Assembly: GCA_050010515.1 (NCBI GenBank)
Contig: JBEKKX010000022.1
Location: 1-64,000 of the forward strand
Source of the DNA: Candidatus Bathyarchaeia archaeon
Lineage (GTDB): Archaea > Thermoproteota > Bathyarchaeia > Bathyarchaeales > Bathycorpusculaceae
DNA length: 64,000 nt
Reading direction: 5' to 3'
Shown: piece after piece, positions 1 through 64,000 of the stretch
Numbering within the stretch: position 1 is the first letter of the stretch
Layout: every line of letters begins with the position of its first letter
Notes under the pieces: generated by a model
Told to the model about the DNA's origin: nothing
Seen by the model: the letters and a program-made list of their open reading frames with translations, nothing else
Databases searched by the model: none
Position numbers and translations under genes: made by a program

Positions 1-266
1 GCTCCTAAATGCATTAGCAGCGTTAAGATTGAACAGACCGGAAAAAACCAGATCCATCACCATGCTAGCAAGATAGCAGAAATTAACACAAACCAATCGA
101 ATTAGCAACAGACTGGCGCGCGTTTTTTATCCCCATTTTTCAAATGATACATTTTTCATATATCACATACATGCCAGAAAGTAGATTTTAGCCACCACAT
201 CACGTAATATCGGGACAAGGCAGCGCGCTCTTCACCAAAAAAGCCTGTTTTTCACCATTTTGCGCT

Positions 267-1055
267 TCAGATAAACTTTTTTAAATCTGCGGTTTTGATG
301 TTTCTAAATCCTTTAATGGTTTCCCCGTTAAACGTGATATTATAAAGTTTTATTTTTTCGCGCGTTTCAGCAGCTAGCCATTCAAGCAATTCTTTACCGA
401 TCTTAAGCTTTTTTCGCTTAACTTCAATAGATGCTACATGCTTCTTGGAGTATTGGCCTACAATGTATCCGAAATCCATTCCCGCTAATGCGATCAGTTT
501 AGCCCCCATCCCTGCTGCTAGAAAGACTGCTCGGTCACCGTCAGTGAAGCCCAGAAAATTATGGACATTGGAACGAGGATGCGCCTGTGTGCTACCTATA
601 GCTTTGGAGAACGCTGGCACATATTTTTTCAACTTATCAATATTATCGCCATGCGCATGAATAACCACGATAGCCCCTAGACGCTGAGCATAAACAATAT
701 CGCTAATTGTTCCATCCAAGTCGGTTACGATTACATTTGGCGCTGTTCCTGATATTTGAACGAAAGCTGTTGTCGCTCCATCGGCCACAAGGGTCACAGT
801 CTTTTGCAAGAGTCCTTCTTTCATGACTTGTCTGAGGTCTTCTTCAAGAGATGGACCAGCACCAAAAACCAACACGGGTCTATTTTCAATTAGCTTCCTT
901 AGGTCAGCCACATGCCCAACCCGCTCAGCCAGCAGTACGCTTAGCAAATCAGTTGCCCGCTGGTCTTCGCACTGGTCGTACCCGAAGGTTTCAAGAATTT
1001 TGTTATACCACGGCAACCAATCATCTAATGTAAAGTTCACGTTTTCTTTCCTCAA
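267..1055 (-). CDS. mptE: 6-hydroxymethyl-7,8-dihydropterin pyrophosphokinase (DUF115 family)
   Basis: GAGPSL, VADGA, VTDLDG, HAHGDN, GFTDGDRA and GMDFG motifs; adjacent to RFAP synthase. Confidence 0.85.
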   Translation of the reverse strand: MRKENVNFTLDDWLPWYNKILETFGYDQCEDQRATDLLSVLLAERVGHVADLRKLIENRPVLVFGAGPSLEEDLRQVMKEGLLQKTVTLVADGATTAFVQISGTAPNVIVTDLDGTISDIVYAQRLGAIVVIHAHGDNIDKLKKYVPAFSKAIGSTQAHPRSNVHNFLGFTDGDRAVFLAAGMGAKLIALAGMDFGYIVGQYSKKHVASIEVKRKKLKIGKELLEWLAAETREKIKLYNITFNGETIKGFRNIKTADLKKFI

Positions 1056-1104
1056 TTATTCTGGATAAATCTTGCTTTTTCAGCGTTCTGCCAAGCTATG
1101 GATT

Positions 1105-2103
1105 CTATGAAGTTGATGATTTTATGTAGGCTCCTTTATTGTTTGCTGTTGTGAAGAATACTTGCCCGCCAACGCTTTCTTGCAAGAACCTCTTAGTTGA
1201 AATGGATAATTTTTTTGCTTCTACCTTGCCATGGGCAAGTCCGTAAACGGTTGGTCCCCAGGAACTTTGCCCAGCGCCATGGGCTCCGTTTTTCAGCATG
1301 TGCTTTATGCATTTTCCTGCTGGGGAGCTTGAAAAACGTTCTCCTTGAACAGCTGCAAAGTAGTCTCCCACTATATTTTGAATTTCGGTTAAGGATTTTC
1401 CAAAGGTTTCTATGTCTCTTTCCTTGAGTGCTGGCAGCAGACCCATAACTATCAGGTGACTTATGAGGGCGGCTTTTTCTCTATGCATAGGCTGCAAATG
1501 CTTAAACGCTGTGGCTTCCTGTGATCCAGATAATCCTTTCTTAACGTGGGGGATAGCTACAACAAAAAACCAATCCTCTGGAAATGACTGACGGAATATT
1601 ACAGGCGGAAGGTTTTCCAAGGCTTGTGGATTGGGCTTGTTTCCTTGACTTTTTAATCCAGCTTCAACAACAAAACCGCCTTGCTCGAAAAGCGCTGTTC
1701 CCACACCAGAAACCTGTCCCCTTCCCGTTAAACGCGCAAGACTTTCAACAGAGACCTTCATATGGAAAAGCTTTGATACTGCAACGGCAGCGGCTAACGA
1801 TAACTGGGTTCCGGAGCCTAATCCAACGTGCTCAGGGATAGTTTGCCTTACGTTAATAGAAACTTGGGGTTTTATGTTATACTTCTTAAGCAATAGCTCC
1901 ACTATGGGTCGTAAATTTTCGCTTTTTTCGCCCTTAAATTCAAGATCTTGGGATGATTCAGCCTCAAGAATCACGCTAGGACGATTTATGGCTACTCCTA
2001 TTCCGCCAAAAACCCGCCCCAGTTCGCCTCCTAAATCAATAAATCCTAAATGAAGTCTGGCTGGAGTTCTAACGTAGACCTTCATTCTTAACCGTCCATG
2101 CAC
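1105..2103 (-). CDS. mptG: beta-ribofuranosylaminobenzene 5'-phosphate synthase (GHMP kinase family)
   Basis: TPARLHLGFIDL, PEHVGLGSGTQ, GQSSWGPT motifs. Confidence 0.85.
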   Translation of the reverse strand: MHGRLRMKVYVRTPARLHLGFIDLGGELGRVFGGIGVAINRPSVILEAESSQDLEFKGEKSENLRPIVELLLKKYNIKPQVSINVRQTIPEHVGLGSGTQLSLAAAVAVSKLFHMKVSVESLARLTGRGQVSGVGTALFEQGGFVVEAGLKSQGNKPNPQALENLPPVIFRQSFPEDWFFVVAIPHVKKGLSGSQEATAFKHLQPMHREKAALISHLIVMGLLPALKERDIETFGKSLTEIQNIVGDYFAAVQGERFSSSPAGKCIKHMLKNGAHGAGQSSWGPTVYGLAHGKVEAKKLSISTKRFLQESVGGQVFFTTANNKGAYIKSSTS

Positions 2104-2423
2104 CTATCTTTTAAGTTAAATTGGCTGCCGACTCAAGCGGCATAATTAAGCTGCATGAGTCATGAAGCACCATCGGTAAAATTCGATTATATCTATTAAC
2201 CTTTGCGTTTGCTTTTTGATTATCTGTTTTTCTCTCAAATAAGTGGGATTTACTGTTTAAGTAATTAACATTTAGTCAACTATGCAGGGTTCAAAAAGAC
2301 GAAAGGTTAACTTCTTTTTGTTGACGAATTTCTGTAGCAAATAGTATACCTTATAGTGGAGGCATTTTGATGTGGGATTTTGTTTTTTAGCTTCTGTCGG
2401 AAAAGTTGCTAAGGGGATAGCGT

Positions 2424-2437
2424 TTATTAGTCTCGAA
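2424..2437 (+). repeat. left att core TTATTAGTCTCGAA
   Basis: Identical to 20036-20049; about 35 bp from the integrase stop codon. Confidence 0.85.
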
Positions 2438-2471
2438 GGTCGCGTTTTTTGATTAATAAACGCCTTTTCTC

Positions 2472-3620
2472 TCATGCCTTAATCCTCCGATACAGATGCA
2501 CTCCTCCGATTTCGTCGTATTTGGTGTAGCCTTGACTAGCCAGTTTTTCAGCTTCTTCCACTGTTGAAGCTCTAGCTGTCTCCCAGTCTAAATCATTGAA
2601 AACTACCGTGTTGGTGTACTTGTCGGTGGAGTTGCTGCTTTTATGGCCTAGTTTCTGTTGAACTTCTTTCTGGGGCCTAAGCTGCTTGATTAAGCGGTGT
2701 GCAAAGCCATAGCGGAAAGTGTGAATGTGGATTAGACTAAGCCGGTCAGCTTCGCCTGGGTTCTCTCTACAAATTTTGAGACGTAAATTCTTGAATTGGT
2801 CAGTGTAGGTCTTCGGGTGTGGGCAGAAAATATACGGCTGATATTTACGGTTTAAGGATTGGATTCTTGCTATTGTGGCTTCAGGTACTTTGATTGTTCG
2901 GGGTCTGCTACCTTTTTCAGGTTGATTGATGCTGATTGTGCAGTTAGCGGTGTTAAGGTCGGACCATTTGATATGGCAAACTTCCCCGCGTCTTGCTCCA
3001 GTGTCATGTGTCGCTAAAAGGTAAGTTCCTAATCGGTGTCCTGCGGCGTTAACATATAGTTTTAATTCGTCAGGTGTTGCTATGAAGGCTTCTTTCGGTT
3101 GATAGTTGGTTTTGATTGGCTCCCAGAAAATCTTTAGCGTTTTGCAGTAGCTTTTGTAGCTGCAAACTGCTATGTATTTTTTGCTTGGTTTCTCTTTGTC
3201 GTTGTACTCGGGTTCAACTGCTAAAACGGTTTCGACTGATTCAGGATTTTTAAGGTCGGCTCCTTTTCCGATTAATCCGGCAAGCACTGAGCAGCGTACT
3301 GTTATCGTGTTGTCGCCTAATCCTCTCTTTTTCAGCTTCCAAGCGTACTCTAAGAGACTACTTTCTTTTACACCCGCAACAGTCTTGATTTCTGTTGACG
3401 GTTCCAAATTTTTCGCCTTATCCTGCAGGATTGCGCATATTTGGCTATCCTTGACATTAGTATTCTCAACATTTAACACTTGCCCATTACTAAAACGGAA
3501 ACCGCAACTTCTACATAGAAACCTCTGTGCTTTACAGCCGTCACTCAAAACTCTAAGGCCATCTTTAAAGAACTTCTCACTATGACAAGAAGGGCATTTA
3601 ATAGCGATTTGAGACTCCAA
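2472..3620 (-). CDS. tyrosine integrase with N-terminal Zn finger
   Basis: Full catalytic set: TGARRGE (R), EKG (K), HTFR, LGH, DKY; N-terminal CPSC...CRSC. Confidence 0.92.
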   Translation of the reverse strand: MESQIAIKCPSCHSEKFFKDGLRVLSDGCKAQRFLCRSCGFRFSNGQVLNVENTNVKDSQICAILQDKAKNLEPSTEIKTVAGVKESSLLEYAWKLKKRGLGDNTITVRCSVLAGLIGKGADLKNPESVETVLAVEPEYNDKEKPSKKYIAVCSYKSYCKTLKIFWEPIKTNYQPKEAFIATPDELKLYVNAAGHRLGTYLLATHDTGARRGEVCHIKWSDLNTANCTISINQPEKGSRPRTIKVPEATIARIQSLNRKYQPYIFCPHPKTYTDQFKNLRLKICRENPGEADRLSLIHIHTFRYGFAHRLIKQLRPQKEVQQKLGHKSSNSTDKYTNTVVFNDLDWETARASTVEEAEKLASQGYTKYDEIGGVHLYRRIKA

Positions 3621-3622
3621 TT

Positions 3623-3913
3623 TTAGGAGCCTCCCTTAATTTTTCGGGTTTCAAGATGGTTTTTGCCTACAATTTTCATATTACAAGAGGCACACCGGAC
3701 AGCGCCATGCGTCCGAAGTCGTTTGTTACAGTCAACACAGAAATGCTTGCCATTGAGGGAGGCACGATTTGAGAAAGTCACTATAACAATCGGCGGCTGT
3801 TTACTCCGAGCATCAACAGACTTTAGCAAGGCCTCAAGGTTGGAGAGTTTCTTTTTCAAGCTGTCAGGTGTGTAGGATTCGAGAATTTCGTTAACGCTTT
3901 CTGTTGCGGTCAA
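3623..3913 (-). CDS. small Zn-finger protein
   Basis: CVDC...CASC; TTG at 3913 overlaps the helicase stop and follows GAGGAGG. Confidence 0.65.
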   Translation of the reverse strand: MTATESVNEILESYTPDSLKKKLSNLEALLKSVDARSKQPPIVIVTFSNRASLNGKHFCVDCNKRLRTHGAVRCASCNMKIVGKNHLETRKIKGGS

Positions 3914-5925
3914 ACTGAATCCTCCTCTGGAGCGCCTATATAGCTGTAACCCGGACATCTTAACGGAATTTCAGATAGCTTGTTTAAATCTCCCCAGTTA
4001 GGCGCCGTGCAACTTGGCTTATCGAAGTTAACACATTCAACAGAACAATAACGCTTAGGAGTTGGCGGTGTTTCTAGTGGTGTTGTTTTCCAGATACGCA
4101 TTTCTCGCCTTGACCCTTTTGGTACTACCTCAAAATTCCAACCACTTGCAATAATCGCGTTTTTAGAGTTGTTAAGTTGATGAGTAAAATAACATGCAGC
4201 AGTAGGCCAACGTTTGCTTTTTACATTCATATTAAGCTGGGTGGCCGTGGAAGTAACCTGATTAAAAACATAGTCAGGAGTGTTAACCCCAGGGTTATCT
4301 TCAGTAGCATTAGTAAGAGCCAAGTTTTCTTTACAATACGCTAGAAAGGCGTCAGCTACTACGTTATTCTCAATGTCTGCCGTGTTTTGACTTTTCAAGT
4401 TCTCTTCCATAGCCTCAATAAAATCCTCTTCTTTTTCACCGAGAGCAACAGCCAAGATACAACCCCATTCTGTAAAATCTGATAGCCGAAAAAGTTTTGA
4501 AGGCTTAACCGTATCTTTAAGATTCAATGCTTTAACAATGACATCAAGAAAACCGCTCAAAATTTCAGGTAAAACTTTGTTAAATTCTGTTTCAAGTTCT
4601 TGATCTGTGCGACGCTCAACGTTTGGCTCAGTTGGATGCATGATTGTCCTATTCAGTAAGTCGCCTTTAGTTACTGACAAATTTAAGCCATTAAGCATGA
4701 TACACCGCTTAAACGAACGAATAAAAGAATCATCATCAGTATACAATGCGCGACTCTCTTGACCCGCTCCAGTTACAGCTTTGCATAACATCTCACTAAA
4801 CCATCGAGGCAAATATTCCAAGTTGTCAAAAATCGGTATGTAATGATGATCTAGCACTTGGAGAGCTGCGTTTTCATCTCTCGGAATCCCAAGCAAAGGC
4901 GCTGAAGAAGGGTCGAATACTGTTCGGATATACCTCTGTGCTGTACTCTTATGTGAGCCGGGGCAGCCATGCATCTCGTTAACTGGATGCGAAATATCAG
5001 GGATAAAGTAAGATGCAGATTGCACCAATAATAAAAGCTGTCTATGAGCGGTCAGCACAGCGTCTTTACATGCACCAATATTAACAAAGGGTAAAAGTTT
5101 TCTTGGATCGCCATGTTGCACTGCCTCAACTAACGGTCTTTGATGATCGTAACGTATAAATAAAATAGGCACATTTACCTCAAGACACCAACCGTTTTTA
5201 GTAATGTGATAAGCCCTATGTCGTGAATCAGCCATGTCTATCCATATTGACCCGTCGCCGCTGGGGTCGAGAGCTACACGGTTAGACATTTTATAATATT
5301 TGCCGTGTGCAGCGGTATACTTCAATAGTTGAATAACTTGAGTCGAGGATTCTCTGTTTAAAATTGTTTTCTCTGCTTCATATAAAAGATGTGATAGATA
5401 TGTTCTAAATTTTTCCTCTTTTAATCTTACTATTTCCTTTGACGCACTTACGCACTTGACGGTATTCCCGCAATCTTTTATGCCTCCTTCTGGATTACAA
5501 TCTCCCTCTTTTACCTCATTAATTTTTTTCAGCGGTGGTGTAGAAGTTTCAGAAACAGCGTCAACTGCGTCAACTGCGTCAAGGTCAAGAGGCACACATG
5601 CAAACTCTATTTTGTGTTGGTCATGGAATAATTCGATATTGCTTTCACAAATTAACTTATAAAGTCTTTCAGCTTGAGAGCCCTTTTTTTCTTTTTCCTC
5701 TTCTGATTCACCGTTTTGTTTTGCTTGTTCTTTTGCAGCTTCTTTTAGTTGTTTTGCTGTTGGTTCTGTTTCTTCTTTGTCTAATATTGGTTGTTTTAAT
5801 GGGTCGTTTCGTGCGTGTGCTTTTTCGCATGTGTAAATTTGTTGTCCGTTTTCGGCTATGTAGCTGGGTACTACTAGGCCTCCGCATGTTCGGCAAACTA
5901 GATTAAATTTTATAGCGTCGGTCAT
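3910..5925 (-). CDS. putative replicative P-loop ATPase/helicase (SF3-like) with N-terminal Zn finger
   Basis: Walker A GCPGSHKST, Walker B IPIFDN, LCKAVTG..RALYTD and DLLNR motifs typical of mobile-element replication ATPases. Confidence 0.75.
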   Translation of the reverse strand: MTDAIKFNLVCRTCGGLVVPSYIAENGQQIYTCEKAHARNDPLKQPILDKEETEPTAKQLKEAAKEQAKQNGESEEEKEKKGSQAERLYKLICESNIELFHDQHKIEFACVPLDLDAVDAVDAVSETSTPPLKKINEVKEGDCNPEGGIKDCGNTVKCVSASKEIVRLKEEKFRTYLSHLLYEAEKTILNRESSTQVIQLLKYTAAHGKYYKMSNRVALDPSGDGSIWIDMADSRHRAYHITKNGWCLEVNVPILFIRYDHQRPLVEAVQHGDPRKLLPFVNIGACKDAVLTAHRQLLLLVQSASYFIPDISHPVNEMHGCPGSHKSTAQRYIRTVFDPSSAPLLGIPRDENAALQVLDHHYIPIFDNLEYLPRWFSEMLCKAVTGAGQESRALYTDDDSFIRSFKRCIMLNGLNLSVTKGDLLNRTIMHPTEPNVERRTDQELETEFNKVLPEILSGFLDVIVKALNLKDTVKPSKLFRLSDFTEWGCILAVALGEKEEDFIEAMEENLKSQNTADIENNVVADAFLAYCKENLALTNATEDNPGVNTPDYVFNQVTSTATQLNMNVKSKRWPTAACYFTHQLNNSKNAIIASGWNFEVVPKGSRREMRIWKTTPLETPPTPKRYCSVECVNFDKPSCTAPNWGDLNKLSEIPLRCPGYSYIGAPEEDSV
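5439..5582. repeat. inverted iteron-like repeats around an A/T tract; candidate origin
   Basis: TTGACGC-like x3 (5439, 5448, 5456) facing GCGTCAA x3 (5558, 5567, 5576). Confidence 0.55.
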
Positions 5926-6077
5926 GGTTGTTCAGCTCCGCAAACGCCCGGGCTTTCATTAATCAGGGTTTTCGCAATTTCCCATTTCAACCGTGAGCAA
6001 ACATACCTGAATGTATCTTTGGTTATGGTTTCTTTAGTGAGATGCTTACAGCTATTACAGCAAAAATCTTTAGTCAA
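5922..6077 (-). CDS. small Cys-rich protein
   Basis: CCNSCKH...CS...C; TTG start overlaps the upstream stop, with GAGGAGG SD. Confidence 0.6.
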   Translation of the reverse strand: MTKDFCCNSCKHLTKETITKDTFRYVCSRLKWEIAKTLINESPGVCGAEQP

Positions 6078-6241
6078 TGAAAAAGCCTCCTCTGAGTTTT
6101 TGCTCTGCAAAAAAAGGTTTTTTTCCGTTGAATCTGAAGGCCATGTTTAGGCGTGTAAATTAATGTTCTTCCATCTTTAAGATTGAAGATAACACTTTCA
6201 ACATCAGCCGGATTCAGTTTTTCAAAAGGTAGCTGAAGCAA
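6074..6241 (-). CDS. 55-aa hypothetical protein (below the ORF-track cutoff)
   Basis: MLQLPFEKLNPADVESVIFNLKDGRTLIYTPKHG...; fills an operon gap and its stop overlaps the next start. Confidence 0.5.
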   Translation of the reverse strand: MLQLPFEKLNPADVESVIFNLKDGRTLIYTPKHGLQIQRKKTFFCRAKTQRRLFH

Positions 6242-6243
6242 AC

Positions 6244-6468
6244 TTAAGCATCCCCTGGCAATCGTCGCTCGCCTATTTTCCGGTTAGTTTTGGCACGCCA
6301 AACTTTGCAGCCTACCCCTCCCCCATGATTGCATGCATAATTTTTAGGGTTGAATTTGTTTTCTCGCTTACATTCAAACTCGAATTTGCAGGGATATTTT
6401 TCTGCTTCTTGAGCTTGGCAGTGTTCTTGAAGTGGTTTAAAATTGGTAGTAAATCGGTTCAATGGCAA
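6244..6468 (-). CDS. small Cys/His protein
   Basis: CKFEFEC...YACNH...C; part of the coupled operon. Confidence 0.55.
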   Translation of the reverse strand: MPLNRFTTNFKPLQEHCQAQEAEKYPCKFEFECKRENKFNPKNYACNHGGGVGCKVWRAKTNRKIGERRLPGDA

Positions 6469-6584
6469 AACCTCAAGGTCATCATCATTTTTTCGGTAAA
6501 ATCAGCGCACTTAGTCGGTTCGTGGTCGCAAGCATATTTTCCGAGTTGGTAGTTGGCACAGTTTCTAAATTCTTTACAGGTCAA
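6459..6584 (-). CDS. 41-aa Cys/His mini-protein (below the ORF-track cutoff)
   Basis: MTCKEFRNCANYQLGKYACDHEPTKCADF...; abuts both neighbouring genes. Confidence 0.5.
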   Translation of the reverse strand: MTCKEFRNCANYQLGKYACDHEPTKCADFTEKMMMTLRFCH

Positions 6585-6770
6585 TTATGGTCTCTCCCTT
6601 TCTCCAATCGGCAAAAACTGCTTACACGCTTTCCATGATGCGTGTGTTGAGTAGCCTAAACGACAATGACTAGTCGTGTACTGTGTGAAGAAAGTGCAAT
6701 TATGGCAAAACTGAGGTTTTGGCGCTTTAGGCTGCAAAAAACTTAAAAGGCTTCGATTGCTATCAATCAA
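6585..6770 (-). CDS. small Cys-rich protein
   Basis: CHNC...C...C; overlaps the upstream stop. Confidence 0.55.
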   Translation of the reverse strand: MIDSNRSLLSFLQPKAPKPQFCHNCTFFTQYTTSHCRLGYSTHASWKACKQFLPIGERERP

Positions 6771-6990
6771 TAACGGTAGTCTCCAGTATCGTGTCAGGTG
6801 CGGGGGATTGCTGGCTAACGTGCTTCTCCTGGCGGGGGGTCACGTTAGTCTTTTTAGTTTTATTGATTCTTGTAGAGTCAAAACGGTGTCCACACCTAGG
6901 ACATTTCACCGGCAGATCGACTCTTGGCTGCCATGTGTTACCACATCGGTCACACATGAGTTTTATAACTTCCTCTTTGATTGTTTGCAT
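6763..6990 (-). CDS. Zn-ribbon protein, first gene of the leftward operon
   Basis: CDRCGNTW...CPRCG pattern common in archaeal viruses and plasmids. Confidence 0.7.
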   Translation of the reverse strand: MQTIKEEVIKLMCDRCGNTWQPRVDLPVKCPRCGHRFDSTRINKTKKTNVTPRQEKHVSQQSPAPDTILETTVID

Positions 6991-7010
6991 GGTTTCTTCT
7001 ATACTGTAGA

Positions 7011-7040
7011 TTAATTTAAATCTTGTTGTATCTGATACAA
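7011..7040 (-). promoter_or_regulatory. TATA-like box with adjacent palindromic operator for the leftward operon
   Basis: TTTAAATT 23-30 nt upstream of ATG 6990; perfect palindrome TTGTATC-T-GATACAA at 7026-7040. Confidence 0.55.
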
Positions 7041-7071
7041 TAATTAGTGAGGTAGGTAGGTAAGAGTAACA

Positions 7072-7227
7072 ATAGTTAACCGCTATTATAGTTAACCGCT
7101 ACAAAATATAGCGCATAACTACTCTTTTTAAACAATTTTAGCGTTTAACTAAACCTAAGCGAGGATATACTAAAACGTAAGAGAGGATATAGTAAAACGT
7201 AAGAAAAGCATCTATTAGCGTCTATTA
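7072..7227. repeat. three paired direct repeats
   Basis: ATAGTTAACCGCTA x2 (7072, 7088); GAGGATATA[C/G]TAAAACGTAAGA x2 (7161, 7183); GC[A/G]TCTATTA x2 (7208, 7218). Confidence 0.8.
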
Positions 7228-7479
7228 CTTTTTATGTGTGGGGGGTTGCTGGCTAGTATATTTTTTCCATGGCTGAAGGTGCGCGCGCACTTTTACAAAA
7301 GAACTTTTTTCTTATGAGGGAATCGGGAGATTATCAGAAAAGCAGAAAGCAAGGCCACGACTTACGACTCAATTTTTATCACCTTCTCCCGTGTTCCCTT
7401 TCCTCCGTTTCCTTTCTGAAAAACTTGTGACATATGAAGGAAAAACCACTTTAAAACAGAAAACCCACATAATTGGTTG

Positions 7480-7565
7480 GGGCAATCCAGAAGGCTTAGT
7501 ACCCGAGTGAAAAAGTCTATTCAGCTGAGCAGACTTTCTGCGACAGTTGTAAGGGGCTTAGTTAC
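7480..7565 (+). repeat. long inverted repeat, left copy (86 bp)
   Basis: Reverse complement of 11752-11834 except for an extra GTC at 7515-7517. Confidence 0.95.
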
Positions 7566-7632
7566 TCTTTCTCATGATGAACATCGGTTATCAAGTTAAT
7601 CGTATGATACAATAGGAGAGAACCCTTTTCTC

Positions 7633-7642
7633 TTTTTCTATT
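7633..7642 (+). promoter_or_regulatory. element motif TTTTTCTATT (first of 8 exact copies)
   Basis: Also at 7911, 8766, 9569, 10877, 11887, 14934 (+) and 14787-14796 (-), each just upstream of a start codon. Confidence 0.7.
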
Positions 7643-7655
7643 GAGGTCTTTAGAC

Positions 7656-7886
7656 TTGGTTAAGAAGAAAAACGATGTAAAGAGCGCGTTTTTAGTTTTG
7701 GTGTCCATGATCTTATTTGTTTTAGGTACAACACTTCTTTATGGTGCGCTGACACTTCATTCGATTAGTCTGATGGGCTATACACTTGCCTTTTCCACTG
7801 TGCCTCTATATCATATGTTGACGTTCGACCTTGGTGCAATCTTTTTCTTTTCTGGATTAATCACTCTAATTTATGCGTTTACTTAG
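7656..7886 (+). CDS. small two-TM membrane protein
   Basis: Two hydrophobic segments; TTG 7656 follows GAGG. Confidence 0.65.
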   Translation: MVKKKNDVKSAFLVLVSMILFVLGTTLLYGALTLHSISLMGYTLAFSTVPLYHMLTFDLGAIFFFSGLITLIYAFT

Positions 7887-7933
7887 CCACCGAAAACACC
7901 GCTAAACCTTTTTTTCTATTAGAGGTTTCACCA

Positions 7934-8419
7934 TTGAGTTATCGTGGTAATCAAAAGGGTAATTATGGCAATCAAAAAAGGGGTCATGTAGGGTTTTTGG
8001 GTAGAAAAAAGAAGCCGAAACAACCGAAAGAAGAGGACGTTGTTTATTTCAGAAACGCGGATCCTCCAGAGCAAAAGATACAACCTGAAACTGTGGCATG
8101 GCAGAACAGACCGTTAGATCAAGGCGTAAGTCTTTTTCTTGTTAGACCAACGACTTTCACGGTTCCAGGTGCAAAAACGGTTTTGCCTTCAGACCTGACA
8201 CTGCAAGAAAAGAACGCTTATGAAATTGCGCTTTTATCCGAAAGTCAAAAACTGGGTCTAGAAGCTGTATCAGGTGACAGCTCAGTAAGAAAATATCGAA
8301 TCCTCAAAACAGTCGACCAACTGCCAACAGATAAACCCTTGAGTTTTAGTGATTATCAGTTTATCGGAAACATCAAAAATAGCTTACGGAGTCACGGCTA
8401 TACAGTTTTGCCTCAATAA
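7934..8419 (+). CDS. hypothetical protein with basic MSYRG N-terminus
   Basis: ORF with SD; N-terminus shared with the 8790 protein. Confidence 0.7.
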   Translation: MSYRGNQKGNYGNQKRGHVGFLGRKKKPKQPKEEDVVYFRNADPPEQKIQPETVAWQNRPLDQGVSLFLVRPTTFTVPGAKTVLPSDLTLQEKNAYEIALLSESQKLGLEAVSGDSSVRKYRILKTVDQLPTDKPLSFSDYQFIGNIKNSLRSHGYTVLPQ

Positions 8420-8500
8420 CTCTAAGTCAAGAGAATTCTCTACACTTTCTGAAGATATACTTCGTATTCTACTCCCATTTAGTTTTCTTTTGATGATTCA

Positions 8501-8761
8501 ATGGGTAGCAAGTCAAAAGGAATAGGCATTTTATTCTTACTCCTTAGCGTCTGTTCGTTCTTAGTCAATTTTCACGTTTGGACGCCTTTTCTAATCGGAA
8601 AAATAACGTTTCTTTGGGATCCACTCAGTTATTTTAGCGCACGAATAGTTGGTAAAATCGTATTATTTGGGTCATCGCTCATTACATATTTGAACTATAT
8701 TTTTTCGTTGTTTTGGTCAGCATTTCTTTTCTTTATTGGTTTGATCTTGATTTCTCATTAA
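8501..8761 (+). CDS. small membrane protein
   Basis: Hydrophobic, 2-3 TM segments. Confidence 0.65.
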   Translation: MGSKSKGIGILFLLLSVCSFLVNFHVWTPFLIGKITFLWDPLSYFSARIVGKIVLFGSSLITYLNYIFSLFWSAFLFFIGLILISH

Positions 8762-8789
8762 ACCATTTTTCTATTGAGTGATTTGAAAC

Positions 8790-9551
8790 TTGTCATATAG
8801 AGGTAAACCTAAAGGCTCTTACGGTCAACAGAGGCATGGAACAAGCACTTTTAAAAGTTTTGGCAAGGGAAAACCAAACGCTGATACGTTGAAAGCGCTC
8901 AGGTCTTTTGAGCACACTTCAGATCAACATTCTGCTAAAGACCTTATGAAGTTCGCGGAGATAACGCCTACCGTCATTGTGTACTTGCAAGCATGGAGAG
9001 GCATAAGCAACAGTGAAATGAAAAGAATCATGGAGAGCAAAGGCGATAAGGCTAAAGCTGAAAAATTGGCTCTGATTGCACGTCGACGGGGTTCTGCCAA
9101 ACTTATGATTCAGGATAACAGCAAAAAAGGCAAGGTTTCCCGACATCATTTCAAGATTGTTAAAAAGAAAGCTACTAAAGAACCTGAGAAGGCTAAAGAA
9201 ATCGTTAAAGAGGCTGAAAAGGAACTTGCAAAAGCAGAGACTAAAATCATAAAAGAAGAGTCTCATTTACCCTCTGAAAAAGAGATTCTTGACCGAGCAC
9301 AGCAACTTTATCAAAAAGAGAACTTTAAAGGCAAATACGAAGATAGCGCGGTTGAACAACTACCAACAAAAGGCGAACTTAGCGAAGAGGGCTATCTGCA
9401 AGCTGCCAAACTTGATTTAATGACGAAAACAGATACAAAGGCGTCAAGAGATGTCATGGATTACGTCGAAGGCATAAAAAACGAGCTAGAAAAAATCGGT
9501 TTCACGGTTGAACCGCTCGCGGGTTTTGACGTCACAGACCTAAAATATTAA
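8790..9551 (+). CDS. Lys-rich hypothetical protein with MSYRG N-terminus and probable coiled coil
   Basis: 253-aa ORF with a K/E-rich helix. Confidence 0.75.
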   Translation: MSYRGKPKGSYGQQRHGTSTFKSFGKGKPNADTLKALRSFEHTSDQHSAKDLMKFAEITPTVIVYLQAWRGISNSEMKRIMESKGDKAKAEKLALIARRRGSAKLMIQDNSKKGKVSRHHFKIVKKKATKEPEKAKEIVKEAEKELAKAETKIIKEESHLPSEKEILDRAQQLYQKENFKGKYEDSAVEQLPTKGELSEEGYLQAAKLDLMTKTDTKASRDVMDYVEGIKNELEKIGFTVEPLAGFDVTDLKY

Positions 9552-9592
9552 TCCCTTTTTTCTTTTGTTTTTTCTATTAAAGGCGTCTAAAA

Positions 9593-10864
9593 ATGAAACT
9601 GAAGAAACTTAGCGTAATAATCGTTCTTTCGGTCTTAGTGTTATCTTGTTTTTGCTTTTCTCAAATTAACTTAACTCACGCTCAATATGTCAATGATGCG
9701 ATAACAAGTACGGTCACTGGGTTATCTACTCCGTATTGTGTAGCTATAACGCCTAACGGTCAATACGCTTATGTCAGTAATGAGTATCATAACACCGTTT
9801 CAGTTATTAGCACATCCTTAAACTCAATAGTTGCAACTGTTACGGGATTTTCAAACGCTGTCGAAGGGTTAGCCGTCACTCCCGACGGAAACTATGTTTA
9901 TGTTTGCAATTTTGACGCTAACAACGTTTTAGTGATAAGCACTAGCTCCAATACGGTAACAGCCACAATAACGGGGTTAGATCAACCTTACAGCATAGCT
10001 ATTTCAGGTCAATACGCTTACGTTGCTAACGACGGGGATAATACGGTTTCAGTGATAAGCACTAGCTCTAACACGATTGTTGCTACAGTGACGGGTTTAG
10101 GAAACACGCCTAACGGTATCGCCATTAACGGAAACTATGCGTATGTGGCAAACGCAGGGAGTAGCACCGTTTCAGTTATCAGCACATCCTCAAACTCGGT
10201 TGTTGCTACCATATCAGGGTTAGATGATCCTCAAGGAATAGCTATTACTCCCAACGGAAACTATGCCGTTGTATCAAATTTTGAGGGTAACGACTTAACC
10301 GTTATCAGTATAGCTTCTAACTCGATTGTTGCTACAGTGTCAGGGTTAGATAATCCCGATTGGGTAGCTGTAACTCCGAATAGTCAATACGCTATCGCTG
10401 TCAATAGCGCTACTCCGAGCACAGCGTCCGTTATAGATTTAACTTCAGATACCCTTGTTGACACCGTATCGGGATTAAATGGGCCTCAAGGAATAGCCAT
10501 TACTCCAAACGGAAACTACGCTTATGTAACAAACTGGGGAGTAAGTTTTGACGGAACTACCGTTTCAGTAATTAGTATCAGCTATGTTTCAGAGCCGAGC
10601 CCTACGCCTTCGAGCCCTACACCTTCACCTAGTCCTGGTGGTGGTTCAGGGAGTTATCCTACACCTTGGCCCAGTTCAGAGCCGACTATTAGCCCTACTC
10701 CCGTCGTTACGCCTATCGTTACCAATGTTAAAAGTTGGTTTACGAATACTTTGTTATTTGAGGTTATAGGTGTTATCGCATTTTTTGGGCTCTTATCTTT
10801 CGTAGCTTTTTCTGTCACGCATAAGCATCCTGCAAGGCGTCGTCATTCAAAACGTCGTCACTAA
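9593..10864 (+). CDS. YVTN/YncE-type beta-propeller surface protein
   Basis: Signal peptide, about 7 repeats of P.GIAITPNG.YAYV.N...TVSVIST, Pro/Ser/Thr linker, C-terminal TM and basic tail. Confidence 0.9.
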   Translation: MKLKKLSVIIVLSVLVLSCFCFSQINLTHAQYVNDAITSTVTGLSTPYCVAITPNGQYAYVSNEYHNTVSVISTSLNSIVATVTGFSNAVEGLAVTPDGNYVYVCNFDANNVLVISTSSNTVTATITGLDQPYSIAISGQYAYVANDGDNTVSVISTSSNTIVATVTGLGNTPNGIAINGNYAYVANAGSSTVSVISTSSNSVVATISGLDDPQGIAITPNGNYAVVSNFEGNDLTVISIASNSIVATVSGLDNPDWVAVTPNSQYAIAVNSATPSTASVIDLTSDTLVDTVSGLNGPQGIAITPNGNYAYVTNWGVSFDGTTVSVISISYVSEPSPTPSSPTPSPSPGGGSGSYPTPWPSSEPTISPTPVVTPIVTNVKSWFTNTLLFEVIGVIAFFGLLSFVAFSVTHKHPARRRHSKRRH

Positions 10865-10901
10865 CCCTTTTTCTTGTTTTTCTATTAGAGATGTAATTAC
10901 A

Positions 10902-11720
10902 TTGAACGTTCAATTAAAATTTAAAAACAAAAAAGCGATTGTGGCTATTGCATTTCTGCTTTGTTTAAGCGCTGCTTTTCTTAACCTCTCGTTAGTTCAC
11001 GCTACCACTGATTCCACACCAACATCAACAAGCTCTTTCAACGATTGGAACGGTGAAGTTTACTTTTGCCCTATTATCGCAACTAGCTCAGGACCGTTGC
11101 AATCTGTTGGCGTCGAGTTAGGCGCTGTATCGGGAAATGTAGAAACCGCTCTATACAGCACGTTTAGCGGTACTCAAATTAGCGGTTTAATCGGTGAATC
11201 TTCTTCGACTGTTGCTACTTCAGGATGGGATGATTTAGCTATACCTAGTGACTATTCGATTGTTCCTGGACAAACCTATTACTTAAGTGTACAAGTGGAC
11301 AATGTTAACACGGTCATATACGAGACTGGTTCTGTAAACATGTATGAAATCTATAACTATGCTTATGGCAGCTTCCCAACTTCTACGCCTTCAGTCACGG
11401 TTACAAGTACATGCCTTTGTATGAGAATGACTTATGGCAGTACCGTTCAAGCTACGCCTACACCGACACCTTATCAAGCTCCAACACCGACGCCTTACGG
11501 CACTCAACCGACACCTTATCAATATCCAACACCGACTCCAACAACTTACAATTATGGGCCTACTCCAACACCTGCAACCGTTTATGTGCTCGGTTACGGT
11601 TTTAGCGACACTGATCTTCTAATTATTGTTGTGGCTATCGCTATTATCTGTGTTTGCGGTGCTTATGTCGGCTGGTCTATCAATCAAGGCAATAAACACA
11701 AAGGCAGAAAACACCATTAA
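10902..11720 (+). CDS. membrane-anchored surface protein
   Basis: Signal peptide, beta-rich domain, PTPTPY linker, C-terminal TM and basic tail. Confidence 0.8.
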   Translation: MNVQLKFKNKKAIVAIAFLLCLSAAFLNLSLVHATTDSTPTSTSSFNDWNGEVYFCPIIATSSGPLQSVGVELGAVSGNVETALYSTFSGTQISGLIGESSSTVATSGWDDLAIPSDYSIVPGQTYYLSVQVDNVNTVIYETGSVNMYEIYNYAYGSFPTSTPSVTVTSTCLCMRMTYGSTVQATPTPTPYQAPTPTPYGTQPTPYQYPTPTPTTYNYGPTPTPATVYVLGYGFSDTDLLIIVVAIAIICVCGAYVGWSINQGNKHKGRKHH

Positions 11721-11751
11721 AGAATAGCCCTTTTTCCCTTTTTTAAAAAAT

Positions 11752-11834
11752 GTAACTAAGCCCCTTACAACTGTCGCAGAAAGTCTGCTCAGCTGAATAT
11801 TTTTCACTCGGGTACTAAGCCTTCTGGATTGCCC
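11752..11834 (-). repeat. long inverted repeat, right copy (83 bp)
   Basis: Reverse complement of 7480-7565. Confidence 0.95.
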
Positions 11835-11910
11835 ACATTGGTGTATCTATTTTCCCGGACGCATGTATTATTTAGGACATTTCCCTTTTTTCTATTGTTA
11901 GGTGTTACGA

Positions 11911-13641
11911 TTGAAACTCAAGAAACTCTTAGTTATCTCTCTAATTACGCTACTCTGTCTCTCAGTTTTAGTTAGTCTTTCAACGATTCCAATGGCTCAC
12001 GCTCAGAGCTATAATATTCAATCTATTCAAGGCCCTATCACTGGAGAGGCTGATAGCGGAACAACCGTAACGTTCACGCTTAACTCTGCACCTATTAGCG
12101 GTGACCTTTTGATTGCATGTATTGGAGGTACGGGTTCTGCAGGTGAAAGTATATCGAGTATCACGGAAACGGGAGTTACATGGACGCCTCAAGAAACTAA
12201 TACTGCTAATACGGGTTTTGTGACAGCTATTTGGGCTGGAGTAGTAGGTTCTGGAGCTGTAAAAGGAGGCACCGTTACTTTTAGTCAAACATTAAACGGT
12301 GGTACTTTCGCGTATGTTGACGAGTATTCAGGGCTTTTGACAACTGGGTTTTTAGACAAAATTAATCTTGCGTCAGGTACAAGTACAACGGCTGCCACTG
12401 GAACAACAGCCACAACAAGCGATGCTAACGAGCTAGCTATTGGTGTCATATTTGGTGGCGAGGTCTTTAGCTCTCAAACTAACGGATTCACGCCTTACGG
12501 CAATACGGTGTATGACTATGACGCTATGGTTTATTTGTCACTGATTGTTAGTCAAACGGGAGCTCAAAGCTGTAGCATGACTCAAGCAAACGGCTATACC
12601 TTTCAAGGTTGTATTGCCACTTTTATCGCTGCTGCTGTAGTTACTACCGCTCAAATTATTTTCACTTCTAACCCGACTGGGAGCGGATTCATAACTGTTA
12701 ACGGAACGGCAGAGACAACGCCTTACACAATCGCCTCTGCTAACATAGGTGACACTTACGACATTTCAGCGAATACTCCAGCAAACACAGTGACGAATGA
12801 AACCCAATATGTTTTTACTCAATGGGCTTCGACTTCGATAGGTACTAAAACAACCGCGAGTTATGCTTATGTTGTGCCTGCAGTTGGAGAGACTGTTACA
12901 GCGTCTTTTACTGAGCAATACGCTATAGCTCCGTCCTCTGATTCTGATTCTTCTCTTACGCCTTCGACTGTGACCTGGGTTAACTCTGGAGGCAATCAGC
13001 TTTTCAGTTACACGGCTAACACTGGGTATGCTATAGCAACCGTTATGATTGACGGTGTACCGTTTTCGATAACTGGGAGTTATCAGTTTTCCGATGTCGT
13101 AACCTATCACACTATTTTAGTCACTTCGATAAGTACAGCAACACCGACAGCGCCGCCTAGTGGATCAACAGGGGGAGGTACTTATCCGAATCCTCCGACT
13201 GGAACTTTAACCGTGAGTAATGTAGCTCTCGGATATTTCAGCGTGAATCAAACAGGGTCAGCTAGTCTAACGCTAACTTTTACTGATAACTCTTGGACGG
13301 TTGAAAGCGTAACTTTCGGAACTCCGTTTAGCACTTGGGTTTCTGCCAATGTGCCGTCGGGTCAATTTACGGCTGGAGTGTTGCATGTACCTATAAGCTA
13401 TGCAGTTCCTTCTTACATGACTACTGGAATATTCACTGGAACGGTCACGGTAGTTGTGCAGGATGCTTGTGGAACAACCTATACGGGTACTTCTAAAATC
13501 ACGATTACCATTTTGCCGACTCCCGTAACTAACATCATGGGCTATATACACGCTCACCTTTTGCTTGTTTGTGTAGCTGCCATTATCTTTGTCTTAGCTA
13601 TTTGTGGCTTAATTGCTACGTTCTCAAGGCGCCGCCATTAA
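11911..13641 (+). CDS. large Ser/Thr-rich adhesin-like surface protein
   Basis: MKLKK signal peptide like the 9593 protein (TTG 11911 preferred over 11902), beta-rich domains, C-terminal TM and RRRH. Confidence 0.8.
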   Translation: MKLKKLLVISLITLLCLSVLVSLSTIPMAHAQSYNIQSIQGPITGEADSGTTVTFTLNSAPISGDLLIACIGGTGSAGESISSITETGVTWTPQETNTANTGFVTAIWAGVVGSGAVKGGTVTFSQTLNGGTFAYVDEYSGLLTTGFLDKINLASGTSTTAATGTTATTSDANELAIGVIFGGEVFSSQTNGFTPYGNTVYDYDAMVYLSLIVSQTGAQSCSMTQANGYTFQGCIATFIAAAVVTTAQIIFTSNPTGSGFITVNGTAETTPYTIASANIGDTYDISANTPANTVTNETQYVFTQWASTSIGTKTTASYAYVVPAVGETVTASFTEQYAIAPSSDSDSSLTPSTVTWVNSGGNQLFSYTANTGYAIATVMIDGVPFSITGSYQFSDVVTYHTILVTSISTATPTAPPSGSTGGGTYPNPPTGTLTVSNVALGYFSVNQTGSASLTLTFTDNSWTVESVTFGTPFSTWVSANVPSGQFTAGVLHVPISYAVPSYMTTGIFTGTVTVVVQDACGTTYTGTSKITITILPTPVTNIMGYIHAHLLLVCVAAIIFVLAICGLIATFSRRRH

Positions 13642-13955
13642 ACCTCTTTTCTTTTAAGTTTCTTTTTCTTATGGAGTGGCCAAAGGGTTTCTTCAGCCTT
13701 AATTTCTTCACGTATTTTGTCAACAACATCTTTCCCTAAAGCATTTTCAACACGCTCAGAAGCTGAAAGTGTAGATTTATCTGAACCCCCATGAGGAACT
13801 TGTTTGAACTCGTCGTGGAGATACCCTATGACGGTGGATCTTTCAAGACCTATAACTTCTACAATTTTCTCAATTATCTCGTTTTTATGTTGATTCTCAA
13901 AGCCAGAATGCACTTTGCAGGCTACTTCCAGTCCATGTATCAATGCTTTGCCCAT
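13638..13955 (-). pseudogene. HTH fragment resembling the ParB-like protein's HTH region
   Basis: KIVEVIGLERSTVIGYL versus EIVAKIGLSHTTVDRYY in 18977-19933. Confidence 0.4.
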
Positions 13956-14125
13956 TTGGGCTAAACATTGGTTGGAATCCCTTTTGACCTTGTCATCGGA
14001 GCTCTCGTTGGTGCGTAACGCATGCGGTACTTTTGAAATAGTTTTAGAAATGCAAAAACAAGTTTGCTTTTCAGTTATGGGAAAGTATCCATGCTTGAGT
14101 GTTTTAGAAGCTGAAAACCTTCAAG

Positions 14126-14773
14126 TTAGATTTCTTTTTCTCTTTCAGCTTTGTCAGAATCAACGGTTTTCCAGTTGGTTGCAGCATAACTGTTTCGTGG
14201 TATAGGTGCGTAAGAACCTGCTTGGTGTCGTTGTTCTTGCATGGACGCATAACTGTTTCTTGGGAGTCCTGCATAACTTACAGTTTTCAGCGTTAGCAAA
14301 TCCTGAAACAACAGGTTTACGTCCCGATTGTTTAATGTGGCCTCAAAACCTTTTGGAACAACCGGCTGTGGCTGCCATTTCTTTCCTCTCTCCAAATCGT
14401 AATCCGCCTTGAAATCATAGAACTCTGGGGTAATAAAAACGGGTGCCTCAATCTTAACGTCATTCTGATTTTTCAAATAAGTTATGCGAGCTCTAAACTG
14501 AGGCTCTCGGTTGTAGTGAACTTTGTATCTCCGATAACTTGTTACGCCTTGAAACCCTCTTCCAGCTAAATGTTTTTCTACTGAAACAACAGCGGTTTCT
14601 TGTTGATAATCCTGCCAGATATGCCTTGCAGCGACAAGCAACACATTATTTTTTAAATCACTCCAATCTACTATTCTATCCTCATAGACCGTGAGGACGA
14701 CAACAATTTTAAATTTGTGAGCCTTCCTTTTTCCAGGTCTTAGAATCTGTGCGTACACCGAGTAGTCTGGCAT
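14126..14773 (-). CDS. hypothetical protein with a C-terminal SYAxxPRNSYA duplication
   Basis: 215-aa ORF with upstream motif and GGAG SD. Confidence 0.7.
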   Translation of the reverse strand: MPDYSVYAQILRPGKRKAHKFKIVVVLTVYEDRIVDWSDLKNNVLLVAARHIWQDYQQETAVVSVEKHLAGRGFQGVTSYRRYKVHYNREPQFRARITYLKNQNDVKIEAPVFITPEFYDFKADYDLERGKKWQPQPVVPKGFEATLNNRDVNLLFQDLLTLKTVSYAGLPRNSYASMQEQRHQAGSYAPIPRNSYAATNWKTVDSDKAEREKEI

Positions 14774-14852
14774 AATTTATTTCTCCAATAGAAAAATAAT
14801 AGAACCTATGTTTGGATGGCTTAAGGGTTTTTAACTCAAAAAGGCATACAAG

Positions 14853-14870
14853 TCCGTTGCCTGCAACGGA
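14853..14870. promoter_or_regulatory. palindromic operator-like site between divergent genes
   Basis: TCCGTTGC-CT-GCAACGGA. Confidence 0.5.
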
Positions 14871-14951
14871 TACCGAACTGCTTCAGAACTAGCCTATCAT
14901 TTTAGAGATTATCCATGCGTTACTAAGCAAACATTTTTCTATTGAACGCTT

Positions 14952-16043
14952 ATGTCAGCAATAGAGAAAGAACTAGGTGAAGAGGTTGCTAAGTTTCTAA
15001 GGGCTATCTCTCCGTCTAACCCTGAAGCACCGGATAAGCTGGGTCCTTCCGCTCAAACATATTATCCTGGGCTAGGTTGGTTTCAGCGTTACCTTGTTGA
15101 ACAATCCCTTTCTAAAGAATCTGCTTTCCCTAGAATCAAGTCAATCCATCTTTTCCTAGTTGCTGTTAAGGCGGATGCAAAAATTGAGAACTCACTCAAG
15201 CGTTGTTTTCCTGATCGAGAGCTGCTTAAGACTTTTGCAACTAGCCTTCTTAAAGAGAACAAGGCGCCTAAAACTGTTAGGTCTTATGTCGGCTCAGTTC
15301 AATCTCTTGCTAAATACTTCGACATTCCAATTACTACAGCCTATAGCGATCTGCCTCCGGCTATTGCAGAGAACGAAAAATATCCCTGGAGTATTGAACA
15401 AGTCGGAGACTTCATTAAGTCTTTTGATTCACCGATGTATAGATGCCTTGGTGTTTGGTTCATTCAAACGGGTCTAAGCAATTACGATCTGTTGCACATG
15501 CCTTATAGCAAAATAAAAGAGCAGTACGAGAATAGCATCAACCCGTTCTGTCTCAATCTTGTGAGGCATAAAACGCGTAAGTTTGAAATCAAGTTTAGGG
15601 CCTTCATCGGTACTCTTGGCATTCGGTACTTTCGCACGTACTATGAGAGTTTGGATCATGCACTCTCGGATGATGATTTGATTTTTAATGTTAGCTCTGT
15701 AGCTGTTGAAAAGTATTTTGAGCGAAGGGCTAAAGAGTTTATATCTAAAGACAAACCGAAAGAGCGCAAGAAGAAAAGCAACTTAACCGTTAACCCCGTT
15801 GCAACCGTAGACGACCCTATTACCGCCACGTTGAAAAAGAAACGGAATCCAATGTGTCCTAGTTCTCTGCGAACTGGGTTTAGAACTTTCTTGAGTGACG
15901 GCAAGGTTACTAACTCAATCATTGAGTACCTCATGGGCCACAACCTAACAAGTGATCTGGAAAAGACATACACCAACAAGTCAGATGATTCATGGAGAAA
16001 GACTTGGCAAGAGTTTGAACCTCTATTAACCTTTCAGGTCTAA
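14952..16043 (+). CDS. second tyrosine recombinase-family protein with atypical active site
   Basis: APKTVRSY, QTGLS, RHKT, SSLRTGF, EYLMGH, KTY. Confidence 0.85.
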   Translation: MSAIEKELGEEVAKFLRAISPSNPEAPDKLGPSAQTYYPGLGWFQRYLVEQSLSKESAFPRIKSIHLFLVAVKADAKIENSLKRCFPDRELLKTFATSLLKENKAPKTVRSYVGSVQSLAKYFDIPITTAYSDLPPAIAENEKYPWSIEQVGDFIKSFDSPMYRCLGVWFIQTGLSNYDLLHMPYSKIKEQYENSINPFCLNLVRHKTRKFEIKFRAFIGTLGIRYFRTYYESLDHALSDDDLIFNVSSVAVEKYFERRAKEFISKDKPKERKKKSNLTVNPVATVDDPITATLKKKRNPMCPSSLRTGFRTFLSDGKVTNSIIEYLMGHNLTSDLEKTYTNKSDDSWRKTWQEFEPLLTFQV

Positions 16044-17032
16044 GCAATCTAGGGGGAGCTGGCTTCAAAAATCAGGGAAGTTGAGTAATTTTGTTAAAAA
16101 GTGTACAGCAGGCGGTACACTTTCTGACCGTATTGCATACTCACTTCTTAAATTTGACCATGAAACTCAAGATAAACTTGCTAAAGCTATCATAAATTAG
16201 CGGTAAGTCCAGTTGAGTTCAGTGCGGTAAAGAGTTTCTTGGTTTGGATTTGTGAGGCTTGTATCTCTCACCTGCCTACCATGTCGAACTTGGCGGATTT
16301 TATACTGTACTTGGTTCTGGAAAAATAACTTTTGTCTTTTCTCTATGGAAACGTGCACGTATATAACGTTTTTTCAGTTCAAAAAAATTTTTGTGAGTGA
16401 AACATACATCAAACGCTCTGTTTGTTTAGCTATAACTAAGCTAACACGTTTTACCATAGATAGAAAGAGCATACCCCCCAAACAAAATAGATTCGCACCC
16501 GCGATTTGCTTTTTCCTAGCGCTAGGTTAACAGTATTAGTGTTTCTCAGGGGCATCGCATAAAAAAATGTAACGCTGCCATATATAAGCCCGTCCATGCT
16601 TGAGGTACACGATTCAGGGATTTCAGCGTTATTTTTTGCTGTCAAAAACATAATCTCTATGGGAAACCAACATAGCAATAATGTAAACATAACATAAACC
16701 CTTACTTTTGGGGTTTTGTAATGCATAAATCCAGCTTTTCCATGAAAAGAATCTATTCAGTGGTAATTTAACCTATGGTGAAATAGCTAAATGTTGCGGT
16801 TATGTGTAAAATTGTGAGAAAAACGTAATCTTTGCCCTGAAAAAGTACGGAATCCGAGCCTAAATTAACCTTCTTTTGGGTTACTGTTTTCATTGTAACG
16901 CATAATTAGCCCAAAGAAAGATTGCTTTTTCAGTGGTTTTTACCCACTTACAGCGCCGAAATATCCTAGTCCATTTTGGACAGACCTATCCTGATTCTGT
17001 GAATAGTTATTTTTCTTATAGAAGGTAAGTAT

Positions 17033-17668
17033 ATGACAAATGAAATTGCAAAGTTTCCGTCTTGTGTCCGTGAGTTTATGGCTGAATTAAGCGGTTACAT
17101 TAAAGCAGACACAACAGTTGACAAATACTTGAAAACAAGCGATCCAGTAAGCATCAAGGATGGAATAGTGCGGATTAACATAAAGCATGAAGTTGCGGAA
17201 AGTGCTGCTAACTATAATCAATTTATCAAGGATTTTAAGGCTGCAAAACAGAAATATCATGCCTTGTCAAGCTACACGGACACCGTTGTACATGTTAAAC
17301 CTGTGCCAATTGAAGAGACAACAGTAAAATTCATGCCTAATTATTATATGCAAGGCGTCCACATTGAAATTTTGCTGAAAGACCTGGTGCTGGATAAGCT
17401 AGGCTATTTTTTTAACCCTGATTCCGAGTTATCTATACCGGATAGCATACAGATACTCCGAAATTGTGGGATGTCCGATATGGTCATCATGCGTAGCTTG
17501 GGTAGTCCAAGAACTACGTTTAATCGTTACTGTAAAATCTTAGATTCTAAAGGGGCCATGGGAGAAACCAAAATGGACACTAAAGAAACCAAAGAGGACA
17601 CGGCAAAAACCATTTTGGACACGTCTCAAACTGAGCAAAAAACCGAGTTAACCACTGTACCAAACTGA
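17033..17668 (+). CDS. hypothetical protein with probable HTH
   Basis: GMSDMVIMRSLGSPRTTFNRY helix-turn-helix-like segment. Confidence 0.65.
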   Translation: MTNEIAKFPSCVREFMAELSGYIKADTTVDKYLKTSDPVSIKDGIVRINIKHEVAESAANYNQFIKDFKAAKQKYHALSSYTDTVVHVKPVPIEETTVKFMPNYYMQGVHIEILLKDLVLDKLGYFFNPDSELSIPDSIQILRNCGMSDMVIMRSLGSPRTTFNRYCKILDSKGAMGETKMDTKETKEDTAKTILDTSQTEQKTELTTVPN

Positions 17669-17902
17669 AAGGAAGAGTGACCAAAACGGACAACCCTGTT
17701 TTACCTTGCCAAACACCAAAATTCAACGGCTGCAAAGGTTGTCAAGCTGTCAACTGTTGCACACGACGCTGTAGCCACTAAAAATTAGTTCTTTTTCTAA
17801 TAGGGATAAAACCCTGAGAGGCTGGGGATCGCTTTAAATCCGCTCAGCCGATAACTCACGGATTGATGAAAAAGCGGTTCCCAGTGTTTTTTTTTTGCAA
17901 GT

Positions 17903-18976
17903 TCACTGTTTAAGCACCTTAGCCTCATAGTCGTCAAGAAACTCGGAGCTTAAGTTTGGGGTACTGTGTTTTTTCTTGAAATCAGCATACTCGGCAATCA
18001 AATTAGCTATTGCATAGTCAATGTGCAAATGAGGCTTTGCTTTTATGATCTCGGTTTTTTTTCCGAAATCCAATAGACAACGTAAAAACACTGTGTCAAC
18101 AAGCCGGTTTATTCTAGGTCTTGAATTGCCAAAATATTTTAAGGTGGCTCTAGCTTGCCTAACCTTACGCGCTAACGTGTCTCTAAACTTCAGGTCCGAG
18201 ATTCCGTATTTATCGCAAATAAAAGAAGAGTAGCTTAAGACGCCTTTGTTGTCGTTAGCGAAGCTATCAACAACCCTCCCCAATTTAGATTTTCTCAGAG
18301 GCAGGTCTTGCTGGTTGAACAAGTTATCAATGTCAGCAACAGGTAGCCTCCGCACGTAGCCCTGGCTTAAACGGTAAAAGTAGGCGTCATTGTTGGCAAA
18401 GCGGCTTTTGGTAAATTTGCTTGCTTCTTGTGGATTTGTCTTTTGAAACTCGGATAAATCAACGTCATTATTAACAAGTAGCTTGTGAATTTCGGTGCCC
18501 TTTAACGTGCAGCCTAAACCGTCAGTAAAACTTAACATGCTTGAGGGTTGAAAGGTAACGTCGCGGTCTAAACTATCATCGAAGGGTATGCTTTCGTCAT
18601 AGGAGGCGCCGACGCCGACCACTAAGCCGCAAGCCAGGCAAACTTTTTCTCCGTCGTCAACCTTATCCGTGAGAGTTTCACACAAACACTCAGGGCAAAC
18701 AAGGTCCAACTGATCGACCCTAACGACGCCTCCCATATTCGACGCTAACCATGCGTCAAGAATCCCTTGATATTTAGCTAACTCATTTTTGCTGTCAAGG
18801 CCTAGTACTTTTCTTAAATTCTCAGGATCAGTAATGTTTTCTCGATACTTAAGCTGGAAAAGCTGTTGATGCAGTTTCATGTCCGGGAGAAGTGCCAGAT
18901 ATTTCTCTTCTGAAAGACCGCTATTCCTAACGTAAGCCAATATTTGTTCAGTGTTTCCGTTTAGTTCAACCAACAT
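17903..18976 (-). CDS. divergent TFB/TFIIB-like protein
   Basis: C-x2-C-x15-C-x2-C ribbon with GEKVC..CGLV matching the host TFB spacing, then PSSMLSFTDGLGCTL resembling host PTSYSVHDKGLSTAI. Confidence 0.65.
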   Translation of the reverse strand: MLVELNGNTEQILAYVRNSGLSEEKYLALLPDMKLHQQLFQLKYRENITDPENLRKVLGLDSKNELAKYQGILDAWLASNMGGVVRVDQLDLVCPECLCETLTDKVDDGEKVCLACGLVVGVGASYDESIPFDDSLDRDVTFQPSSMLSFTDGLGCTLKGTEIHKLLVNNDVDLSEFQKTNPQEASKFTKSRFANNDAYFYRLSQGYVRRLPVADIDNLFNQQDLPLRKSKLGRVVDSFANDNKGVLSYSSFICDKYGISDLKFRDTLARKVRQARATLKYFGNSRPRINRLVDTVFLRCLLDFGKKTEIIKAKPHLHIDYAIANLIAEYADFKKKHSTPNLSSEFLDDYEAKVLKQ

Positions 18977-19933
18977 TTACCATCGCTCTTTTGCTGTTTT
19001 AAGAAGCTCTTGCAGGGTACCTTCTTGCTCAATGAAATCCAATAAGACCTCAACCGCGACAGTGAGACATTCGTTAAGTCTTTTCTGCTTAAACTCTTGT
19101 GAAGGGTCAACCGCTAAGTTATAGACAGCATGTTTAAAATCATCGGGTAAATCGGCTTTGGCGTCACTGATTAGCTTTTCAAGTGTTTGCTGCTCTTCGT
19201 TATTTTCAGCGATTAAAGCGTCAATCTTCTCTTCAGAGGTAGGCTCTTTGGTTTGCCGTTCCCAGTTGGGAACGGGATTATCGTTAAGTAACTCAGGTTC
19301 AACCGGTAAAACCGTTGACGTCAACGGTTCTTTTTCAGTGAAAGTATTCACGTGAATACTTTGTAGTTCTTTAACTTCCGTTGATTCTGCAGGTTGTTGT
19401 GTGGCTTTGAGAGCTCTTGCCTTGCCGCTTGCGATTCCAAGTTGAGAATGTTCTTGGTCTTTCAGTGGTTTCGGATAATAGCGGTCAACGGTTGTGTGAC
19501 TTAACCCGATTTTGGCCACAATCTCTTTAACGCTTAAGTGTCCTTCAGTGGCAAGAAATACTATGTTTTTCTTGAGTTCTTCAGAGGTTCCTTTTCTCCG
19601 ATTGAAGTTAATTGCTGTGCTGTAAAGTACCCTATCGACTTCAGTAATGCAATTTTTCAGAATAATCTTAGTGTATTGAGCGTTAGGGCATTCGGTTAAT
19701 CGATGAAAACCGTCAACAAGCGTCACGCCGTCAGCCATATAGTAGATTGGAGTGATAGGGCCTAGGTTCTGTATGCTTTCTGCAAGGCTGTAACCTTCTT
19801 CATCATCGACAGCAACGATAGTGAAAACTTTGTCGCCGTTAACAGTTTTTTCTTGGATTGTTTTAAACTGAGAATGGTTCTCAGGGGTACTAATTTTTTC
19901 ATTGCTTTCGCTAATAGATTTTTCACTGATCAA
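18977..19933 (-). CDS. ParB/Srx N-terminal domain plus HTH protein
   Basis: LAESIQNLGPITPI, LVDGFHRL, NFNRR and an HTH. Confidence 0.8.
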   Translation of the reverse strand: MISEKSISESNEKISTPENHSQFKTIQEKTVNGDKVFTIVAVDDEEGYSLAESIQNLGPITPIYYMADGVTLVDGFHRLTECPNAQYTKIILKNCITEVDRVLYSTAINFNRRKGTSEELKKNIVFLATEGHLSVKEIVAKIGLSHTTVDRYYPKPLKDQEHSQLGIASGKARALKATQQPAESTEVKELQSIHVNTFTEKEPLTSTVLPVEPELLNDNPVPNWERQTKEPTSEEKIDALIAENNEEQQTLEKLISDAKADLPDDFKHAVYNLAVDPSQEFKQKRLNECLTVAVEVLLDFIEQEGTLQELLKTAKERW

Positions 19934-20035
19934 TTTTAAAACCTCTACAACTGTTCTTATTTAGATAAAATTGAGAACCAAAAAAGGAAAAAAGGGAAGG
20001 TTGTGTTTTGTGCGGGTGATATCTCCAATAAAGAC

Positions 20036-20049
20036 TTATTAGTCTCGAA
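20036..20049 (+). repeat. right att core TTATTAGTCTCGAA
   Basis: Identical to 2424-2437. Confidence 0.85.
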
Positions 20050-20208
20050 AAACATCTTTAGCTTACCCGAAGGTTAGGGTAGAAGCCTTTGTTGCGTCAA
20101 ATCAAGCATGCGCTTGGTTGGGTGTTGCAATGGCTTTGATGGTTTGTAGTTCACCTTAAACGAGGGTTGAATAAAGTACCCGTGTCAAATTGATGGAGGA
20201 TTGTTTAA

Positions 20209-20607
20209 GTGGCGGGAAGTCAAAAAACGATACTTGTTGTTGATGATGACAAATCGATACTTCGAACGTTCACGCGCATTCTTCAAAAAAGCGGCTATGA
20301 AATTGATGTTGCAGAAACCGGAAAAGAAGCTATGGAGAAAGCAGAAAATCACCATTTCGATTTAGCATTAGTTGATATCAGGCTTCCAGATATGGATGGC
20401 ACAGATTTACTTGCTAAACTCAAAAAGCAATTACAGTATACCGTGAAAATAATGATTACTGGCTTTCCATCCCTAGAAACAGGCGTTAAAGCGCTTGATG
20501 AAGGCGCAGATGCTTACTTGGTTAAACCTGTGAAACCTCAGGAACTGCTGATGCTTCTGGAAGAGAAACTGAAAAACCGGGAAGAGCCACCTGAAGCAAG
20601 CACTTAA
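20209..20607 (+). CDS. single-domain response regulator
   Basis: LVVDDD, DIRLPDMDG, ITG, KP. Confidence 0.92.
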   Translation: MAGSQKTILVVDDDKSILRTFTRILQKSGYEIDVAETGKEAMEKAENHHFDLALVDIRLPDMDGTDLLAKLKKQLQYTVKIMITGFPSLETGVKALDEGADAYLVKPVKPQELLMLLEEKLKNREEPPEAST

Positions 20608-20642
20608 AACATAGCGCTTAAGTAAAAGAGAGAAAGTAGAGT

Positions 20643-23525
20643 TTATTCGATGTAGATTGCTGGTTGGTAAGGCATAGCTATCACTGCACGATTCTTAGGG
20701 TCGTAACGTTTCTGATAATCTTCGCTGAACACGTATACTTCAGCTTTAAAGCGTTCCTTCAAAAAGCCAAGTGCACTATCCAAGATTTCTTTCTCATCTA
20801 CAGCTTTAATTTTTAGCATGTTAGCTTTTCTTTCATTTGCCAGTTTATTTAAAGCCTTCATCACTTTGGGAACCATGCCTGCAATGTTCTTCATATGCGG
20901 CTTCAGGTCCTTGTCGGCGGCAAATTCTTTCATTATCTCGTTAATCTTTGCCTCGCCAGCTAAGGTTTTGTCTAAAATTTTTAGGTATGCCTGCCACTTC
21001 CATGATGCAGCTGTGTAGTAGCATATGCGTTTAGGTGTAATCTTCATGGCTTTTAGGATATTGGAAGTGTCTGATATGACATCAACTATCAGGTTCTCCT
21101 GCTCTTCCGCAGCTACATCAACTTTTGCCTCATCAAACACTGGCCATTTTGCAACGCTAATGAAGCCTGCCTCGCCCGTTTGGCTCCAAAGCTCCTCGCA
21201 AATGAAAGGCGCGAAAGGCGCAAGTATTTTAAGCCAAATTTTCACTGCTTCGCCCAGCGCTTTAGAGTCAGTGTTGCCTTTTCGTTGGATATACCAGCGC
21301 AGGTCATTCCAAGTTTCAAACAAGGCAATCTGCAAGGCGGTTCGGGTTTTAAGCTCATCTAAGCTGACTGTGACATCCTTAATTCTCTGTTGAAGTTTAC
21401 TTTGCAGCCATCGTTCCAGCACTGTGTCTTCTTCTTTTTTGGCAGAAGCAATTACTGCGCTTGCTAAACTGCATAATGCTTCAAACTTGCTTTTCAAGTC
21501 GCTTACGTTTTCCGCTCGCCAGTCAGGGTCATCCATGCCCTCTGCACCCAGCAACAGTGCGCTGCGGGTGGCGTCGGCCCCATACTTTTCAACGGCGCCC
21601 TTCATTGTTATGAAGTTGCCTTTGCTCTTGTGCATTTGTTTACCTTCAACCATGAGCATACCGTTTACTCCTATGGCTTTGGGCCAGTGTTCAGGCGGAA
21701 ACAGGGCGGCATGGTGGAAGATACAGAAGGTCAAATGGTTTGGTACAAGTTCTTTAGCTGAGTTTCTGAGGTCAAAGGGGTACCAGTACAAGAATTCTTT
21801 CCGCATTGCTAATAGTAAATCAGCTTTTATTCCAACCGCCTTTTGAAGTTCTGTTGGATCCCCTTTGCCATAAAAAATATAGTCAAACACTTCGGGCGTT
21901 AACGCTTCAGGCTTAATGTTGTTTTGTTTTATGTGCTTGTTTATGGTGTAAAACGCCATGTAAATTGTTGAATCGCTTAGTGTCTCGATTATCCAGCCTT
22001 TTCCCCACGGCAATGGAGTTCCGAAACCTGTGGTTCTGGCGCAAGCCCATTCCCTCAGCCAGTCTATAACAGTGTTGAATGATTGTTTGGCTGAGTCAGG
22101 GTAAATCGTCATTTGAGCTACTACTTCTTTAGCTTTCGCCTTCCACTGTTGGTCGGAGTAGTTTAGGAACCACTGGTCTGAAAGTATCTTTACTATGCAC
22201 TGGGTCATGCATCGGCAAACCACTTGCTCTGGCAAATCGTACATGCTGTCGGCGACGCCGAGCTTACGGAAATCAGCAATAAGCGTATCTTTTACGTCTC
22301 TGACTGATTTTCCAGCGTAAGGTCCGCAATTCTGCTTTAGGACTCCGTTGTGGAATTCTTTTTTGTATAATGCTTTCGTGGCTTCATCAGCTTTGGAGTC
22401 ATTCTGGTCTTTGATGCCCATTTGTTGAACTATTTCAACGGCTGGGTACTCGCCGAAACCCTCGACCTTAATTATTGAGATGGGCTTAATCCGCTTAACG
22501 ACTTCAGGGTCAACGCCAAAATCCTTGAGAACCTCAGGCTTTTCCTGCAAATCCTTGAGTGCCAGCCAATCGTATGGTGCGTGGGCGGGTACACTGTAAA
22601 CGACTCCTGTAGCAGTTTTTGGGTCAACAAACCAGCCTGGCAAAATAGGAAACTTGCTTTTTGTTATGGGGTTTTCGAAAATTTTGCCAATAAGTTCCTT
22701 GCCTTTAAACGAACGTTTTACTTGTACTTTCTTTTCTTGCTCTTTGAGTTTCTCAGCGGCTTCTTGACTAATTATCCAGTTTTCCCCATTAACGGCTGCT
22801 TCAACGTATGTTGCATCGGGATTTATCCACATGTTTGTTATACCGTAGATTGTTTCGGGACGGAAAGTTGCCGCGGGCAAAAACGTGTTCTCGTCAAGCT
22901 TGTATTTTATCAACGTGTATTCTTCTGGAGTTACGCCTTCGCCTACTTGGCGGTCATGATCTCCTGTTGGGCTTTGGTCTTTTGGGCACCACACCACCGG
23001 ATGTGTTCCCCTTGTGACGTAGCCTTTTTCTTTGAGGTTTTTGTATTGCCACTCAATGAATTTCTGGTAAGTAGGCATTAAAGTGGTGAATTCACGTCGC
23101 CAATCTACTGAGAAACCTATGCTTTTAACGGCTAAGCGTGCTTCATTAGTGTAGTATTGAGCCATGTACATTGGGTCAACAAACTTTTTCAGGTCTGATT
23201 CTGGAACGCCATCAACTTCGCGGAGAACTCGAATGTAGTCTTCGTCGCCTCTTGCTACGCGTTGGCTGGCTCCTAGAAGCGGTTGCCCCGTCCAATGCCA
23301 AGCCCAAGGCCAAAGCACGTTGTAACCTTGCATCCGCTTGAACCTAGCATAAGCGTCAACCCGTGAAGCCGTGAACGTGTGTCCAACATGCAATGGACCG
23401 TTCATATATGGGTATGGGAAAGTTACCATTATTTTCTTTCTTTTTGGGTCTGGGTCAGCCTCAAAAATGCGGGCGCTTTCCCATTTGGCTTGCCATTTCT
23501 GCTCGATTTGCTTGGTTTGGCTCAT
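20643..23525 (-). CDS. leuS: leucyl-tRNA synthetase (archaeal type)
   Basis: PYPYMNGPLHVGH, QMHKSKGN, DHDR editing-region motif. Confidence 0.95.
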   Translation of the reverse strand: MSQTKQIEQKWQAKWESARIFEADPDPKRKKIMVTFPYPYMNGPLHVGHTFTASRVDAYARFKRMQGYNVLWPWAWHWTGQPLLGASQRVARGDEDYIRVLREVDGVPESDLKKFVDPMYMAQYYTNEARLAVKSIGFSVDWRREFTTLMPTYQKFIEWQYKNLKEKGYVTRGTHPVVWCPKDQSPTGDHDRQVGEGVTPEEYTLIKYKLDENTFLPAATFRPETIYGITNMWINPDATYVEAAVNGENWIISQEAAEKLKEQEKKVQVKRSFKGKELIGKIFENPITKSKFPILPGWFVDPKTATGVVYSVPAHAPYDWLALKDLQEKPEVLKDFGVDPEVVKRIKPISIIKVEGFGEYPAVEIVQQMGIKDQNDSKADEATKALYKKEFHNGVLKQNCGPYAGKSVRDVKDTLIADFRKLGVADSMYDLPEQVVCRCMTQCIVKILSDQWFLNYSDQQWKAKAKEVVAQMTIYPDSAKQSFNTVIDWLREWACARTTGFGTPLPWGKGWIIETLSDSTIYMAFYTINKHIKQNNIKPEALTPEVFDYIFYGKGDPTELQKAVGIKADLLLAMRKEFLYWYPFDLRNSAKELVPNHLTFCIFHHAALFPPEHWPKAIGVNGMLMVEGKQMHKSKGNFITMKGAVEKYGADATRSALLLGAEGMDDPDWRAENVSDLKSKFEALCSLASAVIASAKKEEDTVLERWLQSKLQQRIKDVTVSLDELKTRTALQIALFETWNDLRWYIQRKGNTDSKALGEAVKIWLKILAPFAPFICEELWSQTGEAGFISVAKWPVFDEAKVDVAAEEQENLIVDVISDTSNILKAMKITPKRICYYTAASWKWQAYLKILDKTLAGEAKINEIMKEFAADKDLKPHMKNIAGMVPKVMKALNKLANERKANMLKIKAVDEKEILDSALGFLKERFKAEVYVFSEDYQKRYDPKNRAVIAMPYQPAIYIE

Positions 23526-23797
23526 GAAACTTGTGATTAAGTCATTTGGCTATTAAGAGTTTTGCTTTATGTGTTGACAGCTTTCTAATGTTCGCATGGG
23601 AGTGCTCGTTTCGAGAATGGTTTGTGCAATTTTGTTTGAGTTTTTGAATGCAAAATGAGGGGGAGGGGGGTACTTTTTTGACCTAGTTTTCATAACTAAA
23701 TAGAGCGTATGTCTCTGCAAGAAGAAATAGTTGCGAACTTGAAAAAAGTCGAAAAAGTCTTATGTACTTGATTTTAACAATAGGGAAGTGATGAAGC

Positions 23798-24178
23798 ATG
23801 CAAGATAATACAGAAACAAGAATTAAGCAAGACCTTTTTGATGAAATCCAAAATTTAGAACAAAATTACGGGGTAATTGAGAGTTTTCTTTCAGGAAAGG
23901 ACTATGATGCCTTAGCTATCGGTGAAGCAATTCAAGCTTTCAAAGACAGCTTAAGCCGAGCCAGCGCATTCGTCCTTGCCCTATACAACCTGAAAGGTAA
24001 ACGAGTTAGCATTCCATGGGAACCCCTCTTTACAAGCTTAGATTATGCTTTAGCAACGATTGCGGTTTCTTCCTCGCCAAAGCAGAAAGCGGCAGTTAAA
24101 ACCATTCTATCCATGTCTGAAGAGCAAATTGGGCAGGTTCTAGCTTACTTTTCAGCTCTGAAGGAGTCGCTGAAATAA
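23798..24178 (+). CDS. hypothetical protein
   Basis: 126-aa ORF with plausible upstream signals. Confidence 0.65.
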   Translation: MQDNTETRIKQDLFDEIQNLEQNYGVIESFLSGKDYDALAIGEAIQAFKDSLSRASAFVLALYNLKGKRVSIPWEPLFTSLDYALATIAVSSSPKQKAAVKTILSMSEEQIGQVLAYFSALKESLK

Positions 24179-24686
24179 GTAGAAAACTAAGTTGCAAGTA
24201 TTTTTCGACATAGAGACCCAGTTTATTTGGGTTTCCAGGTCTCCTCCGAAAATGGGGCACGGTTCTAACTAAACTGTAAACTGAATGAGCAAACAAACCG
24301 TAAAAACAGCCAACATTACTGTAAGACGTAAACATATGTGACTGACTTTAGCACAGTAGCACTGATTTTTCTAATGAACACAAGACACTAAACGTAGAAA
24401 AAGTAGAAACTCAAATCATTAGTCGTTTCTTTCGAGCATACCACCAATCATAAACTTCGCCAAAGCAGTAGACAAAAATGACCATTCCAACATAGAAAGA
24501 TGCATCCGCAATAATGATGTCAATATCACTCAAGCCAATCACAAATTTCGCTCAAGCAGTCCAAGCTTAAAACAGTTATTTCGAAATTCGGCTACATATC
24601 GAAATAAAATAAAGCCTCAAATTTTGCTAGAGAAATTCAGTTGCTAAATTGATACCCTGTCCCGCCTTTGTAATTAAAAATAAAAT

Positions 24687-25112
24687 TCATTTGATATTCT
24701 TGAATTCGTCTAGTAAGTCGTTGATTTGGGCGAATAATTCGAGAAAACGGTAACCCCTTTTAGTTGTACTGTATTTGTTTAGTTTTTTCTCAAGCAAACC
24801 CTGAGATATTAAAGCGTCAATTTGGCTTTTAAGCTGGGAATAATTTAGGTTTGCATTGTACATTATGCTTGTTTTGGTTTTTTGTTGCTCGCAAAAAAGT
24901 AGAATCTCTGCTATAATATCCATTTTTCCTCTTCTTGAGCCATTAGCAATACTCAATTCTTTTTCATGCTTTAGAAGAGCAAACTGGAGTTCCTGTGAAT
25001 TTAATTTCGCGGTTCCAGGCAAACTGCCTGTCAAACAACTTTCCCCATCTTTAATTTGATTTATAGCTTCTTTGGCTCTTAAACGAATGTGATTGTACAT
25101 CAACAATAACAA
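24687..25112 (-). CDS. winged-helix transcriptional regulator
   Basis: RRGKMDIIAEIL..KTSIMYNANLNY..Y.TT.RG; true start probably downstream. Confidence 0.8.
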   Translation of the reverse strand: MLLLMYNHIRLRAKEAINQIKDGESCLTGSLPGTAKLNSQELQFALLKHEKELSIANGSRRGKMDIIAEILLFCEQQKTKTSIMYNANLNYSQLKSQIDALISQGLLEKKLNKYSTTKRGYRFLELFAQINDLLDEFKNIK

Positions 25113-25280
25113 CCAATCAAATTGGCGTTTGTCTTGTTAGGGTCATTTTTTTCTGAGAAATTTTTTGTGCGACTTTTTGGTTTTGCTTAGTTGCGACTTT
25201 GGGGTGGGTTGGCTGGAAAATGGGGGCTTAACGCTTTAAATAATGAAGTTTAGTTAGCATGGATAAGAAGCGGAAGTATT

Positions 25281-25706
25281 ATGCTTGAGCGTTTAACGCT
25301 TTACTCTGATGGAGGTGCAAGAGGAAATCCTGGACCTGCCGCCATCGCGTATCTTGCAGCAACGGAAGCAGGGCAGATCATTAAGGCGGATTCCCGTTTC
25401 ATAGGAAAACATACGAATAACCAGGCAGAATACAAAGCGTTGATAGCCGCACTGCAGTTTGCCGTAGCCAATAAAGTTGAAGAAGCCGTTTGCCACCTTG
25501 ACAGCGAATTAGTCGCAAAACAGCTTAACGGGGAATACAGCGTAAAAAATTTTGAGTTACAAAAACTTTGGCGTAGCGCAAAAGAATTGAAAGGCTGCTT
25601 TAAAAAAATAAGCTTTGTTAATGTTCCCCGAAGCAACCCTTACATTCAAAGGGCAGATGCTCTTGTAAATAAAATTTTAGATGAAGAATCCAAAAAGCAC
25701 CTGTAG
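25281..25706 (+). CDS. rnhA: ribonuclease HI
   Basis: DGGARGNPGP, TNNQAEY, DSELV, AD.L.N. Confidence 0.9.
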   Translation: MLERLTLYSDGGARGNPGPAAIAYLAATEAGQIIKADSRFIGKHTNNQAEYKALIAALQFAVANKVEEAVCHLDSELVAKQLNGEYSVKNFELQKLWRSAKELKGCFKKISFVNVPRSNPYIQRADALVNKILDEESKKHL

Positions 25707-25896
25707 CTAAAGGATCATAAAACATAACTGGGAAGTTGATTCGTTATTATGGGTTGTATTATAGGCGGATGAGTTGTAAGCTTCAGAAAATGGTCACTCC
25801 TCTAAGCAGGGAGAAGCTTGTTGTTGCTCGCAAGAAAGAGGTGATTAAATGTCCAAGGTGTGATTATGTCATGGATTTTGTGGAAGCATATAGGCC

Positions 25897-26799
25897 TTAT
25901 GGAGATGAGGCTGATGATTTTGACGGATAGTCTGTTTTATTTGCGCCGGAGGCGCCTTTGTTCTTGAAATAGGTTCTTGTGTATTCAAGTGTTTGCTTTA
26001 GCTTTGTAGAGAAACTAATTATGCTGACCATAAGTAATACAGCTCCTGTCCACACTAACATGGTACCTTGAATGGCGTAAGGTGTTGCAGGGATTAGAGG
26101 GTCGGGGAAAGTGAACTTGGCTGTTGGAAACATGAGGAGCAATCCTGAAATTAAAAATGTGAAAGATGCTATGAATAAAGATACCACCACTAAAGAAGAT
26201 GGTGCTGTAAGTTTAGCGTTGCTGTAGTGATTCCAAAGAATAAAACCTACAATAGCCATTAAAACAGAGAGATAAAGTAATTGATTGTAATTAAGAAATG
26301 AACAATTATATTCAGCTCCAATAAATTGGGTATTATACGCAACTCTTTCAGTATCCAAAGCGTATGCCCCCCAAGGAAAAAACTTTTCCGAAAGCACGTT
26401 AATTTCTAAGTAAACAATTACTGCGCATATAGTTCCCGTAACTAACAGTGTGAAACCAGAGGCAGAAAAAATTGTGTTGCGGTTAACCTTCCCAGAACCT
26501 GAAAGTTTCCAAATAAAAAGACCAATAAATGCTAAAGCGACACCAATGTCAAACAGTTGAGTGTATTTAAGAAATTGAAACGGTGATGGTAGTTGCGTTA
26601 TATCTCCATAGACAGCAACAAAGGGTTTTAACTGGAGCCTGTAACCATTCACGTAGTCCCAGAAAGGATACGAATTTAAGATTTGTATAATAAAAAATAA
26701 ATATGCTGATAACCCTGAACCCAATAAGAAAAGAAATATCCCCAAGATGCTATATGGATTTATAACTCTCTTTTGATTTTCTTTTCCTATTTTACTCAC
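25897..26799 (-). CDS. multi-pass membrane protein
   Basis: About 6 hydrophobic segments. Confidence 0.7.
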   Translation of the reverse strand: MSKIGKENQKRVINPYSILGIFLFLLGSGLSAYLFFIIQILNSYPFWDYVNGYRLQLKPFVAVYGDITQLPSPFQFLKYTQLFDIGVALAFIGLFIWKLSGSGKVNRNTIFSASGFTLLVTGTICAVIVYLEINVLSEKFFPWGAYALDTERVAYNTQFIGAEYNCSFLNYNQLLYLSVLMAIVGFILWNHYSNAKLTAPSSLVVVSLFIASFTFLISGLLLMFPTAKFTFPDPLIPATPYAIQGTMLVWTGAVLLMVSIISFSTKLKQTLEYTRTYFKNKGASGANKTDYPSKSSASSP

Positions 26800-26952
26800 T
26801 TAACCTATTTCCCCTTAAACCCCTGATAAAACTTGTTGCGTTTGGATAATAACATTTCTGGCTATTTCTACGCTATGCAGAACCTGCTTATAGAGGAATA
26901 TCATCTGCATACCAGCATTTTCCCCAAGTGAATGCGATCTTTTCTCAATAGT

Positions 26953-27057
26953 TTTAAAGTTGCCGATACTATGGAAGATGCAATTAAGCTAATGGAAGTA
27001 GGCTACGAATTTCACGCTGAGATTGAAGGACATAAGCTATTCTGAAAGAGGAAATGA
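26953..27057 (+). pseudogene. C-terminal remnant of a tyrosine integrase
   Basis: FKVADTMEDAIKLMEVGYEFHAEIEGHKLF*KRK* resembles the 2472-3620 tail ARASTVEEAEKLASQGYTKYDEIGGVHLYRRIK. Confidence 0.65.
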
Positions 27058-27133
27058 AATAATGGATTATTCTAAAACAAAGGGGTTATAACAAACGCCG
27101 TGTTCGTTAACATAAGGAACGTGGGTTGAGAAA

Positions 27134-27520
27134 GTGTTTGTTCATGCAAGCATTCGTACAAGCAACATGGAGAAATCCATTGACTTTTACACAAGACTTC
27201 TAGGCTTGAAGCTTCTGAGTCGCCGAGAGATTAAGCAGAACAACGCTGAAATCGCTTTCCTTCAAGACGCAGAGGGCAAAGGCTGCACGCTTGAATTAAC
27301 CTTCTACCGTAACCAAACGAAATTTGCTCAGCCGGAATATGAAGAGCGATTGTTTGATCATTTAGGGTTTGAAGTTGCTGACATGGGCAAGGTTATTGCT
27401 GCTTTGCGGAAGGAAAATGTAACGATTACTGATGAACCCTTCAAATTTGGATCGAACGGGCCAGTAATTGCCTTTGTTGAGGATCCAGATGGAACGCTTA
27501 TTGAGTTGATTGAAAGGTAA
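27134..27520 (+). CDS. VOC/glyoxalase family protein
   Basis: HASIRT..SIDFY, LELT, HLGFEV, DPDG..IELIE. Confidence 0.88.
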   Translation: MFVHASIRTSNMEKSIDFYTRLLGLKLLSRREIKQNNAEIAFLQDAEGKGCTLELTFYRNQTKFAQPEYEERLFDHLGFEVADMGKVIAALRKENVTITDEPFKFGSNGPVIAFVEDPDGTLIELIER

Positions 27521-27521
27521 G

Positions 27522-27827
27522 TTACAGGTTAATCATAATATCGTTATTTTCGACTTTTAGCTCATATACGGGTTCAGGTTTTTTTGTTGGTCCTTTAACA
27601 AAATTGCCTGTTTTAAGGTCAAACGTGGAGCCGTGGCACGGGCATACAACTGTTTCACCTTGAAGTTTCCCCTTAGATAATTGACAACCCCTATGCGTGC
27701 ACACATTGCCGATGGCATAGTAACTTCCGTTTACGTTGACAAGCAATATTTTTTTATCATTGATTTCTAAGCCCATCATAATGTTTGGTTTTACATCACT
27801 TATTGATGCTAACTTGATAAATCCCAT
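27522..27827 (-). CDS. Rieske 2Fe-2S ferredoxin
   Basis: CTH...CPCHGSTFD. Confidence 0.92.
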   Translation of the reverse strand: MGFIKLASISDVKPNIMMGLEINDKKILLVNVNGSYYAIGNVCTHRGCQLSKGKLQGETVVCPCHGSTFDLKTGNFVKGPTKKPEPVYELKVENNDIMINL

Positions 27828-27959
27828 AACATATCACCTCACAAAAGTAACTTTTAAAAGTTACTCATAGAATCTGGGCCTAACTTTCTTGCTGTATTCC
27901 TCTATAGCTTTGGCTCTTTCTTCTTCCTCTTTATCTTTGGCTTCAGCTTCTTTTTCAGC

Positions 27960-28122
27960 AGGACTGCTGCACTGTGAGATGAGAAAAAGTTTGAAAGACT
28001 TTGGCGTTGCAGACGCTTATGTCCTTGCAGCTGCTAGAAAACTGAAAGCGAAGGTTTTGACTGGCGATTTAGCCTTCAAGAACGTTAAGGATGCTGTTTT
28101 GATATATAGTTGTTCACCGTAA
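27960..28122 (+). pseudogene. C-terminal fragment of a PIN/VapC toxin
   Basis: FGVADAYVLAAARKLKAKVLTGDLAF without the N-terminal PIN residues; start approximate. Confidence 0.55.
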
Positions 28123-28203
28123 TAGCTAATAGAATTATTAGTTAATGCCTAGTTATGCCAAAGCTTATAGGTAGCTTACCGAATAGCCAAGAATAGAAGA
28201 AAA

Positions 28204-29577
28204 TTGTTAAAGCAAAAGAGAAAAGTTTTTCGCGTCTCAATTATCTTAGGTTTACTTAGTGCCGCGCTGCTTTTGCTTGTGGCAAGCAGTTTCTTTGTTT
28301 CTTCTGCAGCCGCATCCACTCAAATTGAAGCATCTGGAAACGGAAACGTGATCATAGCAAATTTTAACGTTCCTGTAGATCCTGGCTCATCTGCTTTCAT
28401 GTCCCGCGTCGTCTCCACTGCGCAAAACCAAAAAGCAGCCGCCATAGTTATCGAGATGAATACTCCTGGCGGAACCCTCAGCGACATGCTCTCTATCATA
28501 TCCTCCATCACGGCGGCGAATCTAACAGGCATTCCAACATACACTTTTATCGTGCCCAATGGCTTGGGCGCTTCCGCTGGCAGCTACATAGCCATGGCAA
28601 CAAACAGTATTCTCATGGCGCCAGGTTCAGAAATTGGTCCAAGCACACCCATCGTAGTCGGCGGCACCGCGCTGGAGCAAAACCATACTGAAGATGCAAT
28701 GATTGAAACAATGCAGGCCCTTGCAGTGAGTTGGGGGCGCAACACCACCGCGGCTTTCAACATGGTTTATGCTGATCAAGCATTTACAGCCAATGAGGCA
28801 GTAGCTTTTCATGTTGCGGATGGCATAGCAAACTCGTTATCCGACGCGCTTAACCAGTGGGGCTTGTCTGGAAACCATCAGGTGGTCCTAAGTGAAGACC
28901 TCTACGAGCAAATACTTAGCGCCTTGAGCAATTCTACTCTGGATGGCATTCTCTTCCTCGTCGGAGTCGTCGCAGTTGTTCTGGATGTTTTCCACCCAAC
29001 CATCTTGCTGACCATTTTAGGTGTTATTGCTATTGTCGCGGGCTTAGTGGGCGCGGAGATAATTGGTGCTTCGCTACTCGGTATCGTAATACTGGTGGTG
29101 GCTGCTGGGCTGATTGTTGCGGAGTTGAAGCTGGGACACGGGTTCGCGCTTATGGCAGGAGTAATCCTCGGCGCCTTCGGCATCTATTATCTCTCGTTAG
29201 GGTTGCAGTATTCGCCTTCGCCGATAACGGGGCTGGTGGAAATTGAGCTTAGCTTGCTTGTAGTATTTGGAGTAATCATTGGCTTGTACATCAGGTGGGT
29301 GATTGGGCCAATCAGGCGGCGCTCCAAACTCACGGGTGCAGAAGCCATGATAGGCAAAATAGGAGTGGCTATTACTGACCTTAAACCTAAAGGAGACGTA
29401 AGAGTAGCTGGGGAAAACTGGCGCGCTGAATCCTTATCTGGAGATATCGAGAAAGGCGAGCAAGTCAACGTTAAAGCTTTGAAAGGCTTGGTTGTCATGG
29501 TTGAAAAAGTTCAAGAACAAAAAGTACAAGCAACAAACGATTCATCAACTCAAACTGACGCTAATAAAACCAAATAG
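28204..29577 (+). CDS. nfeD: NfeD family membrane-bound protease
   Basis: NTPGG, ASAG, MAPGS.IG, TM block, C-terminal OB-like G.V.V.GE.W.A. Confidence 0.88.
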   Translation: MLKQKRKVFRVSIILGLLSAALLLLVASSFFVSSAAASTQIEASGNGNVIIANFNVPVDPGSSAFMSRVVSTAQNQKAAAIVIEMNTPGGTLSDMLSIISSITAANLTGIPTYTFIVPNGLGASAGSYIAMATNSILMAPGSEIGPSTPIVVGGTALEQNHTEDAMIETMQALAVSWGRNTTAAFNMVYADQAFTANEAVAFHVADGIANSLSDALNQWGLSGNHQVVLSEDLYEQILSALSNSTLDGILFLVGVVAVVLDVFHPTILLTILGVIAIVAGLVGAEIIGASLLGIVILVVAAGLIVAELKLGHGFALMAGVILGAFGIYYLSLGLQYSPSPITGLVEIELSLLVVFGVIIGLYIRWVIGPIRRRSKLTGAEAMIGKIGVAITDLKPKGDVRVAGENWRAESLSGDIEKGEQVNVKALKGLVVMVEKVQEQKVQATNDSSTQTDANKTK

Positions 29578-29756
29578 CAAGTGTGCGATTAAAAAGCGAT
29601 TTACAAAACTAACGAGGAATACTTGATTGATGTAGCTTTGAAAAAAGGCTAATTGGGCTCACAGTTTTTGTAGGTTGTTCTTAAGCGTTTTCTGAGAAAG
29701 TTTATATGTAACTTTTTGATTACATGTAATCAAAATTATACATTGGGCTGAAAACA

Positions 29757-30935
29757 ATGAAAAACACTGTCGAAACACTAAACATAGAAAAAACAAACGA
29801 TTCTAACTTCAATTTTAACAAAATCGTCACAGACGCACTTGGCGTCTTTTTCAAAGACGCATTAAGAGTCGCGTTCACCAACCCTGCCCAGGCAATTTTC
29901 TTTGCACGGACCCTAAGATGGCAAAGAAAGGCCGCACAAATAAGAGCCAACTGGTCAAAACAGGGTTTACAGGTTCCCCCCGTCCTAATTTTCAGCGTGA
30001 CAAGCGCTTGCAACCTTCACTGCGAGGGATGTTATAATCAGTATTTACGTGGCAACCGTCACGGTGAAATCAGTGACGAAAGGCTGAAGAAAGCCTTTGC
30101 AGAAGCAAAGGAACTTGGAATCTCTTTTGTCGTACTGGCAGGAGGTGAACCGTTGATGCGACCGGATGTGCTTGATATTCCGAAGGATTATCCTGAAATT
30201 ATGTTTCTCATGTTTACGAATGGATTATTGGTCAACGACAAAGTTCTCGAGCAAATTACAAAAGAAAGAAACACGGTTCCTCTGATTAGTCTTGAAGGGT
30301 ACGAAGCTAACACCGACGCTCGCCGCGGCACCGGAGTATACGATGCCCTTCTCAAAACTGTTGGCAAACTGAAGGAAAAAAAAGTATTTTGGGGCACTTC
30401 CTTGACCATGACTAGAACCAATTTCGACGAAGTTACAGATGAGGAATTTGTAAGAAAACTCGTGGAAGCAGGCTGCAAACTCTTCATGCTAGTTGAATAC
30501 ACGCCGGTCAGAGAAGGAACAGAAGATTGGGTGCTCACCGAAGAACAAAAATCCAAAGTCGTACCCGTAAGAAACAGTTTGCGTGCCAAGTTCCCGGCTT
30601 TATTTATTGCTCTTCCATGGGACGAAGACGAAATAGGTGGGTGCCTCTCAGCAGGAAGAGGATTCATTCACATCAGCGCTGAAGGCGCGGTGGAGCCATG
30701 CCCCTTTATCCCATATTCAGACGTGAACCTAAACGATGTTACGCTCAAAGAAGCCTTACAATCAAAACTGTTGAGAACTATCAGAGAAAACCATGACTCG
30801 CTCCAAGAAACTCGCGGTTGCGCCCTCTGGGAGAAGAGAAACTGGGTCAAATCCATCGCCAACCCAAGCGACCCATCGCTTACCCGATTTGCCAGTAACA
30901 CAACGTCCGAATGCCCCAGGGTAGAAAAGCCTTAG
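29757..30935 (+). CDS. radical SAM/SPASM-type protein
   Basis: CNLHCEGC, GGEP, GCLSAGR..HI..G.VEPCPF. Confidence 0.9.
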   Translation: MKNTVETLNIEKTNDSNFNFNKIVTDALGVFFKDALRVAFTNPAQAIFFARTLRWQRKAAQIRANWSKQGLQVPPVLIFSVTSACNLHCEGCYNQYLRGNRHGEISDERLKKAFAEAKELGISFVVLAGGEPLMRPDVLDIPKDYPEIMFLMFTNGLLVNDKVLEQITKERNTVPLISLEGYEANTDARRGTGVYDALLKTVGKLKEKKVFWGTSLTMTRTNFDEVTDEEFVRKLVEAGCKLFMLVEYTPVREGTEDWVLTEEQKSKVVPVRNSLRAKFPALFIALPWDEDEIGGCLSAGRGFIHISAEGAVEPCPFIPYSDVNLNDVTLKEALQSKLLRTIRENHDSLQETRGCALWEKRNWVKSIANPSDPSLTRFASNTTSECPRVEKP

Positions 30936-30952
30936 GCAAGAGAGATGAAACA

Positions 30953-31165
30953 ATGCAGGTAACAGCATTAACCATAGTCTTTGCTGGAGTGATTATTATC
31001 TTGAGTATAGCTGCAATTAAGACAGCAATTCCCGACTCGCAGGCAAGTAAATTAAATCTAGTAGGATACAGAACTTGCTGTCCTTTCGCCCCGATAAGCA
31101 CTGCAATCGGCGTTGCCTTGGTTATCACCTTATTCCTCGTAGCAAGGCGAATGGCTGTGATGTGA
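30953..31165 (+). CDS. small two-TM protein with NLVGYRTCCPFAP loop
   Basis: Directly downstream of the radical SAM gene; related to 62189-62410. Confidence 0.65.
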   Translation: MQVTALTIVFAGVIIILSIAAIKTAIPDSQASKLNLVGYRTCCPFAPISTAIGVALVITLFLVARRMAVM

Positions 31166-31220
31166 TGAGAATGAAAGCAGGCTATTCAGTTCATAAAATA
31201 GGAGTTGACGAAAAAGCTTC

Positions 31221-31523
31221 ATGACTGAACTTAATGATCTCGCGAAAACTTTGGATGCGTTAGGTCATCCGCTACGTTTAAAGATCGTAGCATTACTTGC
31301 AGGGGGAGAGATGTACTTGAACGAAATAGCCAACGAACTCTGCGTCAATAGGGCACTGGCAAAAGTTCACCTAAAGAAACTCGAAAGAGCAGGAATAGTG
31401 AAAAGCCGAATAGAATTAGCCCCAGGAGAGGCTAAAGCACTTCGCTACTATAAGCTTCAACAGTTTGAAATTCACGTCTCTCCACAAATCCTAAGAAAGG
31501 AGGTGGAAAACAGTGGATGTTAG
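31221..31523 (+). CDS. ArsR-family regulator
   Basis: ALGHPLRLKI, HLKKLERAGIV. Confidence 0.88.
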   Translation: MTELNDLAKTLDALGHPLRLKIVALLAGGEMYLNEIANELCVNRALAKVHLKKLERAGIVKSRIELAPGEAKALRYYKLQQFEIHVSPQILRKEVENSGC

Positions 31524-31818
31524 AGCATGGATAATCGGGTTTACATGGTTTGCCGTCATGGTAATAGCCTCCACGTACCTCTCAATCGGAAAAATAAGCT
31601 GGGCCACAACCGTAGCTGTTGGACTACTCGTTACAGTCGGCTTCATAGTGACATTTGCAGTCGCTTTCGGACTTGAATATTACCAAACACAAATGGACAA
31701 AGAAAAACCCTCAACCAAAACATTAGCACAAATGTTAACGGAGCTAACAGAGATAAAGTCGATGGTCAACGAGCTTGCGAAGAAGGTTGACGCGATACAG
31801 AAAGACTTGCAAGAATAA
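31513..31818 (+). CDS. small membrane protein with coiled-coil tail
   Basis: 2 TM segments; overlaps the ArsR stop. Confidence 0.7.
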   Translation: MDVRAWIIGFTWFAVMVIASTYLSIGKISWATTVAVGLLVTVGFIVTFAVAFGLEYYQTQMDKEKPSTKTLAQMLTELTEIKSMVNELAKKVDAIQKDLQE

Positions 31819-31994
31819 GCTAACGCGCTAAGTGAAGTCTCTTATTTGGTCTTTCCTTTTTCATTTTTTTCCTCTGATTCTCATTCATTCTTTTCCTCGC
31901 TATTATGCCTGCAATTTTGGAGACTATCGCAATGCTTTGGATTTAAGGACTTATTTACCCGCAGAGTTAATAACGAAAGAAAAGCATATTTAAG

Positions 31995-33482
31995 TTGAAG
32001 CACTTTAGGTTTTGGAGAGTAATAGTTACATTGCCTGTTTTTTATAAGATTGACACCGAAGTTCCTCCCAGCTACTACGAAAAACTATTCGACTTCATAT
32101 ACACGCAATATTTGACTCCGCAGAAGCAGCGTTTCTCCAATCTCTCCAAAGAGACAACCCCAAACAGTAACCGCATCTCCTACGTTGTCCTCAACGCGCA
32201 GGGAAAGCAAATCCTGCAAGTGGAGGTTGTGGGCACTGACTCTGTAAACGTGACCATAACGCCTCTGGACACGCAGGTACCCGAAGAAGCAATAGCAGAA
32301 GCCCGACAAGACGTGGTTATTGCTACGCAGATGTTCGAGGAAAAAGCCCGCAAAGCCACATGGTACTTCGCGTGGCAGGAAGGCGAAAAAATCGTTCCCG
32401 AAAAAGTTAAGCTTCACGAAAAAAGCTTCCAACGCATCTTTTTGGAAACCCAAGTTCTCCTCTCCTTTGTATTCATAGTTTTAGGTATGGGATTATTCAT
32501 TGTGGTTTACGTGTATTATCACCAGTATTTCTGGATCGCCCCGATAATCCTAATTGCGTCACAATCCGTGTTTATTTTCTACTCTGCCAAAATTATTGCC
32601 AGATCAGGCGACTGGACCATCACCAAAGACAACCCCACTATACACTTCTTGGAATATCAGCCGCCAATCGGCTCACTCGGCACGCTTGACGACTACAAAC
32701 AAATCTCGCCCGAGCAACTGGTAGCCCTCAAAAAGGAAGTCTACGAAGAAATCATAGCTAAACACGGCGAAATCGACTGCAACGAAGCAGAAAGCGTCTT
32801 CTCCAAATACAATGTATCCTGCAGGCAGGGCAGCTTGTCAGCCAAAAAAATCAACGTCTACGAGCTAGTGAAGAATGTGGCTGACCGCTTTGGCTTCAAA
32901 GTGCCTAAAATCGTTATTTCAAATACCATGGTTCCCAACGCCGCTGCTTCCGGGCCCAGCCCCAGCCGAGGCATAGTCCTCATAACCACTGGCCTGCTTG
33001 TACAGCTTGATGAACCTGAAGTAGTAAGCGTCTTAGGGCACGAGTTCGGCCACCTCAAGGGCAGAGACCCACTCATCCTTTTCGGATTATTAAGCGCCGA
33101 GTTCATATTTCGATTCTACGTTCTACTCGCACTGTTCCCAGAAATATTTTTGTCTTTACTGTTCTTCGTCTACTTCTTCGCAGTCATGACGCTCATATTC
33201 TTCATAGCCAAATTCTTCGAAGCCCGCGCTGACCTAACATCCGCCATAATGATGGGGCAACCCAAAATCTTAGCGAACTCATTAGAAAAAATCGGTTTCC
33301 GACGCCTCTTATTCGAACGCACGCCCAGTTTCCGCCTCCAAGAATGGGTCGGATTAGACAGCCACCCTCCCATATACTGGCGAGTGAACCGCCTAAAGAA
33401 ACTATCTGAACCGGTACAGGTCAAGCATCCCCTTGTGCAATCCATCAAAGAAGTGCTCAGTGGATTCCGCGCAACCCTATAA
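31995..33482 (+). CDS. M48/HtpX-family Zn metalloprotease
   Basis: PNAAA, HEFGH, EARAD, SHPP. Confidence 0.88.
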
Positions 33483-33585
33483 GCCAACAACATACAACTT
33501 CATTTACCACAATAAAGCCTGTTCTAAGCCCTTGACTCTCAAGGGTTAACCTGATTCGCAGTCATATTTGGTTCGTTGGTGCACA

Positions 33586-35487
33586 TTATTCCGGTTTTTT
33601 TGGTCTCATTTGTCTTTTTTTCTTGACGTAGACCACTGCTACTGAAAAGGTTGCAACTAAGAGAATTGACAAGCTAACATATGGAAATAACGATCCGCTT
33701 TCATTAGTTGTCTTTTCATTGCTCTTGGGTGGTTGAGTCGTGGTATTGAGAGATTGAACTGTCAAGTCTTTGAAAATTACGGCGCTATCTACGTTATTTG
33801 TTATTAACATTATCATTTCATTGCTGTTCGTTGCATTATATGGAGTTACCATACTGTCTATGAGAGTGCCGTTTGTGTTGTATAAATCAGCAGTTATTCC
33901 GTTGTCAGATATACTTTCTTTGACATTGTACCATGCATTTTCTTTTATGTTCTCAGAAGCGTTCATGAAAACTGTGTTGCTTCCATTACCTTGTATTGCG
34001 CTAGACATTTCATAGGCGTTCAGTGCACTAACGTTTAAGCTGTAATTTCCGCTGCTATTTTGAAGGATAAAACAAAACTGATTGTTTATTGTTTGATTAA
34101 AATCGTTTGGCAACATTAGAGGCGCCAAGTCTGGTGGCACATTTACTGGTATTGTCATTGTTTCCTCAGGTACCTGTATTGTTCTTATTTGGTTGTTTCT
34201 TCCCATTCTTATTGTTTGTTCGCTTGCTGGTATTGTTATTGTTTCTGTTTGAACGTTCGATCCCGTTTGCCCAGCTTGCAGTACAGTGAAATCGTAGCTG
34301 AACGAAACAGCTGTCCCTAATGGGATGCTAAGAAAATCGTCAACACCTTGCAGTGGTTGAACTACGTAAGCTGCAAAGGATGGTTGCCCATATATGTAGT
34401 TATAGTCGGGGGTCTCAAACTGAACAAATGATTCAGGTCCGGCAAAAACTGTAAGTGTTTCGCTGTCGGCACCGGCATAATTTGAAGCACCACTCCAACT
34501 TGTTCTAATGTAGTATGTGCCTGCTGAGGTGAAGTTCCAAGTCAACATGTACCCGCCACTATCATTTGTAACTGTTGTGAAATAATCATAGGAAGATCCG
34601 CTACTAACGTATATAGAGACGTTTTCCCCCGAGTACGTTGGTGAAATTGAACCTGAAATCGTAAGAGCACGCGGATTTTCTCCGATACTTGATTGTTCTT
34701 GAGACATATTAGCACTTGATTGTTCTTGAGACAGACTAATAGTTATAGACGAAGGAAGTAAAGGCGTGTTCAAACTTGATGAAACCTGTCCTGGTGATGA
34801 TTGCTCAGTGCTATTAAGGGGAATAATCACAGGTTCTGCGTTAGCTAGGGATGCAGATTGGTCTCCAACTTTCCAGTCTTCGGCAGGGGTGGTCTCAGCT
34901 GTCCAGTAAGTTTTATTGCTGTAAACGAAATCGGTGGGTGCCATCCCAGCGGTATGATAGACCGGCGTGTAGGGTAGGTAAACTCCAACATTCATGTGAC
35001 CGGGGTTTATTCCTATATAGTGAATCAAAACAACATTTAAGCCTCCAGCCTGCATGATGGAAGCCGCCAGGAGTGACAATGCAACGCAATCTCCAGAATT
35101 GTTTACAAGAGTTTCAACAGGATATTCCACACCATTAATAGCATATGGGATTTGGTGAACCAGCGTTAACACGGCATCAGCAAACTGTTCGTTGCTGTAG
35201 GGCAGATTGCGAGTAATATTTTGAATGCTCTCCGCGATGGGTTCGACAGCTTGAGGCGTAACAAAATTTGCGTAGTCACTGTCGCTATTTACTGTATGGC
35301 TAATGTTACTATAATAGTCGTAGAGTGAAGGCTGTACTGAAACATACAACTTTTGGTTGAGGAGCCTATATTGAGCTTGAAAAGTAGAGGTCTTTTCGCA
35401 GTTGGCTACTATAGAGGTAGGCGTTATGAGAACTAGTAACAAAATGCCAATTAGTAGAATGATGGCTTTCTGGTACTTAAAATGCAT
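33586..35487 (-). CDS. exported transglutaminase-like/Ig-like surface protein
   Basis: YPVETL..GDC..SLL, HM.VGV, Ig-like segment, C-terminal TM. Confidence 0.75.
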   Translation of the reverse strand: MHFKYQKAIILLIGILLLVLITPTSIVANCEKTSTFQAQYRLLNQKLYVSVQPSLYDYYSNISHTVNSDSDYANFVTPQAVEPIAESIQNITRNLPYSNEQFADAVLTLVHQIPYAINGVEYPVETLVNNSGDCVALSLLAASIMQAGGLNVVLIHYIGINPGHMNVGVYLPYTPVYHTAGMAPTDFVYSNKTYWTAETTPAEDWKVGDQSASLANAEPVIIPLNSTEQSSPGQVSSSLNTPLLPSSITISLSQEQSSANMSQEQSSIGENPRALTISGSISPTYSGENVSIYVSSGSSYDYFTTVTNDSGGYMLTWNFTSAGTYYIRTSWSGASNYAGADSETLTVFAGPESFVQFETPDYNYIYGQPSFAAYVVQPLQGVDDFLSIPLGTAVSFSYDFTVLQAGQTGSNVQTETITIPASEQTIRMGRNNQIRTIQVPEETMTIPVNVPPDLAPLMLPNDFNQTINNQFCFILQNSSGNYSLNVSALNAYEMSSAIQGNGSNTVFMNASENIKENAWYNVKESISDNGITADLYNTNGTLIDSMVTPYNATNSNEMIMLITNNVDSAVIFKDLTVQSLNTTTQPPKSNEKTTNESGSLFPYVSLSILLVATFSVAVVYVKKKRQMRPKKPE

Positions 35488-36094
35488 ATAACCCCAGCAA
35501 GTACTTTTTCTATGCCATTCGCGCTTTGAATAAAACGCGTTATAAAAACGTGGCGCTATTTATATTTTTTGCGTTTCGGGCTTTGGGACAATAGTCAGTT
35601 GGGCTTTGATCTTTTTCTAATGGCATATTTGTGGAAAAAAGCGTTTGAGAAGAAAGCTGCATCTTGATGATCCTCCTTATTCTGCCTTACAATTACTCCA
35701 AGCCTTCTATTATCCGAAGAAAAGCCACTTTCACACTATCACACACATTTCTCAGAAAATACTCCGAAAGAAAAGCATTTAGGGATATGTTCGAGGTCTC
35801 CGACTTGCCTTTTCAGGACAGAGCTGTTCATGTCAATCCTTAAATCTATTAGGGTTGCTGTCATCTTTATCCGTTTTTTCTGAAGCTAAATACTGGTGCG
35901 TCGCAAACGGGATTTAGGGACGCAGGCTGCGTGAAAACTTGAATTTAGATTTAGTTTTAGAAGCTGCTTATGTTTAAAAACGCCTTTTGACACCCCACTG
36001 GATAGCTATAACTTAGCAATTTTCTGAAATTGAGAATAGTTTTCACACATTATCAACATGCATGCGTGCACACAAGCAAAAACAAAGCTTGTAG

Positions 36095-36487
36095 TCATTC
36101 GAATTTCTTGCCGCATTTTTTGCAGTATTGGGCATCAAAGTCTCGCTTTGCTCCACAATTGGGACAAACACCTATGTTTGCTATCGGTTGTTGTTTTTCC
36201 ACACCTTTTATTTTCTTTCTATCTTGTTGTTCCGTGATGTAGCCCGTAATTAGCAAGGCAATTCCAGCAATTAGTATAGGAAGGGCGTAATTTTGATAGG
36301 GATTAAATGCCAAACCAATCTGACCAATCCAGGTCGTTTTATAGTATATATATGTGTAAAGACCCAATAAAAGGAAAAGCCCGCCAAAAACGTAGCCAAA
36401 TGAACTAATCGTTCTCCAATCCAGATATCGCATGTGTCGTCTCTTGTCTTGATTTGCATTTAAGTTTTCATCCAATTCATCCACCAT
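36095..36487 (-). CDS. membrane protein with C-terminal Zn ribbon
   Basis: 2 TM segments plus CPNCG...CKKCG. Confidence 0.75.
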   Translation of the reverse strand: MVDELDENLNANQDKRRHMRYLDWRTISSFGYVFGGLFLLLGLYTYIYYKTTWIGQIGLAFNPYQNYALPILIAGIALLITGYITEQQDRKKIKGVEKQQPIANIGVCPNCGAKRDFDAQYCKKCGKKFE

Positions 36488-37114
36488 GTACCTATATGTG
36501 CTTTTACGTAGGCTGAAAGGAAAGTCGATTTATACGTGTTTTCCTTTTCGAGGGACAAAATGTAGTTTTCAGTTTAATGCAGGTTTTCCAAGTCTGTTTT
36601 TTTGTTTAAAAAATTTTATTTTCTCAGCATAACTTTTTTGGCTGATTGTTTAAGTTTCTTAGCTGCCATAATGCGTTAACGATTTTTTCATTAATTAGAC
36701 TACAGAGCTCTCAGTAGCCCAGGATAGGTTCAAACTCTCGTTCAAACATTTTTCAAGCACTACCAATTTGCGAGTGATTTCTCGTTTGAACGCGATTGAA
36801 ATGGCTACGTTTTACTCGCTTTTTGATAGTGTACCCGAGAGTTCGACTATTTTCAGCGGTCATGTTATATACATGTTATGGCGTTCCCGAAAATCAAAAG
36901 CCCACAGACATTAATTTCAGGAATGCTGCTTAATGTGACGTCTATTTAGGAAAATGGACTCTCGGCGGGTCCGGTGGGATGCGTTTAAAATATTAAGCAA
37001 ATCCTATCGCGAAGCACAAAGAGCCACGGTTAAGATATTAGTTGAATTAAATTTCATTCCCAAACCATAATTGATTTTTAGCCTATTTTACATGATTGCT
37101 GTTAGGAATTCTAA

Positions 37115-37669
37115 TCAAGAAAGATTCAATGGGTAAACAGATTGTGAAAAGCTTGTGGCGAGAGCGTTTGTATTTGATGTGCCGAGTAGCACGTATTCTC
37201 CGCTATTCAGCTGAATTATGAGGTCTGTTGAATTGTTGGAAACAACATAGGCTGTGTTTCCATTTCCAAGTGTAAATATGCCTACATTAAAATGGTCGTA
37301 ATTCGTTCCATGCTGTTTTGACAAGGTTAGATTCCCTGAACCTATCTGCCCAACGTAAGCAGAGGCTATTTTATTGGCGGTGATATTCAGGTTTCCAGCG
37401 CCACTAAAGCTGGGCGACTGTACACTCACGTATCCAGAGCCCACCGTTATTGTTGAGGGCGTGTTAGAGGCAAAAAACAGAAAAACTCCCAGTCCGATTA
37501 CCAGTATTCCGATAATCATCAACACAACAAAAGTGCGTCTAATTGTTTTTGCTCGTCTTCCAGTTGTAAAAGCTAACAGCAAAAGAACGGCACCAGTCAC
37601 GACTAAAACTACCAGCGCAATTGTTCCCAAACTTATGGACGGCTGTACTGTAAATTGCTCAACAGACAT
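37115..37669 (-). CDS. membrane protein
   Basis: 2 TM segments plus a beta-rich domain. Confidence 0.7.
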   Translation of the reverse strand: MSVEQFTVQPSISLGTIALVVLVVTGAVLLLLAFTTGRRAKTIRRTFVVLMIIGILVIGLGVFLFFASNTPSTITVGSGYVSVQSPSFSGAGNLNITANKIASAYVGQIGSGNLTLSKQHGTNYDHFNVGIFTLGNGNTAYVVSNNSTDLIIQLNSGEYVLLGTSNTNALATSFSQSVYPLNLS

Positions 37670-38137
37670 CTACTTCGCCTCATTTACTTTGCTATTTGTA
37701 TTGCGACTAACTTTCCAGAAAAGATACACAATATAGGACAATGTCCAGACTATTCCAAGCACCATTGGAATTATGAACGCGAGAATATATTGAAACCCAA
37801 CTATGAACAGCAGTAAATAGCCTATGAGGGTAAGTGTCAGCAGGGGACCGAGCAGCAACGCCCATATCCTGCCGCCGATTCCTGTTTCTGCGTTATCTCC
37901 ATGGGTCGGCAGCGATGAGTCTGTCCCGAAGCGGGTAACATTAAACTTATGAAGCTCCTTGCAATGTGGGCATTTGAATATCCTTTGGGTTCCCAAACGT
38001 ATTGAGTAGAATGACGCTGATGGAATGAACTCATAATTAAACCTATAATGACAATGCGGACACTCCACAATTGACGTAGTCAAATTATCTTGCCTCGCAC
38101 ATAGATGACGCTTAATGAATTTTCCTACAACAAACAT
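37670..38137 (-). CDS. Zn-finger membrane protein
   Basis: CPHC...CPHC plus 2 TM segments. Confidence 0.65.
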   Translation of the reverse strand: MFVVGKFIKRHLCARQDNLTTSIVECPHCHYRFNYEFIPSASFYSIRLGTQRIFKCPHCKELHKFNVTRFGTDSSLPTHGDNAETGIGGRIWALLLGPLLTLTLIGYLLLFIVGFQYILAFIIPMVLGIVWTLSYIVYLFWKVSRNTNSKVNEAK

Positions 38138-38254
38138 TTAAGAGTTTATATAGTGCACGATTAAAAAATGCTGCAAATGCGTGGGTTTTTACACACACTT
38201 AAATCGCCAGTATAAAACTATATTGCTAAAGCAACCATTTGTGGGTGAAGCGCA

Positions 38255-39253
38255 ATGATGGAACAGCGGGATTTCGAAAATGAAGAAGTCGAATGGAAGG
38301 TTAATGAAATCCCTGTGTACGGAACCCTTACACGTCCAAAAGGTGAAGATCCTCATTCCGCAGTTGTCTTTGTAGCGGGTAGCGGTCCAACCGACCGGGA
38401 CTGGTGCTCGCCGCTCCTACCCGGAAAAAACGGTAGCGGCAAGTTGCTGGCTGAAGCACTCGCAAGTCAAGGATTTCTAACCTTACGTTACGATAAACGC
38501 GCATCTGGACCGCATGTTCAAGAAAACATTCCTAAAATGATAGGCAAAATCAGCATGCAAAGCCACATAGACGAATTGTCAGGGGCAGTAGAAACCCTAA
38601 TTTCAGGAAAGTATACAGACCGGAACAATCTTTTTGTGCTTACCAGTAGTGAAGGAGCCATCCACGCCTTAAACTACCACTTGCAGGCAAGGGTCAAATT
38701 CAAAGGGATGGTGCTGACTGGTGCGCCAGGACGATCTATTGGTCAAGTAGCGCGCAGTCAAATCTACAACCAGATTAAGTTTCTGCCCAACAAGGAGACA
38801 ATTATGAAATACTACGACGACACCATCGCCACGTTTGTAATTGGTAAACCAGTAGTGCCGGATTCTTCTCTTCCCGAAGGCATCAAGCTACTGCTGCTTT
38901 CGTTAGCAAATCCAGCGAACTTGCCTTTTTCTCGAGAGTTGTGGACCTATAATCCCTCAGAATTTATCCCAAAAGTGAAAGAGCCAATACTGGTCATTAT
39001 CGGCAAGAAGGACATCCAAACCGATTGGCAAGCTGACGGAAAGGCACTAGAGACCGCAACTGCTAATAAAAATAATATGATTTTTTTCTATCCTGAAAAC
39101 GCTAATCATGTTTTGAAACATGAAACAAGACCATTTGAAAAACTCTCCGCCGCTGAGGCTGCAGTTTCCTATAACGCTGAAGACCGTGAACTTGACAAAG
39201 ATACGTTGAACACAATCCTGAGCTGGCTTATAAAACAAACACGAGTACCGTGA
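38255..39253 (+). CDS. alpha/beta hydrolase
   Basis: GSGPTDRD, RYDKR, SSEG nucleophile, G.KD.Q, NHVLK. Confidence 0.88.
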   Translation: MMEQRDFENEEVEWKVNEIPVYGTLTRPKGEDPHSAVVFVAGSGPTDRDWCSPLLPGKNGSGKLLAEALASQGFLTLRYDKRASGPHVQENIPKMIGKISMQSHIDELSGAVETLISGKYTDRNNLFVLTSSEGAIHALNYHLQARVKFKGMVLTGAPGRSIGQVARSQIYNQIKFLPNKETIMKYYDDTIATFVIGKPVVPDSSLPEGIKLLLLSLANPANLPFSRELWTYNPSEFIPKVKEPILVIIGKKDIQTDWQADGKALETATANKNNMIFFYPENANHVLKHETRPFEKLSAAEAAVSYNAEDRELDKDTLNTILSWLIKQTRVP

Positions 39254-39700
39254 AAGTCTAACCATCGCATTTTAACTCTTGCTTGAAACTCGACCCAAAA
39301 CAAGAATAACAAGAAAAGAGGACCCCTAAGGCTGCCGCGCTTGAACAATTTAGCCTGCTTTATTGCCCCATCCTTCCCAGTGCTTGACAGTAAATTGATG
39401 CTATAAAAGTTTGGTTAAGGAAGGCTGGTAGTTATGGTGGCGCTTGGAGTGAAACCAAAAAGAAATATAACCAATGATTAATCAGGCTAATTGAAGGCTG
39501 TAATAGAATAGCGCACATCGGAAATACTCCTCATAACAAACTTTATTTTTGAAAATGAGCTTCTGTTGGCGCGGCGCGCTAAATATGGGACAAATGAATG
39601 CTGTCTGAGATTCCAAAGTCGACAAAGACCCTTCTTATGGAGAAGCTGAAAATTTAAATATCGGTTACGTAAAATAGCGGGAGTTATGGTTTAATAGAGT

Positions 39701-40276
39701 ATGTTAGAATACCTTGTTTTCGTTGCCGCTTTTGCGACATTGGTTGCGACCTATGTTTACATAAGTTCGATGTTCAAAGGTGTTGCCAAGCCGAATAGGG
39801 TGTCTTGGCTTATGTGGTCAATCGCACCTCTCATCGCAACCGCAGCGGCTATATCCAACGGGGTGGGCTGGGCAGTTTTACCAGTATTCATGTCGGGTGT
39901 TTCGCCATTTCTGATATTTACTGCTTCGTTTGTTACAAAGAAAGCCTACTGGAAGCTCGCATCGTTTGATTATGTTTGCGGGGTATTATCAGGGCTGGCC
40001 TTAGTTCTTTGGTATGTGACCAAAGACCCGAATGTAGCGATAGCCTTTGCAATTGCGAGCGATGGATTGGCCTCAATACCAACTCTCACAAAGGCATGGA
40101 ACCATCCAGAGACTGAGTCCGCTTGGCCGTTCACAGTCGGAGTATTCAATGCTTTGACAAGTTTCGGGGCTGCCACAATGTGGACTTTCTCGGAGTACGC
40201 CTTCCCATTGTACCTGATAGCAATAAACGTCATGCTTTCTTTCTCAGTGTATAATAAAAAGCTATTTCATTTCTAG
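39701..40276 (+). CDS. multi-pass membrane protein
   Basis: KPNRVSW, PT..KAW..P.TE; hydrophobic. Confidence 0.75.
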   Translation: MLEYLVFVAAFATLVATYVYISSMFKGVAKPNRVSWLMWSIAPLIATAAAISNGVGWAVLPVFMSGVSPFLIFTASFVTKKAYWKLASFDYVCGVLSGLALVLWYVTKDPNVAIAFAIASDGLASIPTLTKAWNHPETESAWPFTVGVFNALTSFGAATMWTFSEYAFPLYLIAINVMLSFSVYNKKLFHF

Positions 40277-40528
40277 CAAAGTAACTAAAGTATCAGACAT
40301 ACGGGGTCTACTGGTCTACTTTAAGAAACGCAAGCCCTAAAAATAAGTTGCTTTTTCATTTTTTGTTCGATCGCGCGCGATTTTCTGTTCCTCTTGCTAT
40401 TTGCAGTAGTGTTTTCCTCTCTGAGTGTATTCCTTTCTCTAAAATTCCTTGCAAAATAATCAACTTTACATTGAATTCTAACAATTGTTACCCGAGAGTT
40501 TGAAAGTCGACCTGACTAGGGTTTAATG

Positions 40529-40601
40529 TAGCCCGGGAGAGATTCGAACTCTCGTCGGCGGGTCCAAAGCCCGCTATGCTTGACCACTACACCACCGGGC
40601 T
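40529..40601 (-). tRNA. tRNA-Gln(UUG)
   Basis: Cloverleaf; anticodon arm GCGGG-CTTTGGA-CCCGC; T-loop GTTCGAATC. Confidence 0.95.
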
Positions 40602-40893
40602 GCAAGTCTTCTTTTTTGTTAACGCTAGAGTTTTAGGACATTTTTTATCCTTCATGAGGGATGTAGGTTGGCACTTTGTTTTTCATTAACATTTTTCTTA
40701 TGCTTATTTCCATCAACAATATCTAGCTAGTGCGTAAATTTGTAAAATAAAGTGTGCAATAGCTTTATTAAGACCACAAAGCTTAAATAACAGAAGCATT
40801 CATCACCTTAGTTTGCGCGGGCCGAATGTACTGTTTTCTAGCCAGATTGGCCTATAGTGACGGTTCTACGCATGTTGAAAGGAGTAGAAAAAA

Positions 40894-41832
40894 TTGAGCA
40901 AAAAAGAAACCAAAACACAAACGCGCTTGTCTGACAAGTGCGCAGAGTGCGGTAGCGAAAACCTAGTTCACGATTATGACACCGGAGAAACCGTTTGCGG
41001 CGACTGCGGCTTAGTCCTGTACGAGCAAATGATGGATAAAGGACCAGAATGGCGCGCGTTTACCCAAGAGGAGAAAGCGTCAAGAAGCCGAGTTGGAGTT
41101 CCCACATCTTATTCTGTTCATGACAAAGGCTTATCCACAGCAATTAGCCAAGTCGACCGAGATGCCTTCGGAAGAAAACTGCCCCTATCCACAAGGTTGC
41201 AAATGTGGCGTCTTAGGAAATGGCAAATACGCAGCCGAGTACACTCATCCGTCGACCGAAACCTAGCTCAAGCCATGGCAGAGCTCGATCGTCTCTCCGA
41301 CAAAGTCTACATTCCACCACCAATCAAAGAAAAAGCTGCTGTAATTTACCGAAAAGCTCTAGACAAAGGCCTTGTTCGAGGAAGATCAATCGCCGCTATC
41401 GCTGCTGCTGCACTTTATGCTGCTTGCCGTGGAAGCGGAACACCACGTACACTGCGGGAAATAGCTGAAGCTAGCCTTGTCGATAAGAAAGACGTCGCAA
41501 GATGCTACAGGCTATTGCTGCGTGAGCTTGATGTTCACATGCCTATTGCTGACCCACTTACTTACGTCTCTAAAATCGCAGAAAAAACTGGCATTTCAGG
41601 CAAAACACAGGGTGCAGCCATCCAAATTCTCAGAGACGCAAGACGCAAGCGTGCTGCTGCTGGAAAAGACCCGATGGGTTTAGCTGCTGCTGCCTTATAC
41701 ATTGCTTGTTTGCAGAACAACGAGAAAAAGACTCAAAAAGACATCGCTGAAGCTGCTGGCGTAACTGAAGTAACCGTACGCAACCGCTACAAAACACTTA
41801 AGAAACAATTGAATCTTGAGTTGCCCGATTAA
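40894..41832 (+). CDS. tfb: transcription initiation factor TFB
   Basis: Zn ribbon, GPEWRAF, two cyclin repeats, VTEVTVRNRY. Confidence 0.97.
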   Translation: MSKKETKTQTRLSDKCAECGSENLVHDYDTGETVCGDCGLVLYEQMMDKGPEWRAFTQEEKASRSRVGVPTSYSVHDKGLSTAISQVDRDAFGRKLPLSTRLQMWRLRKWQIRSRVHSSVDRNLAQAMAELDRLSDKVYIPPPIKEKAAVIYRKALDKGLVRGRSIAAIAAAALYAACRGSGTPRTLREIAEASLVDKKDVARCYRLLLRELDVHMPIADPLTYVSKIAEKTGISGKTQGAAIQILRDARRKRAAAGKDPMGLAAAALYIACLQNNEKKTQKDIAEAAGVTEVTVRNRYKTLKKQLNLELPD

Positions 41833-41835
41833 ACA

Positions 41836-42069
41836 TTAAACATTTTCTTTAGATGAAGCATCAGTTTCTTCTTTTTCTTCCTCAAGCTCCATAACTACGG
41901 CTCCAATGTAACCACAGTCTTCACAGTAATATTGTTCACCCGTTAACCAAACAGCTAGACTGCTCGTCAACTTTAACTTTGGGCTACAACATCTCGGACA
42001 ATAAATCTGCGTTCGTTTTCGATGCTTAATCGATTTGAGTACTTCGCGAATATCATCTACTTTTTTCAT
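41836..42069 (-). CDS. small Zn-ribbon protein
   Basis: CPRC...CEDCGY; ATG at 42069. Confidence 0.7.
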   Translation of the reverse strand: MKKVDDIREVLKSIKHRKRTQIYCPRCCSPKLKLTSSLAVWLTGEQYYCEDCGYIGAVVMELEEEKEETDASSKENV

Positions 42070-42098
42070 CAATTTGCACCTCTGCTTCGACTTTGCGG

Positions 42099-42407
42099 TT
42101 ATTGCACTTCGATGTTTTCTGTCGGATAACCTATTTTCATCAAGAATTCGCGCACTCTGTCTCTGTGATCTCCCTGCAGCATAATTTGACCGTTTTTGCT
42201 TGTTCCTCCGCACGCACAAAAGGTTTTGAGTTTTTGTGCAAGGCTTGGCAAGTTCGAGTTTTTATCGTCCATGCCATCGACTATAGTGGTTGGTCTGCCA
42301 AATTTTCTAGTTTCAAGCCTAATGCGAATTCTCTGCTGCTCTTTTTCGATTTCTCCACAAACGCATAAGTCCTTTGGAAGCCCGCATGTTGAACAAACTT
42401 CAGCCAT
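42099..42407 (-). CDS. sui1: translation initiation factor aIF1/SUI1
   Basis: CGLPKDLCVC, LKTFCACGG, LQGDHR. Confidence 0.93.
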   Translation of the reverse strand: MAEVCSTCGLPKDLCVCGEIEKEQQRIRIRLETRKFGRPTTIVDGMDDKNSNLPSLAQKLKTFCACGGTSKNGQIMLQGDHRDRVREFLMKIGYPTENIEVQ

Positions 42408-42875
42408 GACACTCAACAGTGAATTAGCATCTGTAATATATAAAAGTTTCAAGTCTGCCATGTCAACTTTCTAACTTTACACTCATAAAGCGATGTTGGG
42501 AACGCTTTTGCGCCTCTATGAAAGCGAGCACGATTAAACCAGTCTCTATAATCGCTTAATTTGCCTTCAAGCCACTCAAGGAACACCCGTAAATGATTAA
42601 CAAACTCGCGGTTCAGGTTCTGGATGCACCACTCGACTTTGCCTTTATCCTGAGGGTAAGATGGATGAGCAAAATGCGCTTCAACTCCATGAACACTGCA
42701 CCAACTCTTCCATTGATCCCTAAACTGTAGTCCATGATCAGAAAGAATCGCCTTCGGAAGCCACTTTTACTCCTTGACCTTGGCGTTATCTCACGAAAAA
42801 AAAGAATAAACAAACAGCCCAAATAAACTGTATCTATCTATTATTAGGACAGTGCCGTATTATCGGAGAATTATA

Positions 42876-43029
42876 TGGTCGGGAGAGCAGGATTTGAACC
42901 TGCGACGGCTCGGTATCTGTGGCCTGTGCAGGCTAGAATGAAGCCCACCAAGGGTAGACCTCTACAGCGTCTCCACCAGCTAAGCAAATTAGCCAGCTCG
43001 AGAGCTCTGCCAGGCTGAGCTACCTCCCG
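42876..43029 (-). tRNA. tRNA-Tyr(GUA) with two introns (30/31 and 37/38) and encoded CCA
   Basis: C1-G72 and A73; introns 42969-42998 and 42915-42961 each with a bulge-helix-bulge; spliced arm CTCGG-CTGTAGA-CCGAG. Confidence 0.88.
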
Positions 43030-43189
43030 ACAAAGTCCATAAAGATAAGATGAAAGAATTTATGTTTTTTGGAATTTTACAGGATTTTTATACATACTAA
43101 ACATTTTAATCTGTAGCAAGTGTACGTTCAGATAGGTTTTTATTTGAAAAAACTGTAACGCGTTTTAAGGATAAAAAGAGGCATATTTA

Positions 43190-44155
43190 ATGGCAAAAAC
43201 TATCGGCATAGTTACTTCGGGTGGAGATGCACCAGGCATGAACGCCGCCATCCGAGCTATAACACGAATAGGCCATGCGAATGGTCTTCAAGTTATAGGT
43301 TTCGAAAGAGGATGGGACGGACTACTAAATAACTCGTTCAAAAGATTGACTCCGCGAAGTGTCGGCGGCATTATCCAGTTAGGCGGCACCATACTTCACA
43401 CCCTTCGATGCCCAAGTTTCGAGGAAGAGGGCAGTTGGGAAAAAGCAGCAGAAACATTATCCATTAATGATGTTGATAGTTTAGTGGTAATTGGAGGCGA
43501 CGGCTCATTTAAGGGTGCCCTAGACCTAAGCAGAGAAAGCGACGCCTTAATGATTGGGATACCAGCCACAATTGACAATGACGTTTACGGAACAGACGAA
43601 ACAATCGGGTTTGACACTGCAGTCAACACGGCTGTAGGTGCCATTGACAAAATTAGGGATACAGCGATTTCTCATGAAAGAATTTTCATTGTGGAGGTAA
43701 TGGGTCGGAAAAGAGGATTCTTAGCGCTGGAAGTAGGCATATGCATAGGTGCAGAGGTAATTTTGATTCCAGAGAACCCAATGAGCATTGCTGAAATTAT
43801 AAAGCTGATGGAGGAAAACGCGAAAAAAGGCAAAAGAGCAGGAATAATAGTTGCGGCAGAAGGCTTCGGCAATACAGGTAAGTTAGCTCAAGAAATGCAA
43901 CAGCAAACAGAATCTGAAGTCAGACTATCAATTATTGGCTATGCTCAGCGTGGCGGAAGCCCAACAGCACGCAGCAGGTTACTGGCTAGTTTATTCGCGG
44001 AGAAAGCAGTTGAATTAATTTGCCAAGGGCAGGGTAGCATGGCAGTTGGATTACAGAACGGTGCAATTGTGGGTTTTGAGCTTGAGAAAGCCGCTAAAAA
44101 CAGGAAGCCAATAGATTTACGGTTGTTACAAGTAGCTGAAATGCTTGCAACATAA
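43190..44155 (+). CDS. pfkA: ATP-dependent 6-phosphofructokinase (PfkA family)
   Basis: TSGGDAPGMN, GGDGS, PATIDND, EVMGR, QRGG. Confidence 0.92.
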   Translation: MAKTIGIVTSGGDAPGMNAAIRAITRIGHANGLQVIGFERGWDGLLNNSFKRLTPRSVGGIIQLGGTILHTLRCPSFEEEGSWEKAAETLSINDVDSLVVIGGDGSFKGALDLSRESDALMIGIPATIDNDVYGTDETIGFDTAVNTAVGAIDKIRDTAISHERIFIVEVMGRKRGFLALEVGICIGAEVILIPENPMSIAEIIKLMEENAKKGKRAGIIVAAEGFGNTGKLAQEMQQQTESEVRLSIIGYAQRGGSPTARSRLLASLFAEKAVELICQGQGSMAVGLQNGAIVGFELEKAAKNRKPIDLRLLQVAEMLAT

Positions 44156-44198
44156 ACTTTAACCATTTCACTTTTTTACTAGCAATCTTTTTTGAATT

Positions 44199-45446
44199 TT
44201 AGAGTAGTGACTCGTAGATTTTGCTTGTTTGCTCAGCGACTTTGTGCCAAGTAAAATACTCCAGCACTCTTCGCCTTCCGTTTTCGCCCCAGTTTTTTGA
44301 TTTTTCAGGGTCACGCAGCGTCTCGTTTATTCCCCATGCTATGTCCGCGGGGTCTTCACCGTTAATGTGCACGCCGTTTTGGTCTGGACCGACAGTTATC
44401 ACTTGCTCTTTGAAGCCTACAACGCCTCTCGCGCTGACTACTACTGGTTTCTCCATAGCCATCGCCTCTAAACTTACAATTCCGAACGGCTCATAAATCG
44501 ATGGAAAAACACACACGTCAGAGGCGGCATAATGGAGAATCCGTTCTTTTTCAGACACAAAGTCGAAGCGGTAAACGATTTTATCCTTGATGTTTAATCT
44601 TTCTGCTGTTTCAACAATGTCAGCTTGTTCGTCACCTTTGCCTAAAATAACCAGTTTAGTATTAGGGTACTCTTTGAGAACCATAGGCATCGCCTGCAGT
44701 AAATTGCGTACGCCTTTCACCCAAGTAAGCCTTCCCACGAAAAGCAGCATGTTCCAACCGTCAGGAACGCCGTATTTTTCTCTGATTGCATCCACATCTT
44801 CTTTTTGTACTTTTCGCGGATCGTACGTTTCAGGGTCCACACCGTTCCATACAACGCTGATTTTTGAAGGTGACCAGCCGTGTTTTACAAGGTCGTCTTG
44901 CATAGCGTAACTGACAGTTACTATGCGGTCGGAGTTTTGAGCCATAGCCCTCTCTAAATGGGACACTACTTCGGAGCCTTGCCCGCCGCTTCTGCCCCAT
45001 TCTGTACTGTGCGTGTGGAAAACTACGGGTATCTTGGTTTCGTTCTTAATGACTAAGCCTGCAATACTGCTCAGCCAGTCGTGTACGCAGACGACGTCAA
45101 ATTTGTATTTCTCTTTTTTAATTAGACTATTGATGAATTTGGTTGAGCTTAGGATGTTGTAGATGAAGATGTCGTTGAAGACTTTGATGTTAGTGCCCCA
45201 TTTTTTCAGGTCATCCACCACAAAGAAGGGCCAGATGTTGCTTGCGTCAACTATAAGTGGCCTGTGAACTTCTACTCCTCGCAGGATTTCTTTTGTTTTT
45301 AATCCGTTATTATTGAGGGTGAAGACTGAGACGTCGTGTCCAATGTCAACGAATTCATGGGTGATGTATTCAGCGTAAGTGCCTAAACCGCCTACAAGTT
45401 GAGGAGGATATTCATAGACGAAGAAGCCAATTCGCAAAACCGTCAC
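44199..45446 (-). CDS. GT4 glycosyltransferase (glycogen synthase-like)
   Basis: EYPP..VGGLG, HDW, EPFGIVSLEAMA. Confidence 0.88.
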   Translation of the reverse strand: MTVLRIGFFVYEYPPQLVGGLGTYAEYITHEFVDIGHDVSVFTLNNNGLKTKEILRGVEVHRPLIVDASNIWPFFVVDDLKKWGTNIKVFNDIFIYNILSSTKFINSLIKKEKYKFDVVCVHDWLSSIAGLVIKNETKIPVVFHTHSTEWGRSGGQGSEVVSHLERAMAQNSDRIVTVSYAMQDDLVKHGWSPSKISVVWNGVDPETYDPRKVQKEDVDAIREKYGVPDGWNMLLFVGRLTWVKGVRNLLQAMPMVLKEYPNTKLVILGKGDEQADIVETAERLNIKDKIVYRFDFVSEKERILHYAASDVCVFPSIYEPFGIVSLEAMAMEKPVVVSARGVVGFKEQVITVGPDQNGVHINGEDPADIAWGINETLRDPEKSKNWGENGRRRVLEYFTWHKVAEQTSKIYESLL

Positions 45447-45646
45447 CTAAGCTTGCCTTAACTATGGCTTGAATGGTATTTATACTTTAAAATAACTATT
45501 GAGGGTTTTAGAACGGTTATCTTTCGTATTTAGTTCTGTTTTAAAATGATTTTCGTTGGGAACGAAATATAGGTGTGTAAGCTACTACCTTACGGGATCA
45601 GGTGTCAATACCTTTTGTTGATACATTGCCTAAAGCGTTAAGGCTC

Positions 45647-46165
45647 TTAACCTTTCACTTTCTCTAATAACTGCATAATCTTCGAATAACTCTCCAAGCT
45701 ACACCGCCAGCCAGCAGAAACCATATCATTCACAGCCAGCTTAGCCTCTTCTTTCGAGAGGAGCCCTTCAAAAACAGCTCTTACCAAAACGTACGGCGTG
45801 CCCACATACTCGATTCCGTACACCTTCGCCGTCTTCCTAGCTACCTCATCATCAATAACCGCCAGCGCCTCATATTCTTTGGCGAGAGCCAACACGTCAG
45901 CATCAGCAACATGAAGCCCACGTGTCTCAGACAACCGAGAAAGAAAAGCGGTATTTTTGGGTTTACAAACCTTGAAAACGCCATTATCAAACAATTTCTC
46001 CAATGCAATTGCATCTGGAACACCCTTCAGTTTGCCTTTATCCACAACTTCTGCCTTAACCAACGGAGACGTTAATTTTTCTCCTTTTAAATTCTCGATA
46101 ATTCCACTTAATCCAGCTTTGGACAGGTAGATCAATAGGGTGGAATTGAACACCAATGACTTCAC
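45647..46165 (-). CDS. PIN-domain protein (DUF3368-like)
   Basis: VFNST.LI.L, IDD..AR..A..G....GT. Confidence 0.8.
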   Translation of the reverse strand: MKSLVFNSTLLIYLSKAGLSGIIENLKGEKLTSPLVKAEVVDKGKLKGVPDAIALEKLFDNGVFKVCKPKNTAFLSRLSETRGLHVADADVLALAKEYEALAVIDDEVARKTAKVYGIEYVGTPYVLVRAVFEGLLSKEEAKLAVNDMVSAGWRCSLESYSKIMQLLEKVKG

Positions 46166-46500
46166 TTACGCTTCGCCGCCGACGCTTCTCTAAACTCTTT
46201 CTCTACATCTTCAGGCTCATATCTGACCCATTCAATGTTGCGTTGCTTCACTAAATCAGCAAACTCCCAAAGTGAAAGCTTTGCAATATCTGCTGCTTTA
46301 GCGAAAGTTGCTTCCCCTTTCTGCAAAAGCTCCAGGGCAGCTTGTTTTCTCCATTCCATGATGCCTTTTTCAAGAAGATTTCTGACAACCGTTGCTTTGT
46401 CTAGTTTTTCTTTTTTTATGATTTCAAGAATTTCTTTCTCTAACTCAGCGGGAACTCTTACGGCTAATGGTTTAAGTGTCAACACGACCACTGTATACAA
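46162..46500 (-). CDS. UPF0175-family antitoxin-like protein
   Basis: TFAKAADIA.LS.WEF; overlaps the PIN gene. Confidence 0.8.
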   Translation of the reverse strand: MYTVVVLTLKPLAVRVPAELEKEILEIIKKEKLDKATVVRNLLEKGIMEWRKQAALELLQKGEATFAKAADIAKLSLWEFADLVKQRNIEWVRYEPEDVEKEFREASAAKRK

Positions 46501-46676
46501 TAGGTATCAAATGAATACATAAATCTTGTGCCGACGTTGAACATTCCAGATTCAGAAAAAAAAGACGCAGGAAAAAATCCCGAGTAACGGGAATTGAAAG
46601 ATAACAAGCGTTATCCAACAAGTCTAAAATACTTTTTATCGGTCAATGAAGAAATAGGTTACTCAGGAGTGAAAGT

Positions 46677-47213
46677 TTGAAGTCAGCGTTAATAATTTAC
46701 TGGTCAAGCACAGGAAACACCGAAAAAGTAGCTTACGCCATTAAAGAAGGCTTGGAAAGCGCGGGGTTAAAAGTTGAATTGAAAAAGCCTCAAGATGCTG
46801 CTGGAACAGACTTTTTTGATTATGATTTGGTTTGTGTTGGTTCTCCATCAATTGAGTGGCAGCCTGCTAAACCAATGGCTGATTTCCTTAAGGGCAAACT
46901 GGCTTTTTACCGAAATCAAGGAAAAATTAAGCCGTGTGCCCCTAAAGTGGAAGGCAAAAACGCGTTGGTTTTCTGCACTTATTCTGGACCACACACAGGC
47001 ATGGATGAGGCGACTCCAGCGGGAAAATGTATGAGACAGTACTTTGAGCATTTTGGTTTTAACGTAGTTGGTGAATGGTACGTGCCGGGCGAGTTTCATG
47101 GAAGAGAGGATTTGAGCACTCAGGGCAGGCTTGGCGATATCAGGGGAAAGCCAACAGCCGAGGATTTGGCGAAAATTAAAAAGGACGCGGAACAAATAGT
47201 GAAGAGTTTGTAA
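46677..47213 (+). CDS. flavodoxin-like protein
   Basis: YWSSTGNTEKVA, GSP. Confidence 0.85.
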   Translation: MKSALIIYWSSTGNTEKVAYAIKEGLESAGLKVELKKPQDAAGTDFFDYDLVCVGSPSIEWQPAKPMADFLKGKLAFYRNQGKIKPCAPKVEGKNALVFCTYSGPHTGMDEATPAGKCMRQYFEHFGFNVVGEWYVPGEFHGREDLSTQGRLGDIRGKPTAEDLAKIKKDAEQIVKSL

Positions 47214-47220
47214 TTGAGAA

Positions 47221-47598
47221 GTGGTTGGTATGGCTAAAACAGTTAATTTGCCAGAAAAGATTTATGACGATTTAGCTAAAGTTGCTGAAGAATTAACCTT
47301 CATGGCGAAAAAGCCGATTTCCCAATCAATGGCAATAAACCTTCTAATCGAAATTTACCATGCACACCTCAATAACCGTTGCGCGCTTGACGCTTTCAGC
47401 CAGCAACTAGCCAGCTTAGACATCATGTCACCAAAAGAATTTGACAAGTACTGGGATGAACCAAGAAAGGTTAAACGCAAGAATAAAACGCATAAGGTGC
47501 GAAAATCAACTATGGATTTGGCTGGTTCAGGCGCTAAATATGCTACGCCAGAAGAAATGAAGAAGGCGTTAGACAAACTTAGGAAAGAAGATGAATAA
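47221..47598 (+). CDS. hypothetical protein (RHH-like N-terminus)
   Basis: KTVNLPEKIYDDL. Confidence 0.6.
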   Translation: MVGMAKTVNLPEKIYDDLAKVAEELTFMAKKPISQSMAINLLIEIYHAHLNNRCALDAFSQQLASLDIMSPKEFDKYWDEPRKVKRKNKTHKVRKSTMDLAGSGAKYATPEEMKKALDKLRKEDE

Positions 47599-47635
47599 TT
47601 AACGCTTGTCTGAACTTTAAACCGATTATAACTGG

Positions 47636-48175
47636 CTAAAGAACGGCTAATGTTCTCTTCGTTATCTCTTCAGCCAGCTTATCCCTGTTAGCTAACGTTA
47701 CTGTGAATATTTCTGAGTCTTCCCGTTGTATTGCCTCGTTTATCAGTGGGTCTCTAGCTTTCGCATGCACAACAGCTAACACCACCTTTCTGCTTTCTAA
47801 TGCTTGCTTTACGGCTTGTTTGAACTTCTGTGAAAAAAGTTCCATGGGACCAATCTCATCAATAGCGATAACGCCGCATTTTTCTACTGCCTCCACGATA
47901 GCGGTTGCGCCTATGTTTTCTAGGTCTTCTAGGTTAACATGGTACTTGCCGATTTGTGGACCCGTTCTCTGGTTGATGTGTGCTAGCCAGCCGTGTTTGT
48001 TGTTGGTTAAGTCTATGATTTCGAAGCCTACGCGCACGTTACCTTCTCTTGCTTCACGGCTTATCATTCCACCAACACTGATGCCCTCGGCTTTAAGTGC
48101 TTCCACTGTCTCGATGAGCACTGTTGTCTTTCCAACGCCTGGGTTGCCAGTTAAAAGCAAAACTCGCTTCTGCAA
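47636..48175 (-). CDS. THEP1-like NTPase
   Basis: TGNPGVGKTT, IDEIGPME. Confidence 0.9.
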   Translation of the reverse strand: MQKRVLLLTGNPGVGKTTVLIETVEALKAEGISVGGMISREAREGNVRVGFEIIDLTNNKHGWLAHINQRTGPQIGKYHVNLEDLENIGATAIVEAVEKCGVIAIDEIGPMELFSQKFKQAVKQALESRKVVLAVVHAKARDPLINEAIQREDSEIFTVTLANRDKLAEEITKRTLAVL

Positions 48176-48255
48176 TGCTTTCGCTCCTTCTATTACCAGA
48201 AGTCTAATATGGCAATAAAATTCTTTTCATAACAACATGCACTGGAGCGTCACTT

Positions 48256-49461
48256 ATGGAAGAGTATAAGGCGGATTTTCCAAGCGAAATAATCAGGGAG
48301 GGCAAAGTGCAAGTTTTAGTGCCCAAACTCGAAGCTTACGAAGTGAACCCTTCCGATTATGCACCGTCTAAAGCTCCAGTCTTCTACAATCCAGTCATGG
48401 AGTTTAACCGTGACTTAACGGTTTTAGCGTTCCAAGCCTACCAACGCATGGCTGGCAGAAAAATCTCCATTTGCGACCCCTTAACCAGCCAAGGAATCCG
48501 CGGAGTCCGCTTCGCCGCTGAAATTAGCGGAGTAAAAAAAGTGTTAATCAGCGACATTAACGAGAGAGCATTCAAGCTTGCAAAGCACAACGTGCAAATC
48601 AACGGGCTCGAAAAAACGGTCACTGTTAAGCATAAGGACGCGAACTGCGTTTTAAGCTGCCATGCCTCGCCTAAGAAAAGGTTTGACATTATTGATGTTG
48701 ACCCGTTTGGCACTCCAGCTCCATACTTAGACCCAGCCCTCCGAGCAATCCGCAACAACGGCTTATTATCTTCAACAGCAACCGACCTAGCACCCCTGTG
48801 CGGAGTCCACGCTAAAGCTTGCATTCGAAAGTACGGCGGCAGACCATTGCGAACGGAGTACTGCCATGAGCTTGCTGTTCGGCTTTTAGCCGGCTGCACC
48901 GCCACCTTAGCGGCGAAGCATGATATCGGAATTCAGGTCGTTTTCAGCCACAGCAGCGAGCATTACATTCGAGTTTACGCTAAAATCGCATATGGCGCAA
49001 AGAAAGCAGATGAAAGCATCAAAAGCCTCGGGTATATTCTGCACTGTTTCAACTGTTTCCACAGAGAAACCACACACCAACCCTTCGGCAACCTGCAATG
49101 CCCCGAATGCGGCTCAAAAATGGATTACGCGGGTCCCTTGTGGCTGGGAAACATCTTCGACCAGAACTTCATTGAATTAATGATAAAAGAAAACAAAACT
49201 GTAGCCTTCAGAAACAGCGCTAGAATCACGAAACTTCTCGCTTTAACCAAAGACGAAGCCTCAGCGCCCATAACATACTACGTGCTTGACAAGTTAAGCG
49301 GAAAACTTGGTCTCCCATCACCATCCATACAAGCCTTCCTCAATGCGCTCCGCAAAAGCGGTTTCCAAGCTGTACAGACCCACTTTAACACTAGAGGCGT
49401 AAGAACCGATGCCCCTGTGATGGCAATGCATAAACTGCTCAAAGAAGCAAGCGGTAGTTAG
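48256..49461 (+). CDS. trm1: tRNA G26 N2,N2-dimethyltransferase
   Basis: VFYNP.M..NRD, GIRG.R, DVDPFGTP, GPLW.G. Confidence 0.93.
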   Translation: MEEYKADFPSEIIREGKVQVLVPKLEAYEVNPSDYAPSKAPVFYNPVMEFNRDLTVLAFQAYQRMAGRKISICDPLTSQGIRGVRFAAEISGVKKVLISDINERAFKLAKHNVQINGLEKTVTVKHKDANCVLSCHASPKKRFDIIDVDPFGTPAPYLDPALRAIRNNGLLSSTATDLAPLCGVHAKACIRKYGGRPLRTEYCHELAVRLLAGCTATLAAKHDIGIQVVFSHSSEHYIRVYAKIAYGAKKADESIKSLGYILHCFNCFHRETTHQPFGNLQCPECGSKMDYAGPLWLGNIFDQNFIELMIKENKTVAFRNSARITKLLALTKDEASAPITYYVLDKLSGKLGLPSPSIQAFLNALRKSGFQAVQTHFNTRGVRTDAPVMAMHKLLKEASGS

Positions 49462-49534
49462 ATAACAATTTGTTTTGGGCAACAAAAGTTTAAAGAGCAA
49501 AGTCGCCAGTCGTTAAAGTAACAAGTGAATAATC

Positions 49535-50341
49535 ATGAACGATAAAATCACAGTAATTGGTACAGGCATGATGGGTGGCGCCGTAGTCAAAAGCCTGCTG
49601 AAAGGCGGCTACGAGGGCAAAATAACAGCGGTTGATATTGATCTTGAAAGGCTCAAGGAATTTGAAAACCTCGGCGTAAAAACATCAACAGACAACAAAA
49701 AAGCCGCCGTCGACGCAGACATAGTTTTCATTGTTGTTAAGCCTGGTGACGTCGAAAAGGTACTCAAAGAAATCAGCAAGGAAATCAAGGACAAACTGTT
49801 GATTTCTGTGGCTGCTACGGTTCCTTTGAAGTTTTTGAAGAAGAATGCTCCTGACGCAAGGATAGTGCGTATTATGCCTAATCTTGGCGCGCTGGTGCAA
49901 GCAGCCTACACGGCTTATTGTTGCGAAGCAAACGTTACTCAACAAGACAAAGAGAAAGTTAAAATTTTGTTGAACATGATGGGCATTTGCGACGAATTGG
50001 ACGAGAAATATATGGATGCAATAACAGCTGTTAGCGGCAGCGGACCTGGTTACCTGTCGATTATCATTGAGGCTATGACTTATGCGGGATTAAAGGTTGG
50101 GTTACCGCGTGATATAGCGTTAACCTGTGCAGCCCAAACTGTTATGGGCGCAGGCAAACTTGTTATTGACTTGCATGAGGACCCGTCAAAAATTAAGGAT
50201 ATGACGACCACTCCGGGCGGCACAACTATCGAAGCCATATACCAGATTGAACAAAGCCAAATTAGGTCAGCAATGATACGGGCAATCGAAGAAGCCACGA
50301 AGAAAAGCCAAGCCATCAGGGAAAAACTAAACTTAAACTAG
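49535..50341 (+). CDS. proC: pyrroline-5-carboxylate reductase
   Basis: IG.G.MG, RIMPN, SGSGP, TPGGTT. Confidence 0.95.
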   Translation: MNDKITVIGTGMMGGAVVKSLLKGGYEGKITAVDIDLERLKEFENLGVKTSTDNKKAAVDADIVFIVVKPGDVEKVLKEISKEIKDKLLISVAATVPLKFLKKNAPDARIVRIMPNLGALVQAAYTAYCCEANVTQQDKEKVKILLNMMGICDELDEKYMDAITAVSGSGPGYLSIIIEAMTYAGLKVGLPRDIALTCAAQTVMGAGKLVIDLHEDPSKIKDMTTTPGGTTIEAIYQIEQSQIRSAMIRAIEEATKKSQAIREKLNLN

Positions 50342-50351
50342 CAGACCAGCC

Positions 50352-51008
50352 ATGTTTGAAGCGGTTATTTTGGACTGGGACGGAACCCTAGCTGACACGC
50401 GGCAAGCAATCGTTATCGCGTTTCAAAAAGCATTAAGCGAAATAAACTGCAAAGTTAGCGACGAGTATATTGAACGCCGTATCGGAATTGGTGCAGCAGA
50501 CACCTTCCGGGATATATTGCGGTCGGCTAAAATGCAGTTTGACGAGAAATTAATCCAGCGCTTAGTCGAGCGCAAGAGCCAACTTGAAATCGAGCTAACA
50601 GACCGAGTGAAACTGTTTCTGGGCGCCAGAGAACTTCTTGAAGCGTTACATGGCAAAGTGAAAATGGGTTTGGCATCGATGAATAACCGCTCAGTAGTCA
50701 TCCACTTGCTCAAAGCAAAAGACCTAGAAAAATACTTTGACACAGTTCTTACGGCTGAGTCAATTTCACATTCAAAACCAAACCCAGAAATTTTCTTAAA
50801 AGCTGCATCTAAACTGAAAGCAAGCCCTGAAAAATGCGTAGTTGTCGAGGATTCGATTTTCGGTGTCAAAGCCGCAAAATTAGCAAACATGGGCTGTGTT
50901 GCCGTTGTAACAGGTGTTTATTCTCGGCTGGAACTGGAAAAAGAAAAGCCTGATTTGATCGTTAAAACGTTAAAAGATAAGCAAATCATTCCTTTTATTC
51001 TGCAGTAA
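50352..51008 (+). CDS. HAD family phosphatase
   Basis: DWDGTL, KPNP, EDS..G. Confidence 0.9.
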   Translation: MFEAVILDWDGTLADTRQAIVIAFQKALSEINCKVSDEYIERRIGIGAADTFRDILRSAKMQFDEKLIQRLVERKSQLEIELTDRVKLFLGARELLEALHGKVKMGLASMNNRSVVIHLLKAKDLEKYFDTVLTAESISHSKPNPEIFLKAASKLKASPEKCVVVEDSIFGVKAAKLANMGCVAVVTGVYSRLELEKEKPDLIVKTLKDKQIIPFILQ

Positions 51009-51086
51009 TATAACCTTGTAGTAGTCTGTTGACAACCACATAGCTTTAAGAATTCTTGAAATTAAATATAAATTACTCTCAAAACT

Positions 51087-51377
51087 GTGGGAAGGGAAAT
51101 ATTCTTGAGTAATCTTATTTCAAACAAAAAAACCAGGATTCCACTATTCCAAGTTCTGCTGCTAGACAATGATAGTAGCGAAGACGTTGAGGTGCAAGAG
51201 TCGAAACAGGTGGATTTTTTCCAAGTCAAAGAACACCTGAAAAACGGCGGATCAGTCTTCATCACAAGTAAAGACTCGCAAAAACTAGTTCACCCCAAAG
51301 CCAAAGCCCAGCTAAACTATAGCAAATCAAGAAAAAACTACGGAGCCCTCTTCCGACAGCACCTGAGAAGCCCATAA
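51087..51377 (+). CDS. hypothetical protein
   Basis: ORF downstream of a TATA-like tract. Confidence 0.55.
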   Translation: MGREIFLSNLISNKKTRIPLFQVLLLDNDSSEDVEVQESKQVDFFQVKEHLKNGGSVFITSKDSQKLVHPKAKAQLNYSKSRKNYGALFRQHLRSP

Positions 51378-51599
51378 ACGTGCGACGTGCATCCAGATAA
51401 GATTCCCTTTACTCCTCTCTCTCTTCCATAAATTTTTTTGGATGCACGCCACTCCCAGTTATCATTAATTTGTGAGTGATGGTTCCTAAATTAACTATAG
51501 ACCGGGTCATTTCAGCTAGCGAAAAAAGCACGATACTTAAAGTTACCGACCAAGACGCACCATGCTATTTTAGGTCGATTCCAAAACTTAAATAATGTT

Positions 51600-51950
51600 T
51601 TGACTGATATTCGTTTGAGGTGGCAAACGTTGGTTGTTTGTCCAAGGTGCGGTAGCAACATTCAAGATAGAAAGTTGTTGTTCCTTACTAACCGAAACGC
51701 AATTACCTGCCAAGTGTGTTCTTTAAGACTTCGAGTTAAGAACAAGAACGTTAACAGTGCTATCGGTGGCGCTGGGGGTGGATTGGGAGGAGTACTCGCG
51801 TACTTTCTTATCATTTTATGTTTTCTGACGGGCAACATAGTGTATTTGGTACTCCTAGTACCATTGTTTGCAGCACTTTTCTTGGTTACTTCTCTTTTGG
51901 TAATAAAATACGTAAAAGTCGAATTGGAAACACCCCAAATAAGTCCGTGA
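51600..51950 (+). CDS. Zn-finger membrane protein
   Basis: CPRC...CQVC plus 2 TM segments. Confidence 0.6.
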   Translation: MTDIRLRWQTLVVCPRCGSNIQDRKLLFLTNRNAITCQVCSLRLRVKNKNVNSAIGGAGGGLGGVLAYFLIILCFLTGNIVYLVLLVPLFAALFLVTSLLVIKYVKVELETPQISP

Positions 51951-52031
51951 AGACCTTCAAGCAACCTGACGATCCAGTTGACGTTAATCTTGCCTTATTG
52001 GGTCCTAATATAAGATGTAAACGATAAGCGC

Positions 52032-53117
52032 CTATTCTTTCCGCCTCAATGCTTGTGGAATATAAGCGCATCGTGGGTCTGAACCGAAAATGTCTCCCGT
52101 GTAAAACAACGCTGAAGACCGGCAGCCACCGCAAATCTCACGGTACTCACAAACGCCACATTTGCCTTTTATGTTCTTTTTATCTTTCACTTGGGTGAAG
52201 AACGGGGAATTTTGCATTTCAGCCCAGATTTCCTTAAGCGACTTCTCCTTAATGTTTCCAATCCTGTAAGCGTCGTTGTAACTGCAGGGTATAGCGTCGC
52301 CGTTTTCCGCAATACTCATGAATTTGCCGAAGAAGCATCTGCCTAAGAAGAAGTTGTTGTACCAGTTGTCAAAATCAGGCATCCCTCGCTGCTTTGCAAC
52401 TCGCGCATAGAAGGGAATGTACACGTTAATTCCAGGTTTCCCTTTATACTCTAATGTCAAATCGTAGAGTTTGTTGCAAACCCATTCATACTGCTGCGGT
52501 TTGAGGTCAGCTTTAAGGCTGCTTTTGTCTTTGCTGTAGGGGATAAAACCGTGAAAAACCACCCAGCGGGCATCATATTTGCGTGCTAAATCAAGCACGT
52601 GACGCATATCTTCCTCGTTGGCGTTTGTCACAGAGTCGCCAGCGTTGGCAAAGGTGTATACTAGGCAGTTTAACAGTTTCTCACGTGAAAACTTCTCTAT
52701 CGCTGAAACCGCGGCTGCATAAGCGCCTTTGCCGCGAATAGCATCATTTGTTTTCTCTGCGCCGTCGATGCTTACAGAAATTTTAACTTCGTTTTTAACA
52801 ATGTTTTCAAAGGCTGTCTGGTCCATTAAGCGCCCATCAATTATGATGCTTACGTTCAAACCAAGCTTTCTAGCATAACTTATGACTTCGAAAAGATCCT
52901 TTCGCAGAAACGGTTGCCCACCAGTGATTCCGAAGAAGCTGGCGCCAAAATCGTAAACTTCATCAACAATTTTCATGGCGCCTGCAGTATCGAGTTCATC
53001 TGCAACAGCGGGTTTGCCTGCAGAAGTACAATGTACACAATTGCTGTCGCATGCGAAAGTGCATCGCCAAGGAACAATGAACAAGGGACCCTTACTCTTC
53101 AACCTTACTTTCTCCAT
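52032..53117 (-). CDS. radical SAM/SPASM protein (AhbD/PqqE-like)
   Basis: CDSNCVHC; SPASM C..CEYREICGGCR..DP.C. Confidence 0.9.
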   Translation of the reverse strand: MEKVRLKSKGPLFIVPWRCTFACDSNCVHCTSAGKPAVADELDTAGAMKIVDEVYDFGASFFGITGGQPFLRKDLFEVISYARKLGLNVSIIIDGRLMDQTAFENIVKNEVKISVSIDGAEKTNDAIRGKGAYAAAVSAIEKFSREKLLNCLVYTFANAGDSVTNANEEDMRHVLDLARKYDARWVVFHGFIPYSKDKSSLKADLKPQQYEWVCNKLYDLTLEYKGKPGINVYIPFYARVAKQRGMPDFDNWYNNFFLGRCFFGKFMSIAENGDAIPCSYNDAYRIGNIKEKSLKEIWAEMQNSPFFTQVKDKKNIKGKCGVCEYREICGGCRSSALFYTGDIFGSDPRCAYIPQALRRKE

Positions 53118-53286
53118 GGATATGTGTGCTAATCCAAAGCGAATATGCTATTTAACGCTTCACATTTTTTTATGATTTTTTTAAGTTTAATTAAATGATT
53201 AGGAATTAAGCAGGCTATATCCAACACTGCTTTGTTCCAAAAGAGTTATTACTTTAATTAAAGCTGATAATAATTGGGGAAGGAGA

Positions 53287-53460
53287 ATGAGTGAGGAGAA
53301 GCTAGTTGATACCAGCCAGCTTAATTGTGATCATGAAAATCAAAGATTGTATACGGACAGATGCTTTGATATACTTAATGGTTTCGAGTTGACTTTTACT
53401 CGCTGCATCAACTGCCACAAAATTGTCAGCTTAGAAGCCAAGAAATTTTCCAGTCAATAA
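53287..53460 (+). CDS. 57-aa Zn-finger-like protein (below the ORF-track cutoff)
   Basis: MSEEKL..CDH..RCINCHK; AGGAG SD. Confidence 0.55.
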   Translation: MSEEKLVDTSQLNCDHENQRLYTDRCFDILNGFELTFTRCINCHKIVSLEAKKFSSQ

Positions 53461-53472
53461 ACTCCCGCGTGC

Positions 53473-53880
53473 CTACCGTTTTTTGGCGTAAAGATAAAGC
53501 GGTCCCTGTTTTAGCAGATCCAAAACCCGTTGCGTTTGACCAGTTGATAGCTTGCATGTTTTTGGGTCGGTTAGGAACGGAAGCTCTTCAGGCGCGTTTT
53601 GAATAATGTGAAGATCTTCCCATGTTACTTTGATGTCATCGTAGGGGTATTGGTGTTCTTCATTTTCAACCCATGCGCCTGCATCCAATTCGTCGCCTTC
53701 AGGCAACGCGGTGAAAGGCCCAACCAAACTCTTGTCATCTGTGTTATAGAGAAAGATTACGGTACCTGCCTTAATTTCATCCAAAGACTTGGATTCTTTT
53801 TCCGCGCAAGTATAACGCTTCTTACTTAAACACTGTTGCTGCGACACATTATTGCAAAAAAGCACATATCCATCATACAT
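53473..53880 (-). CDS. DCD/EVE (PUA-like) domain protein
   Basis: GYVLFCNN..C, IKAG.VIFLYN..L.GPF.A. Confidence 0.6.
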   Translation of the reverse strand: MYDGYVLFCNNVSQQQCLSKKRYTCAEKESKSLDEIKAGTVIFLYNTDDKSLVGPFTALPEGDELDAGAWVENEEHQYPYDDIKVTWEDLHIIQNAPEELPFLTDPKTCKLSTGQTQRVLDLLKQGPLYLYAKKR

Positions 53881-54186
53881 ATTTAATAAGCCTACCTTCT
53901 AGTAATTTGAAGCCTCTGGGCGCTTATTTCCTTTTCTTTTTTATCAATTGAGCCTTTGTCAACTTACCGCTACTTCTAGCATCCCCAGCACAGCAGTTTC
54001 TGAAAGTTACATATATCCCATCGGAGTGGTAGCTGCTGCCGCCTTTATTGGAGCCATATTATTAATAACGTTTCAGTTTAGGAAACAACAATCCACAGAA
54101 TCTAGACGATTTTAATTGAATAATGCAATAGCAAAGAAGATTTAGAAAATTATTTAAAGCTATATTCGATTGCTAACTCGTATTAG

Positions 54187-55581
54187 GTGGAATACGCTTT
54201 CAAGGCTCTTTCAGTAGCAAAATTCGGCGGCAGCCTCTTAGATGTGGAAGGCAAAGGAATCCCTAAAATCATCAAACAAATAAAAGCAAGCAGCAAAAAA
54301 GACGGTTTTGGCCCAATCATTGTTTTTTCAGCGCCCATGGGCTGTACCGACGCGCTTATACGGATAGGTGAATCTTACGCGCAAGCGTGCCCGCTTCCTC
54401 TTGAACCTGTTTTTGAAGTTTATGAACGGCTAGCGAAGGCTCACGTTAAAGGAAAATGGCATAAACAAGCAGTAAATGAGTTGGCTAATTACAAGGCGTT
54501 AACGCAGGCTACTCTTGACTCCGTTAATAAACGCTTCAGCGGCAACATTAAAGCCAGAATCCTAACTTTAGGCGGAGAACTCGCCATGTCCACATTAGCA
54601 GATTACATTTTAAAAAGCAACGGTTTAGACTCTTGCTGTGTCTCGCTGGAAGATTGGCCCATTGTAACTGACGACAACTTTGAGGATGCAATTCCTAATT
54701 ACGAGTTAAGCAAAAAAAGAATCCACACTTTAATCGAACCGCTGGAGGACGGCAAAATAGTTTCTTTAGCAGGCTTCTTAGGCGTTACAGCCGACGGTCT
54801 TGAAACCATATTGGGCAGAGGCGGTTCAGATTTAACGGCAGTTTTCACTTCCTGCCTCTTGAAAGACCTGTACGATACTGAAACATTATTGTACAAAGAT
54901 GTACCAGTTCAAAGCGCTGACCCGAAAGTAGTGCGTGGACAGAAGACTGAGCATGTTAAGGCGCTTACTTATAATGAGGCTCATAAAGCTTCAATGATGG
55001 GTATGAAAATAGTGCAGAGCCCAGCAATTGCCATGGCTAGGCGCTTTACACAACCTTTAATGGTGGTCCCGATTGATGAGCCTGAAATGTTCACGGTAAT
55101 TGAGGCAGAAACAAGCGGTGGAGAGATAGTGAAGTGTTTAACAGGCAAATCGGGCTGCGCAATCCTATCAATGAATGATGAGAAAAGCAGGTCGCTGGAA
55201 GATTCCCTAAGAATATGGGAAAAAAGAAATGACTTCATGGATTTAGGCGCCGAAACCATGGAGACAGGGGAGCGGATTCGCGATTTCCTCTTTTTAGACT
55301 CAGATTTCCTAAAGAAAAACGAGGAAAAACTTAAGGGCTTTGACGAAAACATGAAAATAGAATACGGCTTAGGCGTAGTCACTCTCATCGGCGACAGAAT
55401 GAAGGATTCTCCAGGCGTTGCTTCATTGGCTATTAGCGCTATTTCAGGAATTAACATTAAACGCGGCATCTTTGCACCGCACACATCACAAATAATAATA
55501 GTGGTCGAGGAAAAGAACGTTAACGCCACCGTTGCAGCTATCCACCTAAAGAAACAAGAAATGAACAAACAATCCCGTTAA
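54187..55581 (+). CDS. lysC: aspartate kinase
   Basis: KFGGS, LGRGGSDLTA, KDV...ADP, ACT-like C-terminus. Confidence 0.88.
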   Translation: MEYAFKALSVAKFGGSLLDVEGKGIPKIIKQIKASSKKDGFGPIIVFSAPMGCTDALIRIGESYAQACPLPLEPVFEVYERLAKAHVKGKWHKQAVNELANYKALTQATLDSVNKRFSGNIKARILTLGGELAMSTLADYILKSNGLDSCCVSLEDWPIVTDDNFEDAIPNYELSKKRIHTLIEPLEDGKIVSLAGFLGVTADGLETILGRGGSDLTAVFTSCLLKDLYDTETLLYKDVPVQSADPKVVRGQKTEHVKALTYNEAHKASMMGMKIVQSPAIAMARRFTQPLMVVPIDEPEMFTVIEAETSGGEIVKCLTGKSGCAILSMNDEKSRSLEDSLRIWEKRNDFMDLGAETMETGERIRDFLFLDSDFLKKNEEKLKGFDENMKIEYGLGVVTLIGDRMKDSPGVASLAISAISGINIKRGIFAPHTSQIIIVVEEKNVNATVAAIHLKKQEMNKQSR

Positions 55582-55895
55582 CAGCAAAGAATCCATAATT
55601 TTTTTCTATGTTATTACAAAATTAGCTCATGCCCAAAAATTTTTGAGACTAAACAGTTTTTTCACCGCGTTAACGTTAACATCATTGTTAAAATAACAAA
55701 ACACCCGTTTTACATGATGCCGCTTGATTTTTTCTGCCCAGTCTTTAAGCTCATAAGGTTTTCATTTCTAAAGCGCCTCAGAAAACACTCGGAAAACGTC
55801 CACAGCAAGCATTCTGCACCCAGAGTAAGGAGCCGGACTTGCCCAAACAGGTTCAAGTCCCAATGAAAACCGAACTACGGTAAAGCGATTTTTCG

Positions 55896-56459
55896 TTATT
55901 TGGTTTTTGATTTTTCTGAATTAAGGTATTGGGTCACGTGAGATGATGGATTTGAAGGTGCCGTATTATGAACAGCAGTGGTCTGGGTTTTGCTTTTGCG
56001 ATGCAGGACAAAGATTATCAGAAGGCTTCCGAATACGGCGATAATTACTGTTATCAGCACGTAGCTTTGGGATGTTCCTGTTGAATTGTTGCTGCCTGGG
56101 ATCTCTGGGTTTGTCACATACGAGAATGTCACATCAATCGAGTTGGACAGGTCGTTCTCGAAATTCAGCGTGTAGGTTCCGTTTTGCTGCGCGACGAAAC
56201 TGAATGTCGTGGTTTTATCGATTATGCCTAAGTTAACAATTTCAGCGTAGTTGGGATCGCTCACCCAAAACTGAACACTGCCGGTGGTAGAGATTGTGCC
56301 GTTAAATGTGGTTCCTTGAGGTAGCACATACTGTAATTGGTTTGATGATGCGGAAAGAGTGAAGGTTGGAACTGTAGTGGCAAACGCTGAAACAGCCATC
56401 AATGACGCTAACAGCAGAACTGCCGATGCGGTAGACATTAGTAATTTGGTTTTTTTCAT
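55896..56459 (-). CDS. exported membrane-anchored protein (GOLD-like)
   Basis: Signal peptide, F.A...GTY.L.F.N, C-terminal TM. Confidence 0.65.
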   Translation of the reverse strand: MKKTKLLMSTASAVLLLASLMAVSAFATTVPTFTLSASSNQLQYVLPQGTTFNGTISTTGSVQFWVSDPNYAEIVNLGIIDKTTTFSFVAQQNGTYTLNFENDLSNSIDVTFSYVTNPEIPGSNNSTGTSQSYVLITVIIAVFGSLLIIFVLHRKSKTQTTAVHNTAPSNPSSHVTQYLNSEKSKTK

Positions 56460-56574
56460 TTTCCCAACCGACAGATGCTTTAGAGAAGTTAAGACAGGGC
56501 TTAATAAAAATCGCGTTGAAAAAGAGAAAAAATAACTTGGCTGAGCCATAAATGTGAGTTGGACACTTTGAAAG

Positions 56575-56649
56575 TGGACCGGGCGGGATTTGAACCCGCG
56601 GCTTCCGCGTTGCGAACGCGGCGATCATACCAGGCTGATCTACCGGCCC
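56575..56649 (-). tRNA. tRNA-Ala(CGC)
   Basis: G3-U70 pair; anticodon arm CCGCG-TTCGCAA-CGCGG. Confidence 0.95.
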
Positions 56650-56750
56650 GTTCAAGTGCTTTTCTGAAAAAATACCTTACGAGTACATTTAGAGTTTTCG
56701 GTTAACAAAGTCTTGGCCTAAAAGAAATGAGGCTATGGGTAGATTAAGGC

Positions 56751-56927
56751 TTATTCTTCGCCGTACCCGTGTTCTAGTCTGCCGTGAGTTTTGCGGTAAG
56801 AAAACTCGTGTTCTTCCTTCACGTTGCCGAAGCAGTTTATGTGTTTCTGCAGGTCTGCTTTAGTTAAGAATATGCAAGGGCAGTGAGGACACTTGTAATT
56901 TATGTTGTTGTTTGCTTCTTCCACCAT
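56751..56927 (-). CDS. 58-aa C2H2-like Zn-finger protein (below the ORF-track cutoff)
   Basis: YKCPHCPCIFLTKADLQKH. Confidence 0.6.
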   Translation of the reverse strand: MVEEANNNINYKCPHCPCIFLTKADLQKHINCFGNVKEEHEFSYRKTHGRLEHGYGEE

Positions 56928-56967
56928 ATTTTTCCCTTCATTTTACGGTTTTTAAGTTATACGTTTT

Positions 56968-59900
56968 CTAGTGAATGTTAAGGTATATTTTTTTGGCGTC
57001 TAACTCTGATTCGTGCCATTCTGCTTCAACTTCACTGCGACTGCCATGCAAATACACTTTCCTAGCTCTCACCAGTCCAGCCATCTCTTCCAGATACGGC
57101 TTCAGGAGCGTCATGCTTTCCGCATCCAACTCGGCAATGTGAACCGACTCTAAAACATCCGTCGGTACAAACCCCATCTCTTTGCGCAATGCTTGGACAC
57201 GACGCGCCAGATCTCGCATTATGCCTTCGCCCAGTAGGGTTTCGTCTCGTTGCCCGCTTACGAATACGGTTATGTCGCCTTCTTGACTGGAAACCCAGTT
57301 CTCGCCTCCAACGTACTCCGGAACCTGCACTGCGTATTCTGCGGCTTTCACGTTTGTAAGCTCCAAGAACAATGCCTCAAGACACTTTAATGCTGCTAGT
57401 GTTTTTTGTGGCGCAACCACGATTGCTTTACTAAGTGGCCACCTTCGCTTCAGCTTCCCCTGTTGCCTGGCAGCGTAAGCTATTGACACGGTTTTAAGCA
57501 GAACTTCAAATTGCTCTTCAAGGGCTTTGTCACGCATTTTCTGGTTTGGCACAGGCCAAGCAGCGAAATTGACCGATTCGGGCAGTTCCGGTTCAAGTTG
57601 CCTGTAAACTTTCTGGTACAATACCTCGCTCAGGTAAGGCGTGACTGGGTTGAAGAGCAACGTTACCGTCTTCAGCGTATGATGCAGCAGCGCATAGATG
57701 GTTTGGCGTCTCTCAAGCGTTTCAGGCTCATCAGACCAAAGTTCCTTTCGAATCATAGGCACGTAAAGCCTGCTCAGTGTTTCAATTACGAAATCATCCA
57801 AAACGGCTACGGCAACGTTGAATTCGCACCTTTCAAGCTTGTTGGTGTAGTCTTCAATTTTCTCTTGCAGCTTAGACAACAGCCACAAGTCAGCTGCCTC
57901 AAGCTTATTTGCCTCAAAAGCCCAAGCTAACGTGTACTTGCCTGGATCGAACTCGTCGAAAGCTGCGTTTTGCATAAAGAACCTGCTTAAATGATACAGC
58001 GTCGACAGAACTTGGTATGGACGACGGTTTAGTTCTTGCATGTCAAAATTCATAAAATCAATCGGCGAGCATTTACGCGTCATATAAAAGCGGCACAGGT
58101 CAGCCGAGTTCTTCTCCAACAGCTTGTTGGTTTCAACCACGTTGCCTAAGCTTTTACTCATTTTTCTGCCTTTCGCATCCTGCGTTAAACCTTGAAACAG
58201 AAATGACTTGTATGGGGCAACTGGTTCTCCAGTTAAAACAACGTATTCAAGCAGCAACGAGTTCGCCCAGCCTCTCGTTTGGTCAATGCCTTCAGTTAAG
58301 AAGGCTGTTGGCACAAACTTCTCAACTTCTTCGTCGGTAAAGCGTGCGTACGGTGAAGCGCCACTATTGTGCCAAGTGTCCAACACGAAGTCTTCTCGGC
58401 GCATGCTTCCGCCGCATTTTTCGCATTTAAATGTGATTCGGTCAACCCACGGCTTGTGCAACTCAAAGTTTTCAGGAATTGGTTCTTGCGAGTTTTCGAT
58501 TAGTTCTTTTTTGCTTCCGACTATGCGCTTGTTGCCGCATTTTTCGCACGCCCAAATTGGCAGTGGTGTGCCCCAGATGCGTTCTCGGCTTATGCACCAT
58601 GGTTTTCCTTCTTTCAGAAAACCTAAAAACCGGTTCTTCGGTTCCTCAAAAAAGTATTCAACTTTCTCAGCAGCTTCCAACACTTTGCTGTTTAACTTGT
58701 CTGTGCGTAAAAAATATTCTTTTCTTGCAAGCCAAACTAGCTTGTGGTGAGAACGCCAGCAAGTTGGGTACTCATGTTTCACCTTTGCAACTTTGACGAA
58801 AGCGTTCTGGTTGCGGAGTTCTTCAACAACCAAGTAATCAGCTTCACGAGCAAAAACACTGGCGAACATTCCTGCGTCTTTGGTGAATTTTACATCATCG
58901 TCGAATGGAGCGAAGATGGGGACGCCTCTGCGTTGGGCTGCCCAAAAATCGTCTTCACCGTTTCCAGGCGAAAGATGCACAACTCCTGTGGCAGTGTTAA
59001 CGTCAACGAAGTCTTCGCCTATAACCTTATGCACCAACGGATGCTGAGTTTCAAGCTCCGCTTGTTTAGGAATTAAGTCTTTTAATGGGTAGTCGTAGGC
59101 TGTGCCTTCCAAGCTTTTACCCAACATTTGTTCGGTGACTTGATACTTAATTATATCGAGTTCCTGCATGACTGGCTCGACGCGTTGCTTCACCATTATC
59201 CAAGTTTCTTCGCCGACTTTCACCTTCACGTATTCAGCGTTTGGCTGAACCGCGAGCATGGTGTCGGTTATTATTGTGAAGGGCATTGTTGTCCAAACAA
59301 GGAAAAACTCGTTTTTGCTGCCAGAGACTTTGAATTTAAAGTATAATGATGGATCCTCCACTTCTTTGTAGCTGCCTTCGTAACCAACTTCTGCGCTGCT
59401 CAGTGAGGTTTGGCATCCTGGGCAGTAAGCGACTACGTAGTGTCCTTCTTCGAGGAGGTTTTGTTCCCATGCCCGTTTTAGGATTTGCCATTCACGTTCG
59501 ATGTAGCTGTCTTTGTAGGTCCAGTAAGCTTTCTCCTGATTGATGAAAACGCCGAGGTTTGTGTCGGCTTCAAGCCACATCGCATGATAGCGCATGATGG
59601 CTTTTTTGCATTCCTCGATGAAGCGTTCTTGACCAACATATTCGAGGAGTTCACGTTTGTTTTTGACGCCGAGGAGTTTTTCAACTTCCAGTTCCACTGG
59701 CAAGCCTTGGCAGTCCCATCCAGCCCAAAAAGGCATGTAGTAGCCCTGCATGGTTTTCCATCGGTAACGAATATCCTTCATCACCCGACCACGAGCATGC
59801 CCAATATGCGGGATACCATTTAACGTGGGCGGTCCCTCCACGTAGCCTAAGATGCCTTTAGCGTCTTTTTCAATAAGCTCAAGTTTGGCTCGTATCTGAT

Positions 59901-60000
59901 TTTTCATCCAGAATTCGCGGATTTCCTTTTCAAGCTCAATCGGACTGTAATTTGTCGGCAAACCTTGGCTTGAATCAGCTTCTTTTGATAGGGCAGTCAC
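56968..60000 (-). CDS. ileS: isoleucyl-tRNA synthetase
   Basis: EGPP..NG.PHIGH, GWDCQGLPVE, WTTMP, EG.DQTRGW, KMSKS. Confidence 0.96.
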   Translation of the reverse strand: MTALSKEADSSQGLPTNYSPIELEKEIREFWMKNQIRAKLELIEKDAKGILGYVEGPPTLNGIPHIGHARGRVMKDIRYRWKTMQGYYMPFWAGWDCQGLPVELEVEKLLGVKNKRELLEYVGQERFIEECKKAIMRYHAMWLEADTNLGVFINQEKAYWTYKDSYIEREWQILKRAWEQNLLEEGHYVVAYCPGCQTSLSSAEVGYEGSYKEVEDPSLYFKFKVSGSKNEFFLVWTTMPFTIITDTMLAVQPNAEYVKVKVGEETWIMVKQRVEPVMQELDIIKYQVTEQMLGKSLEGTAYDYPLKDLIPKQAELETQHPLVHKVIGEDFVDVNTATGVVHLSPGNGEDDFWAAQRRGVPIFAPFDDDVKFTKDAGMFASVFAREADYLVVEELRNQNAFVKVAKVKHEYPTCWRSHHKLVWLARKEYFLRTDKLNSKVLEAAEKVEYFFEEPKNRFLGFLKEGKPWCISRERIWGTPLPIWACEKCGNKRIVGSKKELIENSQEPIPENFELHKPWVDRITFKCEKCGGSMRREDFVLDTWHNSGASPYARFTDEEVEKFVPTAFLTEGIDQTRGWANSLLLEYVVLTGEPVAPYKSFLFQGLTQDAKGRKMSKSLGNVVETNKLLEKNSADLCRFYMTRKCSPIDFMNFDMQELNRRPYQVLSTLYHLSRFFMQNAAFDEFDPGKYTLAWAFEANKLEAADLWLLSKLQEKIEDYTNKLERCEFNVAVAVLDDFVIETLSRLYVPMIRKELWSDEPETLERRQTIYALLHHTLKTVTLLFNPVTPYLSEVLYQKVYRQLEPELPESVNFAAWPVPNQKMRDKALEEQFEVLLKTVSIAYAARQQGKLKRRWPLSKAIVVAPQKTLAALKCLEALFLELTNVKAAEYAVQVPEYVGGENWVSSQEGDITVFVSGQRDETLLGEGIMRDLARRVQALRKEMGFVPTDVLESVHIAELDAESMTLLKPYLEEMAGLVRARKVYLHGSRSEVEAEWHESELDAKKIYLNIH

Positions 60001-60089
60001 TTTGCATTCCCGACCGCAAAATAGGCTAAAAGACTATATAAAAGTATTAAGCTACAGCAATTGGGTACACTTCAAAACATCGACCCTGT

Positions 60090-60905
60090 TCACGCTTTTA
60101 GCTTCTTCTTTAGTCTAAGCAGCAAGTCTGTTGTGGCAACTGCTGCGAAGACTATGGTTGCGGCTGCGACGGCGTAGAAGACGGAATAATTACCTGATGC
60201 GCCGATTGGGACGGGGGACTTTTCTGGTGATATTGCAGAAGCTGGAGAAGGCACTGGAAGCCACGCGTATTCAATGCTAACGTTTGAAGTTGCACCGTTA
60301 ACGATTATCCCTGCGCCGTTAACGATCATACCTCCATTGTCGCCTGTAACAGTCCAACTATTGTTATATGGGGCGTTTCTGCCGTCAATGAAAACGGCAT
60401 AAACATTTACAGGCCAAGTTTGCGTTCCGACTCCAATAGAAGTCTCATTGAATGCTCCGAATTGTATTTTGACGGTTTGGTTTCCTACTCCGTTAACGGT
60501 GTAGTTTAGCCAGCCTGAAGTTAGCCACTTTCCAGTGTTGTTGATGTCGCTTGAATCAGGAATTAACAATCGGTCAAAGCTGGTTATGGTTATGTTGGAG
60601 TTTTGCGCAGTTATGCTTAAGTTCCCGTTGTTTGGGCTGTCTGAGAGCGGGTCATCGTTGCTTGTCAGGTTTGAGGGGGTTAATTGAAGGTTGGTGAAAA
60701 ACCAAGTGTTGTTTACTAAGGTGGCAGTTTCATAAGAGCCGTTGTACGCAAAAGCTATGGTGCTGTTGTTTTCTGGAATTGCGAACGTGTCTGTCGGCAA
60801 AAAGTTTGTAGTGCTAGCTGCATGCACGGAAAGATAAGTCCAAGGTGAAAGTATAACAACTGTGCAGATTATTGCCATAGTTGTCAGGGTGATTTTCCTA
60901 TTCAT
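60090..60905 (-). CDS. exported membrane-anchored protein
   Basis: Signal peptide, Asn/Thr-rich body, C-terminal TM. Confidence 0.7.
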   Translation of the reverse strand: MNRKITLTTMAIICTVVILSPWTYLSVHAASTTNFLPTDTFAIPENNSTIAFAYNGSYETATLVNNTWFFTNLQLTPSNLTSNDDPLSDSPNNGNLSITAQNSNITITSFDRLLIPDSSDINNTGKWLTSGWLNYTVNGVGNQTVKIQFGAFNETSIGVGTQTWPVNVYAVFIDGRNAPYNNSWTVTGDNGGMIVNGAGIIVNGATSNVSIEYAWLPVPSPASAISPEKSPVPIGASGNYSVFYAVAAATIVFAAVATTDLLLRLKKKLKA

Positions 60906-61049
60906 TTTTTGTCAGTACTCCGTTTACTGCATGAAACTCAAACATGCAAGCAATACTTAATGCGATGCTTTAGAACAATCGTTCTTGCATTTAGAACGCG
61001 CTGTAACTGTTACCCTAGCTCGTTTTGGTTCTGGATGTATAAATAGATG

Positions 61050-61496
61050 CTAAAGAAAACAGAGAAAGCAAGAATTGCTATCAACCCGATAGTTAGTAAT
61101 GTTTTGTTCATTCGTTTCGCTCCAGTTCTTTCCTTTTAGGTCTCTTTCTGAGAACAACAACAAGACAGCGATGATTGCGACAACAATTGCAGATACGACG
61201 GATAACGCTGGTATAAGGTTAATCGATTCGCCTTTTGCGGAAGTAGGCGCTATCAAAGTCGTAGGCGCTGGCAAAGTTGGTCCTGTTGAGGGTGCAGTGG
61301 ACGGGATGGGCGCTGGAATTGATGTGGTTTGTGGCGTGGAAGACGATTGTGATACTTGTCCAGATGGAAAATAGTAGGTGGCTCCAACTAGCGAAAGCGC
61401 TAATGCGATAGCAAGAACTGACGCCAACAACATTTTCTTGATAAGCAAGCTCACTTTCTCAAACTCTTCCCAAATGGCTCTGAAATGTAAGGTCAT
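61050..61496 (-). CDS. small membrane protein with Pro/Thr linker
   Basis: Signal/TM, PT-rich linker, second TM; start uncertain. Confidence 0.55.
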   Translation of the reverse strand: MTLHFRAIWEEFEKVSLLIKKMLLASVLAIALALSLVGATYYFPSGQVSQSSSTPQTTSIPAPIPSTAPSTGPTLPAPTTLIAPTSAKGESINLIPALSVVSAIVVAIIAVLLLFSERDLKGKNWSETNEQNITNYRVDSNSCFLCFL

Positions 61497-61617
61497 AGCG
61501 TGTTATTTAATGCTATATTTTCTTACAGGTGTTCTAATGTTTCGAACGGCTGCTATGTTGATTTTTTGGGATAGTTCTTAAATTGTCGATGCGCTTTATT
61601 GGCGAGTGTGAAGGGCT

Positions 61618-62040
61618 TTGTCTGCCGACGAGTCTAAGGATGTGTTAAGAGGAACTACTCTTGAAGTCTACCGCTTCTTATTAAAGAGCAGCAAGCCTGT
61701 TGGCATTCGAGAGCTTCAAAGAGCCCTTAACTTGAGCAGTCCTTCAGTTGCGACGTATCATCTTTCTAAACTGGAGGACGCGGGTCTTCTGAAAAGGCAA
61801 GGCGGTGGTTACACTGTTGACCGGTTTCTTTTGGAAAACAGCGTAAAAATCAGCCGTTTCCTGATCCCAAGATATCTCTTCTACGCTATTTTCGCGTTTG
61901 CGGTCCTGCTTTTTGAATTGACGGTTATAAGACCGCCTGTTCTAACACGTGAATACGTCTTCTCCGTGGCTGCAACAGCCATATTTACCCTTGCTTTCTG
62001 CTACGAAACTGTTAAAACCTATCAAAGAGGCAGCTTGTAG
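61618..62040 (+). CDS. membrane-anchored winged-HTH regulator
   Basis: GTTLEVY, GIRELQRAL.LSSPS.A.YHL.KL plus 2 TM segments. Confidence 0.82.
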   Translation: MSADESKDVLRGTTLEVYRFLLKSSKPVGIRELQRALNLSSPSVATYHLSKLEDAGLLKRQGGGYTVDRFLLENSVKISRFLIPRYLFYAIFAFAVLLFELTVIRPPVLTREYVFSVAATAIFTLAFCYETVKTYQRGSL

Positions 62041-62188
62041 CACAAATGATGTTCTCGCATTCTGCTTACTTTTGTCGTTGGGAGAAACGGGAGTTCTTAT
62101 TTATAAATAAAATAGTACGTTGCCTTGTCCCGATATTACCTAAGAGCAGGGTCTCTAAATGGAACAATAACAGTGCTTTGGCTCTCGC

Positions 62189-62410
62189 CTATGCATCAGA
62201 TAAACCTGTGGGAAATTCCAGTTTCTTTCCTTTTTTTCCACACCAGTAGATGGCCCCAGCACCAACCCAGAGTAAAACTGCGATTACGGGTGCAAGTGGA
62301 TCGAACGAATAGTACCCAAGTAGGTTTGGTTCAGTTACATGTGCAGGAATCAATGAGGAAACCCCTAAAACTACGAAGATGGCTACTCCAGCCCAAAAAT
62401 ACCACTTCAT
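62189..62410 (-). CDS. small two-TM protein with NLLGYYSFDPLAP loop
   Basis: ATGA overlap with the radical SAM stop; related to 30953-31165. Confidence 0.65.
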   Translation of the reverse strand: MKWYFWAGVAIFVVLGVSSLIPAHVTEPNLLGYYSFDPLAPVIAVLLWVGAGAIYWCGKKGKKLEFPTGLSDA

Positions 62411-63579
62411 CCAACGCACCATCCGAAACGCTTCACATTATTCGGGTAAACATTCTCTTTCACCATCAAGTCACGCAAGCAAACAGGATCAGTCTCCAAA
62501 TAATCTCCTGTGCAAGCATAGGCTCTGCCTCTGCATCCTCCGCAGGACTCCCTATATTCGCAGGTTCCGCATTCTCCTCTCAACGCTTTTCTTTGCCTGA
62601 GATTGTTGAGGATTTTTGAGTTGCGCCAAATATCAGTTAGGCTTTGCTCGCGAATGTTTCCGGCTTTAATTGGCAAAAAAGTGCACGGGTAAACATCTCC
62701 GTCCGGACGTAAACTAAAGTATAATATGCCTGCATGGCATCCGACTGCGTTATGTATCCAGAACTCTTTAAGGAGTAAATCCTTTGGTTTTGTGTCGTGT
62801 GATTTGTGCATTTCCATGGCAATTTCTGGATAAAGCGGTTCTCCCCCTGACATGGTGAAAACCATTTCTGTTTCTTCCTGCATCGCTTGCAGGTACCGTA
62901 TTAAGCTAACTCTTTGCTCTTGAGTCATCGCCTGATCCATTACGTCTTTTCCTCGCCCAACTGGAACTAGGTCGTAAACGGCAAACTGGTCCACGCCTAA
63001 GTTGGCTAAAAATTCTATTCTCTTCGGCATCTCGTTAAACGTGTCTTTCAACGCCATTGTAGTTACGATTACTTTTAGGTCAACATCTGAGCAGGCTTGA
63101 ATTGCTGCTACTGCTTTTTTGAAGGTGCCTGGCACATTTCTAAGTTTGTCGTGGCTTTCAGGATTAATTGAGTCAATCGGTATGCCTATCGCTTTAATTC
63201 CTGCGTCCTTTAGTTCCAAGGCTACTTTATGGTTGATTAACACCCCATTTGAAAGCATAGCTGTTATAATTCCGACGTCGTCGCAGTATTCTGCAAGTGT
63301 CAAAACGAAGTCTTTTCTGAGAAGAGGTTCGCCGCCGCTGAAAATCAAAGCTTCGGTTCCAAGATTTGCCATCTCATCTATGGCATGCATTGCTTCTCTA
63401 ACGTTAAGCTCGTTTGGCAGGGCTTCTCTGGCTGAAACATGACAGTGAAGGCATCGAAGATTGCAGGCTTTAGTTACAGCGTACGATACAATAAGGGGAG
63501 TGTTGGATTCTCCTTCCAAACCCTTGCCTAAGAATTTTTGGCGAAGCATCAGATCAAGGAGTTTAAGTCCAGTTCCCAA
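62407..63579 (-). CDS. radical SAM/SPASM protein (AhbC/D-, PqqE-like)
   Basis: CNLRCLHC, SGGEP, GCHAG, VYPC, C..CEYRESCGGCR..DP.C. Confidence 0.9.
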   Translation of the reverse strand: MGTGLKLLDLMLRQKFLGKGLEGESNTPLIVSYAVTKACNLRCLHCHVSAREALPNELNVREAMHAIDEMANLGTEALIFSGGEPLLRKDFVLTLAEYCDDVGIITAMLSNGVLINHKVALELKDAGIKAIGIPIDSINPESHDKLRNVPGTFKKAVAAIQACSDVDLKVIVTTMALKDTFNEMPKRIEFLANLGVDQFAVYDLVPVGRGKDVMDQAMTQEQRVSLIRYLQAMQEETEMVFTMSGGEPLYPEIAMEMHKSHDTKPKDLLLKEFWIHNAVGCHAGILYFSLRPDGDVYPCTFLPIKAGNIREQSLTDIWRNSKILNNLRQRKALRGECGTCEYRESCGGCRGRAYACTGDYLETDPVCLRDLMVKENVYPNNVKRFGWCVG

Positions 63580-63615
63580 TATCCCTCACCGTTTTTTCCT
63601 CAAGTTTTGGAGAAT

Positions 63616-64000
63616 TTAGAGTTTGGGTCGTATCAGCCATAATTGAATCACTCTACGCAATACCCACGCTACTGCAAAAGTCATAGCCACCACTATCACT
63701 AAGATCATAATGTTGGGTCCAATGTCAAACGCGGATTCTGTAACTTGCGGTGGATCTAAATCGATGATTTTAACGCCTTGAATGGTCGCTAGTCCATCAT
63801 GCCCAATGTAGTATTCTGTTCCGTTAACGATGTTGCCTTGTGGGTTTTGAACGCCCTGAACCACGTTGACGCTTTGTTCGTAACCGTTAACGTAGAGGTG
63901 CATGCCCGTGGAATCTCGAGTGAATTCAACTTCAACCCACTGGTTTAGAGGAACCGGCTGTGTTGTCACTATCTCGTTGAATCCTCCACTGTCAGTTAAC
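63616..64000 (-). CDS. C-terminal part of a LamG-like membrane-anchored protein (extends beyond the window)
   Basis: LNQW..V.FT....M.LYVNG; C-terminal TM. Confidence 0.65.
   Translation of the reverse strand, partial: LTDSGGFNEIVTTQPVPLNQWVEVEFTRDSTGMHLYVNGYEQSVNVVQGVQNPQGNIVNGTEYYIGHDGLATIQGVKIIDLDPPQVTESAFDIGPNIMILVIVVAMTFAVAWVLRRVIQLWLIRPKL

Follow-up and report, generated by a model that had tools for sequence, protein, structure and literature searches.

What kind of DNA occupies the 17.6 kb that separate two chromosomal genes of a peat Bathyarchaeon, and is it a plasmid-like element, a virus or an immobile remnant? In the window (the whole 64-kb stretch of DNA analysed), the left neighbour is a member of the beta-RFA-P synthase (MptG) family, with a TIGR00144 score of 225.8 bits (cut-off 113.5), and the right neighbour is a stand-alone receiver-domain response regulator, in agreement with a sequence-only reading that had placed an integrative element in the intergenic region between mptG and a response regulator. 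The claim of a non-tRNA site held as well, as the only two tRNAs of the window lie far off at 40.5 and 56.6 kb; no Rfam match was found at the occupied or the empty site. An exact 14-bp direct repeat, TTATTAGTCTCGAA, is present at 2424-2437 (attL core) and 20036-20049 (attR core) with a start-to-start spacing of 17,612 bp and occurs only these two times in the whole assembly (2.38 Mb, 66 contigs). By itself this repeat is weak evidence because the window holds 32 exact direct repeats of at least 14 bp; in 30 block shuffles of the window, repeated 14-mers numbered about 10 on average and 22 at most. Proof of the element boundaries comes from empty sites in G004 (locus L002) and G016 (locus L008), both of the same genus as the host. 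In G004 the left flank aligns up to window position 2437 and the right flank from 20036, the two alignments overlapping by exactly the 14-bp core, and G016 shows the same pattern with one core copy. Coordinates and empty sites together confirm an insertion of 17,612 bp, the size predicted for the circle, with exact boundaries at the core.

Metagenomes gave the same picture in natural populations. In run X11 (peat), the flanks were covered at a depth of 158-283 and the interior at 3-6 (flanks approximately 30-70 times deeper), and contigs connect position 2437 directly to the right flank. In runs X4, X2, and X6 the depth of the element was about that of its left flank, and there is therefore no sign of episomal replication in those samples. 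Of the two junctions proposed for checking by the sequence-only reading, the empty attB was recovered with a single core in G004 and G016 and as joined flanks in the X11 contigs. No contig from the four runs contained the circular attP junction, which is weak evidence because contigs drop rare forms. Nor are the genes of the element fixed core content of related genomes: they are patchily distributed in the genus, where homologues of the replication protein (Rep) are found in 20 of 101 genomes (G000 counted; 11 others at E<=1e-50) and the TFB-ribbon protein and the 253-aa protein described below in 7 of 101 each. Relatives of the element in G115, G081, and G013, and others on metagenome contigs, have a common backbone with differing cargo and Rep type. 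In G103, the genes for Rep, the 111-aa protein, the ParB-like protein, and the TFB-ribbon protein are contiguous, which is the order expected across the attP junction, so that both ends of the element belong to one circle.

When 20 ORFs of the element were scanned with four libraries (Pfam, PHROGs, NCBIfam, and PADLOC), no capsid, terminase, portal, packaging-ATPase, or T4SS family was found, which upholds the earlier statement that no capsid, terminase, packaging ATPase, or T4SS gene could be recognised. About 13 of these ORFs matched nothing useful (12 with no or no usable match and a 111-aa protein with weak sub-threshold matches), and family and hydropathy evidence supports the presence of integration, replication, and partition-like genes together with membrane and surface proteins, as had been proposed. 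The element is without known machinery for self-transfer, and we consider it probable that it is an integrated plasmid-like mobile element of the cryptic integrated type.

The membrane and surface proteins are encoded on the plus strand in and next to a module bordered by an inverted repeat with arms of roughly 90 nt (7480-7570 and 11747-11834). The left arm is complementary to 11747-11834 over 35 nt at 100% and 53 nt at 96% with a 3-nt indel, and the repeat is found nowhere else in the genome. The first gene (7656-7886; listed ORF 7641-7886, 81 aa, for which we infer a start at 7656/7659) encodes a small protein that is hydrophobic and membrane-bound by hydropathy and has homologues in related elements (1e-6 to 1e-8). 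It is followed by a 161-aa protein with a basic Gly/Arg-rich N-terminus (7934-8419), which has homologues of 37-47% identity in G115, G081, and metagenome contigs and no family match in Pfam, PHROGs, or NCBIfam; it is a paralogue of the 253-aa signature protein of the element family (8790-9551), as it cross-matches a member of that family at 6.2e-7. Between the two lies a second small protein that is hydrophobic and membrane-bound by hydropathy (86 aa, 8501-8761), with homologues in G101 and G098. Three surface proteins with a signal peptide and a C-terminal anchor follow. The 423-aa protein (9593-10864) is made up of YVTN-type beta-propeller repeats (NCBIfam beta_rpt_yvtn 1e-33; Pfam Lactonase 1.2e-14), a Pro/Ser/Thr linker, the membrane anchor, and a basic tail, and has paralogues elsewhere in the host genome. 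The 272-aa protein (10902-11720) consists of a globular domain and a Pro/Thr linker before its anchor, and the 579-aa protein (11902-13641) has domains common to host surface proteins and partial paralogues on C29, C58, C38, and C35; both have a homologue in the G081 element. The motif TTTTTCTATTR occurs in 8 exact copies in the window (26 genome-wide); all 8 lie within the element ahead of ORF starts, and the relatives in G115 and G081 have kept the motif in front of genes as well.

This module is what a provirus reading would draw on, in which the element belongs to an unrecognised Bathyarchaeia virus, probably one with a membrane and of pleomorphic or spindle-like type; we regard this as unlikely. 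The small membrane proteins and the conserved, basic 161- and 253-aa proteins, all without family matches, could be virion parts, and the anchored surface proteins would join them as virion components. In support of this, the block that encodes a small membrane protein, the 161- and 253-aa proteins, and an anchored surface protein is kept in related elements with a common, family-specific upstream motif, and size and integrase are within what is usual for small archaeal proviruses. A Bathyarchaeia provirus of spindle type with two-helix capsid proteins is described in the available text of PMC10848311, and that of PMC6563490 calls cryptic elements of Thaumarchaeota possible new viruses or plasmids. 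However, no PHROG or Pfam structural family was matched, the family of the first small protein showed no similarity to SSV1 VP3 (hhalign probability 0.2%), and the predicted model of the 253-aa protein, to which the fold-level capsid comparison applies, resembled neither a viral fold nor one in the PDB. Pfam, PHROGs, and NCBIfam scans show no P-loop gene other than Rep; IMG/VR gave no relative of the 671-aa protein, the 579-aa protein, A2, or A1, and the phage collection no match for the 579-, 215-, and 211-aa proteins. In relatives, 17 short DNA matches were inspected, and all of them lay outside CRISPR arrays. Furthermore, domains of the surface proteins recur in host proteins, the beta-propeller and 272-aa genes (two of the three surface-protein genes) have no counterpart in G115, which keeps just a 92-aa anchored fragment resembling the 579-aa C-terminus, and the depth of about one copy per host also argues against a virus.

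Past the surface-protein genes, the minus strand carries ORFs of 105 aa (13638-13955) and 215 aa (14126-14773) that gave no family match in Pfam, PHROGs, or NCBIfam; relatives of the 215-aa protein with 24-28% identity are found in 4 other genomes of 100 searched (alignment A4). Close to attR lie a gene for a ParB-like protein (318 aa, 18977-19933, minus strand) and one for a TFIIB-type zinc-ribbon protein (357 aa, 17903-18976, minus strand), which probably form one operon because they abut. The ParB-like assignment stands on one match to PHROG_2159 (ParB-like partition protein, 1.9e-10), with none in Pfam, NCBIfam, or PDB, and its counterparts in G115 (68% identity) and G103 (52%) have the same gene beside them. 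The ribbon of the 357-aa protein (residues about 90-122) is recovered by its family profile against the TFIIB ribbon structure 1PFT (1.2e-8) and by PF08271 in 6 of the 7 family members. The alignment to the host TFB covers 36 ribbon columns only (hhalign probability 95.5%), and a genome-wide PF00382 search returned the two host TFBs but detected no cyclin core in the 357-aa protein. Of the transcription module that had been claimed, the TFIIB zinc ribbon is therefore present, but the module is weaker than stated, consisting of the ribbon alone. A 211-aa protein (17033-17668, plus strand) is conserved beside this operon in relatives; its structural look-alikes in the atlas all have TM <0.5.

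Such a pair could also be what was kept by a cut-down ICE-type descendant, a mobilisable or satellite-like element for whose transfer a conjugative element, a virus, or vesicles would serve as helper. TFIIB homologues beside ParB are a reported signature of thaumarchaeal ICEs in the available text of PMC6563490, the pair occurs here without any T4SS gene, and a Rep without its own primase domain indicates dependence on other functions. We nevertheless hold this to be very unlikely: VirB4, VirD4, and AAA_10 were found neither anywhere in the 98.5%-complete assembly nor in 32 ORFs scanned around the G103 and G115 relatives, the 357-aa protein and TFIIB have only the zinc ribbon in common so that homology to the ICE genes is putative, and no helper was identified.

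The tyrosine integrase (382 aa, 2472-3620, minus strand), which carries an N-terminal zinc ribbon, matches Pfam Phage_integrase (7.7e-18; 65.3 bits, cut-off 27.1), PHROG_1 (4.3e-25), and XerA-type recombinases in the PDB (4A8E 4.5e-8; 5HXY 1.1e-6), and NCBIfam recomb_XerA_Arch at 9.6e-16, under the family cut-off. The motifs ARRGE, HTFRYGFAH, LGHK, and KYT can be read from its sequence, and the intact gene adjoins attL and is not split by integration. The neighbouring 111-aa protein (3623-3958, minus strand) has a C-terminal Cys cluster and no above-threshold family match in Pfam, PHROGs, or NCBIfam; its homologues (61-66% identical in G115, G103, G013, and metagenome contigs L080 and L081) are encoded next to the integrase or Rep gene, and it is a candidate recombination-directionality or regulatory factor. 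A divergent tyrosine-recombinase-like protein (363 aa, 14952-16043, plus strand; PHROG_1 8e-6, no Pfam match) has Ser where the first catalytic Arg usually stands: in its alignment to the integrase family (hhalign probability 24.9%, E 7.8e-4), QTGLSNYD pairs with DTGARRGE. It is 67.5% identical to its counterpart in the G115 element.

Rep (671 aa, 3910-5925, minus strand) begins with a zinc ribbon, followed by an acidic linker and a P-loop helicase-like module, and has no direct family match in Pfam, NCBIfam, or PDB. Its helicase activity is predicted from its relatives and its Walker A motif: G320, G323, and K326, within GCPGSHKST, are invariant in alignment A1, and the distant homologues are encoded on small plasmids and in one phage primase/helicase gene. 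Rep lacks the primase-polymerase domain that relatives of about 1000 aa carry at the N-terminus; among 45 homologues, precomputed PF09250 is found on 7, Prim-Pol was detected by scan in P0003, P0006, and P0041 (best 6.8e-30), and tblastn found no PrimPol elsewhere in the element or genome. The relative P0004 (693 aa) is of similar length and also PrimPol-less, which makes the short Rep a natural variant. Beside Rep, the minus strand carries four small ORFs for Cys-rich or zinc-ribbon proteins (5922-6110, 6244-6468, 6585-6770, and 6763-6990), the last with weak zinc-ribbon matches; all four have homologues in related elements. Between the divergent gene blocks lies an AT-rich intergenic region with short direct repeats (7015-7479; GC 0.30 at 7000-7199), in which ATAGTTAACCGCTA is present twice (at 7072 and 7088) and a 22-nt unit in 2.5 copies (7151-7204); it is a candidate origin or control region. 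The DNA best conserved between the element and its G115 relative is a non-coding block of 168 nt (16712-16879, 89% identity), which has no significant RNA fold (z +0.59 and -1.0) or Rfam match and is a candidate cis site, for example an origin or a centromere.

That the element is an immobilised remnant, a genomic island integrated once that has lost excision and replication, would agree with the unseen attP junction, the copy number of about 1, the missing PrimPol domain, and the second recombinase-like gene without its first catalytic Arg, but is quite improbable in view of the still identical att cores, 20 of 20 examined ORFs uninterrupted, an integrase with catalytic motifs, the PrimPol-less P0004, and the lack of the insert in the closest relatives and in the strain that dominates run X11, which points to a recent insertion.

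For the integrated plasmid-like element that we favour, the attP of the circular form would recombine with a 14-bp attB upstream of the response-regulator gene through the element's own intact XerA-like tyrosine integrase. The circle would be replicated from a cis site (candidates are the AT-rich repeats at 7.0-7.5 kb and the conserved block at 16.7-16.9 kb), driven by the 671-aa P-loop helicase-like protein, and priming would have to be borrowed from the host because Rep lacks a primase-polymerase domain. The ParB-like protein and its TFIIB-ribbon partner may serve in segregation and/or in steering the host RNA polymerase, and TTTTTCTATTR, upstream of eight to nine genes, may mark a co-regulated block of membrane and surface proteins.

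Among known systems, the Pleolipoviridae have genomes of 7-17 kb, small membrane proteins, an anchored spike-like protein, and a conserved NTPase gene, and some members integrate. The element resembles them in size, small membrane proteins, and an anchored spike-like protein, whereas their NTPase has no counterpart here, Rep being the only P-loop gene in the Pfam, PHROGs, and NCBIfam scans. Rep itself shares a homologous C-terminal P-loop module with the PrimPol-helicase Reps of small plasmids from archaea and bacteria. Its best distant homologue is a hypothetical protein of NC_016637, a 12-kb plasmid of Methanothrix harundinacea 6Ac (28% identity, query coverage 66%, E 2e-37), and closer relatives (950-1030 aa) contain Prim-Pol and PriCT_1. 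Unlike these, Rep begins with a zinc ribbon instead of a primase-polymerase domain and has no direct match to a curated helicase family. Spindle-shaped proviruses (Fuselloviridae; the Bathyarchaeia 'Huangdivirus' as presented in the available text of PMC10848311) are likewise small, with a tyrosine integrase and small hydrophobic and basic proteins, but the integrase here is not split, and SSV1 VP3 similarity, an AAA+ ATPase beyond Rep, and PHROG structural matches are lacking.

The closest comparisons are with the integrated elements of Thaumarchaeota, here by the available text of Krupovic et al. (2019, PMC6563490). In their ICEs, TFIIB homologues are paired with ParB; the element shares the ParB-like gene beside a TFIIB-similar gene, probably in one operon, and integration by a tyrosine integrase, but it differs in having no VirB4/TrbE, VirD4/TraG, VirB6, or pilin genes that could be found, in the order ParB then ribbon protein, and in possessing the TFIIB zinc ribbon only. 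Cryptic integrated elements, which encode an integrase and a replication protein (in some cases primpol-S3H) with no viral or conjugative hallmark, account for 48 of the complex integrated elements there, with a median size of 17 kb, and intergenic sites held 15 of 68 mapped integrated elements. Compared by that description, our element agrees in its tyrosine integrase, replication protein, lack of viral and conjugative hallmarks, size (17.6 kb), short att core, and intergenic target. It differs in its Bathyarchaeia host, in a Rep without primpol domain, in a ParB and TFIIB-ribbon operon that this text reports for ICEs and not for cryptic elements, and in a conserved module with an inverted repeat on both sides, here and in one relative. 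The suggestion of a novel archaeal element class thus gives way, since cryptic integrated elements are already an established class; set beside that class by its description, the element fits a new Bathyarchaeia family within it.

The 14-bp sequence TTATTAGTCTCGAA lies at positions 2424-2437 (attL core) and 20036-20049 (attR core) of the window, 17,612 bp apart from start to start, and has no further copy in the assembly to which the window belongs (2.38 Mb, 66 contigs). By itself such a repeat is weak evidence, since 32 exact direct repeats of at least 14 bp occur in the window (repeated 14-mers in 30 block shuffles: mean about 10, maximum 22). That the insertion is real and its ends are exact follows from empty sites in two related genomes. 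When 41 genomes (the host assembly and 40 relatives) were searched with the left-flank DNA, seven matched, the host included, and two of these have the empty site. In G004 (locus L002), window 226-2437 was aligned at 91.5% identity and window 20036-21528 at 93.8%, the two alignments sharing exactly the 14 core bases. In G016 (locus L008), 2358-2437 is joined to 20036-20603 over a single core in the same way. An insertion bounded by direct repeats, with one repeat copy left at the empty site of relatives, is the pattern expected of site-specific integration. The stretch from 2424 to 20049 is thus a real, cleanly bounded, and recently inserted mobile element.

The gene on the left flank belongs to the beta-RFA-P synthase family ("mptG"; TIGR00144 at 225.8 bits, the cut-off being 113.5), and the one on the right encodes a response regulator consisting of a stand-alone receiver domain. 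No tRNA is present at the integration site, and neither the occupied nor the empty site matched an Rfam family. A small-RNA target at attB was considered and rejected, as there is no tRNA or Rfam family and the fold z-score is just -2.2. In G016 the 80 bases to the left of the core accompany the response regulator rather than mptG, so it is probably the region upstream of the regulator gene that the insertion divides. The sequence-only reading had proposed an integrative element with these 14-bp repeats and this spacing, at a non-tRNA intergenic site between mptG and a response regulator, and had suggested a comparison with relatives lacking the insert; the single-core sites of G004 and G016 and the domain and RNA searches agree with it throughout.

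DNA of the element was found in 20 of the 22 peat, wetland, and soil metagenome runs compared, 18 of which contained at least half of the sampled words; five of the runs may be the source of the assembly. Depth and joints were read over window 1500-21499 from the assembled contigs of four runs (X2, X4, X6, and X11), a form of the data in which rare forms are lost. In X11 the flanks have a depth of 158-283 versus 3-6 for the interior, and contigs join 2437 to the right flank at 20096 and at 20224 (the latter joint at depth 59); one loose end is a diverged left flank immediately before 20036. The dominant related strain in X11 is without the insert. In the other three runs the depths of element and left flank are nearly equal (55-60 versus 51-62 in X4, 11 versus 11 in X2, 5-9 versus 8.7 in X6), which indicates one element copy per host genome, with no sign of a multicopy episome. 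The go-back joint that marks a circle was absent from the contigs of the four runs, which lose rare forms. Of the two junctions that had been proposed as a check, the empty attB was therefore recovered (in G004, G016, and the X11 contigs) and attP was not. X4 and X2 also contain a diverged variant of the element alongside, seen as patchy 90-95% pieces at depths of 32-39 and 5-7.

The integrase ORF (2472-3620) adjoins attL and begins with an N-terminal zinc ribbon. It is a tyrosine recombinase by its PF00589 domain (65.3 bits against a curated cut-off of 27.1) and by the R..HxxR..H..Y motifs read from its translation, and it matches XerA-type structures in the PDB (4A8E, 4.5e-8; 5HXY, 1.1e-6). 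In SSV-type ("suicidal") integration, attP lies within the integrase gene, which is split by integration; here the ORF is uninterrupted, 35 bp inward of attL. About 70 nt of the gene (3373-3445, encoding ..QICAI..AKNL..TEIKTVAG..) recur at 78-92% DNA identity in integrase genes across many genomes of the genus, the whole proteins being only about 37% identical. A tRNA-like attP was rejected as an explanation: ARAGORN found a tRNA in none of seven loci fetched, all seven of which are integrase genes. As the peptide is conserved with some synonymous changes, the stretch is read as a protein motif and not as a DNA site, and it has the look of a highly conserved linker that joins the zinc ribbon to the core-binding domain. 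Two integrases of the genus with 65-68% identity (in G053 and G104) were discarded as guides to attB, having unrelated cargo, other sites, and no core word. Elsewhere in the host assembly, a second integrase of the same family (30% identity) lies at a contig end (C9:66648-67949), and a low-GC, 14.7-kb contig has a 40% match to the N-terminal zinc-ribbon region of the replication protein (C51:1237-1494); both are possibly further mobile elements. Within the element, a 363-aa protein (14952-16043) matches PHROG_1 (8e-6) and aligns with the integrase family in hhalign (probability 24.9%, E 7.8e-4), with Ser where the first catalytic Arg is expected; it is a distant recombinase relative.

Upstream of the integrase, on the same strand, lie the genes of a conserved 111-aa Cys-rich protein and then of a 671-aa P-loop protein (3910-5925, minus strand). 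The latter has no family match of its own, and 45 relatives were found, many of them 950-1030 aa long with an N-terminal Prim-Pol. PF09250 is precomputed in 7 of the 45, and our own domain scan of seven relatives detected Prim-Pol in three (P0003, P0006, and P0041; best 6.8e-30) and also PriCT_1. When aligned (alignment A1), the 671-aa protein corresponds to the C-terminal two thirds of the long relatives, with a short zinc ribbon replacing the primase, an invariant GxxGxxK(S/T) at residues 320-327, and a P-loop module 56-68% identical to that of the PrimPol-fused forms; the short form recurs in a relative of 693 aa (P0004). Of the two parts that define a PrimPol-S3H protein, the homologous C-terminal P-loop NTPase module is thus present and the N-terminal Prim-Pol is absent from both the alignment and the Pfam matches, nor did tblastn with N-termini taken from 11 relatives find a Prim-Pol coding sequence elsewhere in the element or genome. 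Distant homologues include 29 plasmid records, the best being a 12-kb plasmid of Methanothrix harundinacea 6Ac (2e-37) and many being Streptomyces plasmids in which the protein is labelled ATP-binding protein; a phage homologue is labelled primase or helicase. On account of these plasmid and phage homologues, the 671-aa protein is named replication protein (Rep). We infer that it would act as a helicase and need host priming. Two candidate cis sites were noted, an AT-rich region with 14-nt and 22-nt repeats (7015-7479) and a non-coding stretch of 168 nt (16712-16879) that is 89% identical to the related element of genome G115, above any gene. The latter has neither a significant RNA fold nor a match in Rfam; it contains a small palindrome, CTTTTC-CAT-GAAAAG.

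At the far end from the integrase, the genes of a 357-aa protein (17903-18976) and a 318-aa ParB-like protein (18977-19933) abut on the minus strand. The ParB label comes solely from a PHROG_2159 match (1.9e-10), the protein having no Pfam, NCBIfam, or PDB match. The profile of the 357-aa family (seven members) matched the TFIIB zinc ribbon 1PFT at 1.2e-8, and PF08271 (B-ribbon) was found in six of the seven. The cyclin core PF00382 was detected in none of the seven members and none of 20 database relatives, and a genome-wide search with it returned two host TFB genes and not the 357-aa gene. One of these two canonical genes, at window 40894-41832 and about 21 kb from the element, was taken as the reference for the ribbon; hhalign aligned the 357-aa protein with it over 36 ribbon columns alone (probability 95.5%). 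With the N-terminal zinc ribbon of TFIIB/TFB present and the two cyclin-fold repeats absent, the 357-aa protein has the RNA polymerase-docking part of TFB and lacks its TBP- and DNA-binding part. The portion of the thaumarchaeal survey cited here describes a TFIIB homologue next to ParB in all its ICEs (PMC6563490). The present element shows that this pairing also occurs without conjugation genes and that the TFIIB partner can consist of no more of TFIIB than the ribbon that binds the polymerase.

The central part of the element encodes two small hydrophobic proteins, a pair of paralogues of 161 and 253 aa (7934-8419 and 8790-9551) with basic, Gly/Arg-rich N-termini, and three surface proteins built from a signal peptide, a globular domain, a Pro/Thr-rich linker, a membrane anchor, and a basic tail. 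The surface proteins are a YVTN beta-propeller (9593-10864) and proteins of 272 aa (10902-11720) and 579 aa (11902-13641). Six genes, from the first membrane protein through the 272-aa protein, are enclosed by an inverted repeat of about 90 nt (7480-7570 and 11747-11834; 35 nt perfect and 53 nt at 96%) that is unique in the genome. In G115 a 37-nt, 95% inverted repeat of other sequence (locus L059, 13700-13736 and 15914-15950) occupies the equivalent position and surrounds the membrane, 163-aa, and 241-aa protein genes, and none was found in three other related regions scanned. Arms that are near-identical within an element and different between elements suggest ongoing exchange between them, by inversion or conversion, and the segment 7480-11834 may undergo inversion or recombination. 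In X2, X4, and X6 the assembled contigs end at the arms (7509/7536 and 11781/11805), an effect that any repeat longer than the assembler word would produce. The block is oriented as in the window in an independent metagenome contig of 11.3 kb (L073), and the second orientation was not seen.

The word TTTTTCTATTR has eight exact copies in the window, all within 7.6-15 kb in the element (7633, 7911, 8766, 9569, 10877, 11887, 14786 on the minus strand, and 14934). It precedes eight to nine ORF starts, mostly by 12-15 nt and by about 7 nt at the 14952 gene, two of the starts used for this spacing (7656 and 11911) having been re-assigned in the present analysis. With one mismatch allowed there are 17 matches (100 shuffles: mean 8.0, maximum 14), and of 26 exact copies in the genome the element, with 0.74% of the DNA, holds eight. 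The word also stands ahead of genes in the related elements of G115 and G081. It is a family-specific expression signal, either a promoter or a translation-initiation signal. A 215-aa protein encoded nearby (14126-14773, minus strand) ends in a doubled peptide, YAGLPRNSYA / YAPIPRNSYA, which at the DNA level is a direct repeat of 30 nt (14184-14213 and 14247-14276).

Among 101 genomes of the genus, the host included, Rep occurs in 20 (11 others than the host at E<=1e-50), the ribbon protein and the 253-aa protein in seven each, and the 215-aa protein in five. Such patchy occurrence is expected of mobile DNA and not of core genes, and fixed core content, which would have spoken against the sequence-only reading, is not what these genomes show. 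Related elements were compared by local tblastn on their neighbourhoods; where relatives bear a name, it is that of a Candidatus Bathyarchaeota or Bathyarchaeia MAG. G115 carries its genes at two contig ends: those of the integrase and the 111-aa protein, of a P-loop Rep of another kind (679 aa), of small Cys-rich proteins and one small membrane protein, of proteins of 163 and 241 aa, and of the 211-aa protein. Identity to the present element is 67.5% for its 344-aa recombinase-like protein, 77-80% for the ribbon protein, and 68% for ParB. The beta-propeller and 272-aa genes are missing from G115, where a 92-aa anchored fragment stands in for the 579-aa gene. G081 has kept the 161/253-aa pair and also has homologues of two surface proteins, those of 272 and 579 aa. 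In G103 the order Rep (D5_N and DUF5906), 111-aa protein, ParB, and ribbon protein is contiguous, which is the order of the present element when closed into a circle across attP, and both element ends thus belong together.

What kind of element this is was judged by scanning its twenty ORFs against Pfam, PHROGs, NCBIfam, and PADLOC. Not one of them gave a match among capsid, portal, terminase, packaging-ATPase, or T4SS families (fold-level comparison covered one protein), as the unaided reading had anticipated. An archaeal ICE is recognized by its pair of VirB4-like and VirD4-like ATPases; the element's ORFs gave no match to either, and PF03135, PF02534, and PF12846 had no match in the whole assembly, where a helper ICE was likewise not found. 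The reading we favor, and consider reasonably probable, is an integrated plasmid-like (cryptic) element, as it has an integrase, no detected viral hallmark gene (an absence that is a non-detection), and neither VirB4/TrbE nor VirD4/TraG. The claim of a novel archaeal element class did not hold up, since the operational definition of a cryptic integrated element applies: this is a new family in a known category and not a new class.

A provirus is the unlikely alternative, retained because about 13 of the 20 ORFs are without assignable function and fold-level comparison covered one protein. Fuselloviridae-like spindle viruses have a two-helix hydrophobic capsid protein of the VP1/VP3 type; the profile of the small hydrophobic protein family, compared with SSV1 VP3 as the one reference, gave a probability of 0.2%. 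Pleolipoviridae have a conserved NTPase gene beside genes for a small membrane protein and a spike protein; in the present element no P-loop gene other than that of Rep was detected with Pfam, PHROGs, or NCBIfam. Scans of IMG/VR with the 671-aa and 579-aa proteins and with alignments A2 and A1 found no relative, and tblastn of phage collections with the 579-, 215-, and 211-aa proteins gave no match at E<=1. As to CRISPR targeting, none of 17 short DNA matches in relatives lies within a periodic repeat array. PADLOC found no defence gene (just two matches at E about 1e-3, both short stretches), and the protein atlas gave no usable match for the 253-aa protein and only TM values below 0.5 for the 211-aa protein.

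More doubtful still is that the central block (small membrane proteins, the 161/253-aa paralogues, and the anchored surface proteins) would form the coat of virions or vesicles, in a Bathyarchaeia virus of a new kind that has no capsid and is wrapped in membrane, or in a "plasmid-vesicle". The TFIIB-ribbon protein would capture host RNA polymerase for TTTTTCTATTR. In this reading the block, bracketed by a co-evolving inverted repeat both here and in G115, would be driven from the family-specific upstream motif.

According to the part of the source cited, Bathyarchaeia viruses have so far been recognized via capsid genes (54 of 56 contigs), with one spindle-type provirus (PMC10848311). Recent large provirus surveys, as excerpted, retain only elements with hallmark genes, and elements like the present one would thus be missed (PMC13573593). 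Our literature search turned up virus and provirus surveys and no description of such an element or element family. Bathyarchaeia are abundant in peat and sediments, and little has been written on their mobile elements beyond hallmark-gene viruses. With its demonstrated empty site, defined att core of 14 bp, intact integrase, and replication gene, the element offers a starting point for the study of gene flow in these uncultured archaea, and genetic tools are possible if the recombination and replication functions prove active.

The closest comparison is with the Thaumarchaeota, whose integrated elements were divided by Krupovic and colleagues into proviruses, casposons, IS-like transposons, ICEs, and cryptic integrated elements; in the sections of that survey used here, 15 of 68 mapped elements are intergenic and some cryptic elements encode primpol-S3H proteins (PMC6563490). 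The present element resembles the thaumarchaeal cryptic elements in size, target type, and replication-protein family (PMC6563490). It differs from them in its host class (Bathyarchaeia), in a Rep without the primase domain, in joining an ICE-like ParB/TFIIB-ribbon pair to a gene set without a conjugation gene, and in carrying a conserved module of unknown proteins (PMC6563490).

Follow-up and report, generated by a model that had tools for sequence, protein, structure and literature searches.

Does the pair of inverted arms around a six-gene membrane and surface module in this Bathyarchaeal DNA allow the module to be turned around, or did the pair arise for some other reason? The window, a single 64,000-nt stretch, was analysed together with the genome from which it comes (2.38 Mb), related loci and assembled sequencing runs. 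Bathyarchaeia are an abundant uncultured group of peat and sediments. DNA inversion switches have received much study in bacteria but, to our knowledge, very little in archaea; the archaeal cases known to us are one virus (phiCh1), integrase-driven chromosomal flips in the Thermococcales and a dozen putative invertons. That a recombination-active repeat pair lets the present module flip is a reading that we put forward tentatively. If it is true, a multi-gene invertible module would exist in an uncultured archaeal lineage.

Architecture of the repeat, its module and the carrier element

The coordinates of all features are collected in Table 1. The first-pass annotation had described the two arms as reverse complements save for one 3-nt indel, and this was confirmed. 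One part of 35 nt (7480–7514 and 11800–11834) is 100% complementary and another of 48 nt (7518–7565 and 11752–11799) is exact; they are divided by the indel, GTC at 7515–7517, which is carried by the left copy only. The near-palindrome that had been noticed in the left arm is present; in the right copy its left half is incomplete owing to the indel. GGCTTAGT was likewise found twice per copy, at 7493 and 7555 on the plus strand and at 11755 and 11814 on the minus strand. It has nine matches in the window against 2.0 expected, four of them in the two arms. Similarity ends abruptly at all four arm borders (z = −1.3 for the outer and 0.3 for the inner flanks relative to shuffles). Nothing close to the 14-bp att core of the element is present in either arm.

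Exactly two copies of the repeat are present in its own genome. Inverted pairs on the same contig are rare there: megablast (at least 28 nt, at least 90%) gave three in 2.38 Mb, and a more sensitive scan gave 18, a background of about 7.6 per Mb. A search of 100 other genomes of the family returned no real match and three short ones at chance level, and exact 48-mers and 40-mers of the repeat were absent from the viral and species-genome collections.

Table 1. Positions of the repeat arms, genes and signals within the window (strand. for features without one)
Feature	Coordinates	Strand	Remarks
attL core, 14-bp direct repeat	2424..2437	+	TTATTAGTCTCGAA; exactly two perfect copies in window
int1, tyrosine integrase	2472..3620	-	N-terminal zinc ribbon; PF00589 E 7.7e-18; XerA-like E 9.6e-16
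Putative replication protein, 671 aa	3910..5925	-	Helicase-like (lead only)
Iteron-like direct repeats	7073..7208	.	Non-coding gap between two divergent modules
TATA-like TTTAAAA	7450..7456	+	Centred 27 nt upstream of first base of left arm; by eye against archaeal consensus and spacing
Left arm of inverted repeat, 86 nt	7480..7565	+	
26-nt near-palindrome	7512..7537	.	Inside left arm; 17-nt arms, 88% complementary; GTC of left half absent from right arm
c81, small hydrophobic protein	7641..7886	+	Start 7656 likelier; 2 TM-like windows; homologs in G144, G115 and others
c161, soluble protein	7934..8419	+	Basic MSYRG N-terminus; best-conserved gene of module
c86, small hydrophobic protein	8501..8761	+	3 TM-like windows
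c253, second MSYRG protein	8790..9551	+	In 13/331 other family genomes
c423, surface protein	9593..10864	+	Signal-like N-terminus, YVTN beta-propeller repeats, Pro/Thr linker, C-terminal anchor, basic tail
c272, surface protein	10902..11720	+	Signal-like N-terminus, Pro/Thr linker, C-terminal anchor
T5...T6A6 tract	11727..11751	.	Between c272 and right arm; oligo-T terminator-like signal, both strands; by eye
Right arm of inverted repeat, 83 nt	11752..11834	-	Inserted in c272–s579 spacer
s579, third anchored surface protein	11902..13641	+	Just outside repeat
int2, divergent tyrosine recombinase	14952..16043	+	phrog_1 E 8e-6
ParB-like protein	18977..19933	-	phrog_2159 E 1.9e-10
attR core, second 14-bp copy	20036..20049	+	

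Six co-oriented ORFs lie between the arms, as had been noted. Two of them encode small membrane proteins, two encode basic proteins and two encode surface proteins with an anchor. Neither arm is crossed by an ORF, and the opposite strand of the segment gave no credible gene. Homologs of c161 occur in five of 331 other family genomes, and its fold gave no PDB match. The beta-propeller of c423 matched TIGR02276 (E 1e-33), and c423 shares an upstream motif and the same MKLKKL-type start with s579. The spacer between c272 and s579 measures 181 nt, compared with 28–81 nt for the other five gaps of the operon. Archaeal transcription stops at oligo-T, for which a candidate tract precedes the right arm.

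The repeat sits in a 17.6-kb mobile element that is integrated in a Bathyarchaeon from peat and bounded by the 14-bp direct repeat. A more abundant related strain does not have the element, its contigs joining 2416 to 20036; empty-site joints linking about 2416–2437 to 20036–20224 were found in contigs of runs X8, X11 and X4. These joints, the direct att repeats and the position of int1 beside one end are those of a tyrosine-integrase element, and the R, HxxR, H and Y motifs of int1 are readable in its sequence. In run X4 the element contigs have a depth of 53.3–59.4 and the host-flank contig one of 55.2; the element is chromosomal and single-copy. Its 671-aa protein had no sequence match in Pfam, PHROG, NCBIfam or PDB. 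An Atlas structure search returned helicase parts of Toprim/PrimPol-linked proteins (TM 0.58–0.69), and 30 of the 331 other family genomes carry a relative. The iteron-like region, in which a 22-nt unit stands twice in tandem at 7151–7194 and another short unit twice at about 7073–7102 (counted by hand), is a possible origin or control region. Even if nothing flips, the locus exemplifies, within clear limits, a new family of integrated elements in Bathyarchaeia, for which att sites, empty site and replication-protein family are defined.

The `spare tyrosine recombinase' of the first-pass annotation, int2, proved to be real though divergent, with its phrog_1 match and a family that includes PF00589-positive members; int2 itself has no Pfam match. 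R307, H330 and Y340 are invariant in the family, and Ser occupies both the Arg-I and the His-II positions. The nearest arm lies 3.1 kb from int2 and 3.9 kb from int1. No serine recombinase was found among the ORFs scanned.

Evidence for both arms and orientation of the block

Logan contigs of runs X4 and X8 end at 7509, and X4 contigs end also at 7536, 11781 and 11805. Contig ends lying k − 1 into each arm indicate a true repeat. A separate 11.3-kb metagenome contig (L006) spans both arms with one mismatch in 11,317 nt. The suspicion that the second arm copy was created by assembly did not survive these data and retains a negligible probability, since independent runs yield contigs that branch precisely at the two arms, a second assembly reads through both and the two copies differ by an indel.

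The block has the same orientation in the window and in L006, two assemblies with longer k. No flipped form was seen, in read data consisting of k = 31 contigs only, which break at the arms and are too short to span them. Among the 15 joints listed out of 17 in the Logan contigs, none changes strand. Depth across the arms in run X4 is even (55.7, 57.4 and 58.8).

Possible origins and roles of the repeat

The enclosed gene block is a plausible flippable segment, with the inverted pair at both of its ends. Flipping is supported by the near-identity over 83 nt, the sharp borders, the uniqueness of the pair in the genome, the rarity of such pairs there, the membrane and surface proteins encoded in the block and the two tyrosine recombinase genes in the same element. 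One of the two arms would be a precise inverted copy of the 83–86-nt non-coding unit upstream of the module, which landed between c272 and s579 at the other end of the operon. Recombination between the arms would then turn the 4.2-kb block around, catalysed perhaps by one of the two tyrosine recombinases of the element, with int2 as the first candidate, or by host homologous recombination. After such a flip the six genes would no longer adjoin the region upstream of them, nor s579 downstream; the surface proteins of the element would thereby be switched on or off, and the arms would also be kept alike. Against flipping stand the single orientation seen in the window and L006, the common direction of all six genes, the 3–4 kb between the arms and the recombinase genes, the lack of an att-core copy in the arms and the damage in the right arm to the only palindrome resembling a recombinase core. 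Because the genes are co-oriented and none runs across an arm, there is no alternative gene set of the kind in Mu G or phiCh1; nor were alternative gene ends or a promoter that inversion would switch found in the segment.

Related loci bear on this reading. In a relative designated G184 the c161, c253, c272-like and s579-like genes follow in the same order and on the same strand, with 28–37-nt spacers and no repeat; the right arm must accordingly have been inserted later. The closest syntenic relative, G144 (contig C31), shares int1, g3623, g5922, g6244, c81, c161, c253 and int2 at 68–72% identity. This sister element lends flipping some comparative support: it has an inverted repeat of its own around the homologous module, upstream of c81 and downstream of c253 (32 nt exact, 37 nt at 95%), and its int2 ortholog begins about 490 nt beyond the right arm. 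The G144 repeat is not significantly like that of the window (best z = 2.1), which fits either concerted evolution of the arms or repeated origin at the same borders. In G144 a 62-aa ORF contains the left arm, and the right one borders on an anchored-protein gene that is probably 5'-truncated; the arms look more like the footprint of a rearrangement than a tuned site, which speaks against flipping. It also counts against flipping that, of 13 related loci in which c161 or c253 has a homolog, G144 alone shows a repeat around the homologous module. In a second locus (G115:C117) other genes are flanked by a 25-nt pair, and the remaining 11 are without any pair. Only the position of the pairs stands out in the related loci, an observation made after the fact.

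The arms may instead be an inert scar, in which template switching during repair or recombination copied a short upstream stretch in reverse into the junction at the distal border of the module, without any role and flipping rarely or never. We regard this as somewhat unlikely. It would account for a right arm that is an insert in an otherwise tight operon, for the G144 right arm as a 32–37-nt piece of a small ORF beside a probably truncated neighbour, and for the single orientation seen in the window and L006. Module order and orientation differ widely among relatives in this mosaic element family, and the two to three inverted pairs in about 233 kb of related loci do not exceed the background of about 7.6 per Mb. 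What a scar leaves unexplained is the presence of pairs at both borders of the same module in two related elements, a coincidence whose chance is about 1e-3 (a rough estimate rather than a formal test), and the avoidance of all coding sequence by both arms in the window. Even as a scar, the 35-nt and 48-nt exact inverted stretches would stay a substrate for recombination.

A further reading takes the 83–86-nt unit as a duplicated transcription unit read inwards from both ends, the left copy being the 5' leader of the c81 operon and the right a free-standing minus-strand RNA of about 95 nt that could titrate whatever binds the leader. The TATA-like element before the left arm and TAAATAATA at 11874–11866 on the minus strand, 36 nt before the right arm, agree with it; so do the T6 run directly after the right arm (11750–11745), the start of the unit with GGG, its sharp ends and the 3-nt length of the indel, the signals being judged by eye against consensus. 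The unit had no match in Rfam, however, its folding was no better than that of shuffles (z = −1.4 and −1.0), and 12-mers complementary to it were not in excess in the genome (28 found, 21 expected). The searches of 100 family genomes and of the viral and species-genome collections gave no homolog from which covariation could be read, and the G144 pair shows no such layout of promoter and terminator. We judge this reading unlikely. A processing stem of the archaeal rRNA type does not describe the arms either. In the bulge-helix-bulge motif each strand of a helix carries a 3-nt bulge, with 4 bp between the two; between the arms there is a single 3-nt indel only, and terminator-like T runs separate c272 from the right arm.

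Two readings proposed at first pass lost most of their ground. Capture of a non-autonomous cassette with MITE-like or transposon-like terminal inverted repeats was suggested by inverted, sharply bordered ends around a gene block. It is very improbable given only two copies in the genome, where MITE ends would be many, and no real match in 100 other family genomes. The outer borders show no target-site duplication (the flanks end in ...TTGGTTG and begin with ACATTGG...; direct flank comparison, z = 0.8), and the segment contains no transposase; on copy number and these two absences, MITE or transposon ends are largely refuted. The enclosed genes moreover form one series with s579, as motif, signal peptide and gene order show, and the operon order is the same in the repeat-free G184. 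Amplification in the manner of the yeast 2-micron plasmid, in which inversion during replication raises copy number, was suggested by an inverted repeat, a recombinase and iteron-like repeats about 300–400 nt from the left arm. It is scarcely credible for a chromosomal element between att repeats whose X4 depth equals that of the host flank and is even across the arms. No free multicopy circle and no symmetric recombinase target intact in both arms were found, and the block between the arms makes up 4.2 of 17.6 kb, which is no division of a circle into halves around an origin.

The tentatively preferred reading, a flip between recombination-active arms, has a stronger form: a provirus-like element of Bathyarchaeia would flip its whole membrane/surface module, possibly a virion module, in a programmed manner, the catalyst being a divergent subfamily of tyrosine recombinases without the canonical first Arg and second His, the arms evolving in concert and so leaving sister elements with unrelated arms at the same two borders. 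This form we consider distinctly doubtful. If the block does flip, mobile elements of the Bathyarchaeia would vary their surface proteins by inversion, and a large unannotated recombinase subfamily would be tied to that process.

Comparison with known inversion systems

A close archaeal parallel is the haloarchaeal virus phiCh1 (int1, tail-fibre ORF34/36), where inversion of a segment between inverted repeat clusters by a tyrosine recombinase alters surface or adhesion proteins. The invertible segment of phiCh1 itself contains the recombinase gene, and two opposed genes exchange their C-terminal parts when it inverts; reportedly the system was treated by Rossler in 2004 and Klein in 2012. The present locus, a candidate invertible segment, differs in its six co-oriented genes, in having no ORF across an arm and in recombinase genes 3–4 kb outside. 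The G segment of Mu, the C segment of P1 and the H segment of Salmonella resemble it as kilobase-scale blocks between inverted repeats that affect surface structures. There the serine invertases Gin, Cin and Hin are encoded beside the segment and work with short crossover sites, an enhancer and alternative gene sets or a promoter, whereas the ORFs scanned here include no serine recombinase. The yeast 2-micron plasmid with Flp/FRT likewise combines an inverted repeat and a tyrosine recombinase on a selfish element; the present element differs in being integrated and single-copy, with arms that do not bisect a circle and without an intact FRT-like symmetric site in both.

Bacterial invertons (fimS, Bacteroides promoters) also place inverted repeats near surface genes. 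They are mostly a few hundred base pairs long, carry a promoter and have arms of 10–30 nt, in contrast to a 4.2-kb segment with six genes and arms of 83–86 nt. For archaea, a long-read survey of 42 genomes called 12 putative invertons (bioRxiv 10.1101/2023.03.11.532203). According to two reports (PMC5495485, PMC8371274), integrases of archaeal elements invert DNA between inverted sites or short identical stretches, the low-specificity integrase of the Thermococcus plasmid pTN3 acting between att sites and also between any identical stretches down to 104 bp; inversions between integrated elements belong to this group too. A pair of 83–86 nt in an integrase-bearing element is a comparable substrate, although the integrase family and host are others, the known inversions involve large pieces of chromosome, and exact identity in the present pair extends over 48 nt at most. 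By this comparison int1 and int2 are no more than candidates for a similar inversion activity.

The inverted pair and the element that carries it

The repeat is as described in the first-pass annotation: 7480–7565 and 11752–11834 (the left and right arms) are reverse complements composed of two exact stretches of 35 and 48 nt, split by a single 3 nt indel, GTC, present in the left copy only. The near-palindrome and the doubled GGCTTAGT were likewise confirmed in the sequence. Similarity between the arms stops abruptly at all four borders, and the genome of origin (2.38 Mb, 66 contigs) contains exactly these two copies. Only three same-contig inverted pairs of at least 28 nt were found in the whole genome using megablast; a more sensitive windowed scan gave 18 pairs with a spacing of 200–10 000 nt, several of which are opposed paralogous genes or an IS. 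Contigs of independent public metagenome runs stop k − 1 bases into the arms (run X4 at both, run X8 at the left), and a separate 11.3 kb metagenome contig (L006) spans both arms and differs from the window at one base. These contig ends and L006 rule out an assembly artefact, which had been allowed for in the case of the second copy.

An open frame passes through each arm; an arm-encoded peptide was considered and rejected, as no homologue was found in the related loci or in the same genome. Derivation of the arm from the att site of the element was also rejected, with no ungapped match to the 14 bp core (at most three mismatches) inside the arms; the gapped similarity of arm and attL falls in the 1.2% tail of window-wide controls, after four comparisons.

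The repeat is real and unusual; the Bathyarchaeal element around it is integrated and newly delimited. Peat and wetland metagenomes yielded the near-complete archaeal genome to which the window belongs as contig C22, and relatives of one element protein occur on Candidatus Bathycorpusculum (Bathyarchaeia) contigs. The element is present in peat and wetland runs X1–X8, at a depth of about 55x in X4. The insert, of 17.6 kb, is flanked by host genes (MptE-like, GHMP kinase; response regulator, LeuRS). Position 2416 is joined to 20036 in contigs of a related, more abundant strain (depth 64 in X8); bins of the flanks have depths of 49–248 in X8 and X11, those of the element 3–8. The direct att repeat, the empty-site contigs and the depth gap together identify an integrated mobile element present in part of the population only. 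In X8 and X11 the element-free related strain outnumbers the carrier about 10- to 30-fold.

The Atlas model of the 671-aa putative replication protein resembles the helicase part of phage/plasmid primase-helicases, and 30 of the 331 other host-family genomes have relatives. No relative of the element was found in the viral collection with this protein, an arm or an int2 alignment. The replication and surface modules diverge from a non-coding gap that contains iteron-like direct repeats: a 22 nt unit in two tandem copies, and two copies of a second short unit. This region may be an origin or control region.

Positions of features in the window and in related or other contigs (G000, genome of origin; G115 and G144, other genomes of the host family; L, locus)
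Feature	Position	Strand	Remarks
att direct repeat, 14 bp	2424-2437 and 20036-20049		exactly two copies in window
int1	2472-3620		integrase with all usual motifs
671-aa protein	3910-5925	-	no sequence-family match
75-aa ORF	6763-6990	-	two CxxC pairs (zinc-ribbon-like); directed away from surface module; AT-rich box ~30 nt upstream of ATG
Iteron-like repeats	7073-7208
Exact stretch 1	7480-7514 / 11800-11834		35 nt
GTC indel	7515-7517
Near-palindrome	7512-7537		26 nt
Exact stretch 2	7518-7565 / 11752-11799		48 nt
TTTAAAA box	centred 27 nt before first base of left arm		by eye
TAAATAATA box	36 nt before right arm	-	by eye
T6 run	immediately after right arm	-	by eye
T-rich motif sites	7630-7643, 7910-7925, 8763-8776, 9554-9583, 10876-10891, 11884-11897
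int2	14952-16043		divergent recombinase; no Pfam match
ParB-like protein			carried by element
G144:C31 pair	L062 8700-8736 / 10914-10950		32 nt exact, 37 nt at 95%
431-aa ORF, then 62-aa ORF homologue	L110 (G144:C3) 14798-16325	-	tyrosine-recombinase-like motifs by eye
G115:C117 pair	L114 2876-2900 / 5007-5031		perfect 25 nt, around 2.1 kb segment
Non-coding pair	G000:C10:45063-45112 / 49466-49515		50 nt, 94%, around 4.35 kb
54 nt pair	G000:C16:53496-53549 / 55890-55941		around 336-aa ORF, by eye transposase
GGTTCTGTGAAGTCTT run in inverted-repeat arms of two genomes	L112 (G115:C38) 7796-7845; G000:C4:31606-31630		by eye

Enclosed genes and recombinases

The arms enclose six co-oriented genes, as claimed, all on the plus strand (c81, c161, c86, c253, c423 and c272, numbered by length in residues). 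c81 and c86 are small hydrophobic proteins, c161 and c253 have a basic MSYRG N-terminus in common, and c423 and c272 each combine a signal-like N-terminus, a Pro/Thr linker and a C-terminal anchor with a basic tail, c423 also carrying a YVTN β-propeller. The model of c161 (pLDDT 72) had no PDB match at E ≤ 0.001, and c253 had no structure match in the Atlas. The idea that c81 and c86 might be spindle-virus capsid proteins, prompted by a survey of Bathyarchaeia viruses (PMC10848311), found no support in Pfam or PHROG, and c86 has three, not two, hydrophobic windows.

Directly outside the right arm lies s579, a third anchored surface protein, which resembles c423 in its upstream motif (TTTTTCTATT...AGG) and its MKLKKL-type start. 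The enclosed block thus belongs to a longer operon-like row, and the proposal that the arms are the ends of a foreign captured cassette is not supported. The T-rich motif TTTTTCTATT followed by a Shine–Dalgarno-like AGG or GAGG precedes nearly every gene of the row, s579 included.

int1 is a standard integrase. The second tyrosine recombinase reported for the element is indeed present as int2, with a weak PHROG integrase match. Its database relatives form two groups, the 24 nearest (at least 47% identity) and the 56 next (P0027–P0082); no Pfam domain is on record for 23 of the former, and all of the latter carry PF00589. R307, H330 and Y340 do not vary in an alignment of 15 int2-family members with int1. 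Ser occupies the position of the first catalytic arginine in all 15 family members, including those positive for a Pfam integrase, and the HxxR histidine is replaced by Ser (Ala in one) in the int2 subfamily. A PDB sequence search with int2 gave matches at chance level only. The family occurs in 43 of 331 other host-family genomes with up to six matches each, and is multi-copy in many. It may plausibly be active.

Related loci and further inverted pairs

The 16 loci around homologues of the 671-aa protein have only that gene and int1 in common, and none of them has an inverted pair of at least 28 nt. A c161 or c253 homologue is held by 13 loci. In one host-family genome (G184), c161, c253 and homologues of c272 and s579 retain their order and strand with spacers of 28–37 nt and no repeat, which indicates that the 83 nt right arm, situated in a 181 nt spacer, is a derived insert. 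The closest syntenic relative, G144:C31, carries int1, three small genes, c81, c161, c253 and then int2, at 68–72% identity. An inverted pair of its own brackets the module here: one arm precedes c81, the other follows c253, and int2 starts ~490 nt past the right arm. This pair is not significantly similar to that of the window (best of four alignments z 2.1), and the upstream regions could not be aligned. A 62-aa ORF after a MazE/AbrB-like gene contains the left arm; the right arm abuts an anchored-protein ORF without a signal peptide that looks 5′-truncated and is like s579 in its C-terminal pattern only (BLASTP not significant). A homologue of the 62-aa ORF adjoins another integrase, in opposite orientation, in a second G144 element, and the small protein may be an integrase partner. 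At the position of the 671-aa protein G144:C31 has an unrelated 679-aa protein.

The G115:C117 pair lies between the c81 and c161 homologues; its segment, on the opposite strand, codes for a 430-aa unknown protein plus two small ORFs and has no counterpart in three sister loci of G115. In G186 c161 is directly upstream of an int2 orthologue and there is no repeat; the remaining c161/c253 loci have no pair, save for a degenerate 50 nt one (76%) in a single locus. The design is repeated in one of the 13 loci, and in one further locus another part of the module contains a pair. Over the ~233 kb of these related loci, pairs are as numerous as the genome background (~7.6 per Mb) predicts; only the position at the two borders of one and the same module departs from expectation, with a chance of roughly 1e-3 by a post hoc estimate.

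Elsewhere in the genome, the C10 pair encloses an M50 peptidase–CBS gene among others. The 287-aa protein next to it appears to resemble one on C38 (equal length, N-terminus alike by eye) that adjoins additional inverted pairs flanking a 1357-aa PKD/Ig surface protein. The C16 pair probably belongs to an insertion sequence that carries a passenger gene, and the GGTTCTGTGAAGTCTT run may be a shared operator or promoter element.

Interpretation of the arms and known systems

The contigs of the four public runs compared with the window, assembled at k = 31 as in all 21 runs available, are uninformative on orientation because such contigs necessarily break at exact repeats of 35 and 48 nt; the module has the same orientation in the window and in L006. 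Contig depth in X4 was 55.7 left of the arms, 57.4 inside and 58.8 to the right, and 53–59 over the remaining element compared with 55.2 for the host-flank contig. The element is therefore single-copy and chromosomal, which leaves the suggested 2-micron-like amplification unsupported. Transposon (MITE) ends, also envisaged earlier, are contradicted by the two genomic copies and by the lack of a target duplication at the repeat flanks and of a transposase between the arms. No real arm match was found in 100 other family genomes (three short matches are at chance level), and searches of the viral and species-genome collections likewise gave none. Readings as transposon ends, a 2-micron system or an artefact are all largely excluded.

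Three readings, close to each other, were retained. We tentatively rank first, at somewhat below an even chance, that the arms are a recombination-active pair that lets the module flip, whether regulated or not, because they are near-identical and sharply bounded, sit exactly in the non-coding spacers at both module ends, belong to an element encoding two recombinases and have a parallel in the sister element, where an int2 orthologue accompanies a separate pair at the same borders. An inert scar of templated insertion, favoured by the details of G144 and by the mosaic nature of the family, is rather unlikely and ranks second. A duplicated leader or small-RNA unit is less likely still. The signals flanking the arms, read by eye against the archaeal consensus, are consistent with a small unit transcribed inward at each end. 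However, Rfam at gathering score returned only two tRNAs elsewhere, a search at E ≤ 10 gave no credible match around the left arm, no strand of either arm folded better than shuffles, potential trans targets were not enriched (28 shared 12-mers against 21 expected) and no homologue was found. A single tract yields both the minus-strand T6 run and, directly after c272 on the plus strand, runs of T5 and T6, so the operon transcript probably ends before the right arm, which counts against a long-range RNA helix between the arms; such a helix would carry one bulge, compared with two in a bulge-helix-bulge site. The locus can reasonably be put forward as a candidate invertible segment, although no flipping was observed.

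The literature searched contained no account of this element family, nor of a Bathyarchaeia invertible module, an absence that is not proof, and the term 'inverted repeat' does not occur in the main text of the Bathyarchaeia virus survey (PMC10848311). A long-read survey lists 12 putative invertons in 42 archaeal genomes and calls the topic under-studied (bioRxiv 10.1101/2023.03.11.532203). Among archaea, the invertible region of phiCh1 comes closest as a precedent; as to mechanism, the nearest one is the integrase of pTN3, for which identical stretches of 104 bp suffice for recombination (PMC5495485).

What the first reader, a model, noticed from the sequence alone, without database searches (positions are those of the whole stretch)
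7633..14943. Element-specific motif TTTTTCTATT at a fixed distance upstream of eight genes
Seen: exact copies with these spacings to the start codon: 7633 (13 nt, TTG 7656), 7911 (13), 8766 (14), 9569 (14), 10877 (15), 11887 (14, TTG 11911), minus-strand 14787-14796 (13) and 14934 (8). A variant TTTTTCTTAT at 17010 is 13 nt from its start. Each copy is followed by a purine and usually an SD-like sequence, and most lack an obvious TATA box 25-30 nt upstream. Two copies face outward in a divergent intergenic region, so they are not just terminators of upstream genes. Inference: a TATA-less -10/initiator-type late promoter, or a processing/translation signal.
Basis: partly seen in the sequence, partly recalled or inferred. 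Interest (0 to 1): 0.85.

Follow-up and report, generated by a model that had tools for sequence, protein, structure and literature searches.

The report
Conserved gene-junction signal in archaeal provirus
A ten-base T-rich word sits just before the ribosome-binding site of most genes in one arm of a mobile element of a peat archaeon and of its distant relatives, so it is a real, conserved gene-punctuation signal whose working (stop for the polymerase, start for the ribosome, or both) still needs RNA data.

Summary
TTTTTCTATT occurs 8 times in 7.3 kb, against 46 times in the other 2.37 Mb of the genome. All 8 copies lie 8-15 nt before an ORF start, against about 5% for look-alike words. The copies sit in a 17.6-kb integrated element (about 2424-20049) with 14-nt direct repeats and a tyrosine integrase. 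The host belongs to the Bathyarchaeia (genus Ca. Bathycorpusculum). New here: the motif is not private to this element. In 12 independent related loci, whose proteins are only 39-62% identical, T5-C-T-N-TT recurs 92 times, and 43 copies lie 8-16 nt before a start. It abuts the Shine-Dalgarno sequence and is the only conserved block upstream of orthologous genes. No TATA box lies at a fixed distance. T-rich words with the C moved are not start-associated. The core TTTTTCT equals the TTTTTYT terminator consensus of the Sulfolobus virus SSV1. My best reading (about 0.4) is a transcript-level gene-junction signal: a leaky oligo-pyrimidine terminator or pause fused to each cistron's ribosome-binding leader. 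No RNA data exist, so the mechanism stays open.

The parts
2424..2437 (.). left copy of the 14-nt direct repeat (att core) that bounds the integrated element
   Evidence: One search aligns the same 14 nt at both ends. One search shows an X8 contig that joins 2416 to 20036 at depth 64, while the element's depth is about 6.
20036..20049 (.). right copy of the 14-nt direct repeat
2472..3620 (-). tyrosine integrase of the element (left arm, no motif)
   Evidence: PF00589, E 7.7e-18
7012..7020 (-). host-type TATA box about 26 nt before the ATG at 6990. It would be the leaderless first gene of the left arm (inferred).
   Evidence: host consensus taken from tRNA upstream regions
7450..7455 (+). host-type TATA candidate for the right-arm operon. 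The predicted TSS is near 7480 (inferred).
7480..7570 (.). left arm of a roughly 90-nt inverted repeat
   Evidence: I1 and I2, 96-100% complementary
7633..7642 (+). motif copy 1, 13 nt before TTG 7656 (76-aa membrane protein)
7911..7920 (+). motif copy 2, 13 nt before TTG 7934 (161-aa basic 'MSYRG' protein)
8766..8775 (+). motif copy 3, 14 nt before TTG 8790 (253-aa 'MSYRG' family protein)
9569..9578 (+). motif copy 4, 14 nt before ATG 9593 (423-aa beta-propeller surface protein with signal peptide)
10877..10886 (+). motif copy 5, 15 nt before TTG 10902 (272-aa surface protein)
11747..11834 (.). right arm of the inverted repeat
11887..11896 (+). motif copy 6, 14 nt before TTG 11911 (576-aa surface protein)
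13663..13672 (+). TTTTTCTTAT, 22 nt after the stop of the last + gene, with no start behind it. This is the T5CT core at a unit end.
14787..14796 (-). motif copy 7, 13 nt before ATG 14773 (215-aa protein), in a divergent intergenic region
14934..14943 (+). motif copy 8, 8 nt before ATG 14952 (363-aa second tyrosine recombinase), with no SD
17010..17019 (+). variant TTTTTCTTAT, 13 nt before ATG 17033
17792..17801 (+). TTTTTCTAAT, 124 nt after the stop of gene 17033-17668, with no start behind it

Best explanation
The decamer T5-C-T-N-TT (here always TTTTTCTATT) is a gene-junction signal of the right-arm module (structural and accessory genes) of a family of integrated elements, probably proviruses, of Bathyarchaeia. 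It is read while, or after, the DNA is transcribed. Its T5CT core is an archaeal oligo-T / oligo-pyrimidine termination or pause signal of the TTTTTYT type. The whole word lies 0-3 nt in front of the Shine-Dalgarno sequence of the next cistron. In my reading, transcription starts at a few ordinary BRE/TATA promoters, for example near 7450. RNA polymerase then meets a leaky stop before every cistron. This yields nested transcripts and graded or conditional expression. Polymerases that read through expose a U-rich, unstructured leader plus SD, on which ribosomes load. Because the U-tract touches the SD, a bound 30S subunit could also shield it from the termination factor aCPSF1, which would couple read-through to translation. 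Shown: the motif, its positions, its conservation, its sequence specificity, the lack of a TATA box, and the match to a published terminator consensus. Inferred: that 3' ends form there, that termination is leaky, that the leader helps translation, and the coupling idea.
For: Cluster and start association. Family-wide conservation: the 253-aa protein has 19 homologues at 39-62% identity. Across 12 independent loci (124,961 nt) T5CTNTT occurs 92 times, and 43 copies have an ORF start 8-16 nt downstream. The exact word is start-associated in 28 of 39 copies (window 5-22 nt). Upstream of 14 genes of the 'MSY' family the motif is the only conserved block: 10 exact, 3 variant, 1 none. Position: the distance to the start is tight, while the distance to the upstream stop ranges from 2 to 117 nt or there is no upstream gene. 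A purine follows in 43 of 47 copies. Terminator side: the SSV1 terminator consensus is TTTTTYT (PMC9608457, passage). Pyrococcus RNA polymerase terminates at 5-6 T (PMC2253867, abstract and passages). Penta-U and oligo-pyrimidine terminators are described in PMC2151090 (passages). Intergenic terminators tune an archaeal operon (PMC10665913, abstract). Host 3' flanks are rich in T-rich 7-mers, including TTTTTCT. T5 is rare in short co-directional host spacers (2 of 123 for 10-30 nt; 8 of 81 for 20-50 nt) but present in 4 of 4 such spacers of the cluster. Unit ends carry T5CT with no start behind it: 13663 and 17792 in the window, L191:16744 and L192:641. In L190, L191 and L192 a hairpin precedes the second motif copy. 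Host-type promoters lie upstream of the units, so the motif is probably transcribed.
Against: There are no RNA data, so no 3' or 5' end is shown. A plain terminator would not need a fixed word, yet T-rich decamers with the C moved, or with T7, are 3-9 times rarer and are start-associated in only 0-23% of copies. This points to sequence-specific recognition. The exact word is not a usual host terminator: of the 46 host copies, 28 lie in coding DNA and only about 4 lie within 90 nt after a gene end (rough gene calls). Three of the 8 copies (7633, 14787-, 14934) have no co-directional gene upstream, so there the signal would have to act as a leader attenuator. In L194 two divergent copies lie only 41 nt apart, which leaves little room for promoters upstream of both. 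In three first genes of L191 an A-rich TATA-like box lies 3-4 nt before the motif. That would put the motif inside the promoter rather than in the RNA. Host genes have A-rich, not T-rich, sequence before the SD, so a general benefit for host ribosomes is doubtful.
Confidence: 0.4

Rival explanations
1. A purely RNA-level start-associated sequence. U5CUNUU next to the SD would be the operator or enhancer for a specific RNA-binding factor, encoded by the element or the host (for example an Sm-like protein or one of the basic 'MSYRG' proteins). That factor would switch translation or stability of all right-arm cistrons, and termination would be irrelevant.
For: The word is fixed and lies 0-3 nt from the SD and 8-16 nt from the start. 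It occurs before first and internal cistrons alike and is absent from host starts. TTG starts are frequent: 21 of 47 sites against 83 of 359 host ORFs. The start calls are approximate and the loci are related. Pope et al. used the same kind of argument for the start-associated sequences of cluster K mycobacteriophages (PMC3203893, section read by passages).
Against: No factor is identified. There is no complementarity to 16S rRNA: none of 6 nt or more in 3 of 4 relatives, and one 6-mer in the fourth. A T5 tract in a transcript is expected to act on archaeal RNA polymerase whatever else it does. The AF2 model of the 253-aa protein is too poor to read (pLDDT 59.5).
Confidence: 0.2
2. A stoperator-like DNA site. 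An element-encoded repressor would bind the asymmetric word in front of each gene and block elongating polymerase, which would silence the right arm in the integrated state.
For: The site is asymmetric and present in many copies. It is oriented with transcription, lies in short intergenic spacers, and is conserved within a family of temperate elements but absent from the host. This matches the description of cluster A stoperators (PMC9283540 abstract; PMC3203893 passage). The element is integrated and present in only a minority of the population.
Against: A DNA roadblock need not hug the SD within 0-3 nt when the spacers are up to 117 nt long. Ten bases, one of them free, is short for a specific monomer site. 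No repressor candidate with a recognised DNA-binding domain was found next to the module in the window.
Confidence: 0.15
3. One reading: a TATA-less, initiator-type (late) promoter. Each gene would be its own unit, with the TSS at the purine right after the motif.
For: A pyrimidine at -1 and a purine at +1 in 43 of 47 sites fit an archaeal initiator. The motif would occupy -10..-1, where an AT-rich proximal promoter element is known in Sulfolobus (recalled, not checked in a paper). The T5 before it would end the previous unit, which recalls the 'linkage to transcription initiation' in the title of Reiter et al. 1988 (title seen in reference lists; the paper is not held).
Against: There is no information at the TATA/BRE position in 40 sites. 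As far as I recall, all known archaeal initiation needs TBP and TFB (not checked in a paper). The element encodes no recognisable polymerase or TBP/TFB. If the word were itself the TATA box, the TSS would fall 7-10 nt inside the ORFs. Only 1 of 8 genes has an in-frame start there (read).
Confidence: 0.12
4. A recombination or cassette-boundary site for the neighbouring second tyrosine recombinase (14952-16043). It would allow inversion of the 137-nt segment between the two inverted copies, or shuffling of gene cassettes.
For: Two inverted copies flank 137 nt right beside a recombinase gene. The genes behind the motif are unrelated to one another, like cassettes.
Against: The word has no inverted partner or core-type symmetry. 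X4 contigs run colinear through 7536-11781 and 13724-16741 at depth 55-59 without a break at any copy. Contigs do drop rare variants. The spacers are too short for attC-like sites. Orthologous genes keep the motif in a conserved order.
Confidence: 0.04
5. No function: the motif reflects chance, composition, or a short sequence copied along with duplicated genes.
For: Two of the genes (161 aa and 253 aa) are paralogues with similar N-termini.
Against: 0 of 100 shuffles reach 8 copies. 8 of 8 copies are start-associated, against about 5% background. The flanks are unrelated. The word is kept at 39-48% protein identity.
Confidence: 0.01

Closest known systems
TTTTTYT termination signals of the Sulfolobus spindle-shaped virus SSV1, and archaeal oligo-T terminators in general
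   Same: T5 is followed by a pyrimidine and a T. It lies on the coding strand of a temperate, integrase-bearing element of a TACK-group archaeon. SSV1 makes nested transcripts by terminator read-through (PMC9608457, passages).
   Different: Here the word is longer (T5CTNTT). It is nearly invariant, always abuts the next SD, and also stands before first genes. T7 or shifted-C versions are not used. No 3' ends have been mapped.
Start-associated sequences (SAS) of cluster K mycobacteriophages
   Same: Both are short asymmetric words in one orientation, a few nt before the start codons of many unrelated genes in one genome arm. Both are conserved across subclusters and absent from the host, and both have unknown function (PMC3203893, passages).
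   Different: The SAS contains the SD core itself, whereas this motif lies just 5' of the SD. The SAS prefers ATG, whereas here TTG is common. One host is bacterial, the other archaeal. There is no sequence likeness. This is an analogy only.
Stoperators of cluster A mycobacteriophages
   Same: Many asymmetric sites lie in short intergenic spacers and are oriented with transcription, in temperate elements (PMC9283540 abstract).
   Different: Stoperators are 13-14 bp and are bound by a known repressor. They have no fixed distance to starts. No repressor is known here.
Intergenic terminators inside archaeal operons (arl operon of Pyrococcus furiosus)
   Same: T-rich terminators between cistrons tune the relative levels of operon products (PMC10665913, abstract).
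   Different: Those are generic T-stretches at a few junctions. They are not one conserved word at nearly every junction.
Gene-end/gene-start junctions of non-segmented negative-strand RNA viruses, and the poxvirus early terminator T5NT (both recalled, not checked in a paper)
   Same: A U-run stop signal is coupled to a conserved restart word at each gene border. T5NT is a virus-specific signal read in the nascent RNA.
   Different: Those systems use virus-encoded polymerases and factors. This element encodes no recognisable polymerase.

Membership tests
Archaeal oligo-T / TTTTTYT-type intrinsic terminator | a run of at least 5 T on the non-template strand, followed by Y-T | tested here: met
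   All 8 copies read T5CT. The consensus is from PMC9608457 (passage).
Archaeal oligo-T / TTTTTYT-type intrinsic terminator | lies downstream of the stop codon of a co-directional gene | tested here: inconclusive
   Met for 7911, 8766, 9569 and 10877 (4-24 nt after a stop). Copy 11887 lies 166 nt after the stop at 11720. Not met for 7633, 14787(-) and 14934.
Archaeal oligo-T / TTTTTYT-type intrinsic terminator | RNA 3' ends map in or just after the U-tract | not testable with these tools
   No run on record as RNA holds the stretch.
Canonical archaeal promoter (BRE/TATA about 26 nt before the TSS, plus initiator) | an A/T-rich TATA box at a fixed distance upstream | tested here: not met
   Information content is about 0 at -35..-15 from the motif in 40 sites. 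The host TATA consensus TTTAAAT/CTTAAAT comes from tRNA upstream regions.
Canonical archaeal promoter (BRE/TATA about 26 nt before the TSS, plus initiator) | a primary 5' end at the purine after the motif | not testable with these tools
   no RNA runs
Start-associated sequence (as defined for cluster K phages) | an asymmetric word, in one orientation, a few nt before the start codons of many unrelated genes, and absent from the host | tested here: met
Start-associated sequence (as defined for cluster K phages) | the word occupies the RBS position and contains the SD core | tested here: not met
   The motif is pyrimidine-only apart from position 8. The SD follows 0-3 nt later.
Stoperator | bound by the element's immunity repressor | not testable with these tools
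   No candidate repressor was identified.
Site-specific recombination site (attC, sfx, fim-type inverted repeats) | paired inverted binding elements, and rearranged forms present in the population | tested here: not met
   There is no symmetry in the word. Contigs of 4 runs are colinear through all copies, but contigs can miss rare forms.
Integrated mobile element with tyrosine integrase (the setting of the motif) | an integrase, flanking direct repeats, and an empty site in related genomes | tested here: met
   PF00589; 14-nt direct repeats; a contig that joins 2416 to 20036 at depth 64 against about 6 inside

The most novel reading that the evidence does not exclude
The decamer is a dedicated gene-start signal of a family of archaeal viruses, recognised by a factor encoded by the element. 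That factor would drive either TBP-independent (TATA-less) initiation or stop-and-restart of the host polymerase at each gene border, or act as an RNA-binding switch that licenses translation of all late cistrons. This would be the first virus-specific gene-punctuation code described in Archaea, and a handle on gene expression in the uncultured Bathyarchaeia.
Probability: 0.2. Interest if true: 0.85.

Novelty: new variant of a known kind. Interest (0 to 1): 0.58.

Why it matters
Very little is known about how Bathyarchaeia, or their mobile elements, start and stop transcription and translation. Here a single ten-base word marks some 40 gene starts in at least 12 diverged elements. It therefore gives a clean cis-element that can be tested in vitro with archaeal RNA polymerase or ribosomes. 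It can also serve as a practical marker for finding and annotating this family of elements and their true start codons, many of which are TTG. If it proves to be more than a terminator, it would be the first element-specific gene-punctuation signal in Archaea.

Tried and rejected
- RNA evidence: the look-up of sequencing runs listed no holder on record as RNA, so no 5' or 3' ends could be laid.
Supplementary files of papers were not opened.
- Relatives found through the 671-aa left-arm protein: 8 of 201 family genomes matched. The loci L013-L024 (about 156 kb) hold 1 exact copy, not before an ORF. The motif therefore does not travel with that module.
- Homologues of the 576-aa surface protein in the genus have no motif upstream. 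The 215-aa protein has nearly no relatives.
- Viral contigs: four protein scans found no relatives. A two-copy DNA pattern scan gave 113 or more stretches. The loci with 4-8 copies were tandem repeats or coding antisense, so they are chance hits.
- Pairing with 16S rRNA is not supported.
- The motif as the TATA box of leaderless mRNAs is rejected: no in-frame start lies 20-30 nt downstream in 7 of 8 genes (read).
- The sigma-70 and hairpin-terminator scan is not informative for an archaeon.
- Rfam gave only two tRNAs in the window and nothing in L190-L192.
- Local RNA folds around the motif have z-scores from -0.4 to -3.1, with no common structure.
- Pfam, PHROGs and PDB sequence searches left most right-arm proteins unnamed. 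The AF2 model of the 253-aa family is poor and I did not fold-search it.
- Genus-wide motif plus 0-3 nt plus AGGT: 76 hits in 50 of 120 genomes, against 40 for the reversed control. This is only a 1.9-fold excess, so single hits are not evidence of an element.
- Reiter et al. 1988 is not held. I saw only its title and what a review says of it.

Full report
**1. Observation**

- TTTTTCTATT occurs exactly 8 times in the window, all between 7633 and 14943. Shuffles expect 0.64, and 0 of 100 shuffles reach 8.
The variant at 17010 is also as described.
- The ten bases are invariant, whereas the flanks are unrelated. One-mismatch copies are barely enriched: 25 found against about 16 expected.
- The whole assembly has 2,379,893 nt in 66 contigs, with GC 0.426. 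It holds 54 copies, so 8 lie in 7.3 kb and 46 in the other 2.37 Mb.
- An ORF of 60 aa or more starts 8-16 nt downstream of 10 of the 54 exact copies. These are the 8 in the element, C58:6417, and C20:12846, which is probably chance. The figure for one-mismatch words is 39 of 868. The two-mismatch figure, 356 of 7128, comes from a class that my script partly pre-filtered.
- Of the 46 copies outside the element, 19 are coding antisense, 9 are coding sense and 18 are intergenic, by my rough gene calls.

**2. Setting**

*Host.*
- The window encodes archaeal housekeeping genes: an MptE-like kinase, a GHMP kinase, and class I aminoacyl-tRNA synthetases.
- Records of close relatives are titled Candidatus Bathycorpusculum, a genus of Bathyarchaeia.
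- The DNA occurs in peat and wetland metagenomes.

*The element.*
- The motif lies in an integrated element bounded by a 14-nt direct repeat at 2424-2437 and 20036-20049.
- In run X8 a contig joins 2416 to 20036 at depth 64, while the element itself has depth about 6. The depth pattern is similar in X11. The element is therefore mobile and is carried by only part of the population.
- The left arm (2272-6990, minus strand) holds a tyrosine integrase (PF00589), a 671-aa protein without a family, and small Zn-ribbon proteins. Its genes overlap or abut. It has a host-type TATA box about 26 nt before the ATG at 6990, and it has no motif.
- The right arm holds a small membrane protein and two basic paralogues that begin M-S-Y-R-G (161 and 253 aa). 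It also holds three surface proteins with a signal peptide, a Pro/Thr-rich linker and a C-terminal anchor (one of them a beta-propeller), a 215-aa ORFan, and a second tyrosine recombinase (PHROG_1; its homologues carry PF00589). A ParB-like gene lies near the right end.

**3. What host signals look like**

- Host ORFs with unambiguous starts (359) have a G-rich SD at -14..-8 and A-rich sequence before it. 83 of the 359 start with TTG.
- The 16S 3' end in the genus is ...GGAUCACCUCCU.
- Upstream regions of tRNA genes show a BRE/TATA of the type AAA-CTTAAAT or TTTAAAT.
- Downstream of convergent genes the commonest 7-mers are T-rich: T7, CT6, TTTCTTT ... TTTTTCT.
- T5 is rare in short spacers between co-directional host genes. 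It occurs in 2 of 123 spacers of 10-30 nt and 8 of 81 spacers of 20-50 nt. It is common in long spacers, 187 of 340 at 120-300 nt. T-tracts therefore behave as borders of transcription units in this genome.
- The four short junctions of the right-arm cluster (28-47 nt) all carry the motif.

**4. The motif belongs to a family of elements**

*Where it is absent.*
- Loci found through the left-arm 671-aa protein do not carry the motif.

*Where it recurs.*
- The 253-aa protein has 19 homologues at 39-62% identity.
- Their DNA came from metagenome contigs and from genomes of the same family. There, T5-C-T-N-TT followed by an SD and a start recurs again and again. For example, L191 has 15 copies in 9 kb, 8 of them 10-15 nt before TTG starts.
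- I pooled 12 loci that I take to be independent: the window's element, C58, L163-L167, L190-L192, L194 and L195, 124,961 nt in all. I left out L162, L168 and L169 because they repeat L190.
- In this pool there are 92 copies, and 43 have an ORF of 45 aa or more starting 8-16 nt downstream. With a 5-22 nt window the count is 47.
- By the base at position 8, the start-associated fractions are A 28 of 39, T 13 of 35, G 4 of 9 and C 2 of 9.
- Decamers of the same composition with the C moved, with T7, or with C6 changed to A or G occur only 7-36 times each. They are start-associated in 0-23% of copies.

*Conservation upstream of orthologous genes.*
- Upstream of 14 genes of the 'MSY' family the motif is the only conserved block: 10 exact, 3 variant, 1 without.
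- I left out L193, a pseudogene whose T5CTGTC lies 27 nt upstream, and L195-L197, whose starts I could not fix.

*Fine structure in 40 non-redundant start-associated sites.*
- There is no information at -35..-15.
- Positions -3 and -2 are pyrimidines, G is depleted at -8..-1, and purines occupy +1..+5.
- The signal is thus a pyrimidine tract that ends in T5CTNTT and abuts the SD.

*Position.*
- The distance to the start is tight. The distance to the upstream stop varies from 2 to 117 nt, or there is no upstream gene at all.

**5. What it is most likely to be**

*The terminator side.*
- The core T5CT equals the termination consensus TTTTTYT reported for SSV1 (PMC9608457, passage read). The primary paper, Reiter et al. 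1988, is not held.
- Archaeal RNA polymerases terminate at five to six T (PMC2253867, abstract and passages).
- Oligo-U and oligo-pyrimidine tracts are the classical archaeal terminators (PMC2151090, passages).
- Intergenic terminators tune an archaeal operon (PMC10665913, abstract).
- Unit ends in these elements carry the same core with no start behind it (13663 and 17792 in the window; L191:16744; L192:641).
- In L190, L191 and L192 a hairpin closes just before the T-run of a second copy.
- A polymerase that crosses the word should therefore pause or stop.

*What the terminator reading does not explain.*
- The word is sequence-specific.
- It hugs the SD.
- It stands before first genes of divergent units, both in the window and in L194.
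- It is not used by host genes.

*My reading.*
- I read it as a gene-junction signal with two sides: a leaky stop for the polymerase and a U-rich leader for the ribosome. This would give nested transcripts from a few ordinary promoters. Candidates are the TATA at 7450, with a predicted TSS near 7480, and the promoters in the 178-nt divergent region.
- The idea that a 30S subunit on the adjacent SD shields the U-tract from aCPSF1 is my inference only.
- My confidence is about 0.4.

**6. Rivals**

- A purely translational or RNA-stability operator in the sense of the mycobacteriophage start-associated sequences (PMC3203893): 0.2.
- A stoperator-like DNA site for a repressor (PMC9283540): 0.15.
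The lack of any TATA information and the lack of an element-encoded polymerase or TBP/TFB speak against it.
- A recombination site for the neighbouring recombinase: 0.04. Contigs are colinear through all copies.
- No function: about 0.01.
- The variant in which the word is itself a TATA box for leaderless mRNAs is rejected. The TSS would fall 7-10 nt inside the ORFs, and only 1 of 8 genes has an in-frame start there.
- One observation cuts the other way. In three first genes of L191 an A-rich box lies 3-4 nt before the motif, next to a 16-nt palindrome. That would place the motif between the TATA box and the TSS. The role at first genes may therefore differ from the role at internal junctions.

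**7. Known or new**

- Oligo-T terminators, nested viral transcripts and start-associated words are all known kinds.
- What I did not find in print is a conserved decamer that marks nearly every gene border of a module in archaeal elements, or any cis-signal for Bathyarchaeia elements.
- The paper on Bathyarchaeia viruses (PMC10541130) has 0 occurrences of 'promoter'.
- I file it as a new variant of a known kind.
- Limits: there are no RNA data; the gene calls are my own rough ones; the related loci are kin and so not independent; and supplementary files of papers were not seen.

Noticed in passing
window 7480-7570 and 11747-11834; L190 8700-8736 and 10914-10950: A roughly 90-nt inverted repeat (96-100% complementary, with a 3-nt bulge) flanks the first 4.2 kb of the right-arm cluster. 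Its left arm starts where the TATA at 7450 predicts the TSS. A related element (L190) has an unrelated 37-nt inverted repeat around the matching genes. L191, L192, L194 and L195 have none of 28 nt or more. This could be an invertible segment or a 5'-3' RNA panhandle. Contigs break at the arms, which any repeat longer than the k-mer would cause.
   Followed up: partly
L190 7606-7682; L191 11611-11712; L192 2844-2910, 5380-5490, 9471-9555: Between a first copy (TTTTTCTTTT) after a stop codon and a second copy before the next SD lies an imperfect hairpin whose stem sequence differs between elements. It has the shape of a stem-loop plus U-tract. The z-scores run from -0.4 to -3.1 and there is no Rfam match.
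   Followed up: partly
window 14854-14869, 19256-19275, 19310-19329; L191 about 11713-11728 and about 18140-18160: Palindromes with CCGTT/AACGG or GTTCCCA..TGGGAAC half-sites. One lies in the middle of the divergent region between motif copies 7 and 8. In L191 it lies 20-25 nt before the motif at first genes. These are probably operators of an element regulator; L191 has an RHH-like gene beside one of them.
   Followed up: no
window 7934-8419 and 8790-9551; alignment A1: A protein family without a Pfam name, usually present as two paralogues per element. It starts M-S/G-Y-x-G-R..G-x-Y-G (basic, Gly/Tyr-rich) and has a conserved C-terminal domain. There are 19 homologues, all from metagenomes or Bathyarchaeia MAGs. 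The AF2 model is poor, with pLDDT 59.5.
   Followed up: partly
genome contigs C58 (L025) and C51 (L024): A second, related element or remnant lies in the same genome. C58 has a surface-protein gene with the motif 10 nt before its ATG. A second motif copy plus SD plus ATG runs into a stop after 4 codons, which looks like a truncated gene start. This lies next to tRNA genes. C58 and C51 share the same sequence at a contig end, and C51 encodes a relative of the N-terminus of the 671-aa protein.
   Followed up: partly
window 7069-7100 and 7151-7194: Two sets of tandem direct repeats, 13 nt x2 and 22 nt x2-3, lie in the 630-nt non-coding region between the two arms. They are iteron-like and may mark an origin or a control region.
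   Followed up: no
right-arm genes of the window and of L191: TTG start codons are very frequent behind the motif: 5 of 8 in the window, 8 of 8 in L191, and 21 of 47 pooled. Among host ORFs with unambiguous starts the figure is 83 of 359. The M-S-Y homology that runs right up to the TTG confirms two of these starts.
   Followed up: partly
G257 contig C38, 50874-56072: Three hits of motif plus AGGT lie within 5.2 kb in another genome of the genus. This is probably a further member of the element family.
   Followed up: no
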